Assembly: GCA_964464055.1 (NCBI GenBank) | Contig: CAYXEO010000006.1 | Location: 1,293 to 52,242, forward strand | Source: an uncultured Methanosarcinales archaeon | GTDB lineage: Archaea > Nanobdellota > Nanobdellia > Woesearchaeales > GW2011-AR9 | DNA length: 50,950 nt | Direction of reading: 5' to 3' | Part shown: positions 1 to 50,950 of the stretch, piece after piece | How positions within the stretch are numbered: position 1 is the first letter of the stretch | Layout of the letters: each line of letters opens with the position of its first letter | Translations under genes and position numbers: made by a program | The notes under the pieces: generated by a model | The model's database searches: none | Told to the model about the DNA's origin: nothing | What the model saw: only the letters and a program-made list of their open reading frames with translations

Positions 1-300
1 TTATTATTAATTATAATTATTAATATTATTTATTGTACATACATATATATATATTTTCTATATTGAAAATAATAATAATAATAACAATAACAAAAAACTT
101 TCTTTTTCAAAACAATTTAACTTTTCTTTTCAGAATTCTTGATCCAAATATCTTTTTTATTTTTTTTATTTTATCCAAATGATATAATTAATTTAATACT
201 TCTTTATCTTTTATTACTTTTTCTTTATTTTCTTTATATTATTATTAATAATAATATTATTATTATATTTTATTATATTTTATTATGTTATTAAACGCGT
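1..300. repeat. Extremely AT-rich low-complexity non-coding DNA
   Basis: Almost pure A/T with no ORF. Short repeats are visible: ATCCAAAT at 142-149 and 173-180, tandem TATTATATTT about 2.6 copies at 261-286, and AAT/ATT runs near 1-100. Confidence 0.6.
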
Positions 301-488
301 AGGTCTTTCTTATTCTCTCTCATAATAAACAAAAATCAAAAAACTTTTTTCTCAATTATCTTATCTCCATAAGAAATGTAGGGGTCACAGAAAAAATAAG
401 TTTATTTGTTCTTAACATTTTTTTTGTCTCTTTTTATTTTTCTTTACAAAACAAAACATTTATATTAATATCAAGTACTATTATAGGT

Positions 489-1328
489 ATGGTGTTAGAA
501 GCTTTGTTTAATCCGTTCACGGTAAAAAAGAAACCTTGGGAAATGTTCTTAGCAGGTTTTGTATATTCTATAGTAGGATTAATGTTATCCTATATAGTGT
601 TCAGAGAAATTTCCGGCATCTTGACAGTTTTTTTAATTGTGATGGCCACATTACCAATGTTGTATACCACTATTAAGAATGAGGAAGAGTTAGATTTACA
701 TTATCATGGGGAAATGAAACTTTTACAGGAACATTTCAAAGTTATCACTTTCATGATTTTTCTTTTTTTAGGGATCACCACTGCTTTAGCAGGTGCTTAT
801 GTGTTTTTACCAGCTGAGGTTAGTGAGAGCATATTTAGTTTACAGGAACAGGCAATAATCAATGTTAACAATAATGTTCAAGGACAAGTGGCAGGTAGCG
901 GTTTATTAATGAAAATTTTTACTAACAATTTGAAAGTATTATTTTTTTGTTTAGTATTCTCGTTTTTGTATGGGGCAGGGGCAATATTCATTTTAACTTG
1001 GAATGCTTCGGTGGTTGCTACGGCGATGGGTAACTTTTTCAAGTTAGAGTTGGCCAAAGGTGCTTCATTATTAGGTTTTGCTGGTGTAGCAAACTATTTC
1101 ACTGCTGTTTCGTTCAGTTTTTTAAGGTACATGACTCATGGTATATTTGAAATGGTCGCTTATTTTGTTGCTGGGTTAGCAGGAGGGATAATCTCTATTG
1201 CTATGATAAGGCATAACTTAAAAGAAGATCAAGTTTTAGTTGATGCTATAGATTTGATAATAATCAGTTTAGGAATTTTAATAGTGGCAGCGATAGTAGA
1301 AGTTTATGTTACTCCGTTGATTTTTTAA
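489..1328 (+). CDS. Multi-pass membrane protein, SpoIIM/DUF95-like
   Basis: 279-aa ORF with about six hydrophobic segments. The central FTNNLKVLFFCLVFSFLYGAGAIFILTWNASVV resembles the core of the stage II sporulation protein M family (recalled, not searched). Confidence 0.5.
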   Translation: MVLEALFNPFTVKKKPWEMFLAGFVYSIVGLMLSYIVFREISGILTVFLIVMATLPMLYTTIKNEEELDLHYHGEMKLLQEHFKVITFMIFLFLGITTALAGAYVFLPAEVSESIFSLQEQAIINVNNNVQGQVAGSGLLMKIFTNNLKVLFFCLVFSFLYGAGAIFILTWNASVVATAMGNFFKLELAKGASLLGFAGVANYFTAVSFSFLRYMTHGIFEMVAYFVAGLAGGIISIAMIRHNLKEDQVLVDAIDLIIISLGILIVAAIVEVYVTPLIF

Positions 1329-1537
1329 TTCTTATTTTTCTGATAATTTATATTTTTTCCGTACGTAAATAGTTAGATATTCATGTTTTATATGATGTTA
1401 ACAAAAATGTATTTTTTTCCATTTAACAATTTACGTTTTTTATAAAATGTGGGTAAAGTCAGACCTGAAACATATTATCAATGTTGCCAACTATTTACTT
1501 ACTTTTTTCCAAAAGAAATAAAGGTGTTGGGTTGAAT

Positions 1538-2326
1538 CTATAAAACTTTAACCTTCCCTGGTGAGTTTTGGAATATGTCACCATTTTGCATCATTTTATT
1601 AATTAATTTTTCAGTATTTTCATTTTCTAAAGGAGATTGTTTAATAACTTCTTCAATGATCACTCCTTCTCCTTGGTCAAGTACTTTAATTAAATTAAGA
1701 ATTTTTTGAATCGGAAGAAGTTCTTGTTCTTCTTTTTCTTTATCATTAGTTTTAGTGTCTTCTTCTGTCGAGGATATTTCTTTTTTTTTATTTGTAACTG
1801 TTTTTTTAGAAATGTTTTCTTTTTCTACTTCATCAACCTTATTTTTTAGAGTAATTTTGGTTTCTAGTTCAGGATTAGTTTTATTGGTTATTACTTCAAT
1901 TTGAGGTTTAGCAATTTCTTTTTCTTTTTGCATATTTAATTCTAAATAACGTACTTTTAACCATTCAGCAGATGTTTTTTTATATATTTCTGGCGATATA
2001 TATTTTTCATGGTTATATTTTCTCAATTTCCCAATAACTAAAACACTATTACCAATTTCCAGTGTTTCAATTTTAGGATCGTTTTCAAAAAAACGTAACA
2101 AAATATTCTCGGTTCCATCATCAATTAAGAAATTTGTGATTGTTCCTTGTATTTCTTTTTTTAAGATGATCGCTAAGATGTTTACCCTGAATATTTTAAT
2201 CTCGTTTTTTGTTAAAAGATAGTTAGGTGTATCATCTTCTTCAGAGGAAACATATTTACAATTTAAAATATCTTTTATAGACATTTTTATTGCGGTTTGT
2301 CTTGAGAAATTTGTAGGTGGATTCAT
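1538..2326 (-). CDS. OB-fold plus C-terminal winged-helix protein, RPA32/Rpa2-like ssDNA-binding subunit
   Basis: 262 aa. OB-like core FRVNILAIILKKE...FLIDDGTENILLRFF...GNSVLVIGKLRKY, then a K/E-rich linker. The C-terminal wH-like segment is LNLIKVLDQGEGVIIEEVIKQ...INKMMQNGDIFQNSPGKVKVL. It starts 9 nt after the mcm stop on the same strand, so an operon is likely. Confidence 0.5.
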   Translation of the reverse strand: MNPPTNFSRQTAIKMSIKDILNCKYVSSEEDDTPNYLLTKNEIKIFRVNILAIILKKEIQGTITNFLIDDGTENILLRFFENDPKIETLEIGNSVLVIGKLRKYNHEKYISPEIYKKTSAEWLKVRYLELNMQKEKEIAKPQIEVITNKTNPELETKITLKNKVDEVEKENISKKTVTNKKKEISSTEEDTKTNDKEKEEQELLPIQKILNLIKVLDQGEGVIIEEVIKQSPLENENTEKLINKMMQNGDIFQNSPGKVKVL

Positions 2327-2335
2327 TTTGTCAAA

Positions 2336-5300
2336 TCATAGTCTCTGGATAAAGTTTCGTTTTGGCTCATAGATATCGCCTGACCTTCTTAATTTTTTAA
2401 GGGTCTCATCAACTTTATCTTCATCAATATTTTTTTCTTTCGCAGCAGCGATTAATTTTTCTATCGGGATCAATTTTGTACTAAGTTCTTGTTCCAGTTG
2501 GGATACTAATTCTTTAATAATACCAATGATACTTCTTTGCGTAGCAGTGATTTTACTACCAATCCTGTCAATATCAATCCTGCCTGTATCTTTATCTTTA
2601 GCGATTTGGTTCAAACAATAATCTTCCAGTTCGATAGCTTTCAAAGCGTCTTTTTTAATAACTTTTTTACCAAATCTTAATTTCGCGGCAGCTTCTGAAA
2701 GTCGAACAAGTGCTTCCAGTTGCCGAGGCGAAATGGGGATACTTTTAATCCCTGCTTCATCACTTATTCCTGAATTTCGCATGGTAACATAATAATCTTT
2801 AATCTCTTCAATAGCTTCATTAGTCATAATGGGTTTAATTTTCTCTCTAATATACGCGAAATATTTTTTCATCAAAGTTGTATCAATTTCTGAGACTGCT
2901 TTTTTAGGATCTTTGTGCAAACTTAAAATGAACGCAGCAGTTTTTTCATCTTTTTCTCGTTCTGGTAAATCTTTTACTGGGAAAATAAGGTCGAACCGGT
3001 TAATTAATGCAGGTGGCAAATTTATTTGGTTAGCAATCAAATCATGAGGGTCAAACCGACCATATTTAGGGTTTGCAGCTGCTAAAACAGTTGTTTCACA
3101 ACGAAGTGTAGCTTGAATATTTGCTTTGGCGATACTGATTGTCTGCTGTTCCAAAGCTTCGTGTAGTGCGGACCGGTCTTCTCTAGTCATTTTGTCCATC
3201 TCATCAATAATTGCGAACCCTTTATTAGCTAAAACAAGTGTACCTGCTTCCAAACTCCAACCGCCTAAGAATTCATCTTTAACAACACTTGCGGTAAGCC
3301 CTGAACCAGTAGCACCTTTACCACTAGTAAACCTTGCTTTCGGTGCAACTTTTGATAATCGTTTTAGTAACTGACTTTTTCCAGAATTATGACAAACAAT
3401 ACCATTAGCAATGAACCGTTTAGTTTTAGGTACTTCAAAATCGTAAACATCAATAACTCCATGTAATTCTAACAAACTTATTTTTTCGTACCTTTGTGGT
3501 GTTTTCCTTTTTTGTTGGTCATTTTTTTTATTAATCTCTTGTAATGTTTTTTGAATATTTAGTTGCTTTTTAGTTGATTGGAATCCAATTTTTTCTGCGA
3601 AAATTTTCATATCACGACTTCTTCTTATTGCCAAGTTATCTTCCACAATCCGTGATTGAATTCCGTAGTACAATAAGAGTAATTGGACATCTTTGAGAAG
3701 TTTTGGATTTACTGATTTTAGTTGAATAGAAGTTTTTCCTCGTCCGGTACTAAAAGTGCACCTATCAGCTTCAAATAACCAACTCAGGAAAGAACTTATC
3801 ACTTCTAATGGACTTTCAAAAATTATTTGTGGTACTCTTTTTTCTGCCAAGTGTTTAAGATTCTGGGCAACTTGTTTACTATTAGATTCCAAAATGTAAA
3901 GTGGCATTAGGGAAGTGAACTTTCTCGTTTTACCATTTTTATCAATAATAGTTTTTGTTTGTGGGTTTAAGTGGTTTTTTTTTGTTAATAGTGCTGGTTT
4001 GATATTAAAAGTGTTTTTCCAGAGCAAATTTAGTTTTTCAATAAGATCTTTTTCTTCTTCATTAACATAACATGTAACCCTGTATCCTTTTGAGTGAATG
4101 TTTCCATCACCGATAATATACCCGTATAACCCTGCCAATTCTGGAGTGACTAATTTAGGCATTTTAATATTTTTTTTGAGCGCTTTCCCAAGTAAACTAG
4201 TTTTTCTGATTTTTTTATAATTAGTTTTTTTAAGGGTTTTAATGTAATTAGGTATTTTTGGCATAACTCTGATTTGTTCTCCTTCTGCAAGTTCGTCCAT
4301 TCTTTTCCAACCAGATTTGGTTAACAATGGTTGGTTAAATGTTCCAATTATTTCTTTACCTGTTTCAGTGACCAATTTAAGTGTTGGTTGATTTTTATAT
4401 ATTTGGAAATTAGAAGTATAGTCGTAAGGTAGTTCTTTTGGATTTTTTCTTATTTGAGTTACACATTCTCTTAAAGGTTGCAAGTGTTTTTTTCCTAAGG
4501 TGATAATAGGTTTCATGCCTTTGTGGTACAAAGAAACTTGTGAATCTCCGGCGATACAACCAGGGTCACCAATTAAAAGCATATGCATATCTCCTCTGGT
4601 GATAACTCCATCGGGTCGAACTTTCTTCACTCCACCAGCAAGTTGTAGGACCAATGCTTCTTTAATTTTATCATGTCCATAAATTGAAGGTGCCAAACTT
4701 CTTGCTAATCTAGCAATAGGATTTTCTGAATGCGCAATTTCTTTCATTTCTTCCATTTCTTCATCAGAAATATCCATGGCAATAGTTTCATCTTTTGTTG
4801 GTTCAATATAATTAGATTCTACAATAAGGTCATATTTGGTAGCTTGACCACCAGTTCTCAGGGCGATAGGTACTTCTGTAACCCACCCATAAACTTTTAC
4901 CCTTGAACCTGGACTTGTTTTTCTTTCCGAGATTGGCGAAACTAGATCGTCTTTCAAAAAAACGTTAATTCTTTTCGGTTGGGCACCGTCAAGTTCATCA
5001 GGCGCTTCTTCTAAAACTAATCCTTGCCCGTCAACAAGTTCTTTTGACAATTCTTTAAATTTACCTTTTCGGCCACAACCACATTTTGTTGGTTCTTTAT
5101 ATTGTTTATCAAGTTGGATAACGTTAAGAACATTACCACAAGCAGGGCATTCAAATTTTGCTGCTGTGATGTGTGGACGGACATCAGATTTTTGCCTAAC
5201 AATACCTTCTGTCCAGATAAATTTTTCAAGATGTTTACTACGGACTTCACTGATAAGGATTTTTTGTGAGTTCGGTAAATTATTAAATCTGACATGAAAT

Positions 5301-5530
5301 TTTGATACTTTTTTTGGTAAATCAAAATCTTTAATGGCCAATTCTGCCGCCTTAAGTAGTTCTTCTGGTTCTTCCAAAATGTCTTCAGTAATTTCTGTGT
5401 TGAATTTGATTAATTCTGAGAAATCCATGATTAAATGAGAGTTACCTTTCCGAACAGTTTCTAGTAATTCTGCGTAATAGTTCTTTTCAATGAATTCTTG
5501 AAATACCCTTATTTGTTGTTCGACTTCCAT
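2336..5530 (-). CDS. mcm: MCM replicative helicase precursor carrying one intein (extein 673 aa, intein 391 aa)
   Basis: N-terminal C4 zinc motif CPACG...CGCG. Walker A is split as GDPG / intein / SGKSQLLK. Walker B is AIIDEMDKM...HEALEQQTISIAKANI and the arginine-finger region is NRFDLIFPV. A C-terminal wH-like tail is present. Confidence 0.95.
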   Translation of the reverse strand: MEVEQQIRVFQEFIEKNYYAELLETVRKGNSHLIMDFSELIKFNTEITEDILEEPEELLKAAELAIKDFDLPKKVSKFHVRFNNLPNSQKILISEVRSKHLEKFIWTEGIVRQKSDVRPHITAAKFECPACGNVLNVIQLDKQYKEPTKCGCGRKGKFKELSKELVDGQGLVLEEAPDELDGAQPKRINVFLKDDLVSPISERKTSPGSRVKVYGWVTEVPIALRTGGQATKYDLIVESNYIEPTKDETIAMDISDEEMEEMKEIAHSENPIARLARSLAPSIYGHDKIKEALVLQLAGGVKKVRPDGVITRGDMHMLLIGDPGCIAGDSQVSLYHKGMKPIITLGKKHLQPLRECVTQIRKNPKELPYDYTSNFQIYKNQPTLKLVTETGKEIIGTFNQPLLTKSGWKRMDELAEGEQIRVMPKIPNYIKTLKKTNYKKIRKTSLLGKALKKNIKMPKLVTPELAGLYGYIIGDGNIHSKGYRVTCYVNEEEKDLIEKLNLLWKNTFNIKPALLTKKNHLNPQTKTIIDKNGKTRKFTSLMPLYILESNSKQVAQNLKHLAEKRVPQIIFESPLEVISSFLSWLFEADRCTFSTGRGKTSIQLKSVNPKLLKDVQLLLLYYGIQSRIVEDNLAIRRSRDMKIFAEKIGFQSTKKQLNIQKTLQEINKKNDQQKRKTPQRYEKISLLELHGVIDVYDFEVPKTKRFIANGIVCHNSGKSQLLKRLSKVAPKARFTSGKGATGSGLTASVVKDEFLGGWSLEAGTLVLANKGFAIIDEMDKMTREDRSALHEALEQQTISIAKANIQATLRCETTVLAAANPKYGRFDPHDLIANQINLPPALINRFDLIFPVKDLPEREKDEKTAAFILSLHKDPKKAVSEIDTTLMKKYFAYIREKIKPIMTNEAIEEIKDYYVTMRNSGISDEAGIKSIPISPRQLEALVRLSEAAAKLRFGKKVIKKDALKAIELEDYCLNQIAKDKDTGRIDIDRIGSKITATQRSIIGIIKELVSQLEQELSTKLIPIEKLIAAAKEKNIDEDKVDETLKKLRRSGDIYEPKRNFIQRL
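3386..4558 (-). mobile_element. Intein with LAGLIDADG homing-endonuclease domain inserted in the MCM P-loop
   Basis: Starts at Cys325 (CIAGDSQV, codon 4558-4556) and ends at His-Asn715 (IANGIVCHN, Asn codon 3388-3386), followed by Ser +1. LAGLIDADG motifs are LAGLYGYIIGDGN and FLSWLFEADRC. The block F/G-like segment is VYDFEVPKTKRFIANGIVCHN. Confidence 0.9.
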
Positions 5531-5780
5531 TTGTTTTTTTAGTATATAAGATTTAAATTATTAATCATCTAACGATGTTTTTGGCGATCATACACAAAGG
5601 TATTTTGATGATAGTTTATATATCTTTTTTTCTTACATCATTTAGACTACTAACTAGATTATGTAATTGTATATATTTTAGCAAAATAAGAAATTTAAAT
5701 TATTATATTTTTTAGAAAATAGAGTTTACAGACATTATAATTTTTTAAAAAAATAAAAAGAAGAAAATAAGAAATTAGAA

Positions 5781-6386
5781 TTATTTCTTTTTGTTAATAA
5801 GTTTCTCTAAATTTACAATTAGTTGATCTGTCGCTTCATTTACTTGTGCTTCTGTTTTTGTCCCAGTACAAACAATTTTCCCATTACTAAACAAAAGGAA
5901 TGTTGCATTTGTACCTTTTAATTTATGTACCAAACCAGGGAATTGTTCAGGTTCATATTCTGTGTTAGGTAATTGTATCCCTAATACATTTAGGTTTAAA
6001 GCCATTCCGATACTTCCACTTGCCACAATATTTTGGACAGTGATTTCTGGTTTAACAGTAACTGTAATGTTTAATTTTTTTAAACTTTTAATAATACTTT
6101 TGATACTTAAATCAACATCACTTAAAGTTCTTGCTCCTGTACAAACAATTTTACCACTAGAGAAAATTAAAGCACTTGTTTTTGGTTCTTTAATTCTTAA
6201 AACCAAACCAGGGAATTGTTCAGGATTATATTCTGTATTTGGTAAAGTAGCAGCCATTTTTTCTAAGGGAATATCTTTCTTTAAATCAGAAGAAACAACA
6301 ATATTAACGATGGTGATTTCTTTTTTTCCTTTTTGTATTTTGGGGATTTTAGTTTTTACAACTTTAGTATTTTTTGTTTTTGCCAT
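5781..6386 (-). CDS. tbp: TATA-box binding protein
   Basis: 201 aa with two direct repeats. These are NIVVSSDL...EYNPEQFPGLVLRIKEPKTSALIFSSGKIVCTGA and NIVASGSI...EYEPEQFPGLVHKLKGTNATFLLFSNGKIVCTGT. Confidence 0.95.
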   Translation of the reverse strand: MAKTKNTKVVKTKIPKIQKGKKEITIVNIVVSSDLKKDIPLEKMAATLPNTEYNPEQFPGLVLRIKEPKTSALIFSSGKIVCTGARTLSDVDLSIKSIIKSLKKLNITVTVKPEITVQNIVASGSIGMALNLNVLGIQLPNTEYEPEQFPGLVHKLKGTNATFLLFSNGKIVCTGTKTEAQVNEATDQLIVNLEKLINKKK

Positions 6387-6567
6387 TTTTAGTATATTTA
6401 TAGTTCCACCTCTGTTTTTATTTATAAGGGCACCAACTAGTATTTAAACATTCCTTTTATAAACAGATGTTTTTTAGAAAAGCATATATTCTCTATTTTG
6501 AATGATTTTGGAGTTATTTAGTGATTTTGAGTAATTTTTGTTTGTTTTTTAGTTTTTGACACATACA

Positions 6568-6576
6568 TTTTTAAAA
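6568..6576 (+). promoter_or_regulatory. Candidate TATA box for the ThiI-like gene
   Basis: TTTTTAAAA sits about 27 nt upstream of ATG 6599. The same geometry recurs upstream of several genes in the window and is compatible with leaderless or short-leader archaeal mRNAs. Confidence 0.3.
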
Positions 6577-6598
6577 TTGGCTTATGATGTAGTAAAAT

Positions 6599-7510
6599 AT
6601 GGACCATACACACCTTTTATTACGGCCGGGAGAGATTTTTTTGAAAGGAAAAAATCAGCGAATTTTTGAGAATAAATTAGTTAGTAATATCCAGAAAATC
6701 ACCGGGAATGAGGTTCAAAGGTTACGATTTCGTTTTTTATTAGATTATTTTCCTGAACATCGAACAGTTAAGCAAGTGTTTGGGTTGACCTCATACTCTT
6801 GTGCGGTAAAAATTGAACGTGACAAAGATGTTGAGCGGGTGTTAGAACAAATTAAGAAAGTTGCAAATGAATTAGTAGCAGATAAATTAAGCACTTTTGA
6901 TACCAGTTCTTCCGATTCCAATTCTCAAGTCAAGTTCAAAGTTGAAACCAAACGATCTGACAAAAGTTTTTCCATCAAATCTCCGGAACTTAACCAGAAA
7001 ATAGGGATTCATTTACAACAATCACACCCAGAACTAGAATTGTCTTTCAAAGCCCCAGAGTTTTTGTTAAATGTGGAAATTAATACTAATGGGATTTACA
7101 TTTTCACTGGTGTAGTAACTTGCCATGGTGGGTTACCAACAGGAGTGGAAGGTAAAGTTGTTTTGTTAATTGATAATAGTTCGAAATCAAGTTTTGATGC
7201 TAGTATCTTAGCGGGGTTAATGTTCATGAAACGTGGTAGCGATGTAGCACCAGTTATTGTTGGCGCAGAAGGGAGTAATATTGACATTTCTTTATTACAA
7301 AATTATTCGCCGGCGAAATTAGAGTTACAAGTTGTATCTTCTGTTACTGATGTTGCCAAGTTATCGGGGTTCGCAGTTGTCTCTGGGCAAAATTATGATA
7401 ATTATCAAGAGTTAGATGTTGTTGGTGATAGTGATAAATTATTGTTCCGTCCGTTGATTGCTTTTTCTGATGTTGAAATAAAAAAAGAATTAAAAAAGTT
7501 TGTTAATTAA
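6599..7510 (+). CDS. ThiI-like THUMP-domain protein with degenerate PP-loop
   Basis: 303 aa. The N-terminus LLLRPGEIFLKGKNQRIFENKL matches the ThiI start (Y-G-E-I-x-L-K-G-x-N-R). GGLPTGVEGKVVLLIDNSSKSSFDASILAGLMFMKRG aligns to the ThiI GLP-x-G...L-L-SGGIDS region, but SGGxDS is replaced by DNSSKS. The C-terminal LFRPLIAFSDVEIKK is ThiI-like. Confidence 0.6.
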   Translation: MDHTHLLLRPGEIFLKGKNQRIFENKLVSNIQKITGNEVQRLRFRFLLDYFPEHRTVKQVFGLTSYSCAVKIERDKDVERVLEQIKKVANELVADKLSTFDTSSSDSNSQVKFKVETKRSDKSFSIKSPELNQKIGIHLQQSHPELELSFKAPEFLLNVEINTNGIYIFTGVVTCHGGLPTGVEGKVVLLIDNSSKSSFDASILAGLMFMKRGSDVAPVIVGAEGSNIDISLLQNYSPAKLELQVVSSVTDVAKLSGFAVVSGQNYDNYQELDVVGDSDKLLFRPLIAFSDVEIKKELKKFVN

Positions 7511-7536
7511 AAAAGAGTAGTTTATTTTTTAGGCAC

Positions 7537-8553
7537 TTATTTTTCAAGTATATCTTTTTGTAATTCGCACGCCTTACAGACTTTATTATTAGCAGGTTCA
7601 CCGCACTTTTCACATTTTTGAATTTCGCCAATTTCAGTTTTAGCTTTCTCTTTCAGAAGCGGTAAGATGCTCAGGAATGATTTAACTATACCATGTTTTG
7701 TTCCTGGGTACTTGTTTTCAAATTCGTTCAACATTTTTTTAATTTGTGATCTGTACCCTTCCTGTGAATAAAGGCAATCGCAGAAATCTAATTCCCAACC
7801 TTTAACTTTACAATACATTTCAACTTCGTCATTGGTACAAAAGTAAAGTGGTTTAATTCTTCTCACGAAATGTGAATGGTCTTGTCTCCCGCTGATAGGG
7901 CCCAGATTCGCGGTCAAAGCAATGTTTGCTTTGAATTGGTTCATCATGATCGCTTGTGCTTCATCGTCCATGTTATGCCCAGTGGCCAACCTTTTTGCGC
8001 CGTTTAGCCGAGCATATTTATTTAGTAAGTATCTTCGCCAAATGCCACAGACCATGCAAGGTTTCCTTCCCAATTTTCTAATTTTTTCTGCTGATTCGTC
8101 AATGTTAGTTTGAAAATTTTCTTTAACATTAGCTCTGATAAGTGTAATATTTTCATCTTGACAAAATTTGTCCAAATTTTTTAACGATTCGTTCCGGTGC
8201 AGTTCGATACCTTCATCAATAACAAGTGCGAAAAGATTTTCTAAAGGAATATCATGTTTAAGAAAATATTTTTTTACTAAGTATAATACCGCGGTAGAAT
8301 CTTTCCCACCACTAGCAGCGACACAGAGTTTCTCGTTCCGGTTGATGAGTTTATATTTTTTAATCGTTTTAAGAACTTTTTTTTCGAAGTACTGGATAAA
8401 TTCTGCTGGGGAAAGTGTCCCATGTTGAAGCGTGATTGTAGTTATTGGTGTTTCTTCTGTTTCTTCTGTAACTAGTGTAGTGCCTTGTTTTGTTATTGAT
8501 TTTGTATTATCTTGTGTTTTATTTGTACATTTATTACTATTATCGCATCCCAT
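7537..8553 (-). CDS. PP-loop ATP pyrophosphatase, TtuA/NcsA (TtcA-family) tRNA 2-thiolation enzyme
   Basis: 338 aa. PP-loop is CVAASGGKDSTAV. Fe-S/zinc cysteines appear in CMVCGIWRR and FCDCLYS, and GHNMDDEAQ is present. The C-terminal zinc ribbon is CEKCGEPANNKVCKACE. Confidence 0.75.
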   Translation of the reverse strand: MGCDNSNKCTNKTQDNTKSITKQGTTLVTEETEETPITTITLQHGTLSPAEFIQYFEKKVLKTIKKYKLINRNEKLCVAASGGKDSTAVLYLVKKYFLKHDIPLENLFALVIDEGIELHRNESLKNLDKFCQDENITLIRANVKENFQTNIDESAEKIRKLGRKPCMVCGIWRRYLLNKYARLNGAKRLATGHNMDDEAQAIMMNQFKANIALTANLGPISGRQDHSHFVRRIKPLYFCTNDEVEMYCKVKGWELDFCDCLYSQEGYRSQIKKMLNEFENKYPGTKHGIVKSFLSILPLLKEKAKTEIGEIQKCEKCGEPANNKVCKACELQKDILEK

Positions 8554-8700
8554 TTTAATTTCTCCCTCCCGTCTCCTAATAAGCCAGAAGTTTAATTGTC
8601 ATTTTTGTTGTGTTTTATATATAAGTTTTGGGCAGAAATTGTGTTTTTTTGTTTGTTTTGGTATTTTTTTAACATCATTAACGAAAAGTTTTTAAACAGG

Positions 8701-8740
8701 TGTCCAATTTATTAAACACGTGTTCAATTTATTAAACGAA
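8701..8740 (+). promoter_or_regulatory. Tandem 20-bp direct repeat directly upstream of the wHTH-nucleotidyltransferase gene (candidate operator)
   Basis: TGTCCAATTTATTAAACACG is followed by TGTTCAATTTATTAAACGAA. The 13-nt core CAATTTATTAAAC is perfect in both copies. The repeat ends at ATG 8741. Confidence 0.4.
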
Positions 8741-9241
8741 ATGAATTCTTTTTTTAAAGAACCAAATCGAGAAGTGAATGTAAGAGAATTTGCACGAATG
8801 TTAAAGATTTCTCCAGCTACCGCTAGTAAGAATTTAAAACTAATGACAAAAAAAGGTTTGTTAATTGAACGGAAAGAAAGAAATCTGATCCTTTACAAAG
8901 CAAATTTAGATAATGATGCCTATTTAGATTTAAAAATATATTATAATATTCGTAAAATCAAAGAAAGTGGTTTGTTAAGAGGTTTGAATGATTATTATCT
9001 TAAACCAACAATAGTATTGTTTGGTTCTTGTGCTTACGGTTTAGATACTGAAATAAGTGATATTGATTTGTTAATAATTTCTGAAAAAACAAGTATTGTC
9101 GAATTAAAAAAGTATGAACGTAAATTAAAGAGTAAGGTTCAGTTGTTTGTAGTTAAAAAAATAAAAGATTTACAAAATGAACATTTGATGAACAACATAA
9201 TGAACGGGATAATAATTCAAGGTAGGGTTAAATGGATTTAG
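8741..9241 (+). CDS. wHTH plus minimal nucleotidyltransferase (MNT) domain protein
   Basis: The track ORF begins at GTG 8720, but ATG 8741 is preferred because the tandem repeat occupies 8701-8740. HTH-like segment is REFARMLKISPATASKNLKLMTKKGLLIERKE. NTase motif is LFGSCAYGLDTEISDIDLLII. Confidence 0.65.
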   Translation: MNSFFKEPNREVNVREFARMLKISPATASKNLKLMTKKGLLIERKERNLILYKANLDNDAYLDLKIYYNIRKIKESGLLRGLNDYYLKPTIVLFGSCAYGLDTEISDIDLLIISEKTSIVELKKYERKLKSKVQLFVVKKIKDLQNEHLMNNIMNGIIIQGRVKWI

Positions 9242-9375
9242 ATGATTGTTTTAGGAAAGGGATGATTAAAAAAACTTGAAAGCGAGGTGTTTGATTTACA
9301 CAAGGACAAGAATTAATAGCAAAGATTTTTATTGTTAAAGAAAAAATAAGTAAAAAAATAGCGAGTAATTAAAAC

Positions 9376-9921
9376 ATGGACAACTACATCTTAACCAAAT
9401 ACAATAAAGAACTTGAGCAACTGAGCGTTTCATTAGGTTGGGAACGGACTTTGTTTTTAGATAGGGATTTTGTCCATTTGCGATCTGTTAGTAAAAAGGA
9501 GTTATTGAAAGAAGTTCGTCTGGCACGAAAAAAGAAGTTAATTATTGTTTACCAACCTGTTTCGGAAGAAATGTTACGGTTCGCTTTGGAAAAGACAGAA
9601 GTTGGCATTGTGGTTGGTTCAGAAAAACTAAATTATAAAGATTCTGTCCATTTTGTACGAGGCGGTTTGGATCAGATAGTTTGTAAGATAGCTAAAGAGA
9701 AAGGTAAAAAGATAGGATTTGCATTCGGTGATATTTTAGAATCACGGGATCGAGCAAAGTTGTTAGGCCGGATGATGTTCAACATTAAACTGTGTAAGAA
9801 GTATGGTGTTGAGGTTGTGTTAAGTAGTTTTGTGAAAGACGGTAACGAGATGCGTTCTGTGGCAGATGTCCAGAGTTTGTTTCGTGTGTTAGGTGGCGTG
9901 TTTCGGAAGAAAGAATTATAA
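9376..9921 (+). CDS. rnp3: RNase P protein component 3 (Rpp30/Rnp3)
   Basis: 181 aa. GGLDQIVCKIAKEKGKKIGFAFGDIL...RAKLLGRMMFNIKLCKKYGVEVVLSSF...EMRSVADVQSLFRVLG aligns motif for motif with archaeal Rpp30. The comparison is to the recalled Pyrococcus sequence G-I-D-H-V-L-A-K-L...GF...RANLLRFMM...KYKV...LTSS...VR...DL-x-SL-x-V-I-G. Confidence 0.7.
   Translation: MDNYILTKYNKELEQLSVSLGWERTLFLDRDFVHLRSVSKKELLKEVRLARKKKLIIVYQPVSEEMLRFALEKTEVGIVVGSEKLNYKDSVHFVRGGLDQIVCKIAKEKGKKIGFAFGDILESRDRAKLLGRMMFNIKLCKKYGVEVVLSSFVKDGNEMRSVADVQSLFRVLGGVFRKKEL
9850..9892. repeat. Direct repeat copy A (functional 3' end of rnp3)
   Basis: ATGCGTTCTGTGGCAGATGTCCAGAGTTTGTTTCGTGTGTTAGG matches 10505-10547 at about 36 of 43 positions by hand alignment. 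Confidence 0.6.
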
Positions 9922-9946
9922 AGTTCTTTTTGTTTATTTATTATTG

Positions 9947-10335
9947 ATGGAAATTAAATCCGAAATAGTGACCGTACTGAAAAGATTAAATATTTTTGCT
10001 AGTGTGGAGTTTATAATTTTATATGGTTCGGTGAGTAAATGCACTTAAAAACCATCTTCTGATATAGATATTTGTATCTCTTTATCTTTAAATCAAAAAG
10101 AAAGGTTTAGACAAAGAATAAAAATTCTTAGTAAGTTATCTGATAAGTATGACATACAAATATTTGAAGATCTTCCAATTTATGTTCAAAAAGAAGTGTT
10201 AGGTGGAAAAATTTTATTTTGTCGTAACAAAAAAAAACCGTTCAAAGAGCGATCGAATTGATTCAACAATATGAAGATTTTAAACCAGTTTATGATTTTT
10301 ACATTTCTAAAAACAAAGAAGAGGTCATGTTATGA
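9947..10335 (+). pseudogene. Decayed minimal nucleotidyltransferase (MNT antitoxin-type) gene
   Basis: MEIKSEIVTVLKRLNIFASVEFIILYGSVSKCT then TAA at 10046-10048 then KPSSDIDICISL, which is the LYGS...SDIDI NTase motif cut by a nonsense codon. The frame is also lost in the A9 run at 10229-10237. An A10 tract would restore ...TVQRAIELIQQYEDFKPVYDFYISKNKEEVML, ending at TGA 10333-10335. Confidence 0.6.
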
Positions 10336-10502
10336 GTAAAACAAGAATTAAACAGAAAATCAAAGAAATGAAAGGGTTCAGAAATATTTTGGCACATAAA
10401 TATGGGAAAATAAATGATAAAATTGTTTATTTATTCTTAACAGAAAATTTATCAGATTTTGATAAGGTAATTGTACAAATTGAAAAACAGTTACGGAAAT
10501 GA
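10332..10502 (+). pseudogene. N-terminally truncated HEPN (DUF86-type) toxin remnant
   Basis: 56 codons, MSKTRIKQKIKEMKGFRNILAHKYGKINDKIVYLF..., containing the R-x4-H HEPN motif (RNILAH). ATG 10332 overlaps the MNT stop as ATGA. The remnant is about half the usual DUF86 length. Confidence 0.5.
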
Positions 10503-10504
10503 AA

Positions 10505-10547
10505 ATGCGTTCCGTAACAGATGTTAAGGGTTTGTTTCGTGTGTTGG
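10505..10547. repeat. Direct repeat copy B (orphan copy of the rnp3 3' end)
   Basis: ATGCGTTCCGTAACAGATGTTAAGGGTTTGTTTCGTGTGTTGG would read MRSVTDVKGLFRVL, compared with MRSVADVQSLFRVL in rnp3. It lies right after the HEPN remnant. Confidence 0.6.
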
Positions 10548-10593
10548 ATTAGCATTAGGAAGTTATGGCGTTAGTGGTTGTGGTGATGATTGT

Positions 10594-10854
10594 ATGGATA
10601 AATGTTATTCTTATATTGATGGTACTTGTAAAGGTAGTTGTTTAATGCCTGAAGACGCACATAACTTGCATGAATGTATGTCCGAAATGGATTCTTGTTA
10701 TGATGAATTTGGTTCTTGTCAGTGCGTGATAACAAGACATTGTTATGGAGATGGAGAAGATTATGCTTGTCCTAGTGAAACTGAGTGTGTTGAGATATAT
10801 AATTCGTACCAATACTTGATAAATTTTTTGGTTTGTCCAAAAAGTATGAATTAA
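10594..10854 (+). CDS. Small cysteine-rich protein, unknown function
   Basis: 86-aa ORF with 11 Cys (CYSYIDGTCKGSC...CQCVITRHC...). It has no N-terminal hydrophobic leader and no recognisable family. Coding status is uncertain. Confidence 0.35.
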   Translation: MDKCYSYIDGTCKGSCLMPEDAHNLHECMSEMDSCYDEFGSCQCVITRHCYGDGEDYACPSETECVEIYNSYQYLINFLVCPKSMN

Positions 10855-10921
10855 ATTTAGATGAGTTTAATACATTCTTACAAAACAAAAATTTATATAC
10901 TTTTATTAATTAATTTAATTT

Positions 10922-12376
10922 ATGAAGATAGATGTTGGTAAATTATTCGAACGATTAAAAGTGTTAGATCCGGAATGGTTTTTTTATGTTTTAACAGTTT
11001 TTTCTGTATTACCGATTTACTTATTATTCATGGGATTTAATTCAATTGTTTGGGTGGCATTTGTACTTTATTTTATTATTTTAATGTATTATCATAATTA
11101 TTTAAGAAAATGTTTCAAATATAGTCTCTTATATGGGTTATTTATTTCGTGGTTTGGTTTTCAGTGGGCATTAGGGCATAAAATGAGTACTTTTTTAATC
11201 ATTTGTGCAGTGATAATTTCATTTTTTTTAATTTTGACAACAGTTTTTAATTTAATTTTTAGATTACTTTTTTATTTAAGAGGATTGAAGAAGTTAGGAT
11301 TCAAAAAATATGTCTTGGAATTTTTGATGGTGGTATTAATACCTTCAATCTGGTTCGTTTTGGTAAGGTTCATCGCTTGGAAAAATATTGATGGGGATTT
11401 TTTATTTAAATATGGTCTTTTTGTTAATAATACGGGGTGGGTTTCACAAATATTTGGTTTAGAAGGCATTTCTATTTTGGTGATTTTATTTGGGTCGTTA
11501 TTGGCATTACATTTACTAAATTCGGTGTATCACAAAAAATATTTTGAGTGGTTTGGTTTAAAAAAAATGTTCAAGTTAAGTAAACATTTTAACAAAATTG
11601 TTTTGGTAACAATGGTATTAATTTTCATTTTAGTAAATTCCAATAGCGTGGTTCAACTTTTTGACAATCATGAAGGTAAAACAGAAATTAAAGTTGGTTT
11701 AATTCAACCAAACTTTAATCAAAGTTTTAGTTGGCGTAAAGGTCATACGGAATCGGAATTGTTACCAAAAAATTTTGAACTAACAAAAAAAGCAGTTAAA
11801 GATGGAGCCCAAATAGTTGTCTGGCCAGAATCTTCGGTACCTTTTGATATTTTAAATCATCGAAAAGATTTTTTGAAAAAAATAAGATATTTTGCAAAAG
11901 AAAATAGTATCAATTTAGCAATTGGGTCAATGACCGATGTTGAAGAAACATCCCATACAATAGTTTATGTTAATTCTGAAGGAGAGGTAGTAGGGAATTA
12001 TGTTTCTAGTTGGCTTTCATTTTTTTCTACTAAAATTGTTCCCGGGCACAAAATTGAATTGTTCAATCTTGAAATGGGTGGGAAAAATGTTTCTGTTGGT
12101 TCCATCCTTTGTTATGAAGAATTTTATAACAAAATATCTTCTCAGATGCGTTCTTCCGGTGCAGAATTATTAGTGGTAACTTCTAACAATCAACATGTTC
12201 CGAAAGGGTTAGATTTAGCAGGTTTTTTTTCTGTTCACCGAGCGGCAGAAACAAATTTACCATTAATACGGTCCACCAATACTGGCGTTTCACAAATAAT
12301 TAGTTCCAAAGGTAAAGTTCTTGGTCAGTTACCACAAAATAATGAAGGATATTTAGTACGGAAAGTCTGGATTTAG
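10922..12376 (+). CDS. Apolipoprotein N-acyltransferase (Lnt)-like membrane-anchored carbon-nitrogen hydrolase
   Basis: 484 aa. The N-terminal ~240 aa has about seven hydrophobic segments. The C-terminal CN-hydrolase motifs are KVGLIQPNFNQSFSWRK, IVVWPESSVPF (Glu), STKIVPG (candidate Lys, 68 residues after Glu as in E. coli Lnt E267/K335) and SILCYEEFY (Cys). Confidence 0.6.
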   Translation: MKIDVGKLFERLKVLDPEWFFYVLTVFSVLPIYLLFMGFNSIVWVAFVLYFIILMYYHNYLRKCFKYSLLYGLFISWFGFQWALGHKMSTFLIICAVIISFFLILTTVFNLIFRLLFYLRGLKKLGFKKYVLEFLMVVLIPSIWFVLVRFIAWKNIDGDFLFKYGLFVNNTGWVSQIFGLEGISILVILFGSLLALHLLNSVYHKKYFEWFGLKKMFKLSKHFNKIVLVTMVLIFILVNSNSVVQLFDNHEGKTEIKVGLIQPNFNQSFSWRKGHTESELLPKNFELTKKAVKDGAQIVVWPESSVPFDILNHRKDFLKKIRYFAKENSINLAIGSMTDVEETSHTIVYVNSEGEVVGNYVSSWLSFFSTKIVPGHKIELFNLEMGGKNVSVGSILCYEEFYNKISSQMRSSGAELLVVTSNNQHVPKGLDLAGFFSVHRAAETNLPLIRSTNTGVSQIISSKGKVLGQLPQNNEGYLVRKVWI

Positions 12377-12423
12377 ATTTCGTTTAATTTTTTTTGTTAA
12401 TATTATTCTCCTTAAATAATAAC

Positions 12424-12432
12424 TTTTATAAA
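12424..12432 (+). promoter_or_regulatory. Candidate TATA box at the head of the surface island
   Basis: TTTTATAAA sits about 33 nt upstream of ATG 12461. It is preceded by a T-run after the lnt-like stop. Confidence 0.35.
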
Positions 12433-12460
12433 GAAAAAAGATTTATTATAATTTATTAGT

Positions 12461-14626
12461 ATGATAAAAAAAAAAGGGGCGTTATATTTGGTTTTGTTTT
12501 TATTAGTTGTTTCTTCAGTAATATCTTTAGAAGAGTTGAACCTTAACACAAACAAATTCAGTTTATTGAATTTCGGTAAGGCGGATTTAGAATCAGACGA
12601 TAGTGCTATAACATTAGAGGACTTAACAGGGGAATCTGATGAAACCCTAGACGTTTATGGCACAGATTTTAATAGTGGTTGTTGGGGTAAGGTAGAAGAA
12701 GATGATGGTTCCTCTGACGGCGACACACATGAAGAAAAGATTCTAACAGGGTATCAATTGTACCCATATGGGAAAAAATTAAAGGACTATATGGTTAATT
12801 CTGATGATGGCACTAGTGGTGCACAGGAAGTGATTGAGAGTACAAAGGTATCAACCGAAGATGGTAACGCCTACATTTGTGCATCTGATAATTGGTGGTA
12901 TATTTGTTCTCTTGAGGAAGGGGCCAATGGTCAGGGTTCAATGATTTGGATAATAAATCCCAGTTTTGTAGAGGGAGACCTATCTACCGTAAATACCGAA
13001 GGAGAAGTACTTTTTGTTTGTGCAAAAGATGATGAAGAAAGACCAGAATGGCAACCAATAGACATTGATGCGGACGGTGACGGGTACACTAAAGGAGAAG
13101 GAGATTGCGCTAACAATCCTTTTAATAAAGATTTACAAACCGTGGATTGTCCACCACATGGTCATCCAGAATTATGTAGTTTTCCAAGAGATTCTCGATG
13201 CGCGATATGTATTGGACCAGGTGCACCAGAAACATGTGGTGACGGAATTAATAATGATTGTGATAATTCAGCATCTGAATTTTATGAGAATGATTTAGAC
13301 GATGATACAAACGATGATTGCCACAAATTCCAAGCAGGTTGTGAACAGAGAAGTTTTGAAGAATTGGGCGAAGAAGATGAATCTTTAGAAGAAGATGATT
13401 TTTTAGAAGAAGAGTATACTCTGACCCATTTAAATTTTAATAATGAAAAATATGATTGGGTTGACATGGACAATGATGGATATTGTTGCGGTTATGGTGG
13501 TATAAATGATTTGGGCAAAATTGTTAAAGGGCAAAATGAAGGCTCTGAAAAAATCTGTTTGAATAAAAATGACCATTTGTTAGGTTTTGAAAATTTACCA
13601 GAATGGGGTACTAATGAGTTGGGGTGTGATGATTGGTGTTGGGTAGATGCAGCAACCGCAGATACCCCATTTAGAATAATGACTATTAAAAAACCCGGTG
13701 AGCAACCTTATGATGTTGTTTCTGATAGTGTTTCTTGGCGTGCTTGTAATGGGACAGAAGGGCCGATGCATGATGAAAATAATTCAGTTCATATTGATGT
13801 TGAAGAAAAAATGGTCAACCACTTTTATTGTTATCAAGAAGGCCAACATTGGAGTTGGGCAGAATGTTATGGTGGTGGAGATTATTCATATAATCCAAAC
13901 TTAAAAGGGCGTTTAGCAGGAGATAGTTTGTATTCTATTTATTTGGATGGTGCATTAAATTCAGAAGATGGTTCGATAACTGTGACAGATACAAAAATAA
14001 CATCTGAAAGTGGAAAATATATGGATTTTTATACTCTTAAAGATTTGGACAAAAAACCAAGTTATGATTTTAGTGGGTATGATACTTTAGATTTTTTTGT
14101 CCAGTTTGTTGATGATAGTGGAGAAAAATTAAACCCGACAGATATCAAAAAACCGTTCGATTTAATGTTGCAATTACATGGACCTTACAAAGAATTGTTG
14201 AGTGAAAATGTTTTGGTTGATCAAAGTGTATTAGGTTATGCAGTAAATCCAAATATGTTTTTAGAAGGTGCTTGGACACATATTAAGTTCCCGATACCTG
14301 ACAATTTATATGCGGTTTCATTTTTAAAATTTAATGTTGGCGAATTAACTAAAAATGAAGTTAAATTAAAAAACATGTATTTGAGTAAAAGTAGTATTCC
14401 AAACCCACCAATCTGTTCTGGGGTTGATGACATTTCACGTAGTTCTTGGTTAGCTTCTTTTGATGACGGAGATGCACAAGGGTACGTTAACGCTCAAGAG
14501 ATGTGTGTTGCACATTATGGATTAAATGCGTGGATGGGTAGTGATGACCAATATGTTACCGGTGAAAACAATTGTTGTGGTGACGATGAAGGGGAATATT
14601 ATTTAGGAAGATTTGTAGATAATTAA
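12461..14626 (+). CDS. Large secreted acidic Cys-rich protein (721 aa), unknown family
   Basis: The leader MIKKKGALYLVLFLLVVSSVISL could be a Sec or a class III-like signal. DIDADGDGYTKGEGDC...GPGAPETCGDGINNDCDN (about nt 13061-13268) resembles the MopE-type putative metal-binding repeat. Vicinal Cys motifs are GYCCGYGG and NCCGDDEGEYY. Confidence 0.85.
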   Translation: MIKKKGALYLVLFLLVVSSVISLEELNLNTNKFSLLNFGKADLESDDSAITLEDLTGESDETLDVYGTDFNSGCWGKVEEDDGSSDGDTHEEKILTGYQLYPYGKKLKDYMVNSDDGTSGAQEVIESTKVSTEDGNAYICASDNWWYICSLEEGANGQGSMIWIINPSFVEGDLSTVNTEGEVLFVCAKDDEERPEWQPIDIDADGDGYTKGEGDCANNPFNKDLQTVDCPPHGHPELCSFPRDSRCAICIGPGAPETCGDGINNDCDNSASEFYENDLDDDTNDDCHKFQAGCEQRSFEELGEEDESLEEDDFLEEEYTLTHLNFNNEKYDWVDMDNDGYCCGYGGINDLGKIVKGQNEGSEKICLNKNDHLLGFENLPEWGTNELGCDDWCWVDAATADTPFRIMTIKKPGEQPYDVVSDSVSWRACNGTEGPMHDENNSVHIDVEEKMVNHFYCYQEGQHWSWAECYGGGDYSYNPNLKGRLAGDSLYSIYLDGALNSEDGSITVTDTKITSESGKYMDFYTLKDLDKKPSYDFSGYDTLDFFVQFVDDSGEKLNPTDIKKPFDLMLQLHGPYKELLSENVLVDQSVLGYAVNPNMFLEGAWTHIKFPIPDNLYAVSFLKFNVGELTKNEVKLKNMYLSKSSIPNPPICSGVDDISRSSWLASFDDGDAQGYVNAQEMCVAHYGLNAWMGSDDQYVTGENNCCGDDEGEYYLGRFVDN

Positions 14627-14630
14627 TAAG

Positions 14631-17600
14631 ATGAACAAAAAAAAGAGTGTGCTGGTACTATTGATGTTGATTTTGTTAGTTTTTAGTTTGTTTGTAATCG
14701 CAGAAGAAGAAGGCGATGATATGAGTAATGATGAAACACCTGAACCCACAAGTGATGAACCAGAAGACACAGAAGACCCTTCTCCTGTTGACGATTTCGA
14801 GGACACAGATAGTTCAGACGAGTTAAGCGGATGGGACGAAACCCCTACTGAAGAAGAATATGAAGGTGAAACACTTTATGGTTGTTGGAATTCTCAACCT
14901 GTGGCAAACGATAATACCATTATGAATGTTGAATTCGAAGTAAGATATCAAGAGAAAGGTATAACTGTCAATAATAAAAATATTGATGTTGGCGCTAAAT
15001 TAAATCAGAAAACAATTAGCGTCGGTAGGGTAAGTTATTCAATTTTTGATTTTGTTTGTAATTCTACTTCTGAAGTTATTAATGGCGGTTTTTGTAATTC
15101 TCTGAATAAAAATTGTACAAATACAGTTAAGAAGACGGGGAACACTACATGTTCTAATCCATTGGGTTGTAATCATACGAACAAAGAATTTTGTGATACC
15201 CAAGAGGAGAAATGTTATACTATAAATGACGAGAATAGCATTTGTATTGGAACTACATCGTTAGAAATTACCGAGTTTGCCACCGTTAATTTGATTGATA
15301 TTACCGAGGGGTATATTAATGTTAAAACGGGCGAGTTTAAAGGGCATTATTTATTAAATAGTTCGGAAGAACCTGAAAAGAACTTTTCTGGTACGTTAAA
15401 TATATCTCAACCTTTAGTAGTTATAGGGAATGTTACACTTCATAGAGATGATTTTGTAAACCCTTTAACAGAGAAACCAGAATTACAAGGAGAGATTACA
15501 TTAGAAAAAAAAAGTGGAAATACTGCTTATGATGTTTTTTTCTATGACCCCATCACAGGAAAAGCTTATGATGATGATGTTTCAACTATTTCAAAAAGAG
15601 AAGTGAATTTATTAATCATGGCCAAGTTGAACGCTTATGCAATTGAAACAACAAAAACAAGTGAAAAAAATACCACTAACTTAACCTACCCTTGTGCAGA
15701 AGAAGAGTGCCTTTATCCGTTACCTGGGCAACCACCTTACGAAATAACAAATAATCACCCAAATTCTTACGAACTTTATTTTGTTTCTACTAATAACCCG
15801 GAAGATGATCAACTTATCACTGGCACATTCGAAACAGATGAATATGGGAACATCAGAGCTAGAAAAGTGTCACAACAAATACTTTATCTTAATCAAGATG
15901 TTGATACGAGAGGTTTTTATGGATGTAATGCACCTTCTTTTTTAAATGAAACCACTAGTGACGAGGGATACTGTTCTATTCAAGGAACACATTTCTGTTC
16001 TTATTCAACTGTCCATGATGAAGTTGGAAATCGAGAACAATATACTACTGTCAATTCTTGGTCAGATATTGGAATTAGTCAAGTTGGTTATATGCCAATG
16101 CCAGAAGTTACAGAAGAAGATATTGACCTTTTTTATAATAATTATTTCTGGGAATTGAAATCAAGTACTTTCTCTGCAACAAAAAGAAACCATTCGTCAA
16201 GTGTTGTTCCCGCTAGGAACTTTTTATCTAATGCCGAATTTGAAACTAGTACATTAGGTTTATCCCATTGGGAAATAATAAAAGACGATTTAAGAGTTAA
16301 AGACGAGCATAGTTTTTTAGGTGGTGAAGGGAACTATTCCACTATCACTTTAGGTTCTGGCGAAATTTTACGTTCCGAACTAGTCGCTGTAGAAAATAAT
16401 CGCACTCTACACTTTACCCAGAACAAATCTGCTGATATAACTATTTTTTTAGTAGATAAAGACGGTACTTTTGTTAATACAATAACCGGTACTAATAATT
16501 TAACAATTAACACCAACACAGCGGTTTATCTTATTTTAGAATTCACTTTTGGTGATGTTGAATATCCGATGTTACAATTAGTTGATGATTTAGGAGGAGG
16601 TAGTTACAGTTATGATAACATTTATCAAAATCGGGCAGCTGCAGCATGTTGTCCTGAAAATTATTGTTGGAACGGACACCATTGTGTTGAACCGATGGAA
16701 GAAACAACTAATATGGTGGAACGTGTAGAGGAGGGAAGATATTATCGTTGCATTGCTGGTGAATGGACACCTTTACCTGTTCAATGGGATTGGAACGCTG
16801 GCAAATGGGGTTTTTGTAGCGAAGAAAGTCAATGTTTTGTATTACGTGATAAAAATAATGCCTTTGCAGAAAATACTTTTGAAACATTTTATGATGGCGA
16901 ATACCCAACTTGTGTCAATAATAGTGAATACATTTTTGATAATTATTGTGATGCGGGTAAATGGACTTCGCGGACAAAAGTTTTGGCCACAAAGTTGTTA
17001 GAAGTTGCTGGTAGTAAAGATCATATATTATATTGTACAAATTATCGTGACAATTTAGTGGAATTATCACAAGGACAAGATAATTATCTCGGTGGTGGAA
17101 TATCACAAACAAATAATGATGAACAAAGTTTAAGTGAAGCAACGAGTGGTCAAATTACTGATGAAATTATTCAAACTTGTTTTGCAGACATAACTGACCC
17201 TGAAGGGCAAAGGTTAGTAAATGATAAAGATAACTCTTGTATAAATAATATGTGTGTGTTAAGATATAAACAAGGTGGTAAATTCAAGACCGCTTTAGCG
17301 ACAACACTAAATAAACCGATTGATGATGTGAATTCGTTCTTATTATCATTAGGAGAAGGGTTATCTGCTGAAGATATCGCAGGAATTTGTAGTGGCGGAT
17401 CTAGTACTTCTTTTGTTAAATGTGATTTGGGTGGATTAGATATTGAAGGAGATTTATATTATATTAACGAAACACAAGGTATAATCTATTCTAAAGATGG
17501 GATTAGTACTGGCGGTAGTTGGACGGACAAAATAGGTCAGTGGTTTAGTGGATTATTTGGTGGTGCCAGTGAGTTATCTGATGAAACTAATTTTGTTAGT

Positions 17601-17909
17601 TCAGCACAGAATTTCCGAGAATTGTATATTTTAAACAAGGACAATAAAAAAGTAAGGGTAATGAGAGAAGTTTATCCGGGTGTTAAAGAGATGTTAATTG
17701 GCGAATTTGAAGGGTTTGAAACCAATGTCTGTGATTATGTCAATAAAATGACTTTACCAGAAGACATAGAATCTGAAGATTTAGAAAAACAATCTAACAT
17801 GAATAAATTAGCTTGTAATAATGAAACACAGAAAATTGAACTAGTTGGTGCACTCGATTTCTTCTGGCCGAAATTAACAGGGCAATTAAGGGTTGGCGAG
17901 TTAGATTAG
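14631..17909 (+). CDS. Giant secreted protein (1092 aa), unknown family
   Basis: Starts 4 nt after the previous stop. The leader MNKKKSVLVLLMLILLVFSLFVIA is followed by a D/E/T/P-rich acidic linker. It has many N-x-S/T sequons and the AAACCPENYCWNGHHC motif. Confidence 0.85.
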   Translation: MNKKKSVLVLLMLILLVFSLFVIAEEEGDDMSNDETPEPTSDEPEDTEDPSPVDDFEDTDSSDELSGWDETPTEEEYEGETLYGCWNSQPVANDNTIMNVEFEVRYQEKGITVNNKNIDVGAKLNQKTISVGRVSYSIFDFVCNSTSEVINGGFCNSLNKNCTNTVKKTGNTTCSNPLGCNHTNKEFCDTQEEKCYTINDENSICIGTTSLEITEFATVNLIDITEGYINVKTGEFKGHYLLNSSEEPEKNFSGTLNISQPLVVIGNVTLHRDDFVNPLTEKPELQGEITLEKKSGNTAYDVFFYDPITGKAYDDDVSTISKREVNLLIMAKLNAYAIETTKTSEKNTTNLTYPCAEEECLYPLPGQPPYEITNNHPNSYELYFVSTNNPEDDQLITGTFETDEYGNIRARKVSQQILYLNQDVDTRGFYGCNAPSFLNETTSDEGYCSIQGTHFCSYSTVHDEVGNREQYTTVNSWSDIGISQVGYMPMPEVTEEDIDLFYNNYFWELKSSTFSATKRNHSSSVVPARNFLSNAEFETSTLGLSHWEIIKDDLRVKDEHSFLGGEGNYSTITLGSGEILRSELVAVENNRTLHFTQNKSADITIFLVDKDGTFVNTITGTNNLTINTNTAVYLILEFTFGDVEYPMLQLVDDLGGGSYSYDNIYQNRAAAACCPENYCWNGHHCVEPMEETTNMVERVEEGRYYRCIAGEWTPLPVQWDWNAGKWGFCSEESQCFVLRDKNNAFAENTFETFYDGEYPTCVNNSEYIFDNYCDAGKWTSRTKVLATKLLEVAGSKDHILYCTNYRDNLVELSQGQDNYLGGGISQTNNDEQSLSEATSGQITDEIIQTCFADITDPEGQRLVNDKDNSCINNMCVLRYKQGGKFKTALATTLNKPIDDVNSFLLSLGEGLSAEDIAGICSGGSSTSFVKCDLGGLDIEGDLYYINETQGIIYSKDGISTGGSWTDKIGQWFSGLFGGASELSDETNFVSSAQNFRELYILNKDNKKVRVMREVYPGVKEMLIGEFEGFETNVCDYVNKMTLPEDIESEDLEKQSNMNKLACNNETQKIELVGALDFFWPKLTGQLRVGELD

Positions 17910-17942
17910 TTGGCCTTTTTTTCAATTAAGAAAAGTGATTAC

Positions 17943-17951
17943 TTTTATATA
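17943..17951 (+). promoter_or_regulatory. Candidate internal TATA box
   Basis: TTTTATATA sits about 34 nt upstream of ATG 17981. A T7 run at about 17914-17922 after the preceding stop could terminate the upstream unit. Confidence 0.3.
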
Positions 17952-17980
17952 CTTCTTTTATTTTATTATTCTTATTAACC

Positions 17981-20935
17981 ATGGTAAAAAAAGAGAATAG
18001 GGGTTTAGTTAGATTAAACAAGAAAGCACAGATAACCATTTTTATGATTGTGGGGTTAATGTTATTATTTGTTTTTGTATTTCTAATTCAATTAAATTCT
18101 AACCTTCAAGAAGCTCAATTAGCAGATGCTAAAGAATCAATTTATTCTAAAGCGTTTAAAAAAGAAGCGATGCGAATTTTTGTGGAAGATTGTCTTTATG
18201 ACCATTTAGAAGAAGCGTTAATTACAATTGGTAAACAAGGAAGGATTTGGTCAGATCAACCAGGAGGCGTAAAAGATTTCAGTGAGGGTTTAACAGGGGT
18301 GACTTATGAATCTGCCACCGGCGCGGAACGAGTTTATTATGGGATTTCTAATGAAGAATATTTTCACCATAATAATACTTATCCCTGTGATAATGAGTCT
18401 ACTGCGCCACATTTTTGTCAGTACCAATATCCAAACACGAAGTTAGGATTTGGGAAACTGAATTTGAAAAAAGGGACTATTATAAGCGACTTACGAAGAC
18501 GTTTAATTGACCGAACCATTTGGTGCGTAGAATCATTTACTAAAAGTAACATTTCTAGTAAAGCTGAAGTAGAAACAACCACCATGGAATTAAAATTAGA
18601 AATTTTGGATTCTGGAATTGATGTGAAAGTAACGTACCCTTTCAAATTCAAAATTGGTGGTGAAGAGTTTTTCCATTTGTCGAACTTTGATTTTTTTTAT
18701 TTAACACGATTTAATGAGTTATTAGATGCGGCAGTAACATTTCCATTAGAACAAGACCAAAAGTATGTGGATTTCGCTTATAACAAAAGTACTTTAAATA
18801 AAAGTGTTTTTCAATATGGTAATCCCATTAGTTATTCAAGTTGTAACCCTTATAATTTAACTGCAGAGGGGTATGAAAAGTATTTTTATCTTTGTAATCG
18901 TAGCACACATCTGGATAAATATACAGGGTTGGGGATTGAGATGGTTAAAGAGAAAATCAATGATTTTGGCGACGATATTTTTATTTTTAAACCATCATTA
19001 TATTCAATAGTTAATCGTCCAGAACCTTATGTGTTCCAGATTGTCAGACAGAACCGCCCACCTGCATTAGATTATATTAACCGTTCACAATGCGTTGGAG
19101 AAAGTGGTGGGGGTTATGATTATTTAGTTATTAAAGATGAACCCGGAGAATTAGGAATAATAAATATCACTGCTTTTGCAAAAGATCCCGACGAGGATGG
19201 TGTCAATATTGGTATTGAAAGATATGGTGACCCAGGAAATATATTATCTCTATCTAATTATTTACATAATGGCCCTATTATTGGAAGATATAATATGTCT
19301 GTTTTAGCTAAAGATGATCACGGTTTAATGGATTGGCAAGTGGTGCGGATTCTTGTTGACCGGCCATTAAAAGTTGATGTTAACATTAATATACCTTATC
19401 AGTTCGAAACAAGTACCGGCACAATTTCTTATGCAGAATTGTTTGACAACAACACTTACCAAGTTTCAACAGAAGACCCAGTTTTTGTAAGTATTGTGAC
19501 TCCAGAAGAATCAGAAGTTTCTGTATCTCCTGTTGCCACTTTAAATTATAGTGGTGCAAAAGGTAATACTGAAAATTTCACATACGTTTTACCTGTTGAT
19601 ACTACTTCACCTAGTGGTGAATTGAGATTAGATATTGCAACTGGTTGCGTTGGATTTCCATGGTTGCAATCTGCTAATTGCGAGTTAGAAGATTATAAAG
19701 ATGAAATAGATGGTTGGAAAAATAAATTAATTTCTGACGAACATAATCATTTCAATCAAATAGGTAAAGGTATTTTAAACATTTCTTTTGATGCAACTTA
19801 TTGTGGCGGGAATGTACAGGGCAATTATAAAGAAGTTGAAATTGGAGTAAGGGAATGTATTCCTCATTATAACCCTGAACGACCTTTCGCATTTCCACAA
19901 CATGGTTACAAATTCGGTTTAACCACAGATGGAAAAACGAATTTTAGTGATTTTTTAGGGGAAGATGATGAAAGTAATTCACTTAATGCCACACATAGTT
20001 GTTGTTCTATTAATGAAAATAATCCGAAAATTTGGGGTTTAAAATCGAAAGATACTGTTTGTTTTGAAAATCCTGAACCTGGCTGTTATGGGGAAGTGGT
20101 ACCTGGAACACAAATATTAGAAAAAGAAGTGCGATATTGTAATGGGACAAGGGGAAATACTTGTAATGGTGAATTTGGTTATGAACTTAAAAATAACACA
20201 TTAATTTGTGGCAATAATAGTCAACCAGGATGTTTTAGTGTTGCGGATAAATGTCAAGGGGAACTAGCTTTTAGTTATGTGGATGAAGATGATGATGGGG
20301 AAAATGATGGCGTTTGTGGTGGTTATCTTGGTTGTAGTTCTTTAGAAGATACAGTTGTTTATCTTGGGGATGGTACGCAAACATTTTTTTCACTTCAATA
20401 TATAAATCAAAAAGCAGAAAACTTATGGTCTTCTCATAATGATATTAAATCTTTTTTGGAGAATTTTGAATTTGGTTTTAGTTGTAATGGTTATGATGGG
20501 CGACCATGTTCGACAACTTTTGATGGTCATTTTAAAGAAGTTTGTGCAAGTGGGAAATGTACGGTGGCACTATGTGCACCGGACCATAAAAGATGTTCTG
20601 GAGATTTTAAAATTGAAAAATGTAATTTAATTGGTACGGAATACGTATTTGATGAAGATTGTCCAGATGGGTATTATTGTGGTGGCGGTAATTGTATTCT
20701 GCAAGTTTGTACGCCCGGTACAAAAGTCTGTTATTCAGATGTGTCTCCTGAATTAATGGAGGAAATAAATAGTTCAGAATATTACAGTGATTCTTGGTTG
20801 GATAATTGGGATTTGAATAAGGCAAGATTTATTTGTAATGATAAAGGTAGCATGTATGAAGCTAATGAGTGTAGTGAATGTAATTGTAGGGGTGGTAATT
20901 GTCCATCTAAAGGAGTGGTTGGGAAGTGCTCTTAA
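17981..20935 (+). CDS. Pilin-like N-terminus fused to a 950-aa Cys-rich ectodomain (984 aa)
   Basis: MVKKENRGLVRLNKKA|QITIFMIVGLMLLFVFVFLIQL. The N-terminal ~250-aa domain is paralogous to the interrupted gene at 49245-50950. The C-terminal third is dense Cys repeats (HSCCSINE, CAPDHKRCSG, CPDGYYCGGGNC, CTPGTKVC). Confidence 0.85.
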   Translation: MVKKENRGLVRLNKKAQITIFMIVGLMLLFVFVFLIQLNSNLQEAQLADAKESIYSKAFKKEAMRIFVEDCLYDHLEEALITIGKQGRIWSDQPGGVKDFSEGLTGVTYESATGAERVYYGISNEEYFHHNNTYPCDNESTAPHFCQYQYPNTKLGFGKLNLKKGTIISDLRRRLIDRTIWCVESFTKSNISSKAEVETTTMELKLEILDSGIDVKVTYPFKFKIGGEEFFHLSNFDFFYLTRFNELLDAAVTFPLEQDQKYVDFAYNKSTLNKSVFQYGNPISYSSCNPYNLTAEGYEKYFYLCNRSTHLDKYTGLGIEMVKEKINDFGDDIFIFKPSLYSIVNRPEPYVFQIVRQNRPPALDYINRSQCVGESGGGYDYLVIKDEPGELGIINITAFAKDPDEDGVNIGIERYGDPGNILSLSNYLHNGPIIGRYNMSVLAKDDHGLMDWQVVRILVDRPLKVDVNINIPYQFETSTGTISYAELFDNNTYQVSTEDPVFVSIVTPEESEVSVSPVATLNYSGAKGNTENFTYVLPVDTTSPSGELRLDIATGCVGFPWLQSANCELEDYKDEIDGWKNKLISDEHNHFNQIGKGILNISFDATYCGGNVQGNYKEVEIGVRECIPHYNPERPFAFPQHGYKFGLTTDGKTNFSDFLGEDDESNSLNATHSCCSINENNPKIWGLKSKDTVCFENPEPGCYGEVVPGTQILEKEVRYCNGTRGNTCNGEFGYELKNNTLICGNNSQPGCFSVADKCQGELAFSYVDEDDDGENDGVCGGYLGCSSLEDTVVYLGDGTQTFFSLQYINQKAENLWSSHNDIKSFLENFEFGFSCNGYDGRPCSTTFDGHFKEVCASGKCTVALCAPDHKRCSGDFKIEKCNLIGTEYVFDEDCPDGYYCGGGNCILQVCTPGTKVCYSDVSPELMEEINSSEYYSDSWLDNWDLNKARFICNDKGSMYEANECSECNCRGGNCPSKGVVGKCS

Positions 20936-20947
20936 AATAATTAAAAA

Positions 20948-22090
20948 ATGAAAACAACAATTAAACCAACAAAACTAATTTTACTACTTTTAACCTCCAC
21001 CATACTTATAGCAACATCAGCAACAGCTGACACCGGTTGTTTTACATATTCTGACAGTGGACAATATTGTCAAGAAATAACTTCAACAACTGCGCAAGAG
21101 GAATGTTCTTTTTTTGCTGATTGTCAATTAGGGCTACATTATTATGTTGGCGAACTTTGTACTTCTTTACCAATTTGTAAAAAAGTATTTTGTAAAAGTA
21201 GTTGTGATTACGAATATTTTGGGAAATGTTCTGCAGGTGAAGTTCCTGAAGGAGAGGAGGCAGAATGGTGTTCTGCAGGGTGTTGCCGATTTATTTATTA
21301 CAACTCATTTTATTGTAATTATGAAGAAAATAAGTGGTTATGCGAAATTGCAGCAGTAAATAAAGATACTGATGGTTTTTCGTTTAATTTATTGGACAAA
21401 AACACTTGTGAAAATTTTTGTTTTGCTGAAGATGGTCGGAAAAAGTTTTTAGCAGAAAACCAAGAATTAGAAAAACCGTTTGCACCACAAAAAAACATTC
21501 CTAAATCACGACCAAAACAGCAAGAAGTACTTTCAAATTTAGGCACTTTGATGGGTGGCGGAAATCAAGTGGTACCAACTGAAAAAGGAGGCGTTACACC
21601 GTGGGTGTTGTTGGGTTTTATTTTGTTGGTGATAGGGGTTTATTGGTTTAGAAAAAATGTTGCTGTTTCAAAAGTATTTGGCCAAGGTTTAAAATTGCCA
21701 GAAACAGAAGAAAAAGAAGTAAAAACGAAGAAAACATTTTTACACGAATTAAGGTTTCATCCGCAAGTGCAAGAACGAATTAAGAAACTAAAAAAACAGC
21801 ATCAAGAGCATGTTAAAGAACAAAAGAAAAAAGAATTCTTAACCACTTTTGGCGGTTTGCCAGTGGAAATGAGTAAAGTCACTAAAAAAGAAATTCATCA
21901 ATTGAAAGAATTGGTTCGTGAACATAAAAAGAAGAAGTTTGGCGCAATTACCAAATTAAAAATAAAAGTGCCCGTTAAAACTAGGAAAGAAAGAAAAAAT
22001 GAAGCAGAACAAATACAAAAAAAGAAAGAAGCAGAAGCAAACATCTCTGCGGTTTCTAAATTAAAAAAAATAATCACAAAAAAGAAGTAA
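20948..22090 (+). CDS. Type I membrane protein with a Cys-rich ectodomain module, TM and Lys-rich tail (380 aa)
   Basis: Sec-type leader MKTTIKPTKLILLLLTSTILIATSATA. A ~130-aa Cys module runs GCFTYSDSGQYC...GKC...WCSAGCCRF...YC. The TM is VTPWVLLGFILLVIGVYWF, followed by a ~150-aa K-rich tail. Confidence 0.85.
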   Translation: MKTTIKPTKLILLLLTSTILIATSATADTGCFTYSDSGQYCQEITSTTAQEECSFFADCQLGLHYYVGELCTSLPICKKVFCKSSCDYEYFGKCSAGEVPEGEEAEWCSAGCCRFIYYNSFYCNYEENKWLCEIAAVNKDTDGFSFNLLDKNTCENFCFAEDGRKKFLAENQELEKPFAPQKNIPKSRPKQQEVLSNLGTLMGGGNQVVPTEKGGVTPWVLLGFILLVIGVYWFRKNVAVSKVFGQGLKLPETEEKEVKTKKTFLHELRFHPQVQERIKKLKKQHQEHVKEQKKKEFLTTFGGLPVEMSKVTKKEIHQLKELVREHKKKKFGAITKLKIKVPVKTRKERKNEAEQIQKKKEAEANISAVSKLKKIITKKK

Positions 22091-22114
22091 TCTTTTCTTC
22101 TGTTCGACGCAACA

Positions 22115-22122
22115 TTTATATA
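22115..22122 (+). promoter_or_regulatory. Candidate TATA box for the 2161-aa gene
   Basis: TTTATATA sits about 33 nt upstream of ATG 22151, in a 60-nt spacer. Confidence 0.35.
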
Positions 22123-22150
22123 TGCTAATATTATACTTTTATAAGTATAA

Positions 22151-25100
22151 ATGGCATTAAAAAAAAGAGGTTTGTTTTCAGTAGTTCTTTTAGTATTTTT
22201 ATTAGTTTTATTTTCGGGGTCCATAATTTCTGAAGACGAAGATGGTGCAATTAGTGTCGGAGGGTGTTATTATTACCCTGAAGCGAGTGAAGATTATTAT
22301 TGTATCAGCGACACACTTTATTCTGAAGCAAGCGCAGATTGTGCAGATTATGATGGTTGTGAAGTTGATCAGTATTTTAGTGCCGGACTAGATTGTAGTG
22401 AGATGGACATTTGTGATGCTATTTTGTGTAATGCTGATTGTTCTTTTAGTTCAACAGTTGGAAAATGTACTCAATTAGGTGGAGAAGAAATTAATGATGA
22501 AGATTATGATTTGTGGTGTAATCCGGGGTGTTGTATTATTGAACAGGCGCCTTTTTGTGGTTTTGTTAGCAAGAGATTTGAATGTCAACAAACTGCAATA
22601 AATTTTTTAGGTTCTGATAGTGGTTGGGATTTTATTAATCCCGCGGGGATGACCTCTAGTGATTGTACTCAAACTCATTGTGGTGGTGAGGGTGCAACTT
22701 CTGGGTTGAATATCTCTGTTAAAGATGAAACGGGTGTAGTAATTCAAGGAGTAAATGTGGAATTAGTAGGTTATGGGAAAAGCGACATTACAAGTGTAGA
22801 TGGGACAGTTTCTTTTAGTAACTTAGTTGCCGGTTCTTATAATGTGGAAGTTAGTTCTGAGGGTTATTTCACTCAAACAGTAACAATTTTGGTTGAAGAA
22901 GGAGAAACAATATCTCATCCATTTACACTTTTGGAAGCAGAGGGGCAAGTGGAATTACAAGGAACAATAACAGGAGAGGATGGAACATTACTAGCAAATG
23001 CCAAAGTTTCTATCGCAGGTGTCATGAGCGATTTCACATTTACAAATGATACCGGTGGATACACCCTCACAGATTTACCATTCGGAAATTATACAATTAA
23101 AGCAAGTAAGAGCGGTTATCAAAGTGCAGAACAAAATGTAACATTAGCAGCGGAAATATTTATTGTTGATTTCACATTATCTGAAACTGCTTTTGTAGGA
23201 ATCTCTGGACAAACTTTTGTTGATTTTGAAGGTGGTGGCACTGGCGAAGCAGTTTATGGGGTTAAAATTTACATTGACGGGATGTTCAAGGGTGTTTCAA
23301 AACCAACACCAGAACCAGGAAATTATGAGTTTGAAATTACTGTTGATGAAGAAGCAGATGAATCGGAAACACACACAATTTCAGCGATTTACATGGATTA
23401 CGAATTTGCAGAAGAAGAGTTTACAATTTCTGCTGGTCAATCAACAATTATGGCTTTATTATTAACAAGGTACGTGGGTGAATGTAGTGAAGTTGGCGAT
23501 GAAAAGCCAGTCGAAGAATTTTCCGTTTCACATGTTTTAGGTAAGGCTGAATTAAATTTAAAATGGCGAAAACCTTGTCTGGAAGTTGTAGGGTATTTGG
23601 TGACGAAAACAGACAATGAGGGGGATAATTATTCTTTTTCAATATCAAGTGATCAAATAAATCATCTTGATGATGAAGTGGAGTGGGGCAAATCTTACAC
23701 TTATGAAATAATTACAAATTATGATGATAGTAGTTCTGAAATTGTAACTTATGGTCCGATAACAGTTGGTGATGAAGAATGCGAAGATAAATATCACGCT
23801 GAAACAGGTTGGGAATCATTTTGTATTGCTGAAAATAGCGAAACAGAACAATTTGAACGAAAATCTACATGGACATGTAACAATGAGAACACTTTAGTGC
23901 CGATAAAAAATTGTGCAGAGATGGACGGCGAAGGTGAATCTTATTATTGTTCCGTTATAAACAGTTTAGAAGCTGGTTGTAAAGATACTGGTGGTTGTAA
24001 ACAATTTGGAACACCATTTGGTCTTTATTATTCTGCAGATCTTTGTTATGGTGGAAATGATGTGCAAACAAGTGCTGATGCAGAAAATTATTGTTATTTT
24101 GAAAATACTGATACTGTAGCACAAGAATGTAAAAGTTGTCATGAAGTGGAAAGTTGTTTTGATTACCAAAGTCAAGATGCTTGTTTGATTGATAATTGTT
24201 TAGGGGATACATGTAATTGGGTAAATGGTTCTGCGAACAATTTGATGTTAGATTATGGGATGATTTTGCCGGAACTGGTAACACCGGAAACAGGTCATGG
24301 TTATTGTGTTGAGAAAGATTACAAGAAAGACGACAAATGTTCTTTATGTGGTCCAGATATCCCACCCTCAAGTTTGTTTGAGAATTATTATTGTACTCCT
24401 GAAGTTTGTTCAGGCTTAGGTGGTTGTTTTTCAGTGTTTACATTAAGTGCTTGTGAATCTTGTGGGACACACCCTACAAAAGAAGTAAATTGTTATGCTT
24501 ACAGTACTGCTTTGGAATGTGCTGGTGAATTCGGAAATAGTATTTATAAAAGTCCTGCTACGGGAGAAATTTCTTTATCTGAGGATAGGTGTGAATGGGG
24601 CAGATGTTTATGGAATGGAAACCCAGGTAGTAATGTTGGAAGTTGTGTAAAGGATGGTAATGCAGACAAAATTGATGATTGTTCTTTATTTACTAGTGCT
24701 GGCGATGTAACTGCGTGTCGTAAAGATGTCTCTGCACCGGAATCAAAAGTTCTCCCTGAAGGGGTTAATATTTTATCTTATGGTCATCCGAATGTGACTT
24801 TTTATGGTGATGACCATTATCATCAATATTCTAACCAACGAAATGTAATGGGCCAAGTGGGATATTGTTTAACCCCTACCGATTCTGATGAGTGTATTGG
24901 GACAAGTGGTGAAGATAAATTTACTTATGTTGATTATGAAGGAAAATTACAAGAAGAATTTTTAGAAGTTGAGATGATAAACTCTTCTTATTTAGATGGA
25001 AAAATAATCAAAGGTGATACTTACAAATTAAAATATTTTTCTTTGGACAAATATTACAATCAAGAAAACATGAAGCAAACATTTGTATTTATTGATAATG

Positions 25101-28100
25101 TTAAACCAGAATTTGAGCATGAAATTGAAACCGAAATTACTGGTGATATTGCGGATGTTACTATTTATCTTTCTGGGATGGAAGAAATGATGTCTTGTGA
25201 ATTTAGTTTAGAACAAACTATGCCACCAGGAAATACTGAACATCTTTCGTTAAGTAGGGATGCAGAAGAAAAAGAAGTAGTTTTTGTTGGTGTTGGAGGT
25301 GTTAAGCATGAATTAAATATTACTTGTACTGATGACCGGGACAATGTGCAATTAGTTTCTGATAAAATTATTTTAAATTTGGATCAGGACATTCAATTAA
25401 TTTACCCAGCGATGGGTGGTGCAATTAGTGAAAATGAATTTGTTTTCAAGGTATCAACTTCTGTGGGGGCAAGTTGTACATTAAACAAAGATGATGGTGA
25501 AAAGGTCGTAGATTTTAATATTATTGATGAAGTTGGAAAAATACATGAAACAACCATGGTGTCAGGATTTGTACAAAAAGAATATAATGGAGAGTATCAA
25601 GTTATTTGTCATGATTTTTACACTGAAGAAGAGCATGTGGCGTTTTTTGATTTTGTAGTTGATTTTATGGGTCCAGATACCACATTATATTTGGAAGAAG
25701 GTGCAAGGAGTGAAATCATTGCACCACAAAAAAATAATGGGTTACCTAACCATGGTTGGGAAGAATATTTTGTAGATTCTGTAAATGTTACATTTGAATG
25801 TATTGAAGAAGGGGTAGCATGTGCAGAAAGTTATTATTGTTTAGGTGACAGTTGTCCGGCAGTGGCTGGAACAGGTTACATTTTGTTCAGTGAACCGTTA
25901 GTGGTTGAAGAAACAACCCAAATCTGTTATTATTCTAAGGATGTTAGTGATAATCCCACTTACCCTTTATGTGGTACTTTATTTGTGGAAGGATACGGAA
26001 TATTTTTAGAATCTCCAACGTTACACTATTATCAAGATGAACAGTGGGGTGTAAGTAACCAACCAAACTTTAATTTTGTCTTTTCTACCAAAGTTGAAAC
26101 CAGTGAATGTAAATTTGATTTTGTACCTGGGTTTAATTATGATTCATTGCCTGATTATAAAATGAAGTTGCCAGATGCAGATTATAAATATGTTTTCACA
26201 AATTTTCCGGAAAGTGTTTATACTGAATTTTCGGAAAGTGGTAGTAGTAAAGCGATTTATATCAAATGTAAAGACCTCTTAGGTGAATTGGGACCAGAAC
26301 AGAAAATTAATTTGGAATTTGATCCGTCAGCACCAAAAATAGAAAATGCATACGCTAACCCTGTAAATATTTTGGATGATGTAGAAACAGAATTAAATGT
26401 AATTACTGATGATAAAACCTTATGTAAATATAGTGATAATTCTGAGGGTCAAGGAAGTGCAGATTATCAAATTATGGAAGGCACATTTCCTGGATATGAT
26501 GGAAAAATTATGAATTTAACCCATCAAGAAATTTTTGCGATCGCACTTGCACCTGGTATATTCAAAAAAGATTATTCTTTGAATACTATGTGTAGTAATG
26601 GTGCGGGCGACATTTCAGAGATAAAAGAGTTAACTTTTAATGTTGATTTTTCTGCTTTAGGTGGCATTTTGAGTGTTAGTCCAGAGGGGTATATCCCTGA
26701 TACGAATGTAACTTTAACCGTTGAAACTAATAAAAATGCAGTTTGCCTTTACAAGTTAGAAGGTGTTTATACCAGTATGGTTGGCACTGGTGGAAAACTT
26801 CATACTGCTCAATTAAGTGGGTTAGTAGAGAAAGAATATATTTATCCTATTAAGTGCGATCTAAGTGGACATAAAGTAGAAAGTGAAATTAAGTTTACTG
26901 TTGATACAACTTCACCAACTATAACTGGCGTGGATGATGGTGGGTATTCTTGTGGCACTAATAAAATCAAAGTAATGGTTTATACAGACGAAGAAAGTAT
27001 TGGTGGTTATGAATATGAGATTTATGATTTGGGTGAAGTTGAGCAGTTGGCAGCGGTAAAAAATTCCTCTGAAACAGAGGCAGAAGGGGAAGAAGAAGAA
27101 AGTAGTTCAACAGCAGATTACACAAGCAATTATTATGATTGGGGTTATGGTAGTTCAACAGATGAAACAGAAAGTAGTCCATCAGTTTCAACACCCATCG
27201 TGTCTGTAGAAGATGCAGTAACAACAGGAGTAGAGACCCTCGTTTCAACTGGAACACTTGGACCAGAAACACCTTTAGAGGTTCCATTGACCGATTTATC
27301 CGATACCCATAAATATTTAGTGAAAGTGCGGGCAGGAGATTCGGCAGGTAATTGGGGAGAATTTGTCGCTAGTGATGGTTTTTTAATTGTTGACGATGAT
27401 TTTGCAGAATGTGAAATTGATGAAAATTTAGGAGTTATTTTTACTAAAAATAATTCTTGTACACATATTAATGTGGTTATGAAAGCACAAACAAAATTAG
27501 GTGTGGGAGAGTTTAATTATGGTGTTCATGCAGATTCTGGTTCGTGCGGTACAAATACCAGTTATGGTGGTACATCCTTAATATTTGATAAGGCGGGATG
27601 GGTTTGTTATTATTTGGAAGATACATTTGGGACAAATAAAACAGGCAAAGAGATGATTAATTTTATTGACCAAGATAATGATGGGTTTATGGATAGTTGT
27701 GATGATTGTCCTGATACTCCTGCGGGAAAAATTGCTGGCCCAGATGGTTGTGCAGATGGGCAAGTTTCTGTGGCAGAAAGTCAAAAGGATACTGACGGAG
27801 ATAGTTTGCCGGACATTTGGGAAAAAATAAACAGTCAAGAAGGTTGTTTATTAAATTATATGGCAATAGATTCTGACGATAATGGTGTTACTGATGATTT
27901 AGAAGATTTTGATGGTGATGGATATAATAATTATGAGGAATATATTTCAGGTTATAATCCTTGTTTAGCTGATGCACCAATTAAAGGAAATGAATCGTTA
28001 GAACCGACTGACGAACCAGGTGGACCAGATACTACCGATACACCTTATGAACCAACTGGAGATGGTAGTGCCACTATTTTGGCTTGGATTTTATTCTTGT

Positions 28101-28636
28101 TAGGGTTCTTTATGATGTTAGGTGGAAGTGGTTATTTAGTTTATTATTATATGTACACTCCTGAAGGAAAGAAGAGTGCTTTGGGTGTTACAGTTAGGCC
28201 AGTTGGAGTTAGTGGAGTTAAAAGACCAACAAGTGTTGTGGGGCAAAAGCCGGTTGTTAAGAAACCAAGTGTATCTTGGAAAGAAAGAATAAATCAACTA
28301 CGTACCAGTCACACAGACAAATTAAAAACACATAAAAGAAAAAGTTTATTTGGTACTTTTGGTAAAGACTCAACAGAAATCCCGCATTTGAAAAAAGTGT
28401 TAAGGATGGACAGACCACACCAAGAGAAAGTAAAAGTTATGGCGGACCATTATACAGAACATAAAGAAGAAATTAAACCAGGATTAAAACATGGTGAGAA
28501 GAGTTTGTTTAATCGGTTGGAACAAATATCTAAACAAACTAAAGAGAAGAAAGTTGGAACAGTAGTAAGTAAAACTGAGGCGAAAGATATTTTCGCGAAA
28601 TTAAAAGGTATTAGTAATAAACGAAAAGAGAATTGA
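22151..28636 (+). CDS. Giant (2161 aa) type I membrane surface protein, multi-domain putative adhesin
   Basis: The leader is MALKKRGLFSVVLLVFLLVLFSG. A Cys module paralogous to the 380-aa protein spans aa 38-178. Two CarboxypepD_reg-like repeats follow (LNISVKDETGVVIQGVNVELVG..., ELQGTITGEDGTLLANAKVSIAG...), then an FN3-like segment. About eight beta-sandwich-like modules end in x-F-x-V-D-x-x-x-P (for example IKFTVDTTSPTI and DSAGNWGEF). TSP3-like calcium motifs follow (DQDNDGFMDSCDDCPD, DTDGDSLPD, DSDDNGVTDD, DFDGDGYNNYEEY). The C-terminus has a P/T/D linker, the TM ILAWILFLLGFFMMLGGSGYLVYYYM and a basic tail. Confidence 0.9.
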   Translation: MALKKRGLFSVVLLVFLLVLFSGSIISEDEDGAISVGGCYYYPEASEDYYCISDTLYSEASADCADYDGCEVDQYFSAGLDCSEMDICDAILCNADCSFSSTVGKCTQLGGEEINDEDYDLWCNPGCCIIEQAPFCGFVSKRFECQQTAINFLGSDSGWDFINPAGMTSSDCTQTHCGGEGATSGLNISVKDETGVVIQGVNVELVGYGKSDITSVDGTVSFSNLVAGSYNVEVSSEGYFTQTVTILVEEGETISHPFTLLEAEGQVELQGTITGEDGTLLANAKVSIAGVMSDFTFTNDTGGYTLTDLPFGNYTIKASKSGYQSAEQNVTLAAEIFIVDFTLSETAFVGISGQTFVDFEGGGTGEAVYGVKIYIDGMFKGVSKPTPEPGNYEFEITVDEEADESETHTISAIYMDYEFAEEEFTISAGQSTIMALLLTRYVGECSEVGDEKPVEEFSVSHVLGKAELNLKWRKPCLEVVGYLVTKTDNEGDNYSFSISSDQINHLDDEVEWGKSYTYEIITNYDDSSSEIVTYGPITVGDEECEDKYHAETGWESFCIAENSETEQFERKSTWTCNNENTLVPIKNCAEMDGEGESYYCSVINSLEAGCKDTGGCKQFGTPFGLYYSADLCYGGNDVQTSADAENYCYFENTDTVAQECKSCHEVESCFDYQSQDACLIDNCLGDTCNWVNGSANNLMLDYGMILPELVTPETGHGYCVEKDYKKDDKCSLCGPDIPPSSLFENYYCTPEVCSGLGGCFSVFTLSACESCGTHPTKEVNCYAYSTALECAGEFGNSIYKSPATGEISLSEDRCEWGRCLWNGNPGSNVGSCVKDGNADKIDDCSLFTSAGDVTACRKDVSAPESKVLPEGVNILSYGHPNVTFYGDDHYHQYSNQRNVMGQVGYCLTPTDSDECIGTSGEDKFTYVDYEGKLQEEFLEVEMINSSYLDGKIIKGDTYKLKYFSLDKYYNQENMKQTFVFIDNVKPEFEHEIETEITGDIADVTIYLSGMEEMMSCEFSLEQTMPPGNTEHLSLSRDAEEKEVVFVGVGGVKHELNITCTDDRDNVQLVSDKIILNLDQDIQLIYPAMGGAISENEFVFKVSTSVGASCTLNKDDGEKVVDFNIIDEVGKIHETTMVSGFVQKEYNGEYQVICHDFYTEEEHVAFFDFVVDFMGPDTTLYLEEGARSEIIAPQKNNGLPNHGWEEYFVDSVNVTFECIEEGVACAESYYCLGDSCPAVAGTGYILFSEPLVVEETTQICYYSKDVSDNPTYPLCGTLFVEGYGIFLESPTLHYYQDEQWGVSNQPNFNFVFSTKVETSECKFDFVPGFNYDSLPDYKMKLPDADYKYVFTNFPESVYTEFSESGSSKAIYIKCKDLLGELGPEQKINLEFDPSAPKIENAYANPVNILDDVETELNVITDDKTLCKYSDNSEGQGSADYQIMEGTFPGYDGKIMNLTHQEIFAIALAPGIFKKDYSLNTMCSNGAGDISEIKELTFNVDFSALGGILSVSPEGYIPDTNVTLTVETNKNAVCLYKLEGVYTSMVGTGGKLHTAQLSGLVEKEYIYPIKCDLSGHKVESEIKFTVDTTSPTITGVDDGGYSCGTNKIKVMVYTDEESIGGYEYEIYDLGEVEQLAAVKNSSETEAEGEEEESSSTADYTSNYYDWGYGSSTDETESSPSVSTPIVSVEDAVTTGVETLVSTGTLGPETPLEVPLTDLSDTHKYLVKVRAGDSAGNWGEFVASDGFLIVDDDFAECEIDENLGVIFTKNNSCTHINVVMKAQTKLGVGEFNYGVHADSGSCGTNTSYGGTSLIFDKAGWVCYYLEDTFGTNKTGKEMINFIDQDNDGFMDSCDDCPDTPAGKIAGPDGCADGQVSVAESQKDTDGDSLPDIWEKINSQEGCLLNYMAIDSDDNGVTDDLEDFDGDGYNNYEEYISGYNPCLADAPIKGNESLEPTDEPGGPDTTDTPYEPTGDGSATILAWILFLLGFFMMLGGSGYLVYYYMYTPEGKKSALGVTVRPVGVSGVKRPTSVVGQKPVVKKPSVSWKERINQLRTSHTDKLKTHKRKSLFGTFGKDSTEIPHLKKVLRMDRPHQEKVKVMADHYTEHKEEIKPGLKHGEKSLFNRLEQISKQTKEKKVGTVVSKTEAKDIFAKLKGISNKRKEN

Positions 28637-28676
28637 GTGATTTAAGAGATGGTAAATGTAAGATGAATAAAAAAAG

Positions 28677-28763
28677 ATGGGTAAAAAAGCCATGACCATC
28701 AACACAATGCTCACATTCGTTGCGCCTTGTATTGATATTTTTAAGGACGGTGAGATAAGATGA
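28677..28763 (+). pseudogene. Relic pilin-like 5' fragment (28-codon mini-ORF) in the spacer
   Basis: MGKKAMTINTMLTFVAPCIDIFKDGEIR mimics the next gene's N-terminus MNKKAMAIGQVFMFLVAALTFALI. It is preceded by a second abortive start, ATGAATAAAAAAAGA, at 28663. Its TGA overlaps ATG 28760 as ATGA. Confidence 0.3.
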
Positions 28764-29347
28764 ATAAAAAAGCTATGGCGATAGGGCAAGTATTTATGTT
28801 TTTAGTAGCGGCGTTAACATTCGCATTAATTATGATTTTTGGGTACAAAGCAATAAACGATTTTATGGCTAGTGGCGAAAATGTTGCTTTTGTACAATTT
28901 AAAACAGATTTAGAAACTTCTGTTAAGAAAATTTATAGTGAATATGGTGCTGTGCGAGTGAAAGAGTATTTTCCCCCGATGAAATACACCCAAATTTGTT
29001 TTGTTGATTTGGACGCAGAACCAGAATCTGGAGAGTTAGAGGAGTTATGTGCAGAAAATCAAGCGGCTTGTATCGCTTGGGAAAGTGCGCAAGAAGAAAG
29101 AGAAATTAATGGAGAAACCATTAAAGGATACAACACTATTGATGAAAACGTATTTTTAACACCTTCTGGAGATGTTAAATTAAAAGTTCATCGATTAAGT
29201 GTGATGGAACTTGATGAAGATGGCGAGGAAATTGGTACAAAAGGATATTTATGCGAAGATATTAAAGCTGGTAAATTTTCATTAGTATTAGAGGGTAAGG
29301 GCGATCGAACAATGTTATCAAATGTTCCAAAGGTCGCTAATGAATAA
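28760..29347 (+). CDS. Pilin-like protein (class III-type N-terminus), 195 aa
   Basis: MNKKA|MAIGQVFMFLVAALTFALIMIF, followed by an acidic globular part with four Cys. Confidence 0.75.
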   Translation: MNKKAMAIGQVFMFLVAALTFALIMIFGYKAINDFMASGENVAFVQFKTDLETSVKKIYSEYGAVRVKEYFPPMKYTQICFVDLDAEPESGELEELCAENQAACIAWESAQEEREINGETIKGYNTIDENVFLTPSGDVKLKVHRLSVMELDEDGEEIGTKGYLCEDIKAGKFSLVLEGKGDRTMLSNVPKVANE

Positions 29348-29428
29348 ATAGCCACATTCGTTTCGTTTGTGTTTTATAAATGTTATATGTTTTATTAATT
29401 AACTTGTATAAACGTAAAAGCAAAAAAG

Positions 29429-30562
29429 ATGACTCAAAAGAAAGCACAAATCGCCATAACATTTAACTGGATATACATTGCTATAGCTGGGGCGGTGATT
29501 TTGATGTTTTTTGTCGGTATTGTAGTAAAACAACAAGCCTCTTCTGAAAAGAATTTAGTTATTAATGTAGTAACGACCATGAAATCTATTTTTACTGGTG
29601 CAGGTGTTTCTGAGAAGACTAAGAACTTTATTAGTACCAGTAGCTTGAAAGATTACACTTTATATTTCGATTGTTATGGTGGTGTGAGTGAGTTTGGGAT
29701 AAAAGACCAAGAGATGCGGATGCAAGAATTAATCCATCCAATTTTTTCACCTTACGAATTAAAAACAAATAAAATTATCACCTGGAGTTTGCCTTACAAA
29801 TTACCTTATAAAATAATTGATTTTCTTTTTGTAACTTCTGATAACACAATCTATTATATTGCCGGTGATGGCAATGGATTTGTTGGTGAGTTTATTAATG
29901 CCACAGAAGATTTTGGGAATGTGAAAATGTTCGGAAAAATTGAAGATTATAATTTAATTGAAATAGGTAATAGTTATCAAGTGAGGTTCATCGATTTTGA
30001 TAGTACCACTAACATTTGTGAAAATTGTGGCGTACCAAGTTCTTTATGGGATTTGCCGGACGATAAAGTTACTGCGGTTTCTTTTTCCGGAACTTTGTTT
30101 AACAAAGTCACATATTTCCAAAAAGAAGGAACTCAATGGAAGAAAACTAATGATGAAGATGTACGTGTCGTTTCTTTAGGTGGGGAAAGGGACGCTGCAA
30201 AGTATGCCGCAATTTTTTCTGCTGATGGAGAAATGTATAATTGTAATATGAAAAAGGCATTTCAGCGGTTAGAAGTACTTAATGAGGTTTATGGTGGTAG
30301 TGAAATTAGTAATTATCAACCAGGTAATAAATTATTAGAATTAATAGAGATTTACGAACCATTAAAATCCACTAAACCGTTATGTATTGGACATTTGGAA
30401 TTGTTCGATGATAATCTGAAGTATGCGTTAGGAGATCATCAAGTAAACACACTTTCATGCATGATTTCACAGGAATCTAGTTGTTTAAAAGCTGTAGAAA
30501 GTGCGGTGGCAATAAAAAAATTGAACGAAGATCTGAATAGAGATTGTTTAACTTTATATTGA
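29429..30562 (+). CDS. Pilin-like protein, 377 aa
   Basis: MTQKKA|QIAITFNWIYIAIAGAVILMFFVGIVV. No recognisable domain after the helix. Confidence 0.75.
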   Translation: MTQKKAQIAITFNWIYIAIAGAVILMFFVGIVVKQQASSEKNLVINVVTTMKSIFTGAGVSEKTKNFISTSSLKDYTLYFDCYGGVSEFGIKDQEMRMQELIHPIFSPYELKTNKIITWSLPYKLPYKIIDFLFVTSDNTIYYIAGDGNGFVGEFINATEDFGNVKMFGKIEDYNLIEIGNSYQVRFIDFDSTTNICENCGVPSSLWDLPDDKVTAVSFSGTLFNKVTYFQKEGTQWKKTNDEDVRVVSLGGERDAAKYAAIFSADGEMYNCNMKKAFQRLEVLNEVYGGSEISNYQPGNKLLELIEIYEPLKSTKPLCIGHLELFDDNLKYALGDHQVNTLSCMISQESSCLKAVESAVAIKKLNEDLNRDCLTLY

Positions 30563-30579
30563 GCACAAAAAACAATAAA

Positions 30580-31095
30580 ATGGGTAAAAACAAAAACAAA
30601 GGAAGGAGAAATAAAAAAGGTCAAGCTAGATTATCAGAGTCAGTAGCAGTAATGTTTATTTTCTTTGTTTTAGTTTTGTTCGGGATAATGTTTTATTATA
30701 AATATTCACAAATAGCGATGGTTGAGAAAGAAGAAAGATTAGTTGATGAACGAGCTATAGATATGACTTTAAGAACTTTATTTTTACCAGAACTAATGTG
30801 TACTAGGGGTAAGGCAGAACCGGAAGATAATTGTGTTGACATGATGAAAGTTAGACATGTGAATAACACTTTTCAATATTTTGATTACTATTTTAATTTG
30901 TTTGGTTATGCCAAGATAGTGGTATATGAAACTTATCCAGGTAACAATAATTGGGTACTTTATGACAGACAAAGAATTAATACTTCAATGGAATATCGTC
31001 CGACATTTTTCATCGTCACCTTGAAAGATGAAGCAAGCAATTTGGTGGAAGCAGATTATAGGTTTGGATATTTAGAAGTGGGGATTTATACTTGA
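30580..31095 (+). CDS. Pilin-like protein, 171 aa
   Basis: ATG 30580 is preferred over the track's TTG 30544, which overlaps the previous gene. The N-terminus is MGKNKNKGRRNKKG|QARLSESVAVMFIFFVLVLFGIMFYY. Confidence 0.7.
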   Translation: MGKNKNKGRRNKKGQARLSESVAVMFIFFVLVLFGIMFYYKYSQIAMVEKEERLVDERAIDMTLRTLFLPELMCTRGKAEPEDNCVDMMKVRHVNNTFQYFDYYFNLFGYAKIVVYETYPGNNNWVLYDRQRINTSMEYRPTFFIVTLKDEASNLVEADYRFGYLEVGIYT

Positions 31096-31110
31096 TAAGT
31101 GGTTGTAGAA

Positions 31111-31668
31111 ATGAAATTTAAAAAAGGGAATAAACGAGCACAAATGGAAATGGCCGGATTAGTTGTCATAGTTATACTTATTACGCTTGGGATGTTATTC
31201 ATGGCACAGTTTGCAATGAAGGATGACGGGAAGAAAAAGATATTTACCAGAAAAGGTTTAGCTTACAGTGCTATGGGGGGGTTCATGAAAGTTTCGATTA
31301 ATGATTCGCAGTGTTCACCAGGATATATTGGTAGTCAAAGCCCAAGGTTAGGAAAGGAGTTAATAGAAGATTGCGCCAATAATCCGTCTGGCGTGAGTGA
31401 TTCGATTTATAATTGTCGTGGGTTACATACTTGTGAGTTTTTACAACAGTTTATCACAGAACAGTTAAATGAAACATTAGGTGTTTGGGGTAAGGATTAC
31501 ATTTTCACTTCTAAACTAATTATTCCAGACACAGAAAATGTAGTTAAACTTTTTGATTATATTAAAGGTGGTAATGGTTGTCCGAAATGGAAAGATCGTG
31601 ATGGGTCAGGATTATTCCCTATACACACAGGTAGTGGTTTAGTAGAAAATGAGTTGTATTTGTGTTAA
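31111..31668 (+). CDS. Pilin-like protein, 185 aa
   Basis: ATG 31111 is preferred over GTG 31099. The N-terminus is MKFKKGNKRA|QMEMAGLVVIVILITLGMLFMAQF. Confidence 0.7.
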   Translation: MKFKKGNKRAQMEMAGLVVIVILITLGMLFMAQFAMKDDGKKKIFTRKGLAYSAMGGFMKVSINDSQCSPGYIGSQSPRLGKELIEDCANNPSGVSDSIYNCRGLHTCEFLQQFITEQLNETLGVWGKDYIFTSKLIIPDTENVVKLFDYIKGGNGCPKWKDRDGSGLFPIHTGSGLVENELYLC

Positions 31669-31693
31669 ATAAATCAACCTTACCAACGTAAGA

Positions 31694-31701
31694 TTTATAT
31701 A
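31694..31701 (+). promoter_or_regulatory. Candidate TATA box ahead of the small pilin-like genes
   Basis: TTTATATA lies in the 93-nt spacer. A second TTTATATTA is at about 31731. The SD-like TGAGGT at 31746-31751 precedes ATG 31762. Confidence 0.3.
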
Positions 31702-31761
31702 GTATTTTTTCTTCCTTTACTTTATATTATAGTTAATAAAAAAAATGAGGTAAGATAAAAA

Positions 31762-32037
31762 ATGTTTAATAATAAAAAAGGTCAAGGTATGTCGTTGAAT
31801 GTTGTTATTGTAGCGGCGTTAGCACTGATAGTTTTGGTAGTTCTAATAATGGTTTTTACTGGGCGAATGGGAAATTTCCAAGAAGGTATAAGTAACGAAG
31901 GTAAAGCAGAATTGGTAAAGATGCGAGTTAATTATGGATCTTGTCATCCAGGTGCAGTTCCTGAAGCAGGGTTTGATTTAGAACTTAGTAAAGCAGAAAC
32001 AACCGAAGAAAAAGCATACGCAAAAGCTTTATTCTAA
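31762..32037 (+). CDS. Small pilin-like protein (91 aa), candidate major subunit
   Basis: MFNNKKG|QGMSLNVVIVAALALIVLVVLIMVFTG has the K-G-Q layout typical of archaeal type IV pilins. The gene is short and has its own spacer, promoter-like signal and SD. Confidence 0.75.
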   Translation: MFNNKKGQGMSLNVVIVAALALIVLVVLIMVFTGRMGNFQEGISNEGKAELVKMRVNYGSCHPGAVPEAGFDLELSKAETTEEKAYAKALF

Positions 32038-32114
32038 GAAGAAATTGCTAATTGTAAACAAATGAGTGATGATAAAGGTGTTTGTGAAGACTCTGGATGT
32101 GTTTGGAATTAAAA

Positions 32115-32420
32115 ATGAAACTTAACAAAAAAGGTTCCGCAAACATGTGGTGGATCATCATCGGCGCTGTTGTGGCGTTAGTGGTCATGATAGTTTTGAT
32201 GATGTTGTTCACTGGTAAAAGCAACAAATTAGAAATTGGACTTATGGATTGTGCAGGTAAAGGAGGTGAATGTCTGGCTGTAAATGAATGTAAAGATACA
32301 AAAGATGTTGAGGCGACAATATCTAGGGCGTTTGATTGTCCAACTGATACAGGTACCCAATCAATAACTGGAAATATTTGTTGTTTTAAGGATGCTAAAA
32401 CAACTAACCTCAACAAATAA
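32115..32420 (+). CDS. Small pilin-like protein (101 aa)
   Basis: ATG 32115 is preferred over the track start 32097. The N-terminus is MKLNKKG|SANMWWIIIGAVVALVVMIVLMMLFTG. The mature part has six Cys. Confidence 0.75.
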   Translation: MKLNKKGSANMWWIIIGAVVALVVMIVLMMLFTGKSNKLEIGLMDCAGKGGECLAVNECKDTKDVEATISRAFDCPTDTGTQSITGNICCFKDAKTTNLNK

Positions 32421-32423
32421 ACC

Positions 32424-32552
32424 ATGTTTCGTTCAAAAAAAGGTGTTGACTGGATGAGTCCAAGTATGTTGGTGATAATTATATTAGCTATTATCTTGGG
32501 CGTTTCTTTACTTTATTATGTTTGGTCAATGAAAGCGAGGTTAGCAATATGA
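32424..32552 (+). CDS. Unlisted 42-aa pilin-like mini-protein
   Basis: This ORF is below the track's size cutoff. It reads MFRSKKG|VDWMSPSMLVIIILAIILGVSLLYYVWSMKARLAI. It starts 3 nt after the previous stop, and its TGA overlaps the next ATG as ATGA. Confidence 0.5.
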   Translation: MFRSKKGVDWMSPSMLVIIILAIILGVSLLYYVWSMKARLAI

Positions 32553-32704
32553 AATCTAAAAAAGCGACGATAGAGATGAGCAAATTGATTGTGTTCATTT
32601 TGGTTGTAATTTTGTTAATTTTTTTGATGGTTTGGTACGGTTACCTTGCAGAAGGTAGGGGTGGATTAGGAGACATGATGGGGAAAATGTTAGATTTTAT
32701 GTAA
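32549..32704 (+). CDS. 51-aa pilin-like mini-protein
   Basis: ATG 32549 is preferred over TTG 32522. The sequence is MKSKKA|TIEMSKLIVFILVVILLIFLMVWYGYLAEGRGGLGDMMGKMLDFM. Confidence 0.5.
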   Translation: MKSKKATIEMSKLIVFILVVILLIFLMVWYGYLAEGRGGLGDMMGKMLDFM

Positions 32705-32705
32705 A

Positions 32706-33491
32706 ATGGTAGCGATGAACAAATTAGTAACATTCATTATTGTGATAATGTTCGCAGGAATTTTTGCTGCGGTACTTTATTCTCCCAGTGGGGCGTTTGA
32801 GAAAGGTAAAGGGGCATTGGAAGGTGCAAAAGAAATTGTGCCAAATATATCTATTGGAGATAAAGCATTAATGGGTGGAACACCAGAGGTAGCTTCTATT
32901 CATCGACAAGAAATTACTAATATGGTTCGAATTATTAATGACATGCTGAATAGTTCAAAATCAAGTTCTGACTGTTTTAATAATTATGGTGGATTTACAG
33001 ATCTCGGAGAAGACGATGGGGCAGTAACTATCAGTTTAGCATACAATGGAGTGAATGGCACACAATTAACTGTTAATGGTGGTGTAGGAGGAAAACAGAT
33101 TATTACAGATTTACGAGAATTTTTTCCTAACATGCGTCCTTGTGTAATTGCTACTGGAAATATTGCGAGTAATTTTTATGAAAAATTTATCGAAGGTGAT
33201 GATGTATCTAATTATTATAAGTTTGTAAATTCAATAACTATAAAATACGATTTTGATAACTGGAATGAAAACAGAATTGATTATGATGGTAGTGGGCCAA
33301 TTGATTTTGAAGGACATACATGGCTGTTTACTCCGGATAACACCCACATTTGTTTTTTTCCAACAGAAGATGGAAATGCAGGTTGTGATGGAGATGGTTC
33401 TGAAGGTTTAGATGATGATTGTCTAATTGATACAACAGAAAAAACAAGTGTTCCTTATCGTATAAACAATGGACCATTAAAAAAATGTTAA
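32706..33491 (+). CDS. N-terminally anchored or secreted protein (261 aa), the only island member lacking the KK[GA] motif
   Basis: MVAMNKLVTFIIVIMFAGIFAAVLY is followed by a globular part ending in the acidic Cys motif GNAGCDGDGSEGLDDDC. Confidence 0.75.
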   Translation: MVAMNKLVTFIIVIMFAGIFAAVLYSPSGAFEKGKGALEGAKEIVPNISIGDKALMGGTPEVASIHRQEITNMVRIINDMLNSSKSSSDCFNNYGGFTDLGEDDGAVTISLAYNGVNGTQLTVNGGVGGKQIITDLREFFPNMRPCVIATGNIASNFYEKFIEGDDVSNYYKFVNSITIKYDFDNWNENRIDYDGSGPIDFEGHTWLFTPDNTHICFFPTEDGNAGCDGDGSEGLDDDCLIDTTEKTSVPYRINNGPLKKC

Positions 33492-34483
33492 GAAAGGTGA
33501 ATAAAAAAGGGTTGGCTGCTGGACAGCTGGTAATGATTATAATTGTTCTAGTTGCTTTTGTGTTGATTGCTGGAACTGTTTCTAGATTTATGTCTAAAGC
33601 AGAACCGAAAGAAGCAGAAATCATGTGTTATAATAGTATTAACATGCGGGTTCAAAGTTCTATCCAAGTAAATTCCGGATTAGTTGAAGGAAATTTAAAA
33701 TTAATTCCACCAATGTGTAAAACGATAGATTTGAAAATAACAGGTAATCGGGAAGAATTATTGGAACAAATTGCTTATGCTTCTGCTAGATGTTGGTGGA
33801 TGTTTGGCGAGGGGAGATATGAAGATTTGTTACGTACTACAGGAGAATCTATCACAGTTTTACCAAGTATATTTAATGTTGATCATTATGATAATAAATG
33901 TTTTAATTGTTATACTCTTTTAGTTGATCAAGATGAGATAGAAGGAGGTAACATTGGCCCTGAAGATATTCAAAAATATATGGTTGAAAAAGATCATAGA
34001 CAAATAAAAGGGTTAAGTTATTTAGATTATATTCAAAGTTATGGTGGCCCTGGAAGGATGGTTTTTACTATGCCCGTAATAGCTCCCAGAGAATCTTATT
34101 CAATTTCTATCGTGCCTAAATTGGCACAAAAGACGGGTAGTTTCTGGAATTCACTTGGAAAATTTATTGTGGGCGCCGCAGTAGTTATAGCTGTCGTAGG
34201 TGGTGTGGCCTGTGTTGTGGCAACTGCGGGTGCTTGTGCTGCCGTACTTGGTCCTGCAGGAGCAGCTTTAGCAGCGACAGGCGCAGTTATGACAGGTTCA
34301 TCTTTGGCAATTGGTATTACTGTTGCAGGAGGTCTTGCGGCAGGGTACGTGGGTACAAAGAGTTACATGGAAATGGTTAACAAATTTTTTGATGCGTCTG
34401 AAAGAGATGTAAGTTCTGTTTTTGTTAGTTTTTTAGAAGTTGGTCAACAAAAATGTGGGTCTGGAGACCTAGCGGGAGAATAA
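33485..34483 (+). CDS. Pilin-like N-terminus plus C-terminal Gly/Ala-rich multi-TM region (332 aa)
   Basis: The N-terminus is MLRKVNKKG|LAAGQLVMIIIVLVAFVLIAG. The C-terminus is GKFIVGAAVVIAVVGGVACVVATAGACAAVLGPAGAALAATGAVMTGSSLAIGITVAGGLAAGYVG. It overlaps the previous gene by 7 nt. Confidence 0.75.
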   Translation: MLRKVNKKGLAAGQLVMIIIVLVAFVLIAGTVSRFMSKAEPKEAEIMCYNSINMRVQSSIQVNSGLVEGNLKLIPPMCKTIDLKITGNREELLEQIAYASARCWWMFGEGRYEDLLRTTGESITVLPSIFNVDHYDNKCFNCYTLLVDQDEIEGGNIGPEDIQKYMVEKDHRQIKGLSYLDYIQSYGGPGRMVFTMPVIAPRESYSISIVPKLAQKTGSFWNSLGKFIVGAAVVIAVVGGVACVVATAGACAAVLGPAGAALAATGAVMTGSSLAIGITVAGGLAAGYVGTKSYMEMVNKFFDASERDVSSVFVSFLEVGQQKCGSGDLAGE

Positions 34484-34516
34484 ATTTATAATTATAAAAA
34501 AAGAGGTATGACGAAA

Positions 34517-35965
34517 ATGTTTAATGATAAAAAAGGGATGGCCATGAGCACGTTAGTGAAGATGATTATCCCGTTAATTGTTTTAGTGATAATTGGGATT
34601 GCCTTATTTCCCAAATTTAACCCGATGGTTTCTAGTGCGACAGAACTAGCAGATTTCGGTGACTGTGATAAAGATAAAGTACAAAATTATTTTGATAAAT
34701 GTCCTTGCATAACCACTCTCTCTGATGAATCGGAAGATTTGCGTGGATGCCCTAAGGGGACCAGCGTAAATAAATCTAATTGGGATCAACAAACATGTAA
34801 CTGGTTTATTACTAATTTGGAAGACCCTGAAAAAGATCCGGTAGAAAGTTGCGGTGAAGATAACGAAAGTGGTTGTGCTGGAGTTGGCGGTGTAGAAGGT
34901 GTTTATAAAACCAGATGTGGCCATGTAGGAGAAACAGCGATTGAATTGCCTACGATAGAACAAGCCGATGAAGATGCCGTGACAATTAATACTAATGTTG
35001 CGTTGGAATCCTTAACAGTAAACAAATGGGATAACCCAAATTGGTTAAATTCAGATTTATTTTTTGAACGTGCACAAGGTCCTTCTACTTCTTGGTCACA
35101 TAAAGGTGGCCATTTTAATTGGATTCAAATAAAACCTAATATTAGTAACACAGGTAATATCAAAGTTGCAAATACATTTAACGTTGAAGTTCAGGTGTGT
35201 AATTCTGCCGGCACTAAATGTAAAAGGAAAAATTTGTACGATTCTTCTGGCACAGATTCGCATGGAGCCCCAACCGGGACGCCAATCCCGGTTTATAGTG
35301 TTAATGGATTGGATGTGAATGAGTCTGATGGAGAAAATAAGTTTGTTCAGATAGGGTATAATGGCGATTATTGTGATGGTCTTGGTGACCATGACTGTTT
35401 GGTTAAATTAAAGATTTACGGCATTAAAGATATAGATAAAACGGATAATGAAATCAGTTTTGTGTTTAAATACACAGATCAAATACATAATCCAAAAATG
35501 AGTCTAACTTGGTACCAGTTAGAGTTTGTAGTAGGTAATAATGGCGATAATGATGAGTATGATAATTTCTGTCAGAAATGCACTATTAGTCAAGCCAAAA
35601 ATAAATTTTACAAAAAATGGGGTGCCCATCATGGCGCATATCCAGACTCTGCTTCTGGGAATAATTGTGTTATTTTTGCTGTTGATGACGATGGTGGTAT
35701 GGAAGATTTAGGTTCTGGTGAAGTTCAAGAGGGGTTCATATTACACGCTGATAAGTCCGTTAAACTTTCTCTAACAAATGTACAAGGAGAAGTTGATGCG
35801 TATACTGGTGTTCAAAAAAGAAATGCAGCTGCACAAACAGACGGTGACGTGATCTGTTACAATAACGCATGGTATTGGTGCAGTAAAAGTAGTAATGATG
35901 AGTTAGTTGTTGTTGGTAACGATTATTACGTTTGTAACAATTTGAACTGGATCAAAAGGCAATGA
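34517..35965 (+). CDS. Pilin-like protein, 482 aa
   Basis: ATG 34517 is preferred because AGAGGT sits 10 nt upstream. The N-terminus MFNDKKG|MAMSTLVKMIIPLIVLVIIGIALF parallels the MFNNKKGQGMS of the 31762 gene. The track start is 34508. Confidence 0.75.
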   Translation: MFNDKKGMAMSTLVKMIIPLIVLVIIGIALFPKFNPMVSSATELADFGDCDKDKVQNYFDKCPCITTLSDESEDLRGCPKGTSVNKSNWDQQTCNWFITNLEDPEKDPVESCGEDNESGCAGVGGVEGVYKTRCGHVGETAIELPTIEQADEDAVTINTNVALESLTVNKWDNPNWLNSDLFFERAQGPSTSWSHKGGHFNWIQIKPNISNTGNIKVANTFNVEVQVCNSAGTKCKRKNLYDSSGTDSHGAPTGTPIPVYSVNGLDVNESDGENKFVQIGYNGDYCDGLGDHDCLVKLKIYGIKDIDKTDNEISFVFKYTDQIHNPKMSLTWYQLEFVVGNNGDNDEYDNFCQKCTISQAKNKFYKKWGAHHGAYPDSASGNNCVIFAVDDDGGMEDLGSGEVQEGFILHADKSVKLSLTNVQGEVDAYTGVQKRNAAAQTDGDVICYNNAWYWCSKSSNDELVVVGNDYYVCNNLNWIKRQ

Positions 35966-35992
35966 TTTTATTTTTTTTAATTTTTTTTCAAA

Positions 35993-36613
35993 ATGGTAAA
36001 CAAAAAAGGGATAATGTTAAAATTTTTAACGACGATTTTGTTAGCGATAGTTATTTTTGCACCTGCTTGTATGGTTTCTTCTAAATTTTTTCGGCTCAGT
36101 GCACAAGCGAATGACAATTTTGCTGAATTCGTAGAAAAGATAGACAAACTGGGTAATTATGGTCAACAGGGTGAACAAAGTAGTTTCGTGTTGATTAAAG
36201 ATAAAAATACATGTATTGCTAATTTGTGGTCTGGTTCCGATTATCATGAAAGATATACTCGTTGTTCTTCTGGTCAAGTAGAAGAAACGTGGCTCGGAGT
36301 AGGCAAATCATGCCAAGGGAAAGATTGTATTTGTTTGATAAAAGAGCTTAGTGTCACAGAAACAGACAGGAAAAGTTCTAATTGTGGTTCTGAAAAAAGA
36401 GTGAATGAAATAACGCCAACAAAAATAGCTTGTATTTCTGTACCAGACAATTATTATATTTATGGATTAAGTTGGAGAGATTGGTGTCGGTTTGGTGACG
36501 ATTCACGAAGAACAACCATGAGTATGGTAAAAGAAGGTAACAAAGTTTATGTTTGTGAAGCAGGTAATTGTGATATTCCTGAAACGCCGGAAAAACACCT
36601 ATACAAAGGATAA
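35993..36613 (+). CDS. Pilin-like protein, 206 aa
   Basis: MVNKKG|IMLKFLTTILLAIVIFAPA, with a Cys-rich mature part. Confidence 0.75.
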   Translation: MVNKKGIMLKFLTTILLAIVIFAPACMVSSKFFRLSAQANDNFAEFVEKIDKLGNYGQQGEQSSFVLIKDKNTCIANLWSGSDYHERYTRCSSGQVEETWLGVGKSCQGKDCICLIKELSVTETDRKSSNCGSEKRVNEITPTKIACISVPDNYYIYGLSWRDWCRFGDDSRRTTMSMVKEGNKVYVCEAGNCDIPETPEKHLYKG

Positions 36614-36616
36614 AAA

Positions 36617-37027
36617 ATGAATAAAAAAGCTAACAGTACAATAATGATAATTTTTGAAGTGTTGACCTTATTAGCGATAGCTTACATGATGATTACCGTG
36701 GGACTTGTTTATGGCAGTTCTGATACGGTTTTCAAAGTTAATACCGCGGAAGAAATAAGGATGATGGTGGACACGTTAGCAGGGATACCCGGGGAAGCAA
36801 AAGTTCAATTCCCTCATAATGTTTCAGGTTACAATTTGAAATTGGAAAAAGGTACAATTGCAGTTTTTAAGGTTGGTGAAGAAGAAAGTAGCGGTAAATG
36901 GGTCACTAGAAATTTTTTTTTACCTGCTGGTTTTGATGCCAAAGGTATATCAAGAAACGAAACAACTTTTTGTTTAGAGAAAGAAAGGTTGCAAACGAAA
37001 GTAATGATAAAAATGGTGTCTTGTTAA
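36617..37027 (+). CDS. Pilin-like protein, 136 aa
   Basis: MNKKA|NSTIMIIFEVLTLLAIAYMMITVGLVY. It starts 3 nt after the previous stop. Confidence 0.75.
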   Translation: MNKKANSTIMIIFEVLTLLAIAYMMITVGLVYGSSDTVFKVNTAEEIRMMVDTLAGIPGEAKVQFPHNVSGYNLKLEKGTIAVFKVGEEESSGKWVTRNFFLPAGFDAKGISRNETTFCLEKERLQTKVMIKMVSC

Positions 37028-37028
37028 G

Positions 37029-37646
37029 ATGACAGAATTATTAAAGGGAATAAATAAAAAAGGACCATCTTTGTTTTCCTCACATTCGTTGCGGAAACTT
37101 CAGATCTCCAAAAAAGGACCATCTTCGTTTTCCTCACATTCGTTGCGGAAACTTCAGATCTCCAAAAAAGGACAATTCGACGTAGCTCGGAAAACAATAT
37201 TTTGGATGTTGGCGGGGGTTATGATTACCATAGTCATATTTGTTTTCGCTTTAATCTTGGGAGGTCATAAAGCTAACTTGATGAGTGTCCCTTTAGACGT
37301 TAAAGCAGAATTGATCTCGTTACGATTTACAAATTCTCCAGAATGTTTCGCTTACCAAGATAATGTTAGCAAAGTAGTTTTCCCAGGGATAATCGATTTA
37401 GAAAAATTTAACAAAACAACTTTAGAGAGATGTTATTCTACCGAAGGGATAGGTGGGATTAAAACCCTCAATTTTAGGTTAGAATTACAAAATACAAATT
37501 TGAAATTATTAACAGATAATTATTATAGTGCTGATGTAACAGATTCAACTATTTTTAAGGAAGTGTTAGTAAAATATGAGAATGGTTTAGAGAAAGATAC
37601 ATTGGCAATTTATGTACAAGAAAAAATTAAAGGGTACGAACAATGA
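37029..37646 (+). CDS. Pilin-like protein with triplicated KKG site (205 aa)
   Basis: MTELLKGINKKG-PSLFSSHSLRKLQISKKG-PSSFSSHSLRKLQISKKG|QFDVARKTIFWMLAGVMITIVIFVFALIL. The two 18-aa inserts come from a 54-bp tandem repeat. Confidence 0.7.
   Translation: MTELLKGINKKGPSLFSSHSLRKLQISKKGPSSFSSHSLRKLQISKKGQFDVARKTIFWMLAGVMITIVIFVFALILGGHKANLMSVPLDVKAELISLRFTNSPECFAYQDNVSKVVFPGIIDLEKFNKTTLERCYSTEGIGGIKTLNFRLELQNTNLKLLTDNYYSADVTDSTIFKEVLVKYENGLEKDTLAIYVQEKIKGYEQ
37056..37173 (+). repeat. 54-bp tandem repeat, 2.2 copies, in frame inside the 5' end of the 37029 gene
   Basis: Unit AAAAAAGGACCATCTTTGTTTTCCTCACATTCGTTGCGGAAACTTCAGATCTCC occupies 37056-37109 and repeats at 37110-37163 with one mismatch (TTG/TCG). 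A partial third copy, AAAAAAGGAC, is at 37164-37173. Confidence 0.9.
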
Positions 37647-38041
37647 AGAAGTGGAATAAAAAAGGGATGATGGACGATTTTTTTGATTTCATATTTACTA
37701 CCGTCTCTCTTTTTTTCTTATTGTTTTTTATTTCGTTAGTATTCAATGGTTCGGTAAATAGTTCACATGAAACAAGTGCAGAAAATGTTGCTGATTTTAA
37801 GATTAAAGATGCGGCGATAAACAATTTATTATTACAAAATTATCTTACAGAAGTAAATATTGATAAAATTGATTCATCCATCTCTAAAAGTAATTTATGG
37901 AACGGGAAAGTAATTACAAGTTGTACTGATTATACTACTGAAAAAGATTGCGAAAGCGACCCGATGGGGAAAGGTGGAGGGTTTTGTAATTGGGCAAGTT
38001 CATTTTGTTATTATGGTAATCCTGCGATAATGGTTGGTTAA
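37643..38041 (+). CDS. Pilin-like protein, 132 aa
   Basis: MKKWNKKG|MMDDFFDFIFTTVSLFFLLFFISLVF. It has an ATGA overlap with the previous gene. Confidence 0.75.
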   Translation: MKKWNKKGMMDDFFDFIFTTVSLFFLLFFISLVFNGSVNSSHETSAENVADFKIKDAAINNLLLQNYLTEVNIDKIDSSISKSNLWNGKVITSCTDYTTEKDCESDPMGKGGGFCNWASSFCYYGNPAIMVG

Positions 38042-38044
38042 AAA

Positions 38045-38833
38045 ATGAATAAAAAAGGAACGTTATTTCACTGGATATTTTTTATAGTTTTAATAGCGTT
38101 AGCGGTATTTTTCATGTATAATAATAAAGAGGTGCTTAATGTAAGCGTGAAAGGAGAATGGTCCACAGATTTTTTGATGAAAAATTATATCCCTGCAAAA
38201 AAGATGCTTTTAGAAAATAATATTGTAGCTAAAAAAACTGCTCAAGAAACGTTTTGGGAATTGGCTGAATACGGTGGTTATTCAGAGAACATTTCTTCCG
38301 ACTGTGGAAAATATCAGGGGGCAAATTTATGGAACAATGGTAATACTCCCTGTTTTCCAAACGCAAATAACATATTTAATTTGGCAATGAGCAAAAATAT
38401 TCAAGAAAATTCTGATAAACAATTTTGGAACATTGTTATTAATAACAATTTTGTTTCTGGTAAAGGTGACGATAATATGATTATAGAAAGTGATAACACC
38501 TATACTTTTAATGATGGGTTTGGGGTTTGGATATTTTATAAACTGGAAGATTATGATTCTTTGTTTGGCAAGGCTACAAAATTAGTTAACGCTTGTAATA
38601 ATGCAACAAATTCCACAACTTTGAAAATTTGTCTCGATGAAAATAAACCTAGCAGTTGGAAATACAGATCTTGTCAATCTGAAAGTTATTATGAACAAGC
38701 TCGGCAAGTTAAATTTTGTGCGGAAAGCCCTTACAATGTGCATTTATTAGCTTCTTCTGGACAGAAAGAAATAGTACATTATACCTTCGCACTAGATTTC
38801 ACTAACCAAACAACCCCATCAATTACCACATAA
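38045..38833 (+). CDS. Pilin-like protein, 262 aa (last gene of the island)
   Basis: MNKKG|TLFHWIFFIVLIALAVFFMY. It is followed by a 110-nt spacer with T-runs. Confidence 0.75.
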   Translation: MNKKGTLFHWIFFIVLIALAVFFMYNNKEVLNVSVKGEWSTDFLMKNYIPAKKMLLENNIVAKKTAQETFWELAEYGGYSENISSDCGKYQGANLWNNGNTPCFPNANNIFNLAMSKNIQENSDKQFWNIVINNNFVSGKGDDNMIIESDNTYTFNDGFGVWIFYKLEDYDSLFGKATKLVNACNNATNSTTLKICLDENKPSSWKYRSCQSESYYEQARQVKFCAESPYNVHLLASSGQKEIVHYTFALDFTNQTTPSITT

Positions 38834-38943
38834 ATCTCTTACTAACTACCGATTTAGTATCTATTTAATTATACAAATACTTATATACCTTTTTTATAAT
38901 TCTTTTTTTATATCATTAATCTAAACAGGGGTGAAAAATTAAG

Positions 38944-40041
38944 ATGTATAAAGTTCCATTAAACGAAATAAAAGAAAAAATAGTGTCTTCTGGGAAGATG
39001 AGTTCTGAAGAGTTAGATGCGAAAATCAAATCAAAAGTTAGCGAATTGTCCGGGTTAATCAGTGAAGAAGGTGCAGCACATATTGTAGCTAACGAACTAA
39101 ATATTGAGTTGGTTAGTTCTGAACAAAAGCATTTAAAAATTAAAGAAGTTTATGCAGGGATGCGAAACATTTCCACGGTGGGAAAAGTTGTACGTAAATT
39201 TGATGTGAACGAATTTGCAAAGGGTGATTCTACAGGAAAAGTATGTTCTATAATTTTAGGTGATGAAACAGGCACAATTAGGGTGGTTTTTTGGAATGAA
39301 CAAGTAGAACAACTTACAGGAGTTAAAGATGGAGACATTTTGGCCCTGAAAGAAGTTTATGCTAAAGAAAATAAAAACAGTAACAATAACAACAAAGAGA
39401 TTCATTTAGGTGATCGTGGAGAAGTTGAAATTAATCCGAAAGATATAGAAATTAGCGATGTTCGACAAGGTACAACTTATGAACGGAGAAAAATTGAAGA
39501 ATTACAAGATGGGGATGCCGGCGTAGAGGTATTGGGCACAGTTGTACAAATTTATGATCCAAGATTTTTTCATATCTGTCCAGAATGTAACAAACGGGCT
39601 AACGAAACGGAAGGCAAATACCAATGTGTTGAGCACGGTGAAGTCACTCCAGCACTTTCTTATGTACTTAATTTGGTTGTTGACGATGGCACAGGTAATA
39701 TCAGGTGCGTATTTTGGAAAAACCAAATTAACCATTTACTAGACAAAACAGAAAATGATATGGGCAAATTTAAAGAGGGCTTGTCACCATTTGAAGAAGT
39801 TAAAACTGATTTGTTGGGTAGTTTATTTAAGTTATTGGGAAGAATTAAACGGAACGAAATGTTTGATAGGTTAGAATTTAATGTGCAGATAGTTGAGAAA
39901 GCCAAAGCTAAGGAAGAAATTAATAAGTTGGAAAGTGTAACAGAGAAAAAAGAAGTAGTTGCAGGAGAATCAGTCGCAGATGAACCTGTCATAGAAGAAA
40001 CAAACGTCACGGATGAACCAAAAACAGAACCAATAAATTAA
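38944..40041 (+). CDS. rpa: Replication protein A (archaeal RPA/RFA ssDNA-binding protein)
   Basis: 365 aa. The N-terminal domain is SELSGLISEEGAAHIVANELNIEL. The OB folds are GDETGTIRVVFWNEQ and VDDGTGNIRCVFWKNQ, and the zinc ribbon is CPECNKR...YQCVEHG. The SD-like GGGGTGA lies upstream. Confidence 0.85.
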   Translation: MYKVPLNEIKEKIVSSGKMSSEELDAKIKSKVSELSGLISEEGAAHIVANELNIELVSSEQKHLKIKEVYAGMRNISTVGKVVRKFDVNEFAKGDSTGKVCSIILGDETGTIRVVFWNEQVEQLTGVKDGDILALKEVYAKENKNSNNNNKEIHLGDRGEVEINPKDIEISDVRQGTTYERRKIEELQDGDAGVEVLGTVVQIYDPRFFHICPECNKRANETEGKYQCVEHGEVTPALSYVLNLVVDDGTGNIRCVFWKNQINHLLDKTENDMGKFKEGLSPFEEVKTDLLGSLFKLLGRIKRNEMFDRLEFNVQIVEKAKAKEEINKLESVTEKKEVVAGESVADEPVIEETNVTDEPKTEPIN

Positions 40042-40120
40042 TTAGAACTAACAAAATTACATTTTATTGAAGATGTTAAAAAAGCGGAATTAGGATTATT
40101 CACTTTCAAATAGCAAAAAG

Positions 40121-40128
40121 TTTATAAA
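40121..40128 (+). promoter_or_regulatory. Candidate TATA box
   Basis: TTTATAAA sits about 30 nt upstream of ATG 40151. Confidence 0.3.
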
Positions 40129-40150
40129 TTCTTTTTTATTTGGTTACATT

Positions 40151-40411
40151 ATGGTAAATATTGAAGTAATGAACAAAACTTTAACTGACTTATTGGGTTG
40201 TGATGCACAAGTATATTCTATTACAGACACAATTAAAACTTCTGAAGAAGCTTTAAAAGTTGGTGAATTATAATATCTGTGGATTGACAATGCCCTTTGT
40301 GGTAATTATAATTTCTGTGATGTTGGGATGGATATGTTAAAAGCAAGTTATCAAAAATTACAAGATAAATTTCCTAAGGCGGCAGAAGAATTATCTACGA
40401 AGTTTTATTAA
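40151..40411 (+). pseudogene. Small gene of unknown function interrupted by an in-frame TAA
   Basis: 40 codons (MVNIEVMNKTLTDLLGCDAQVYSITDTIKTSEEALKVGEL), then TAA at 40271-40273. A further 45 sense codons follow in the same frame (YLWIDNALCGNYNFCDVGMDMLKASYQKLQDKFPKAAEELSTKFY) up to TAA 40409-40411. Confidence 0.35.
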
Positions 40412-40432
40412 TCTTTACTTTTTATTTTTTTT

Positions 40433-40888
40433 ATGCTTTTTCATACTCACTTATTATTTGGACTTTTTTTCTTTATCGTTTTTAGAATTTTTTTCAGTGG
40501 TGGGAACGAAGTTTTATTTTTAGCATTAGTTCTTTTAGGTAGCGTTTTACCAGACCTTGACCAAAACAGGAGTAAAATTCATCGTTGGAGCGGGTTAATT
40601 GGTATCATCGTGGGTTATTTTGTTAAGCATCGTGGGATTTTACATTCTGTTTTTTTTATGTTTTTTAGTTTCGCAGTAGCAAGTTTTTTTTTTGGTAGTT
40701 ATTATGGGTTTGGACTTTTATTAGGGGTGACAGCGCATTTAGTAGGTGATGGTTTAACACCGGCAGGGATAAAATTGTTTTATCCTATTTCTAAGATGCG
40801 TATCAAAGGTCCAATCAAAGTAGGTAGCATAGGTGAGTGGTTAGTTTTGATTGGTTTAGCAATTTTGATTTTGAAAGAATTCTTGTGA
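40433..40888 (+). CDS. Membrane-bound metal-dependent hydrolase, YdjM/DUF457-like
   Basis: 151 aa. It shows MLFHTHLLFG..., LPDLDQ, HRGILHS and AHLVGDGLTPAGIKLFYP, with four to five hydrophobic segments. Confidence 0.55.
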   Translation: MLFHTHLLFGLFFFIVFRIFFSGGNEVLFLALVLLGSVLPDLDQNRSKIHRWSGLIGIIVGYFVKHRGILHSVFFMFFSFAVASFFFGSYYGFGLLLGVTAHLVGDGLTPAGIKLFYPISKMRIKGPIKVGSIGEWLVLIGLAILILKEFL

Positions 40889-40939
40889 TTTTTTATGGGT
40901 TAGTTTTGTGCATTTGTTAATTTCTAAATTTAATAGCGT

Positions 40940-41055
40940 GTTTGTCTGATTTAGCCAACCGTCTGTCCAGTGTCACAGTGTTTCTAGTTTCAAAATTCTC
41001 CCGTTACAAGGTTCTAACTTCTTCAAAAACGTCCACTGGACAGGTCCGGACAAAC
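40940..41055. other. Long imperfect inverted repeat in a GC-richer spacer (possible structured RNA or regulatory element)
   Basis: GTTTGTC (40940-40946) pairs with GACAAAC (41049-41055). CTGTCCAGTG (40963-40972) pairs with CACTGGACAG (41034-41043). A second hairpin, CCATCAAC-AAAATC-GTTGGTGG, is at about 41112-41133. No tRNA, SRP or RNase P signature was recognised. Confidence 0.25.
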
Positions 41056-41168
41056 TATATAAACTACCTATGCCTTATAGAATCTGTTGCTCAAAACCGA
41101 GCCACACCTCGCCATCAACAAAATCGTTGGTGGTTGAAATAAAATGCGAAAGCAAGAGGAATTAAAAA

Positions 41169-41540
41169 ATGAATAAAGAAAATGAATTAGTGTCTAAGGC
41201 ACAAAAAGATGTAGAAGTATCTAAGAAGAATAACGCAACTAACGGAAACAAAAGTCCAAGTGGAACCAAAGAATCTCTAGGAAATTTTCCAGAGATTAAG
41301 TTCCGGGCAGGGGCTATCTCGGCAACAGTTTGGTCAAACAAGACAACTAGGTCAGATGGCGAAGAAGCCGAGTACAAAACGATTTCTATCGATCGGAATT
41401 ATACTGATCAAGAAGGCAATTGGCACACTACGAATTCCTTACGGACTAACGATTTGCCAAAAGCTAAACTGGTTTTAGAAAAAGCATACGAACATGTAGT
41501 TTTCAGTAAACAAGAATTATTTAAGAAAGAGAATAAGTAA
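41169..41540 (+). CDS. Putative PC4/YdbC-like ssDNA-binding protein
   Basis: 123 aa. A basic, low-complexity N-terminus is followed by IKFRAGAISATVWSNK...EYKTISIDRNYTDQEGNWHTTNSLRTNDLPKAKLVLEKAYEHV. That reads as a beta-beta-beta-helix pattern like PC4/YdbC (recalled, weak). It lies 22 nt upstream of radA. Confidence 0.3.
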   Translation: MNKENELVSKAQKDVEVSKKNNATNGNKSPSGTKESLGNFPEIKFRAGAISATVWSNKTTRSDGEEAEYKTISIDRNYTDQEGNWHTTNSLRTNDLPKAKLVLEKAYEHVVFSKQELFKKENK

Positions 41541-41562
41541 TAATAAATGAGGTAATTAAAAA

Positions 41563-42504
41563 ATGAGTGATGAATTAACAATCCAAGATTTACCTGGTGT
41601 CGGTGCTGCAACAGCAGAGAAATTAGAAAGTGCAGGATATCGAGATCTAATGTCTGTTGCCGTAGCAACTTTAGGGGAATTAACTGAATCTGCTGGCGTC
41701 TCGGAAGCTGTGGCCAGAAAAATGGTCAATGCTGCTCGTGACGGTATGAAAATGGGTTTTGAAAGTGGCACCGAAGTATTAAAGAAACGAGATTTCATTA
41801 ATAAAATCAGTACTGGTTCAGAAGTGTTTAATGAACTAATGGGTGGTGGATTTGAAACAGGTGCAATCACCGAATGTTTTGGTGAGTTTGGGTCTGGGAA
41901 AACGCAAGTTGGCCATTTATTGTGTGTCAATGTTTTGAAAGAGTTCCCTGAATCTGTTGCGGTATATATTGATTCCGAAAACACTTTTCGCCCTGAACGG
42001 ATTAAACAATTAGCTGAAGGCGCAGGTATTGACCCCGATGAAGCGTTAAGTAGAATCATGGTTGCCAGAGCTTACAATTCTGATCACCAGATGTTATTAA
42101 CAGAAAATGTTGACGGGTTAATTAAAGAGCAAGGTAAAGATGTCAAATTGGTTGTTATTGATTCATTAACATCTCATTTCCGAGCAGAGTTTGTTGGCCG
42201 GGGCACATTAGCGGAACGGCAACAGAAACTTAACCGGCACATGCATATGTTAGCAAAAATTGCGTCCATGAACAATGTTTGTGTTTATGTTACTAACCAA
42301 GTTATGTCTAAACCTGACCAGTTTTTTGGTGATCCGACAGCATCAATCGGTGGGCATATCGTGGCACACGCTTCAACTTTCAGAATCTATTTGCGGAAAG
42401 GTAAGAAAGGTAGCCGGGTAGCGAAACTAATCGATGCGCCGGCATTACCTGATGGAGAATGTTGTTTTGAAGTTCTGGAGCAAGGGTTAAGAGATATTGC
42501 TTAG
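41563..42504 (+). CDS. radA: DNA repair and recombination protein RadA
   Basis: 313 aa. HhH is LPGVGAATAEKLESAGY, Walker A is GEFGSGKTQ and Walker B is KLVVIDSLTSHFRAEF. GGHIVAHASTFRIYLRKGK is also present. Confidence 0.95.
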   Translation: MSDELTIQDLPGVGAATAEKLESAGYRDLMSVAVATLGELTESAGVSEAVARKMVNAARDGMKMGFESGTEVLKKRDFINKISTGSEVFNELMGGGFETGAITECFGEFGSGKTQVGHLLCVNVLKEFPESVAVYIDSENTFRPERIKQLAEGAGIDPDEALSRIMVARAYNSDHQMLLTENVDGLIKEQGKDVKLVVIDSLTSHFRAEFVGRGTLAERQQKLNRHMHMLAKIASMNNVCVYVTNQVMSKPDQFFGDPTASIGGHIVAHASTFRIYLRKGKKGSRVAKLIDAPALPDGECCFEVLEQGLRDIA

Positions 42505-42553
42505 GGTTGATTTTTTCTTTTTTTCTTTTTTCTAGATTTTAAGAGAGGTGTTT

Positions 42554-43414
42554 ATGATGAAAATGATTACATTAGATGATGGTATCAAAAATAAAATTCA
42601 TACTATTCGTGGACAACAAGTTATGTTAGACAGGGACTTGGCAGAATTGTATGGTGTTGAAACAAGAGTTCTTAATCAAGCAATTAAGAGAAATAAAGAA
42701 AGGTTTCCTGATGACTTTATGATTTCCTTGACAAGAAGTGAAATATTAAACTTATCACAAATTGTGATAAGTCCTAAAATAAAGCATGCACCTAATGTTA
42801 ATGTTTTTACTGAACAAGGAATTGCAATTTTATCAGGTTTATTAAAAAGTAAAAGAGCAATTAAAATAAATATCCAAATAATAAGGGTTTTTGTGCAAAT
42901 GCGGAAATTTATTTCAAAAAATGCCGAATTATTTCAGAGAATTGATCGAACCGAGCAGAAACTTTTAGAACATGATGTTAAATTTAAAGAGATTTTTTCT
43001 GCATTAGAAACAACCCCACCAAAGAAAGGAATATTTTATGATGGCCAAGTGTTTGATGCTTACACTTTTGTTTCAGATTTGGTAAGAAGTGCGAAGAGCT
43101 CAATTGTTTTGGTTGACAATTACATCGATGACACTGTTTTAACTTTGTTTAGCAAACGAAATAAAGAAGTTAAAGTAATAATTTACACAAAACACATTTT
43201 GAAACAACTAAAATTAGATTTAGAAAAGTACAACTCACAATATTCTAAAATTGAAATTAAAGAATTCAAAAAAGCACACGACCGTTTCTTAATAATTGAC
43301 GGTGAAGTTTATCATTTCGGTGCAAGTTTGAAGGATCTGGGTAAGAAATGGTTTGGTTTTACTAAATATGATAAAAAGTCAATTAAGTTATTGGATAAAC
43401 TGGAAAGTGGTTAG
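42554..43414 (+). CDS. ORF6N-domain (KilA-N-related DNA-binding) protein
   Basis: IHTIRGQQVMLDRDLAELYGVETRVLNQAIKRNKERFPDDFMISLT is the ORF6N signature. The C-terminal motif is AHDRFLIIDGEVYHFGASLKDLGKKWFGF. ATG 42554 (after GAGAGG) is preferred to GTG 42548. Confidence 0.65.
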   Translation: MMKMITLDDGIKNKIHTIRGQQVMLDRDLAELYGVETRVLNQAIKRNKERFPDDFMISLTRSEILNLSQIVISPKIKHAPNVNVFTEQGIAILSGLLKSKRAIKINIQIIRVFVQMRKFISKNAELFQRIDRTEQKLLEHDVKFKEIFSALETTPPKKGIFYDGQVFDAYTFVSDLVRSAKSSIVLVDNYIDDTVLTLFSKRNKEVKVIIYTKHILKQLKLDLEKYNSQYSKIEIKEFKKAHDRFLIIDGEVYHFGASLKDLGKKWFGFTKYDKKSIKLLDKLESG

Positions 43415-43526
43415 TTTCACTAATCTCAAAGCCTTTTTCACATAACATTTATATAATTCTGGGTGTATGTGGGTTTTATAGTTATGATTCGAATAAATAA
43501 GCAAGTAAATAATAAAATAAACAAAC

Positions 43527-43584
43527 TGTTTCTAGTTAGTTTTTTAGATGTAATAATGACAAATTAAATGATAAACTAGAAACA
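43527..43584. promoter_or_regulatory. 11-bp perfect inverted repeat upstream of the TRAM gene
   Basis: TGTTTCTAGTT (43527-43537) and AACTAGAAACA (43574-43584) are separated by 36 nt. They end 20 nt before ATG 43604. The same 11-mer also occurs at 40979-40989. Confidence 0.35.
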
Positions 43585-43603
43585 AAACTATGGAGGGAAA
43601 TAA

Positions 43604-43936
43604 ATGAGTGAACAAGAAGCTCCTGTAAAAGAAGGAGAAGAACATAAAGTATATATTAATGCAGTAGGTGCAAAAGGTGATGGTATTGCCAAAGTAAAAG
43701 GGTTTGTCCTGTTTGTATCTGGTGTAAAGAAAGGTGATTTTGTAAATATTAAGATTACCAAAGTATTAAAAAATTCTGGTTTTGCAACATTAGTAGAAAA
43801 GTTAGAAAAACCAGTAAGACAATCAAAGTTTGCAACACTTTCAGCTGACGAATTTCATGCTCCGCAAGAAGTAGAAGAAGATAGTCAATATGATGAGACT
43901 GACGATTTTGGTGCAGATCTAGATGATGAAGATTAG
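43604..43936 (+). CDS. TRAM-domain protein with acidic C-terminal tail
   Basis: The TRAM fold pattern is HKVYINAVGAKGDGIAKVKGFVLFVSGVKKGDFVNIKITKVLKNSGFATLVEK. The tail ends DETDDFGADLDDED. Confidence 0.7.
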   Translation: MSEQEAPVKEGEEHKVYINAVGAKGDGIAKVKGFVLFVSGVKKGDFVNIKITKVLKNSGFATLVEKLEKPVRQSKFATLSADEFHAPQEVEEDSQYDETDDFGADLDDED

Positions 43937-44072
43937 GTAAGTTACTTTATTTTTTTTTTAAATAAGGATAGTTTTAAATAATTTAATTCTTTTATTTTGT
44001 ATATTGGTAGATGGTGGTAGATAGTATCATTAATTATATTTATTAAATAACAAAAAAAAGAGGTGTTAAAAG

Positions 44073-46478
44073 ATGAATTATATTGCGTGGTTTAAAGATT
44101 TGAATAAAGATTCTATCCCTGTTGCAGGTGGTAAAGGGGCAAATTTAGGAGAAATGTACAATTTAGGGTTACCTGTTCCACCAGGATTTTGTGTTACTGC
44201 ACAGACTTATAAAGAGTTTATTGAACGGACCCAAATCAAAGAAAAAATTGAAGATAAACTGAAAGGTCTTGACATTAACGATACTGAGAAATTACAAGAA
44301 GTGGCAAAAAAAATTCAGAATATCATAAATTATACAGAAATTCCTGGAGAAATGGCAGAAGATATCCTGGACAGTTATGAATTGTTAGGTGCGGGAAAAG
44401 ATGCACACGATTTGGTTGAATCAAAAGACGTTTTTGTTGCTGTACGGAGTAGTGCCACGGCAGAAGATTTGCCGAGTGCCTCATTTGCTGGTCAGCAAGC
44501 AACTTTTTTGAACGTCAAAGGTAAACAGGAGGTAATTAATGCAGTTCGTTCTTGTTGGGCCTCATTATACACTGCACGGGCAATTTATTATCGTGAAAAA
44601 AATGGGTTTGATCATAGTAAAGTGTTAATTTGTGCCGTTGTACAACGGATGGTAAATTCTGATAAGTCTGGAATCATGTTTACCATTAATCCGGCAACAA
44701 ACAAAGAAGATGAAATTGTTATTGAAGCTGTTTACGGGTTGGGAGAAATGATTGTTGGTGGAGAAGTTAATCCTGACATGTATGTGATTAACAAAACAAC
44801 TAAAGAAATAACTAAAACCGAAGTAAGAAAACAAGAGATTGGTTTATTCAGGAACGAAAAGGGGGAAAATGAAAAACAAGATGTGCCAGACGGCGAACAA
44901 GAACAACAAATTGTTTCTGATTTGGACATCAAAGAGTTAGCCCGGTTAGGGAAAAAGATTGAAGATCATTATGGTCGTCCGCAAGATATTGAATGGGCGA
45001 TGGAGAAAGAAAAAATTTACATTGTGCAAGCTCGGGCAGTAACAACTTTCCATAAAGAAGAAGAAGCAGGAGAAGAAGTAAAAAGTGAAATAAATGGTGC
45101 ACAAGGAACACAAGAAACAAATGAACCAAATGTTCCTAGTGGAACAAACGAATTTACAGAACCTAAAACGCACAACATCATCTTAAAAGGTGAAACTGCT
45201 TCTCGTGGCGTTTATGGTGGGAAAGTAAAATTAGTGAATGATCCCTCTGAATTAAGTAAAATTGTTGATGGTGATGTATTAGTTACCAAGATGACAACTC
45301 CGGACATGGTCCCGGCGATGCAAAAAGCAGGTGCTATAATCACTAATGAAGGCGGGATGACTTGTCATGCAGCAATCGTAAGTCGAGAAATGGGAACTCC
45401 TTGTATTGTTGGTACCCGGACTGCAACTGAAAGTTTGCAAGATGGGCAAGAAGTTACAGTGGATGCAACTAATGGTATTGTGTATGAGGGTTTTTTAGGC
45501 ACTGGAAAGAAACGTGAATCAGGAGTTACAGAAGTAGTAGAAGAAACACAAAAAGAACCTGTTGTTCACGAAGATATAATTACTGCTACAGAAGTTAAAG
45601 TAATTATGGATTTACCGGACATGGCTCAACGAGCTGCTCAAACTGGTGCTGATGGTGTTGGGTTAGTGCGGTTAGAAATCATGATTGCTAATGGTGGGAT
45701 TCATCCAGCGGAATATATTAGGCAGGATAAAGATGCTGATTACGTTAATTTATTAAAAACTGGAATTAGAAAAATTGCGCAAGCTTTTGCACATAAACCT
45801 GTCTGGGTTAGATGTTCAGACATGCGTAGTGATGAATACCGGAACTTGCAAGGTGGTGAACAGGAATCACATGAATCTGACCCAATGATTGGTTGGCACG
45901 CTATCCGAAGGTTACTGGATGAACCAAGAATATTGAAAGCAGAATTTCAAGCTATTAAGGAGTTGCATGAAGAAGGGTTTGATAATGTGGGTGTAATGTT
46001 ACCGTTTGTGATAAGGGTTGAAGAGGTCAAGAAAGCGAAAGAAGTTATGCGTGAGATGGGATTAGAACCTTGTCAAGATGTTGATTTTGGGGTGATGATT
46101 GAAACTCCGGCTTCTTGTTGGATCATTGAAGAATTGTGTCAAGAGGGGATCTCCTTCGTTTCCTTTGGAACAAATGATTTGACACAATTAACTTTAGGGA
46201 TTGACAGAAATAATGAACGGATAGCACATCTTTTTGATGAGATGCACCCTGCTGTCTTAGGAGAGTTAGCTAAAGTTATCGATGTTTGTAACAAATATAA
46301 AGTTACCAGTTCCATCTGTGGGCAGGCAGGTAGTCGTCCGGAGATGGCTGAGTTTTTGGTTCATCGTGGTATCAATAGTATCTCTGCGAATGTTGATGCG
46401 GTAGATGAAATAAGGCATACCGTAGCAAAAACTGAGAAGAAATTGTTATTAGATGCTGAAAGGGAACGAAAGAAATAG
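44073..46478 (+). CDS. ppsA: Phosphoenolpyruvate synthase
   Basis: 801 aa. The N-terminus is VAGGKGANLGEMYNLGLPVPPGFCVT. The swivel phospho-His domain is NEGGMTCHAAIVSREMGTPCIVG. The C-terminal PEP-utilising barrel shows GVGLVRLE, FVSFGTNDLTQL and SICGQA. Confidence 0.95.
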   Translation: MNYIAWFKDLNKDSIPVAGGKGANLGEMYNLGLPVPPGFCVTAQTYKEFIERTQIKEKIEDKLKGLDINDTEKLQEVAKKIQNIINYTEIPGEMAEDILDSYELLGAGKDAHDLVESKDVFVAVRSSATAEDLPSASFAGQQATFLNVKGKQEVINAVRSCWASLYTARAIYYREKNGFDHSKVLICAVVQRMVNSDKSGIMFTINPATNKEDEIVIEAVYGLGEMIVGGEVNPDMYVINKTTKEITKTEVRKQEIGLFRNEKGENEKQDVPDGEQEQQIVSDLDIKELARLGKKIEDHYGRPQDIEWAMEKEKIYIVQARAVTTFHKEEEAGEEVKSEINGAQGTQETNEPNVPSGTNEFTEPKTHNIILKGETASRGVYGGKVKLVNDPSELSKIVDGDVLVTKMTTPDMVPAMQKAGAIITNEGGMTCHAAIVSREMGTPCIVGTRTATESLQDGQEVTVDATNGIVYEGFLGTGKKRESGVTEVVEETQKEPVVHEDIITATEVKVIMDLPDMAQRAAQTGADGVGLVRLEIMIANGGIHPAEYIRQDKDADYVNLLKTGIRKIAQAFAHKPVWVRCSDMRSDEYRNLQGGEQESHESDPMIGWHAIRRLLDEPRILKAEFQAIKELHEEGFDNVGVMLPFVIRVEEVKKAKEVMREMGLEPCQDVDFGVMIETPASCWIIEELCQEGISFVSFGTNDLTQLTLGIDRNNERIAHLFDEMHPAVLGELAKVIDVCNKYKVTSSICGQAGSRPEMAEFLVHRGINSISANVDAVDEIRHTVAKTEKKLLLDAERERKK

Positions 46479-46516
46479 TTACTTTTTAGTTTATCTTATT
46501 CTTTAATTTATTAAGA

Positions 46517-47368
46517 TTATTTAGTAGTGATTTTTTGATAAGCTTTGCTAATATCTTTTTCTTGATACCCATACTTTAAAAGAGCAGACTTGATCTGTTC
46601 TGAGTTATATCCTGCTTGTTGATATTGAGTTATATAATTGATGATCTCATTAATCTTTTTTTGTTGATGTTTTTTCTTATCATAGATTATTATGATTACA
46701 ATTATTATTATAAATATTAATAGTAATATTAAGAAGATGACCCACCAGGGAAATTTACTGGGTTCTTTTTCTGATTTTTTTGTTATTGTTTTTTTTTCTA
46801 TCTCTTTTAAAGGGGTAGGTTCTGTTTCATCAATTAATCCTGGAGTTTTAAGACAATCTTGATCTTCATCATTTTGACAGTCTGGATCACAAAGGTTATC
46901 ATCCATTTTATCACAATAATCATCTTTCTGACCAGATTGGCAGTCAGAAGGACATTCATAATTATTCTCTTGTGGTTCACATAAATTGTTACCACAAGTA
47001 TCTGCGAAATGGGTCACGGAAATACTAAGAGGTATAGCTTGTTTAGGATCTTGAAGAATAACACTTTGTCCATTTTGATAATATGGTAAGAACAAATCAA
47101 AAGGTTGATAAAATTTAGGAGTGAATTTTGTTTGGTATATTGTTTTGCCAGAGAAATCCTTTATTTCAGCAGTGTGTGTACCTTCTATCTCCGGTATTGG
47201 TAATTCTCCCACAACAATTTTTGTTGATGAATAAGCTAAACCCTTATCTGTATTAACTAATTTTAAAGAATATAACTCTTCTGCTTGGACAAAATAAGGC
47301 AAGATAAGTAAGGAAAGGGATATAAGAATAATTACAGGAATGCTTTTTTTAAAGTTAGTTCTTTTCAT
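46517..47368 (-). CDS. Type I membrane surface protein (283 aa)
   Basis: The leader is IPVIILISLSLLILPYFVQA. The acidic Cys motif is CGNNLCEPQENNYECPSDCQSGQKDDYCDKMDDNLCDPDCQNDEDQDC. The TM is FPWWVIFLILLLIFIIIIVIIIIY, and the cytoplasmic tail ends AGYNSEQIKSALLKYGYQEKDISKAY. Confidence 0.8.
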   Translation of the reverse strand: MKRTNFKKSIPVIILISLSLLILPYFVQAEELYSLKLVNTDKGLAYSSTKIVVGELPIPEIEGTHTAEIKDFSGKTIYQTKFTPKFYQPFDLFLPYYQNGQSVILQDPKQAIPLSISVTHFADTCGNNLCEPQENNYECPSDCQSGQKDDYCDKMDDNLCDPDCQNDEDQDCLKTPGLIDETEPTPLKEIEKKTITKKSEKEPSKFPWWVIFLILLLIFIIIIVIIIIYDKKKHQQKKINEIINYITQYQQAGYNSEQIKSALLKYGYQEKDISKAYQKITTK

Positions 47369-47382
47369 ATTTTTTCTAATTT

Positions 47383-49248
47383 TTATTCCTCATACCATTC
47401 CACTCCTGCTGAATACATCTCCGGTTCTTTATTATTTCCTACTTCAAGATAATATGGCCAGGAAGTGGCATTATTTTTTTGGTTATCTTCCGCAGTAATA
47501 TAAATTGTATGTGGACCCATAGTTAAATCAGTGGGGATGGTTTTAGTAACAAGCGGTTTAACAGACCCACTTGCTAAAATTGAATCTGAATCATGAACCT
47601 CATATTTAATGCTTTGATCATCATTTTTGTGAATAATCTGAAACGTTACATCTGGGGAAGTTGGGTGAGCAATTTTATCCAAGGAAGTAATTTGGATCAC
47701 AAAATCATTGACTCTTTTTTCTACTTTAAGAGTTTTAGAGATGGCTAGATTGTTATCACTATCTTTTGCTTCTATTTGAATGATATGTTTACCATCTGGT
47801 ACATTTAAGCTGAGGTCTATTTTGCTACCATTAAAAGTCGTATTCTGGTGTAGGTACATGATAGGATGGTCAAGGTCAGCATAGATTGTGTAATTGATTG
47901 ATTCATTTTTGTTATCATAAATGATAAAAGAAAGGTTAACATTGGACACATCCTGTCCGTTATCATCAAAGTGAATAATTTTTATCATTGGAGGGATCTC
48001 TTTGGCCATCGCTTCTTTTTGAATTGCATCAATCGTCATAGTATATTTACAAAAATCTTCTAAGATGTTATTCATGGTTACATTTTGTTTAGAAGAATCT
48101 TCATTAAACATAAATTCATGATTAATCTCAATAAATCTACCTACTTGTTTACAATCATCAATGGTGTCACCAATATTAATGATATAATTTGTTGTGGTTT
48201 CTGTTTGATTAGTTAAATCTGTTTGGTTTTGTTCTGTCTTAGGGTAAAGGAAAGGACAATTTTTTTCCAAAAATTTTAATTTTAATTTTTCAGTATGTTG
48301 AGTTGATAAATCAAAGGTCAGTGGTATGGAATAATAATTAAATCCTTTGTTATTTAGTAATGACCCTACAATCTCTTCTGCACTTTTATTTTCTAATGTT
48401 TCAATATTCATGTTTTTAGTTAAAAGAAAATTGTAACTTTTCATAACATTAAAATCAAATAAACTATTGTTCCCTGGAGTAAATGAATTAAGAAAGATAA
48501 CATTTTCTTGTGAATTTAACCCATAATCTTTATCAACATAATTTGTAATGGGGTAACATTGTGTAGGGGTTAGTAATAAGTAATTTTCTTGTTCATTTGA
48601 CATCTCATATTTTACTTTTGTGATTGATGAAATAGTAGGAAATCCAGAGGTGTCCCATTTACCAGAGAACAGCATATCATTAGCATTCCCATCACCATGG
48701 AGCCCATCATTAAATAACAGAATCTGTTTAGAATAATTTTCAGATGTAATATTTACTTCTACATTATTTTTATTTTCATTTTCAAAAAGTAATGCTTTTA
48801 TTAAAAAAGGACTGTCGATTTTTCCTACTAACGGTTCTGAATACAAAAATTCTTTCCCCTCATAAAGTATTGGGAACCCAGTGGTAGCAATTAAACTTTC
48901 TTGTTCTAAAGCCGTTGTACATTTTGGATGATTTGTACAGCCAATTGCCTTAAATTCTCCTTTATCTTGACAGTTACTTTGTAAATAATTATCATAGCAA
49001 TAACCTTCATAATCAATACAACAACCAACATTACATTGAGGTATTTCATTACATTGAACCCCGGGATTAAATTGGTTTGGGCAATCATTTTTTGAAGTTT
49101 CTTGACAAATTAGATCACAACAACCTACATTAGCGTAGGCAACTTCTCCAACAGTATTACTACGATTAACAATAATCAGTAAACTAACTAGAATTATTAA
49201 AACAATTGCTGAAAGTACTATTGTTATTTTTTTATTTTCTACTTTCAT
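47383..49248 (-). CDS. N-terminally anchored Cys-rich surface protein (621 aa from ATG 49248)
   Basis: ATG 49248 forms an ATGA overlap with the upstream stop (49245-49247); the track start is 49266. The N-terminus is MKVENKKITIVLSAIVLIILVSLLIIV. GCC-containing Cys modules are NVGCCDLICQ and NVGCCIDYEGYC. Ig-like modules follow (GKHIIQIEAKDSDNN, GPHTIYITAEDNQKNN). Confidence 0.8.
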   Translation of the reverse strand: MKVENKKITIVLSAIVLIILVSLLIIVNRSNTVGEVAYANVGCCDLICQETSKNDCPNQFNPGVQCNEIPQCNVGCCIDYEGYCYDNYLQSNCQDKGEFKAIGCTNHPKCTTALEQESLIATTGFPILYEGKEFLYSEPLVGKIDSPFLIKALLFENENKNNVEVNITSENYSKQILLFNDGLHGDGNANDMLFSGKWDTSGFPTISSITKVKYEMSNEQENYLLLTPTQCYPITNYVDKDYGLNSQENVIFLNSFTPGNNSLFDFNVMKSYNFLLTKNMNIETLENKSAEEIVGSLLNNKGFNYYSIPLTFDLSTQHTEKLKLKFLEKNCPFLYPKTEQNQTDLTNQTETTTNYIINIGDTIDDCKQVGRFIEINHEFMFNEDSSKQNVTMNNILEDFCKYTMTIDAIQKEAMAKEIPPMIKIIHFDDNGQDVSNVNLSFIIYDNKNESINYTIYADLDHPIMYLHQNTTFNGSKIDLSLNVPDGKHIIQIEAKDSDNNLAISKTLKVEKRVNDFVIQITSLDKIAHPTSPDVTFQIIHKNDDQSIKYEVHDSDSILASGSVKPLVTKTIPTDLTMGPHTIYITAEDNQKNNATSWPYYLEVGNNKEPEMYSAGVEWYEE

Positions 49249-50540
49249 TTGTACTCTGCTATACATTTAACTGAACATTTTTGGCACCACATCGCTCGCC
49301 AAAAACTACACTTGGGCATTTGTGAACTTACTGTAACTTTTCTGCCACCCTTTACTTCCAAGGAAGTTTCTGGACGGTAATTAATCATACAAACCCCTTT
49401 CCCACCATGAGATGTCTTGGTTACTTCAACGGTTTGATCACAAGTTACTGGGAAGGCAATATAGTCTGGACCAGCACCAAAACTGATTGCCCCATTGATA
49501 ATTGCTCCTGCAGCAATCCCACCTATTATGACTATTAAGGTAGATTTAAGAAGGACTAGTACTGGGCTTCCAAGATTAACTAACCAGGATAAGAAGCCTG
49601 TTACCGAACCTGTACCAATCCCTAATGTAGCTACAATAATTATTGCAGCTATAATCAACGCTATGATCATACCTATTAATCTGCCAATACATCCAGCGTC
49701 TGGGTCTATTATAGAAGAGATACTTTTACTTTTAAAACTTTGGTTTTTACAAGAAACAGGGGTTACTTTAACAGTATCAATGGGATTTATTTGTTCTTTA
49801 AAACTAACAGTAATTGCTCCTTCAATAGCTGAACCAGCAAGATTATCTTGATTTTTTTGAGCTTTAAATTCTTCTCCTAAACCCCATCCAGGGATAGTTG
49901 TCCAAATATTATTATTTTTATAATCTGTTTCTACGGGAAGTGGTCGCCACCCATCTTCATCCTCATAAAGTAAACCCATCTCTCCATTAGCAGGATTTTC
50001 ATCTTCATCCCAGTGAAGAATTAATATTTGCGGTTCATTAAAACGTATCGGTGACGGTCCTAACTCATAAACTGGATAAGTTAAGTTCCAACTATCGTTC
50101 CCATAAATAATTGAATTGTCTAGTTCTTCTGAGTGAGGGACATTAATTTTAGTGGCATTACCAATGTATACTTGTTGGATGGTTAAGTTAGGTATTGCTG
50201 CACCTCTGAGATTAATAGTTGTTCCAGGCATGAGGGATAGTTTTAACATTTTATCAATGGAACTTAAGAATAAAGGTAAGTTAGTAGGGACAGTGTTACT
50301 GTTTGGTGCTAATTCAATCGTCTTTTTCAAATAAGATTTACCAAATTCACTAGAAAATTCAAGGGATATTTTTTCTTTCAGGTGAGATTCCTTTTCAATG
50401 ATAGAATAGATGAGATGTTCATCATCAGGGAAAGAATATTGTATAGTAAATAAAGTAGAATTGAATCCTTTTAATGGTATTAATCGTTCAAAATCTGTTT
50501 GTTGTTGCAGGTTGATAATAGTAGAAGCAGTTTCAAACAT
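49245..50540 (-). CDS. Surface or membrane protein, minimal ATG-initiated ORF of a longer interrupted gene
   Basis: 431 aa from ATG 50540. The C-terminal Gly/Ile/Ala-rich segments are GRLIGMIIALIIAAIIIVATLGIGTGSVTGFLSWLV and LIVIIGGIAAGAIINGAISFGAG, followed by a Cys-rich end. The frame stays open upstream to 50810. Confidence 0.7.
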   Translation of the reverse strand: MFETASTIINLQQQTDFERLIPLKGFNSTLFTIQYSFPDDEHLIYSIIEKESHLKEKISLEFSSEFGKSYLKKTIELAPNSNTVPTNLPLFLSSIDKMLKLSLMPGTTINLRGAAIPNLTIQQVYIGNATKINVPHSEELDNSIIYGNDSWNLTYPVYELGPSPIRFNEPQILILHWDEDENPANGEMGLLYEDEDGWRPLPVETDYKNNNIWTTIPGWGLGEEFKAQKNQDNLAGSAIEGAITVSFKEQINPIDTVKVTPVSCKNQSFKSKSISSIIDPDAGCIGRLIGMIIALIIAAIIIVATLGIGTGSVTGFLSWLVNLGSPVLVLLKSTLIVIIGGIAAGAIINGAISFGAGPDYIAFPVTCDQTVEVTKTSHGGKGVCMINYRPETSLEVKGGRKVTVSSQMPKCSFWRAMWCQKCSVKCIAEYK

Positions 50541-50813
50541 TTTTTTGAAGGGAAAATTAAGATTAATTGAAAAAGTATCAAACTCTTTAATCTTTTCATC
50601 TTTACTAAATTTGAGTGTATAATTTAGGTTTGAGATTACTCTAGCACCACCAAATAGTATCTCTGATTTGTGTTTATTAGTGATAATTTTAAACCCTTGT
50701 TCTTCAAGGGTAGAATAATTTAAACAAGGAGTAATATCTTGTTCAATAAATTGTTCTAACCGTATTTTAATTTCTTCTAAAGTAGGTTGAACATTTATTT
50801 GATCAATAAACTA

Positions 50814-50950
50814 AACACTTCTATTTCTATAATTAATGGTTGGCGGGATGTTAAAATAACCCCCTTTTGAACTAATCTCCAACAATCCTCTCTTAGTGCT
50901 TTTCTCTAGGCAACTATCTATCAACTCTTTTACTTGTCCCGCTTCTGGTA
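50814..50950 (-). pseudogene. Upstream in-frame segment of the same gene, running off the window
   Basis: 45 sense codons (PEAGQVKELIDSCLEKSTKRGLLEISSKGGYFNIPPTINYRNRSV) lie in the same frame as 49245-50540. They are separated from it only by TAG (50811-50813) and 90 sense codons. The segment resembles the N-terminal domain of the 984-aa protein (AMRIFVEDCLYDHLEEALITIGKQGRIW). Confidence 0.45.

What the first reader, a model, noticed from the sequence alone, without database searches (positions are those of the whole stretch)
12461..38833. 26-kb one-strand surface island: giant Cys-rich secreted proteins plus a 16-gene battery of pilin-like proteins, with no assembly genes in view
Seen: 21 consecutive + strand ORFs, with spacing from a 7-nt overlap to a 123-nt gap.
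- The first five encode 721, 1092, 984, 380 and 2161 aa proteins. All have hydrophobic leaders, acidic composition, many Cys (including vicinal CC) and many N-x-S/T sequons.
- Of the next 16 ORFs (42-482 aa), 15 start with a short basic N-terminus ending in K-[KR]-[GA], immediately followed by about 20 hydrophobic residues.

Established: that is the layout of archaeal class III (type IV pilin-like) signal peptides, which are cut by PibD/EppA/FlaK-type prepilin peptidases.

Beyond generic modules (CarboxypepD_reg-like, Ig/FN3-like, TSP3-like calcium sites, a MopE-like repeat), I could not place any of the 21 products in a characterised family.

Inference: this is a dedicated filament or adhesion apparatus, with a minor-pilin-like priming set plus giant tip or surface adhesins. 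Its logic is analogous to bacterial fimU-pilVWXY1E, and it is what a host-attached small-genome archaeon would need.

Three aspects are unusual:
- the number of pilin-like paralogues in one array;
- the fusion of such an N-terminus to a ~950-aa ectodomain;
- the absence of ATPase, platform and peptidase genes anywhere in this 50.9-kb window.
Basis: partly seen in the sequence, partly recalled or inferred. Interest (0 to 1): 0.9.

Follow-up and report, generated by a model that had tools for sequence, protein, structure and literature searches.

The report
Pilin and adhesin supercluster of Woesearchaeota
This 26-kb stretch is the subunit and adhesin half of a type IV pilus-like surface machine that is conserved gene-for-gene in many tiny DPANN archaea, while its motor, membrane-platform and peptidase genes (found next to the same locus in relatives) lie elsewhere in this genome.

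Summary
There are 21 consecutive + strand ORFs at 12461-38833. Fifteen of the last 16, plus the 984-aa protein, carry a K-[KR]-[G/A] site followed by a hydrophobic helix.

It is not a horizontally acquired island or a set of recent paralogues. It is a core locus with 1:1 orthologues (28-52% identity) in the same order in dozens of Woese-/Nanoarchaeota genomes. In every form it sits just upstream of RPA-(YdjM)-RadA.

The key evidence is the 332-aa member (33485-34483). Its family occurs in at least 200 GTDB species. In Pacearchaeota-type and intermediate genomes the orthologous locus at the same chromosomal position is a complete operon:
- a FlaI/CpaF-like ATPase (Pfam T2SSE);
- a 9-TM, 720-aa protein;
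- 7-9 pilin-like genes;
- in the compact Pacearchaeota-type form, an A24 prepilin peptidase as well.

The 984-aa family (580 representatives) has a near-invariant [KR][GA]|Q[IV]T[ILV]F[IM]I.G site. Its model shows a 73-residue N-terminal helix followed by cadherin/Ig-like domains.

Two of the "secreted" giants are in fact type I membrane proteins.

Pfam and NCBIfam recognise none of the pilin-like families. The motor genes of this genome were not located.

Verdict: a new, elaborated variant of an archaeal type IV filament system, with its motor genes unlinked.

The parts
12461..14626 (+). 721-aa acidic, 25-Cys protein with a Sec-type leader. It is the most variable member of the locus.
   Evidence: Only 5 homologues were found in 5.8 billion proteins, yet a gene is present at this position in syntenic loci. 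Homologues have A-x-A Sec cleavage sites.
14631..17909 (+). 1092-aa acidic, 31-Cys protein with 19 sequons and a Sec-type leader.
   Evidence: No Pfam or PDB sequence hit. Syntenic in class W loci.
17981..20935 (+). 984-aa modular pilin-like adhesin. Order of elements: class III site NKKA|QITIF, a 73-residue N-terminal helix, cadherin/Ig-like beta-sandwich domains with an invariant DPDED motif, and a Cys-rich C-terminal domain.
   Evidence: 580 representatives; invariant Q17, F21, G25; AF2 pLDDT 78.9, helix 14-86; Foldseek matches to protocadherins and SiiE BIg domains, E about 1e-7 to 1e-5.
20948..22090 (+). 380-aa type I membrane protein: Sec leader, Cys-rich N-terminal module, TM helix at about residue 213, and a K-rich cytoplasmic tail. 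It looks like a short paralogue of the ends of the 2161-aa protein.
   Evidence: (similar to the N- and C-terminal parts of the 2161-aa protein).
22151..28636 (+). 2161-aa giant type I membrane protein with 76 Cys, 17 sequons and two CarboxypepD_reg domains (residues about 185-346). It has a conserved C-terminal TM helix and a basic cytoplasmic tail of about 170 aa. It is a candidate S-layer-like or adhesin component.
   Evidence: PF13620, 7.7e-25; 42% identity over 1780 aa to the 1.56-Mb genome; TM plus tail in 29 of 30 orthologues.
28760..31668 (+). Four pilin-like genes (195, 377, 183/171 and 189 aa) with KKA|M, KKA|Q, KKG|Q and KRA|Q sites. Together with the five large proteins they form 'module A'.
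   Evidence: Present in 23 of 23 complete class W loci. In some genomes they are separated from module B (L016, L018, L027).
31762..32112 (+). Candidate major pilin. It is 116 aa in other samples and 91 aa here because of an AAA>TAA change at 32035. The site is KKG|QGMSLNVVIVAALALIVLVVL, and a TATA-like element lies in the 93-nt upstream gap.
   Evidence: The same GQGLS.N N-terminus occurs in compact (pG195) and intermediate loci.
32097..32420 (+). 107-aa pilin-like protein (KKG|SANMWWIIIGAV) with a 7-Cys C-terminal part. Its N-terminus is paralogous to that of the previous gene.
   Evidence: Present in 23 of 23 loci.
32424..32704 (+). Two mini-pilin ORFs (42 aa, and 60/51 aa) with KKG|VDW... 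and KKA|TIEM... sites. The mature parts are about 35-45 aa with no globular domain, resembling Flp/Epd-type pilins.
   Evidence: At least one such tiny ORF, and usually two, lies in the same interval in 40 of 40 class W loci.
32706..33491 (+). 261-aa membrane-anchored protein. It is the only one of the 16 without a [KR][GA] site.
   Evidence: Present in 23 of 23 loci.
33485..34483 (+). 332-aa signature component (KKG|LAAGQLVM; invariant Cys and a CWWMFGEG motif). It is the only member whose globular domain is shared with the compact Pacearchaeota-type operons (detected by profile comparison); BLAST finds it in two of the intermediate loci.
   Evidence: AF2 pLDDT 79, helices 7-37 and 41-61, alpha/beta domain; no PDB fold match; at least 200 species; hhalign 99.9% to pB269; hits in L094 and L097, none in L096.
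34508..38833 (+). Six further pilin-like genes (485, 206, 136, 205, 132 and 262 aa). The last one (262 aa) shares its N-terminal module with relatives' proteins that carry murein-hydrolase domains.
   Evidence: (205-aa gene in 23/23 loci, 262-aa in 22/23, 136-aa in 21/23, 206-aa in 19/23, 132-aa in 13/23, 485-aa in 7/23).
38944..42504 (+). Conserved downstream neighbours RPA (38944-40041), YdjM (40433-40888), a 123-aa protein, and RadA (41563-42504). They are context rather than shown components.
   Evidence: RPA lies directly downstream in 29 of 31 class W and 20 of 21 compact loci.
46517..50540 (-). Part of a second, smaller module (283-aa TM-anchored, 627-aa and 431-aa Cys-containing proteins). 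Its class III member (620 aa, MNKKG|QITLFIILG) lies just outside the window.
   Evidence: L160; L005 4390-6252, plus a 92-aa duplicated fragment at 6280-6558.

Best explanation
The region encodes the subunits and surface proteins of a type IV filament (TFF/T4P-like) system that is a core feature of Woesearchaeales-type DPANN archaea.

**Proposed mechanism.**
- Sixteen products (the 984-aa protein plus 15 of the 16 small ones) are inserted by Sec.
- An A24 prepilin peptidase cuts them after the conserved K-[KR]-[G/A].
- They stay in the membrane through their N-terminal hydrophobic helix.
- A FlaI/CpaF-family ATPase, working through a polytopic platform protein, extracts them and polymerises them into a filament or short pseudopilus.
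- In this lineage those three assembly genes are encoded elsewhere in the genome. In relatives they flank the orthologous locus.

**Proposed roles (all inferred).**
- Shaft candidates are the short GQG(L/M)S-type protein (31762) and/or the two Flp-like mini-pilins (32424-32704).
- The other, individually conserved pilin-like proteins form a defined minor-pilin or tip/base complex.
- The 984-aa cadherin-like protein is a modular adhesive pilin.
- The 2161-aa and 380-aa type I membrane proteins and the two secreted Cys-rich proteins are associated envelope or adhesin components.
- The overall function is most likely attachment to a partner cell or surface.

**Shown.** The motif and its conservation, the synteny, the homology to ATPase/A24-linked loci, and the predicted folds.

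**Inferred.** Cleavage, polymerisation, the role of each protein, and the target.
For: 1. Fifteen of 16 ORFs plus the 984-aa protein have [KR][GA] followed by a hydrophobic helix; none of the 22 ORFs outside the array does. The site is conserved across orthologues of every family. In the 984-aa family it is near-invariant as [KR][GA]|Q[IV]T[ILV]F[IM]I.G over 35-48% overall identity.
2. Gene-for-gene synteny holds in dozens of genomes at 28-52% identity. The block runs from RNase P p30 through 721-1092-984-380-2161 and the pilin-like genes to RPA-YdjM-RadA.
3. The 332-aa family occurs in at least 200 GTDB species. In about 30 of the 80 loci examined, its homologue (hhalign 99.9%) lies in a complete operon. 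That operon has a 762-aa ATPase, a 9-TM 720-aa protein, 7 pilin-like genes and an A24 peptidase, and it is followed by RPA and RadA.
4. The ATPase matches Pfam T2SSE (3.8e-13). Its best PDB matches are A. fulgidus GspE 2OAP (3e-29), CpaF and FlaI, and its best NCBIfam match is FlaI (5.6e-36). The peptidase matches Peptidase_A24 (6.4e-12) and FlaK (3e-11).
5. Intermediate loci, including the complete 737-kb genome CP066683.1, have ATPase-platform directly upstream of pilin-like sets. Those in L094 and L097 include detectable homologues of class W families.
6. AF2 models have the pilin hallmark of a long N-terminal helix: 7-37 plus 41-61 in the 332-aa protein and 14-86 in the 984-aa protein. The latter has cadherin/Ig-like adhesin domains.
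7. Pilin genes unlinked to T4P operons are usual in archaea (PMC4858521; bioRxiv 10.64898/2026.04.22.720090). flaI, flaJ and flaK are reported in most Woesearchaeota MAGs (PMC11606122).
Against: - No ATPase, platform or peptidase was found in about 71 kb of this population's genome, or within 10 kb of the locus in any class W genome. Their presence in this genome is therefore assumed, not shown.
- No pilin-like product, and none of 128 orthologues, matches any Pfam or NCBIfam pilin or class III family.
- The 332-aa globular fold has no PDB match.
- Only 4 of the 17 class III-like sites in the window (the 16-gene array plus the 984-aa protein) fit the strict FlaFind pattern. Many have a polar spacer of 4-11 residues before the hydrophobic helix.
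- The putative platform of relatives shows no detectable T2SSF/FlaJ similarity.
- Only the 332-aa family, and weakly the 206-aa family, link class W to compact loci at the level of the globular domain.
- There is no expression or processing data.
Confidence: 0.7

Rival explanations
1. The class III-type proteins are processed and held together by their N-terminal helices but do not form a long pilus. They build a short pseudopilus or bindosome-like, stoichiometric cell-envelope complex. This complex organises or anchors the giant membrane and S-layer-like proteins, or opens the envelope for them.
For: - There are 12-14 distinct families, each kept as a single-copy 1:1 orthologue in fixed order. 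That suggests a defined multi-subunit complex rather than interchangeable filament subunits.
- The 2161-aa protein is conserved, TM-anchored and sequon-rich, like archaeal S-layer proteins.
- S-layer-like proteins are frequent in archaeal T4P loci (PMC4858521; bioRxiv 2026.04.22.720090).
- Class III proteins that are not filament pilins are known, such as the Sulfolobus bindosome.
Against: - Short GQGLS-type pilins and Flp-like mini-pilins, typical shaft subunits, are universally present.
- There are no solute-binding domains.
- The 984-aa protein looks like an adhesin on a stalk.
Confidence: 0.2
2. The machine is primarily a nucleic-acid uptake or exchange device, like a competence pseudopilus or the Sulfolobus Ups pili. 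It would be functionally coupled to the neighbouring recombination genes and serve nucleotide scavenging or DNA repair in a genome-reduced symbiont. This concerns the function of the same apparatus and is not exclusive of the best explanation.
For: - RPA lies directly downstream in 49 of 52 loci of both classes. RadA follows in 24 of 35 loci that extend far enough.
- Hef helicase and XPF lie upstream of the ATPase in the intermediate loci L097, L098, L178 and L179.
- A 575-aa ORF with a helicase-like N-terminus, which I take from its sequence to be RecQ-like (not checked against Pfam), lies between the ATPase and platform genes in L078.
- From my own knowledge: the Sulfolobus ups operon is followed by DNA-repair genes, and CPR bacteria use T4P/Com systems for DNA uptake.
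Against: - No ComEC/Ced-like channel, nuclease or DNA-binding pilin domain was detected in the locus.
- Gene order could be conserved for reasons unrelated to function.
- The cadherin-like and giant Cys-rich proteins point to adhesion.
Confidence: 0.12
3. The N-termini are ordinary uncleaved signal anchors of unrelated membrane proteins. The array has nothing to do with a type IV filament machine.
For: - There are no Pfam or NCBIfam pilin hits.
- Most sites fail the strict FlaFind pattern.
- No assembly genes are nearby.
Against: - The small residue at -1 and the basic residue at -2 are conserved across orthologues. The 984-aa family has an invariant GQ.T.F..G-type site.
- Orthologous loci contain the ATPase and the A24 peptidase.
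- A signal anchor has no need for a conserved G/A after the basic residues.
Confidence: 0.04

Closest known systems
Archaeal Epd pili / 'TFF system 1' of Methanococcus maripaludis (also reported for some DPANN)
   Same: - Many distinct class III proteins in one transcription-like unit.
- K-K-G|Q-type sites.
- A short pilin lacking a globular domain.
- Pilin genes at loci separate from the ATPase.
- An adhesin-like class III protein (PMC4858521).
   Different: - No sequence match to PF04021 or other Epd families.
- Relatives have one 720-aa platform gene rather than two.
- There are 16 class III genes, an adhesive pilin of about 850-980 aa, and giant type I membrane proteins.
- The motor genes are unlinked.
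Bacterial Tad/Flp pilus (CpaF ATPase, Flp pilin)
   Same: - The relatives' ATPase matches CpaF among its best solved structures.
- The mini-pilins have mature parts of about 35-45 aa.
   Different: - No Flp motif (G|xxxxEY).
- No TadB/C, RcpA or TadZ homologues.
- An archaeal envelope.
Bacterial minor-pilin/PilY1 tip complexes (FimU-PilVWXE-PilY1) and modular pilins such as Streptococcus sanguinis PilB (PMC8179133)
   Same: - The logic of several low-abundance pilins plus a large adhesive component.
- A pilin N-terminus fused to a large functional ectodomain.
   Different: No detectable homology; this is an analogy only. The 984-aa ectodomain is cadherin/Ig-like and Cys-rich. It is not a PilY1 beta-propeller or a vWA module.
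Compact Pacearchaeota-type TFF operon found here (e.g. L078, JAAOYJ010000003.1)
   Same: - The same chromosomal position, upstream of RPA and RadA.
- A homologous 332-aa/pB269 component.
- The same GQGLS.N pilin N-terminus.
   Different: - It contains the ATPase, platform and A24 peptidase.
- It has only 7 pilin-like genes and no giant proteins.
Type IV pili of Saccharibacteria (CPR episymbionts; PMC11623550)
   Same: Ultrasmall, host-dependent cells in which T4P are conserved and implicated in host binding.
   Different: A bacterial T4aP machinery with no homology of subunits. The role in this archaeon is untested.

Membership tests
Type IV filament (TFF/T4P-like) systems | Subunits with a class III signal: short basic leader, G/A at -1, then a hydrophobic helix of about 20 residues | tested here: met
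   Present in 15 of 16 small ORFs plus the 984-aa protein. Conserved in orthologues. Cleavage itself is not testable here.
Type IV filament (TFF/T4P-like) systems | Secretion ATPase of the T2SSE/FlaI/CpaF family encoded in the system | tested here: not met
   None in the window, in 10 kb on either side, or in any class W locus. Present in orthologous loci of relatives (PF00437, 3.8e-13; PDB matches). The rest of this genome could not be searched.
Type IV filament (TFF/T4P-like) systems | Polytopic platform protein (T2SSF/FlaJ/TadC) | tested here: inconclusive
   None in the window. Relatives have a conserved 9-TM, roughly 720-aa protein directly after the ATPase. It has no Pfam, NCBIfam or PDB sequence similarity to T2SSF.
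Type IV filament (TFF/T4P-like) systems | A24-family prepilin peptidase in the genome | not testable with these tools
   Not in the window or its flanks. Present at the 3' end of the compact orthologous loci (PF01478, 6.4e-12; FlaK). flaK is reported in most Woesearchaeota MAGs (PMC11606122).
Type IV filament (TFF/T4P-like) systems | Pilin fold: long N-terminal alpha-helix followed by a globular domain | tested here: met
   AF2 gives helices 7-37 plus 41-61 in the 332-aa protein (pLDDT 79) and 14-86 in the 984-aa protein (pLDDT 78.9). The globular parts are not like known pilins.
Curated archaeal pilin families (Pfam Class_IIIsignal/DUF361, Pilin_N; NCBIfam archaeal flagellin N-terminal-like) | Significant profile match | tested here: not met
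   No such hit for the 16 window proteins at E<=1, nor for 128 orthologues from 10 genomes at E<=1e-3.
Archaellum | Archaellin (FlaB) domain plus FlaF/G/H accessory genes | tested here: not met
   No such Pfam or NCBIfam hits in the window or in relatives' loci. The ATPase scores far below the FlaI equivalog cut-off (124 against 550 bits).
Bindosome / class III solute-binding proteins | Solute-binding domain after the class III helix, with a neighbouring ABC transporter | tested here: not met
   No SBP or ABC domains. The BasE match of the relatives' ATPase is far below cut-off.
Bacterial FimU-PilVWX-PilY1-PilE minor pilin operon | Homology to GspH/I/J/K-type minor pilins or the PilY1 propeller | tested here: not met
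   No Pfam or PDB match. The resemblance is one of logic only.

The most novel reading that the evidence does not exclude
The conserved supercluster, together with its unlinked motor, is the cell-contact organelle of Woesearchaeota. In this reading it is a type IV filament whose pilin-like subunits carry effector modules: cadherin-like adhesins here, and M23, amidase and SLT murein hydrolases in sister lineages. The organelle would attach to partner cells, breach them (bacterial partners in the hydrolase-bearing lineages) and take up DNA or nucleotides. Its invariant genomic coupling to RPA, RadA and Hef/XPF would reflect that function. If so, it would be a new functional class of archaeal TFF machine and a handle on the unknown hosts of these archaea.
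Probability: 0.15. Interest if true: 0.85.

Novelty: new variant of a known kind. Interest (0 to 1): 0.62.

Why it matters
How Woese-/Pacearchaeota contact partners is unknown; none of the papers read here describes a cultured member.

This analysis defines a conserved surface-machine gene set that Pfam and NCBIfam do not recognise at all. It is present in hundreds of species. ATPase-anchored TFF searches would probably miss it, because the subunit cluster is unlinked from its motor in one large lineage.

It provides several concrete tools:
- markers: the 332-aa CWWMFGEG protein, and the GQ[IV]T.F large pilins of about 850 aa;
- an evolutionary series running from compact to intermediate to expanded loci;
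- testable predictions on processing, filament composition, adhesion through cadherin-like domains, and murein-hydrolase-tipped pilins in relatives that would imply bacterial hosts.

Tried and rejected
**Searches that found nothing.**
- Pfam and NCBIfam on all 21 products and on 128 orthologues gave only CarboxypepD_reg in the 2161-aa giant.
- PDB sequence searches with the 2161-, 984- and 1092-aa proteins, the 332-aa profile and the platform profile were not informative.
- Foldseek with the 332-aa model found no match.

**Attempts to locate the motor genes of a class W genome. All failed.**
- An ATPase homologue search gave more than 6293 clusters at about 60% identity. None of the top 120 shares a contig length with a class W contig.
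- Five ATPase context look-ups all returned 'intermediate' loci with pilins attached.
- The metagenome scan and flanks showed only housekeeping genes upstream of the locus.

**Ideas rejected.**
- Horizontally acquired island: GC is 0.34-0.38 against 0.27-0.33 in the flanks, and the locus is syntenic with core genes.
- Recent paralogue expansion: all-vs-all BLAST and hhalign found no support.
- Class III signals on the 721- and 2161-aa proteins: KKKG/KKRG is present, but homologues have A-x-A Sec sites. This remains ambiguous for the 2161-aa protein.
- A strain difference in the 205-aa gene (205 against 146 aa): it is only a gene-calling difference, as the DNA is identical.

**Of limited value.** The homologue search with the 721-aa protein gave only 5 hits, all on short contigs.

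Full report
**Source and setting.**
The window is archaeal. It encodes MCM with an intein, TBP, RPA, RadA and RNase P p30, and Cdc6 and PolD lie just upstream. GC content is about 33%. Near-identical contigs of the same population occur in several JGI samples (3300009008, 3300008625, 3300007510/11, 3300008627) and in ENA assemblies labelled SUTE22-1. Relatives are labelled Woesearchaeota or Nanoarchaeota.

**Observation.**
The 21 + strand ORFs at 12461-38833 exist as described.
- Fifteen of the last 16 carry K-[KR]-[G/A] followed by a strongly hydrophobic segment. None of the 22 ORFs outside the array does so within its first 50 residues (Fisher p = 1e-9).
- The 984-aa protein has the same N-terminus.
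  - The hydrophobic helix often starts 4-11 residues after the G/A.
  - Four of the five large proteins have Sec-type leaders (A-x-A sites in homologues).
  - The 2161-aa and 380-aa proteins have a C-terminal TM helix followed by a K/R-rich cytoplasmic tail of about 150-190 aa. This is conserved in 29 of 30 orthologues, so they are type I membrane proteins.
  - Only three of the five large proteins are rich in sequons.
  - The small proteins are not detectable paralogues of each other beyond the N-terminal segment.

**A conserved core locus, not an island.**
The 332-aa protein (33485-34483) has well over 100 homologue clusters. A pattern scan found relatives in at least 200 GTDB species genomes. 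Contexts fall into three types.

1. *Class W.* This covers 48 of the 80 loci retrieved, including a 1.56-Mb Woesearchaeota contig.
   - These loci repeat the window gene for gene: 2161-195-377-183-189-91/116-107-(mini-pilins)-261-332-(485)-206-136-205-(132)-262, followed by RPA-YdjM-x-RadA-TRAM-PPDK.
   - Identities are 28-52% for the surface genes, against 61% for RPA and 81% for RadA.
   - A metagenome scan with the 984-aa family extended the synteny upstream to MCM-TBP-THUMP-tRNA methyltransferase-RNase P p30-721-1092-984-380-2161.
   - Core families are present in 19-23 of 23 complete loci. The 485-aa and 132-aa genes are detected in fewer loci (7 and 13 of 23).
   - Tiny class III ORFs like the 42- and 60-aa ones are present in the same interval in 40 of 40 loci.
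   - In a few genomes the locus is split between 189 and 91, which defines two modules.

2. *Class P.* This is the compact form, about 30 loci labelled Pacearchaeota, Woesearchaeota, or in one case Iainarchaeum.
   - The chromosomal position is the same, upstream of RPA and RadA.
   - The gene order is: two divergently transcribed genes, one of which (236 aa) gives weak coiled-coil-type Pfam matches; a roughly 762-aa ATPase; a 9-TM, roughly 720-aa protein; seven pilin-like genes; and a 279-aa polytopic peptidase.
   - The ATPase matches Pfam T2SSE (3.8e-13). Its closest solved structures are A. fulgidus GspE, CpaF and FlaI.
   - The peptidase matches Peptidase_A24 (6.4e-12) and FlaK.
   - The second pilin-like gene (pB269) is homologous to the 332-aa protein in its globular part (hhalign 99.9%, E = 4e-31).
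   - The last one (pG195) shares the GQGLS.N...VLV N-terminus with the window's 31762 product.

3. *Intermediate loci.* These include the complete 737-kb genome CP066683.1. They have ATPase-platform directly followed by 8-10 pilin-like genes and then RPA.

The window locus is therefore the elaborated subunit part of a Nanoarchaeota-wide type IV filament locus, from which the ATPase, platform and peptidase genes have been separated.

**Evidence that the N-termini are real prepilin signals.**
- Within each family the K-K-G/A site is conserved while the rest diverges.
- The 984-aa family has 580 representatives at 50% clustering, typically about 850 aa. Its site is near-invariant as [KR][GA]|Q[IV]T[ILV]F[IM]I[ILV]G, and Q17, F21 and G25 are invariant in 40 sequences.
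- AF2 models built with alignments give long N-terminal helices: 7-37 plus 41-61 in the 332-aa protein (pLDDT 79) and 14-86 in the 984-aa protein (pLDDT 78.9).
- The 984-aa ectodomain matches tandem cadherin/Ig-like arrays such as protocadherins and the Ca-binding adhesin SiiE (Foldseek E about 1e-7 to 1e-5, low TM-scores because of multidomain geometry). It contains an invariant DPDED motif. This fits a modular adhesive pilin.
- The 332-aa globular domain has no PDB fold match.

**What is not shown.**
- Pfam and NCBIfam recognise none of the pilin-like proteins or 128 of their orthologues.
- The 720-aa 'platform' of relatives has no detectable similarity to T2SSF/FlaJ. Its role is inferred from position and topology.
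- The motor genes of this genome, or of any class W genome, were not located. They are absent from the window, from 10 kb on each side, and from all class W loci. My attempts to find them through the ATPase family only returned intermediate-type loci.
- The literature indicates that flaI, flaJ and flaK are found in most Woesearchaeota MAGs (PMC11606122). It also indicates that archaeal pilin genes commonly lie outside T4P operons (PMC4858521; bioRxiv 10.64898/2026.04.22.720090). Unlinked motor genes are therefore the most economical assumption.

**Mechanism proposed (inference).**
- The subunits are inserted by Sec and cleaved by an A24 peptidase after G/A.
- An unlinked FlaI/CpaF-like ATPase and platform assemble them.
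- The shaft would come from the GQGLS pilin (31762) and/or the two Flp-like mini-pilins.
- The individually conserved remaining pilin-like proteins would form a defined minor-pilin complex.
- The 984-aa cadherin-like pilin would be the adhesive element.
- The 2161/380-aa type I membrane proteins and the two secreted Cys-rich proteins would be associated adhesins or S-layer-like envelope components.

**Rivals.**
- A short pseudopilus or envelope complex rather than a long filament.
- A DNA uptake or exchange role, suggested by the invariant linkage to RPA and RadA and, in intermediate loci, to Hef/XPF.
- Ordinary signal anchors, which is disfavoured.

**Comparison with known systems.**
- The closest are the Epd/'system 1' pili and Tad/Flp-like systems. 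They share K-K-G|Q sites, a globular-domain-less pilin, many minor pilins, separate pilin loci and a CpaF-like ATPase in relatives.
- No family-level membership could be shown.
- The architecture differs: 16 class III genes, large pilins of about 850-980 aa, giant TM proteins and unlinked motor genes.
- The analogy to FimU-PilVWXY1E is one of logic only.

**Verdict.**
It is a new variant of a known kind of system. Its interest lies in showing a conserved, unannotated contact apparatus of an uncultured archaeal radiation, together with an evolutionary series that explains the 'missing' assembly genes.

Noticed in passing
window 32035 (within 31762-32112): The candidate major pilin is cut short here by a single AAA>TAA change, giving 91 instead of 116 aa and losing a C-terminal part with three Cys. 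Contigs from three other samples are otherwise identical in the 126-bp stretch aligned. This is either a strain-level nonsense allele or an assembly or sequencing error.
   Followed up: partly
window 37056-37173: A 54-bp tandem repeat (2.2 copies, 98% identical) lies in the 5' end of the 205-aa gene. It gives three successive K-K-G motifs (KKGPS.FSSHSLRKLQIS twice, then KKGQ). It is identical in other samples. An in-frame TTG inside the repeat could be the real start (MRKLQISKKG|Q...).
   Followed up: partly
L094 14878-16836; L097 19324-20166 and 21208-22260; L098 18892-20136; L178 19657-22292: In 'intermediate' relatives, genes within the pilin-like set next to the ATPase-platform pair carry bacterial-type murein hydrolase domains. 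The N-termini I inspected (L094, L097, L098) are class III-like.
- L094: Peptidase_M23 2.9e-24 plus Amidase_3 5e-23.
- L097: M23 5e-18 and SLT 1.9e-27.
- L098: SLT 2e-7.

The last of these genes shares its N-terminal module with the window's 262-aa protein, which has no detectable hydrolase domain. The passages I read report lytic transglycosylases in Woesearchaeota (PMC9723730) without mentioning fusion to prepilin signals or a position in the pilus locus.
   Followed up: partly
window 46517-50540 (- strand) and L005 4136-8124: A second surface module lies at the right end of the window (283-aa TM-anchored, 627-aa and 431-aa proteins). Just outside the window it is headed by a 620-aa class III protein (MNKKG|QITLFIILG) and a 92-aa duplicated N-terminal fragment. 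Similar pairs of 'large GQ.T.F pilin plus giant Cys-rich partner' occur several times per genome in relatives (L160, L161, L175).
   Followed up: partly
window 38944-42504 and loci L016-L098, L178, L179: The pilus locus is flanked by DNA replication and repair genes across all locus types.
- RPA lies directly downstream in 49 of 52 loci, and RadA follows in 24 of 35 loci that extend far enough.
- Hef helicase and XPF lie upstream in the intermediate loci L097, L098, L178 and L179.
- In L078 a 575-aa ORF with a helicase-like N-terminus, which I take to be RecQ-like (not checked against Pfam), lies between the ATPase and the platform gene.

Whether this is functional coupling or frozen gene order is unknown.
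   Followed up: partly
window 10922-12376: Immediately upstream of the cluster is a 484-aa polytopic protein resembling bacterial apolipoprotein N-acyltransferase Lnt (TIGR00546 1e-36, 127 bits, just under the 132.9 cut-off; CN_hydrolase 2.7e-20). No homologue of it was detected at E<1e-5 in the class W loci that reach upstream of the cluster.
   Followed up: no
window 10594-10854: An 86-aa acidic ORF with 11 Cys and no signal peptide. It is also called as a gene in other samples and has no family match.
   Followed up: no
window 2336-5530 (- strand); P0128, P0129, P0182, P0203, P0214, P0239: The MCM gene carries an intein with a LAGLIDADG domain. Several relatives' pilus ATPases (1238-1272 aa) also carry inteins (Intein_splicing plus LAGLIDADG_3).
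   Followed up: no
L017, L021, L025, L030 and others (GTDB records); L064: Many GTDB records carrying this Woesearchaeota-type locus are titled 'uncultured Methanosarcinales archaeon'. One 1-kb contig with a 332-aa homologue sits in a 'Saganbacteria' bin. These are probably labelling or binning artefacts.
   Followed up: no
window 8720-9241 and 10332-10502: A nucleotidyltransferase (NTP_transf_2) gene and a 56-aa HepT-like fragment lie upstream of the cluster. They look like remnants of an MNT/HepT toxin-antitoxin pair.
   Followed up: no

Follow-up and report, generated by a model that had tools for sequence, protein, structure and literature searches.

The analysed window, a stretch of 50,950 nucleotides, comes from an uncultured, AT-rich DPANN archaeon of the Woesearchaeota type with a GC content of 33-35%, in which 85% of lysine codons are AAA. 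Sixteen consecutive plus-strand genes (hereinafter g1-g16) occupy positions 28760-38833, and fifteen of them encode proteins whose short basic leader closes with [KR][KR][GA] and gives way to about 22-27 hydrophobic residues. The fifteen N-termini quoted in an earlier note on this DNA (g1-g8 and g10-g16) are all found as written. No Pfam or NCBIfam model, pilin and class III models included, matches any protein of the cluster.

The run opens with four pilin-like genes (all coordinates on the plus strand; arrows mark predicted cleavage sites or, where no cleavage is implied, the equivalent boundary). The first, g1 (28760..29347, 195 aa, MNKKA↓MAIGQVF), has a class III-type N-terminus and orthologues in 32 loci that keep KK[GA]↓MGVGQVF, and g2 (29429..30562, 377 aa, MTQKKA↓QIAITFNW) carries Gln at +1 and shows an identity among orthologues of 0.76 in the helix versus 0.46 in the rest. 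The ATG of g3 (30580..31095, 171 aa, ...RRNKKG↓QARLSES) is internal to the open reading frame 30544..31095, and the helix of g4 (31111..31668, 185 aa, MKFKKGNKRA↓QMEMAGLVV) has an identity of 0.81 among orthologues. TATA-like boxes and GAGGT lie upstream of g5 (31762..32037, MFNNKKG↓QGMSLNVVIVAALALIVLVVL), whose product has 91 aa here and 116 aa in the strain's other assemblies; its mature N-terminus and helix are nearly invariant among orthologues. The small Cys-rich pilin-like g6 (32115..32420, 101 aa, MKLNKKG↓SANMWWIIIGAV) is a paralogue of g5 in the helix (BLASTP E = 1e-7, residues 4-43), and g7 (32424..32552, 42 aa, MFRSKKG↓VDWMSPSMLVIIILAI) and g8 (32549..32704, 51 aa, MKSKKA↓TIEMSKLIVFILVV) are helix-only mini-pilins.

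The sole exception in the run, correctly singled out by the earlier note, is g9 (32706..33491, 261 aa, MVAMNKLVTFIIV), which has an N-terminal membrane anchor and lacks KK[GA] in the window and in all readable orthologue N-termini (identity 0.24 at the motif position and 0.30 in the helix); as a motif-less anchor inside the cluster it serves as an internal control. Downstream of it, g10 (33485..34483, 332 aa, MLRKVNKKG↓LAAGQLVMIII) possesses one or more extra C-terminal Gly/Ala-rich membrane segments, and g11 (34517..35965, 482 aa, MFNDKKG↓MAMSTLVKMII) is a large Cys-rich pilin-like protein. The remaining genes are g12 (35993..36613, 206 aa, MVNKKG↓IMLKFLTTILLAIV), g13 (36617..37027, 136 aa, MNKKA↓NSTIMIIFEVL), g14 (37029..37646, 205 aa with the start at 37029, the true site being ISKKG↓QFDVARKTIFWMLAG at 37164), g15 (37643..38041, 132 aa, MKKWNKKG↓MMDDFFDFIF) and g16 (38045..38833, 262 aa, MNKKG↓TLFHWIFFIVL). 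The structural models predict long N-terminal helices in g10 (residues 7-38) and in a g5 orthologue (residues 12-55), and a Foldseek search with the g10 and g5 models found no pilin-like fold.

Giant proteins are encoded upstream on the same strand. C984 (17981..20935, 984 aa, 40 cysteines) is a giant pilin-like protein in which a long basic leader is followed by NKKA↓QITIFMIVGLMLLF and the hydrophobic stretch; it carries the motif, as had been claimed, and so do its orthologues ([KRS][GA]↓QITIFMILGLLILF). A721 and B1092 (12461..17909) are two Cys-rich surface proteins with Sec-like N-termini, consisting of KK[KR]G/S, about 18 hydrophobic residues and then acidic residues, and together they are the counterpart of one protein of 1590-1774 aa in related genomes. 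D380 and E2161 (20948..28636), which lie immediately upstream of g1 in related genomes too, are paralogues and likewise Cys-rich; both surface proteins combine a Sec-like signal with a C-terminal membrane anchor and a tail rich in Lys. E2161 contains CarboxypepD_reg domains, and its orthologues display the sites ASA↓D, AFS↓D and VQA↓A, the signal peptide being their least conserved part. The 721-aa and 2161-aa proteins had been listed as arguable motif carriers: the KK[KR]G is present in both, but their N-termini resemble ordinary Sec signal peptides and the presence of the module is doubtful. In A721 and E2161 KK[KR]G thus stands ahead of signals that are apparently Sec-type, so the tripeptide by itself is not diagnostic. 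A mini-ORF of 28 codons (28677..28763, MGKKA↓MTINTMLTFVAPCIDIFKDGEIR and a stop codon) overlaps the g1 start (ATGA) and has about 30 nt in common with the g14 repeat unit described below.

Conservation among relatives distinguishes the parts of these N-termini. Positional orthologues of the run are spread over about 30-48 other Woesearchaeota/Nanoarchaeota species. Gene by gene, orthologues number about 19-48 loci, except for the very short g7 and g8, with tblastn matches in only 7 and 2 loci; judged from locus coordinates in about 45 species, the gene order is apparently the same, and the motif is retained. At homology-mapped N-termini (n = 508), position -1 is G/A in 87% and positions -2 and -3 are K/R in 83-87%. 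When X is left free in [KR][KR]X ahead of a hydrophobic stretch, it is G/A in 593 of 1014 matches on the cluster strand and in 14 of 142 on the opposite strand. For g1-g6 the identities are 0.1-0.3 in the leader, 0.6-0.9 in the motif, 0.63-0.81 in the helix and 0.32-0.53 in the rest, and in most families, all of g1-g6 among them, conservation in the helix exceeds that in the remainder of the protein. The helices are family-specific and conserved residue by residue, showing Gln at +1 and acidic positions between +3 and +6. Across the set Gln at +1 occurs in only 6 of the 16 cluster proteins and a conserved Glu at +5 is absent. All-against-all BLASTP similarity is confined to about the first 30-40 residues, in agreement with the earlier statement that the mature parts are mutually dissimilar. 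As read from these alignments, a varying leader, a kept KK[GA] and a conserved helix are together the class III (type IV prepilin-like) signature. The published archaeal criteria for class III signals, which ask for G/A/S at -1 and a charge at -2, with the site placed ahead of a hydrophobic domain (PMC4371748, section 8), all apply to the cluster motif.

An AT-rich codon-usage artefact, with Lys/Asn-rich N-termini everywhere, would find some encouragement in the GC content and in the preference for AAA. A six-frame scan of the window for [KR][KR][GA] directly before a hydrophobic 15-mer yields 18 genes, every one on the plus strand between 12470 and 38051, and no matches in the rest of the window, in other frames or on the opposite strand. 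Within the first 25 residues, [KR][KR][GA] occurs in 0 of 20 other window proteins (Fisher p = 2.9e-9); the compositional reading fails because the motif is restricted to genes of the cluster region, and the equal frequency in other proteins that the earlier note had offered as its own refutation is not seen. For the DNA string AAYAAAAAAGS, shuffles predict 1.16 occurrences and the window has 11, of which 10 are at 5' ends of cluster genes; orthologues from about 45 species also keep the motif. The artefact, refuted by the scan, the 0/20 count and the shuffle comparison, is practically excluded, and the shared N-terminus noticed earlier is real. The string itself is shared because the N-K-K-G/A motif is combined with AAA codon bias: AAA encodes 29 of 31 motif lysines versus 85% elsewhere in window genes (p = 0.13). 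This accounts for the string, and the claim that it drives recombination between paralogues is unsupported as a general one. Such microhomology, repeatedly moving or exchanging the N-terminal module, would be compatible with class III signals, and we consider it improbable: no chimeras were seen among about 45 species, in which each family retains its own helix and, by locus coordinates, its own position, and 8-11 nt is very short for homologous exchange. The only event that fits is the g14 leader, a 54-bp x 2.2 tandem repeat (37056-37173) whose unit starts exactly on AAAAAAGG. About 30 nt of this unit appear again behind an AAAAAAG in the spacer upstream of g1, and the 15-mer CTCACATTCGTTGCG within it has 3 copies versus 0.01 expected, but the repeat element is in the loci of none of 80 other species. 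The signal-like N-terminus of B1092 (MNKKKS...), at a site internal to the single fused orthologue of relatives, also speaks for microhomology.

A short form of the locus is present in Pacearchaeota-type genomes (23-28 loci), where a pilin-like run comprising a g10 homologue and a g5-like gene sits between an ATPase, a membrane protein and an A24 peptidase. The 770-aa ATPase matches Pfam T2SSE (2.8e-14) and, in the PDB, afGspE (3e-24), CpaF (3e-23) and FlaI (1.5e-13); its NCBIfam match to BasE is weak (3.2e-17, far under the family cut-off). The membrane protein is polytopic (733 aa), and the 276-aa peptidase matches Peptidase_A24 (8.7e-13) and FlaK (3S0X, 5.6e-10). Demonstrably common to the long form and this machinery-bearing short form are only g10, the one family that can be recognised along its length in both, and the g5 helix. 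Downstream, long and short forms alike continue with RPA, YdjM and RadA. Searches of the 51-kb window, of the 10 kb preceding it and of the surroundings of the long-form loci revealed neither an ATPase nor a platform protein nor an A24 peptidase. Because the ATPase, the large membrane protein and the peptidase are all missing from the window, we infer processing here. In one study flaI, flaJ and flaK are reported for most Woesearchaeota MAGs (PMC11606122); elsewhere type IV pilus components are stated to be missing from DPANN genomes (10.1101/2020.05.14.094862), which counts against a pilus.

We consider it likely that the cluster proteins are class III (prepilin-like) precursors, processed and assembled into a pilus-like surface structure. 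What is directly seen is a motif and a helix that are both conserved, the conserved synteny of the whole block and, beside the homologous cluster in relatives, an ATPase and an A24 peptidase, whereas we infer cleavage in this organism, filament formation and individual subunit roles. The earlier suggestion that the conserved element is a class III/prepilin-type targeting and processing module is supported by the archaeal criteria, the orthologue motif, helix conservation, and the T2SSE-family ATPase and A24 peptidase beside the homologous cluster; as a whole, the earlier interpretation is partly supported. Modelled on established type IV filament biology, every precursor would insert into the membrane, and a FlaK/PibD-type A24 aspartic prepilin peptidase would cleave after the G/A of K-K-G/A at the cytoplasmic face. 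A basic leader of 4-13 residues, longer in C984 and possibly in g14, would be lost, and the conserved hydrophobic helix would remain as the mature N-terminus, allowing a FlaI/TadA-type ATPase and a membrane platform protein to pull subunits from the membrane into a surface filament or a short pilus-like stalk. The best candidate for the major subunit is g5, because it is small and its helix is near-invariant; g7 and g8 may be helix-only subunits, and the larger, mutually unrelated Cys-rich proteins may serve as minor or tip subunits. The upstream giants are probably surface adhesins expressed along with the cluster.

A variable leader, a kept KK[GA] and a conserved helix do not match a Sec signal or a plain membrane anchor. 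Ordinary Sec (class I) signals, cut by signal peptidase I behind the hydrophobic segment, also combine a basic n-region with a hydrophobic core, and the neighbouring A721, B1092, D380 and E2161 do look Sec-type; yet the hydrophobic stretch spans 22-27 residues with no small-x-small c-region after it in the translations inspected, almost no mature part would remain of g7 and g8, and the helix is the best-conserved part, where a discarded signal should be the least conserved, as in the E2161 orthologues. We regard Sec signals as very improbable. Uncleaved signal anchors, with K-K-G/A as the positive-inside flank of type II proteins residing individually in the membrane, draw some support from the lack of a peptidase gene in or near the window, from the additional membrane segments of g10 and from KK-type n-regions common in other exported proteins of the lineage (ENKK↓ITIVL at 47383-49266 on the minus strand; KKRG in E2161). 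The positive-inside rule, however, does not need the G/A found at -1 in 87% of orthologues, anchor-type proteins inside (g9) and outside the cluster both lack it, the helices are conserved residue by residue and family by family, and the homologous cluster of relatives is flanked by an A24 peptidase and an assembly ATPase, so that anchors appear quite unlikely. The proteins could also be class III substrates that build a bindosome-like or pseudopilus-like assembly rather than a long pilus, positioning Cys-rich domains and giants at the surface, as Sulfolobus non-pilus bindosome subunits use class III signals (PMC4371748). Such an assembly is favoured by the sixteen different conserved subunits, whose extracellular domains are large, unrelated and Cys-rich, by the constant linkage to giant surface proteins and by the sub-threshold BasE match of the short-form ATPase, but Pfam and NCBIfam detect no substrate-binding-protein domains in the proteins, and g5, g7 and g8 resemble filament-forming small pilins; it is possible, though rather unlikely.

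The cluster genes are unannotated members of an already known kind of system: the signal type is familiar, and the cluster points to an unannotated, widely conserved pilus-like surface apparatus. The Epd type IV-like pili of Methanococcus maripaludis (EppA substrates; 'TFF system 1', reported in some DPANN, 10.64898/2026.04.22.720090) are likewise archaeal, with sites (K-G↓Q-[VIL], R-A↓Q-I; KG↓QV, KG↓QI) very near KKG↓Q and KKA↓Q of the cluster, an 11-gene cluster that similarly gathers many pilin-like genes in one operon, and a very small major pilin. The cluster differs from Epd in the low frequency of Gln at +1, in a short-form peptidase that is FlaK-like and not of the large EppA type, in the lack of a sequence-family match, and in having sixteen subunits and giants with the long-form genes apart from the ATPase. 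PibD/FlaK substrates (FlaFind, class III) share G/A at -1, K/R at -2, the short basic leader and a site before the H-domain, but those predicted in model archaea (16-47 per genome) are largely scattered, whereas 15-16 lie here in one contiguous block of apparently conserved order across species, and no existing HMM recognises them.

Varied pilin-like subunits alike only in the N-terminal module are also typical of T4aP FimU-PilVWXE with PilY1, T2SS GspG-K, ComG and Tad/Flp, and a large adhesin is encoded alongside in bacterial minor-pilin/pseudopilin operons, as is probable here. The short-form ATPase is equally close to CpaF/TadA and FlaI, and g7 and g8 are similar to head-less Flp-type pilins; the archaeal host, the FlaK-like peptidase, the lack of a set-wide Glu at +5 and a subunit number three times larger set the cluster apart from the bacterial operons. 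In the part of the account of the modular 'giant' pilin PilB of Streptococcus sanguinis used here (PMC8179133), C984, with its long basic leader and 40 cysteines, has no sequence or domain similarity to PilB, but both join a pilin-type N-terminus to a very large extracellular module. In both locus forms, RPA, YdjM and RadA come next.

The candidate pilin genes lie in a block of 21 head-to-tail genes on the forward strand (12461-38833), separated by intergenic gaps of -7 to 123 bp. The block comprises five large Cys-rich proteins, A721, B1092, C984, D380 and E2161 (hereinafter the giants), and sixteen smaller proteins, g1-g16 (28760-38833), encoded downstream of them. A721 and B1092 (12461-17909, forward strand) are encoded 4 bp apart, and each aligns to one half of a single 1590-1774-aa protein, A721 to the N-terminal and B1092 to the C-terminal half; on this alignment, the pair is a gene split in the lineage of the window, and related genomes have the single protein. 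B1092 carries its own signal-like N-terminus, MNKKKSVLVLLMLILLVF. Among the sixteen small proteins and the five giants, the sole Pfam or NCBIfam domain found is CarboxypepD_reg in E2161. The window has a GC content of 33-35%, and its gene content includes an archaeal MCM with an intein, TBP, RNase P p30, RPA, RadA and PEP synthase. Copies of it that are identical or 99.98% identical occur in several samples, on metagenome contigs as long as 120 kb, and its proteins have their nearest relatives in MAGs labelled Woesearchaeota, Nanoarchaeota or Nanoarchaeia; its source is therefore an uncultured DPANN archaeon.

The earlier note had described a common N-terminus in g1-g16, in which a short basic leader ends in the tripeptide [KR][KR][GA] and is followed by a hydrophobic helix. 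All fifteen N-termini quoted there are present in the window, and g9 (32706) is indeed the only exception among the sixteen genes. A six-frame scan of the window for [KR][KR][GA] followed by a hydrophobic 15-mer retrieves 18 genes, namely the fifteen plus C984, A721 and E2161, all on the forward strand between 12470 and 38051, and nothing elsewhere. The tripeptide is found within the first 25 residues of none of the 20 other window proteins (Fisher p = 2.9e-9), a result that rejects the possibility, raised in the note itself, that the motif is a compositional artefact of AT-rich codon usage. The paralogues are otherwise dissimilar, as proposed, with mutual likeness confined to about the first 30-40 residues. 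The residue preceding the putative cut site (-1) is G or A, and that at -2 is K or R, in 15/15 window motif genes. Leaders in the window are 4-13 residues long, and that of g14 would reach 48 residues if translation starts at 37029, owing to a tandem repeat; C984 orthologues have leaders of 5-40 residues. Gln occupies position +1 only in g2, g3, g4, g5, g14 and C984, the others having M, L, I, S, T, V or N.

The same module is evident among orthologues. We carried the putative cut site from the window onto orthologues by homology, using no motif search and anchoring the g4 family on a second, internal RKG, and obtained 508 mapped N-termini. Position -1 is G in 311 and A in 133 of them (444/508), K or R occupies positions -2 and -3 in 83-87% (83% at -2), and the commonest residues at position +1 are Q, L, M, I and A. 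When the third residue may vary ([KR][KR]X before a hydrophobic stretch), X is G or A in 593/1014 cases on the cluster strand versus 14/142 on the other. Mean within-family column identity is mostly 0.1-0.3 in the leader and 0.6-0.9 in the motif in most families; in g1-g6, it is 0.63-0.81 over the following 22 residues and 0.32-0.53 over the rest of the protein. The helix is family-specific, frequently having Gln at +1 together with an acidic residue between +3 and +6, and that of g5, QGLSLNVIIVAALALIVLVVL, is almost invariant among orthologues. The motif is absent from g9 in the window and from every readable g9 orthologue N-terminus; g9 is a conserved membrane-anchored protein whose helix is conserved no better than its remainder.

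Archaeal class III signals are described by G, A or S at -1, a charged residue at -2 and a processing site located before the H-domain (PMC4371748, section 8), and at the sequence level the motif genes show all three features. Their hydrophobic domain is also about 20 residues long, is conserved and is followed by no signal peptidase I c-region, as expected of this class. A Sec class I signal would instead combine an h-region of ~10-20 residues with a small-x-small site and be poorly conserved, a description that g1-g16 and C984 do not fit. It apparently does apply, judging from their N-termini, to E2161, D380, the A721/B1092-type giant and its orthologues: in orthologues of E2161 and of the A721/B1092-type giant, KKRG is followed by ~18 variable hydrophobic residues and then by sites of the ASA↓D, AFS↓D or VQA↓A type (arrow, putative cut). 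Lipoprotein-type signals are ruled out by the missing Cys near the motif. Pilin, archaellin and class III HMMs in Pfam-A and NCBIfam give no match for the sixteen small proteins or C984, even at E up to 1. Taken at the level of sequence, the motif proteins are probably class III substrates.

Conservation extends well beyond the N-termini. The g10 protein has >130 homologues, every one of them named 'hypothetical', and a pattern scan located g10 relatives in 200 GTDB species genomes, from 80 of which the loci were fetched. Motif-type N-termini number 1-16 per locus, mostly at least 5, on the strand of the match in all but one of the 80 loci, and 0-2 on the opposite strand of the same loci. Using tblastn with E2161, g1-g6 and g9-g16, we found orthologues at 23-69% identity, each in 19-48 of the loci of the window type (L009-L056, hereinafter the long form); the very short g7 and g8 were detected in only 7 and 2 loci, respectively. 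C984 has >190 homologues. In three long contigs, the gene order is TBP, ThiI, TtuA, RNase P p30, giant protein, C984, D380, E2161 and then g1 onwards, with MCM joining TBP upstream in one of the three, as in the window. Long-form loci also contain RPA, YdjM and RadA; every gene map that was read places these three downstream of the run, the same arrangement as in the window, and the block thus lies between RNase P p30 and RPA-YdjM-RadA where flanks are readable. The shared neighbourhood and the orthologues together indicate that the clade has conserved the entire 26-kb block, in synteny, as one unit.

We searched for a type IV filament machine with regular expressions for Walker A and GxGD-type motifs and with tblastn. 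No secretion ATPase, platform protein or A24 peptidase was found in the window or the 10 kb upstream of it, in any long-form locus, or upstream of the C984 orthologues in the three long contigs. The tblastn queries came from a related, shorter locus (hereinafter the short form), represented by ~30 loci (L059-L088) from records labelled Pacearchaeota, Woesearchaeota, Nanoarchaeota or, for one, Iainarchaeum. Short-form loci have a run of 5-10 KK[GA] genes, which includes a homologue of g10 (hhalign 99.9%) and a gene resembling g5 (98% across the helix), and in most of the loci this run lies between genes for an ATPase, a polytopic membrane protein and a Peptidase_A24. The 770-aa ATPase, encoded upstream of the run in 23 loci, matches Pfam T2SSE (2.8e-14), the PDB entries of afGspE (3e-24), CpaF (3e-23) and FlaI (1.5e-13), and the NCBIfam models FlaI (1e-35) and TadA (7.5e-35), both matches to the latter being below the family cut-offs. 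The 733-aa polytopic protein is encoded directly after the ATPase in 28 loci and has no family match, T2SSF and FlaJ models included. The 276-aa peptidase adjoins the cluster in 24 loci and matches Peptidase_A24 (8.7e-13) and FlaK 3S0X (5.6e-10).

Profile-profile comparison of the pilin families of the two forms links only g10 and the g5 helix, with a weak match between the short-form family p1 and g12. The short form also adjoins the same RPA, YdjM and RadA genes as the long form. Given these common flanks and the g10 and g5-like genes, the two forms are versions of one ancestral locus, relative to which the long form, on sequence comparison, would have expanded its pilin set and gained the giants. 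Its motor and peptidase genes possibly were lost; more likely they reside elsewhere in the genome, since flaI, flaJ and flaK are reported in most Woesearchaeota MAGs in one study (PMC11606122).

Of the subunits, g10 (33485-34483, alignment A1) alone can be recognised over its length in both forms. Its family combines a pilin-type N-terminus and six invariant Cys with a second membrane region that is variable and rich in Gly/Ala, and the C-terminal ERDVSS...CGSGDLAGE is conserved. An AlphaFold model of g10 (pLDDT 74.6) has a 32-residue N-terminal helix (residues 7-38), and that of a full-length g5 orthologue (pLDDT 77.3) has a 44-residue helix (12-55) and a small helical head. Foldseek searches of the PDB with the g10 and g5 models returned no match with E below 1, neither head resembling a solved structure; the predicted structures are compatible with pilins and no proof of them. 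In g5, the T at position 32035 of the window creates a TAA stop, leaving a 91-aa protein that lacks the conserved C-terminal part with C-x9-C-x4-C-x-W. In five other assemblies of this strain the base is A (Lys) and g5 has 116 aa, and the 91-aa form is recorded from two contigs, so the T/A difference may be a real nonsense polymorphism in a candidate major subunit. TATA-like boxes and a GAGGT lie upstream of g5.

By established type IV filament biology, the precursors would enter the membrane, the A24 peptidase would cleave after G/A, and the helices would be kept on the mature proteins, from which the ATPase and platform protein would build a surface filament or stalk. In such an assembly, g5 would be the likeliest major subunit, being small and having a near-invariant helix and its own TATA-like boxes and GAGGT; g7 and g8 would be head-less subunits, the larger Cys-rich proteins and C984 minor or tip subunits, and the giants adhesins encoded alongside. 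That the proteins form a classical long pilus is argued by analogy, and we hold it with less confidence than the class III assignment.

The signal and the general logic are already known from archaeal class III signals, from the Epd, Aap and Ups pili and from bacterial minor-pilin operons. The Methanococcus Epd sites KG↓QV and KG↓QI are alike to those described here. EppA-type (Epd) pilins, however, have an invariant Gln at +1 that EppA requires, whereas only six proteins here have it, and the large EppA-type peptidase of the Epd system differs from the 276-aa FlaK-like enzyme of the short-form loci. New are the protein families, which have no HMM match and are 'hypothetical' in every source that gives a name, and their arrangement as one conserved block of sixteen pilin-like genes plus giants. 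Also new is the occurrence of the block in a clade reported to have no identified pilins or no pilus systems: an earlier census recorded secretion ATPases in 'nanoarchaea', their cognate pilins not being identified (PMC4858521), and one study attributed piliated ultra-small cells to bacteria on the ground that DPANN supposedly have no type IV pilus genes (10.1101/2020.05.14.094862).

With ~16 conserved prepilin-like genes in at least 48 species, the block supplies specific candidates for the clade's surface filaments or its attachment apparatus. It also offers a simple annotation rule, K-K-G/A followed by a conserved helix, for genes of this kind; automatic annotation labels every protein of the block 'hypothetical'. 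Woesearchaeota and Pacearchaeota are abundant, uncultured archaea with small genomes and are thought to live attached to hosts. We tentatively propose, as a possibility rather than an expectation, that the 26-kb block of 4-5 giants and 16 pilin-like subunits encodes a dedicated multi-subunit cell-surface organelle of Woesearchaeota, assembled by a type IV filament motor encoded elsewhere. Such an organelle would exceed any described archaeal pilus in complexity and would supply the missing 'pilins' of a group described in the literature as having no type IV pili. It could serve host-cell attachment, exchange of material with hosts or DNA uptake, the last being proposed because of the conserved neighbourhood with RPA and RadA.

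At the DNA level, the A-rich 5' string that the note had pointed out is real: AAYAAAAAAGS occurs 11 times in the window versus 1.16 in shuffles, ten of the copies each standing at the 5' end of a cluster gene. The string was tested for nucleotide-level selection, with a negative result; the Lys codons of the motif are AAA in 29/31 cases versus 85% elsewhere in the window's genes (p = 0.13), and the string therefore needs nothing beyond the peptide motif to explain it. The further idea that it generally drives recombination between paralogues finds no support: the gene order and family-specific helices are stable across species. A single case is suggestive of recombination by microhomology. The g14 leader contains a 54-bp tandem repeat (37056-37173; 2.2 copies at 98% identity). 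Its unit begins on the KKG codons with AAAAAAGG, and the repeat is translated as INKKG-PSLFSSHSLRKLQ-ISKKG-PSSFSSHSLRKLQ-ISKKG↓QFDV. Roughly 30 nt of this unit (AAAAAAG..GACCATC..CTCACATTCGTTGCG), including a 15-mer present in 3 copies versus 0.01 expected, recur after AAAAAAG upstream of g1 (28685-28724). None of the loci from the 80 other species contains the element. In the g1 spacer, the copy forms, in a different frame, a mini-ORF of 28 codons (28677-28763; MGKKAMTINTMLTFVAPCIDIFKDGEIR, then a stop) with a pilin-like start, which overlaps the g1 ATG by ATGA and is immediately preceded by a decoy, ATGAATAAAAAAAGATGG, in a 14-bp x 2.1 repeat (28660-28688). The mini-ORF may be a true micro-gene, or a 5' copy that has degenerated.

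Several features of the surrounding region deserve mention. RPA, a YdjM-family membrane hydrolase and RadA (38944-42504 in the window) follow the pilin-like block in both locus forms (L009-L088), and TBP and RNase P p30 precede it in the long-form genomes whose upstream side was read; the association of the block with genes for DNA handling is of long standing. In the window, RadA is separated from the TRAM gene by a gene for a 288-aa ORF6N-domain protein (42548-43414), probably an inserted mobile-element or phage-type gene; in a related complete genome (L007), TRAM directly follows RadA with no ORF6N gene between. The intein of the MCM helicase gene (2336-5530, reverse strand) carries a LAGLIDADG endonuclease domain, and an MCM orthologue in another locus (L092) has 673 aa, and its listed Pfam matches include neither an intein nor a LAGLIDADG domain. 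Three further exported or membrane proteins are encoded on the reverse strand (46517-50540), with N-termini that contain KKS or KK but are Sec-like or anchor-like; in one of them, the N-terminal region is rich in Cys and looks, by eye, like those of D380 and E2161.
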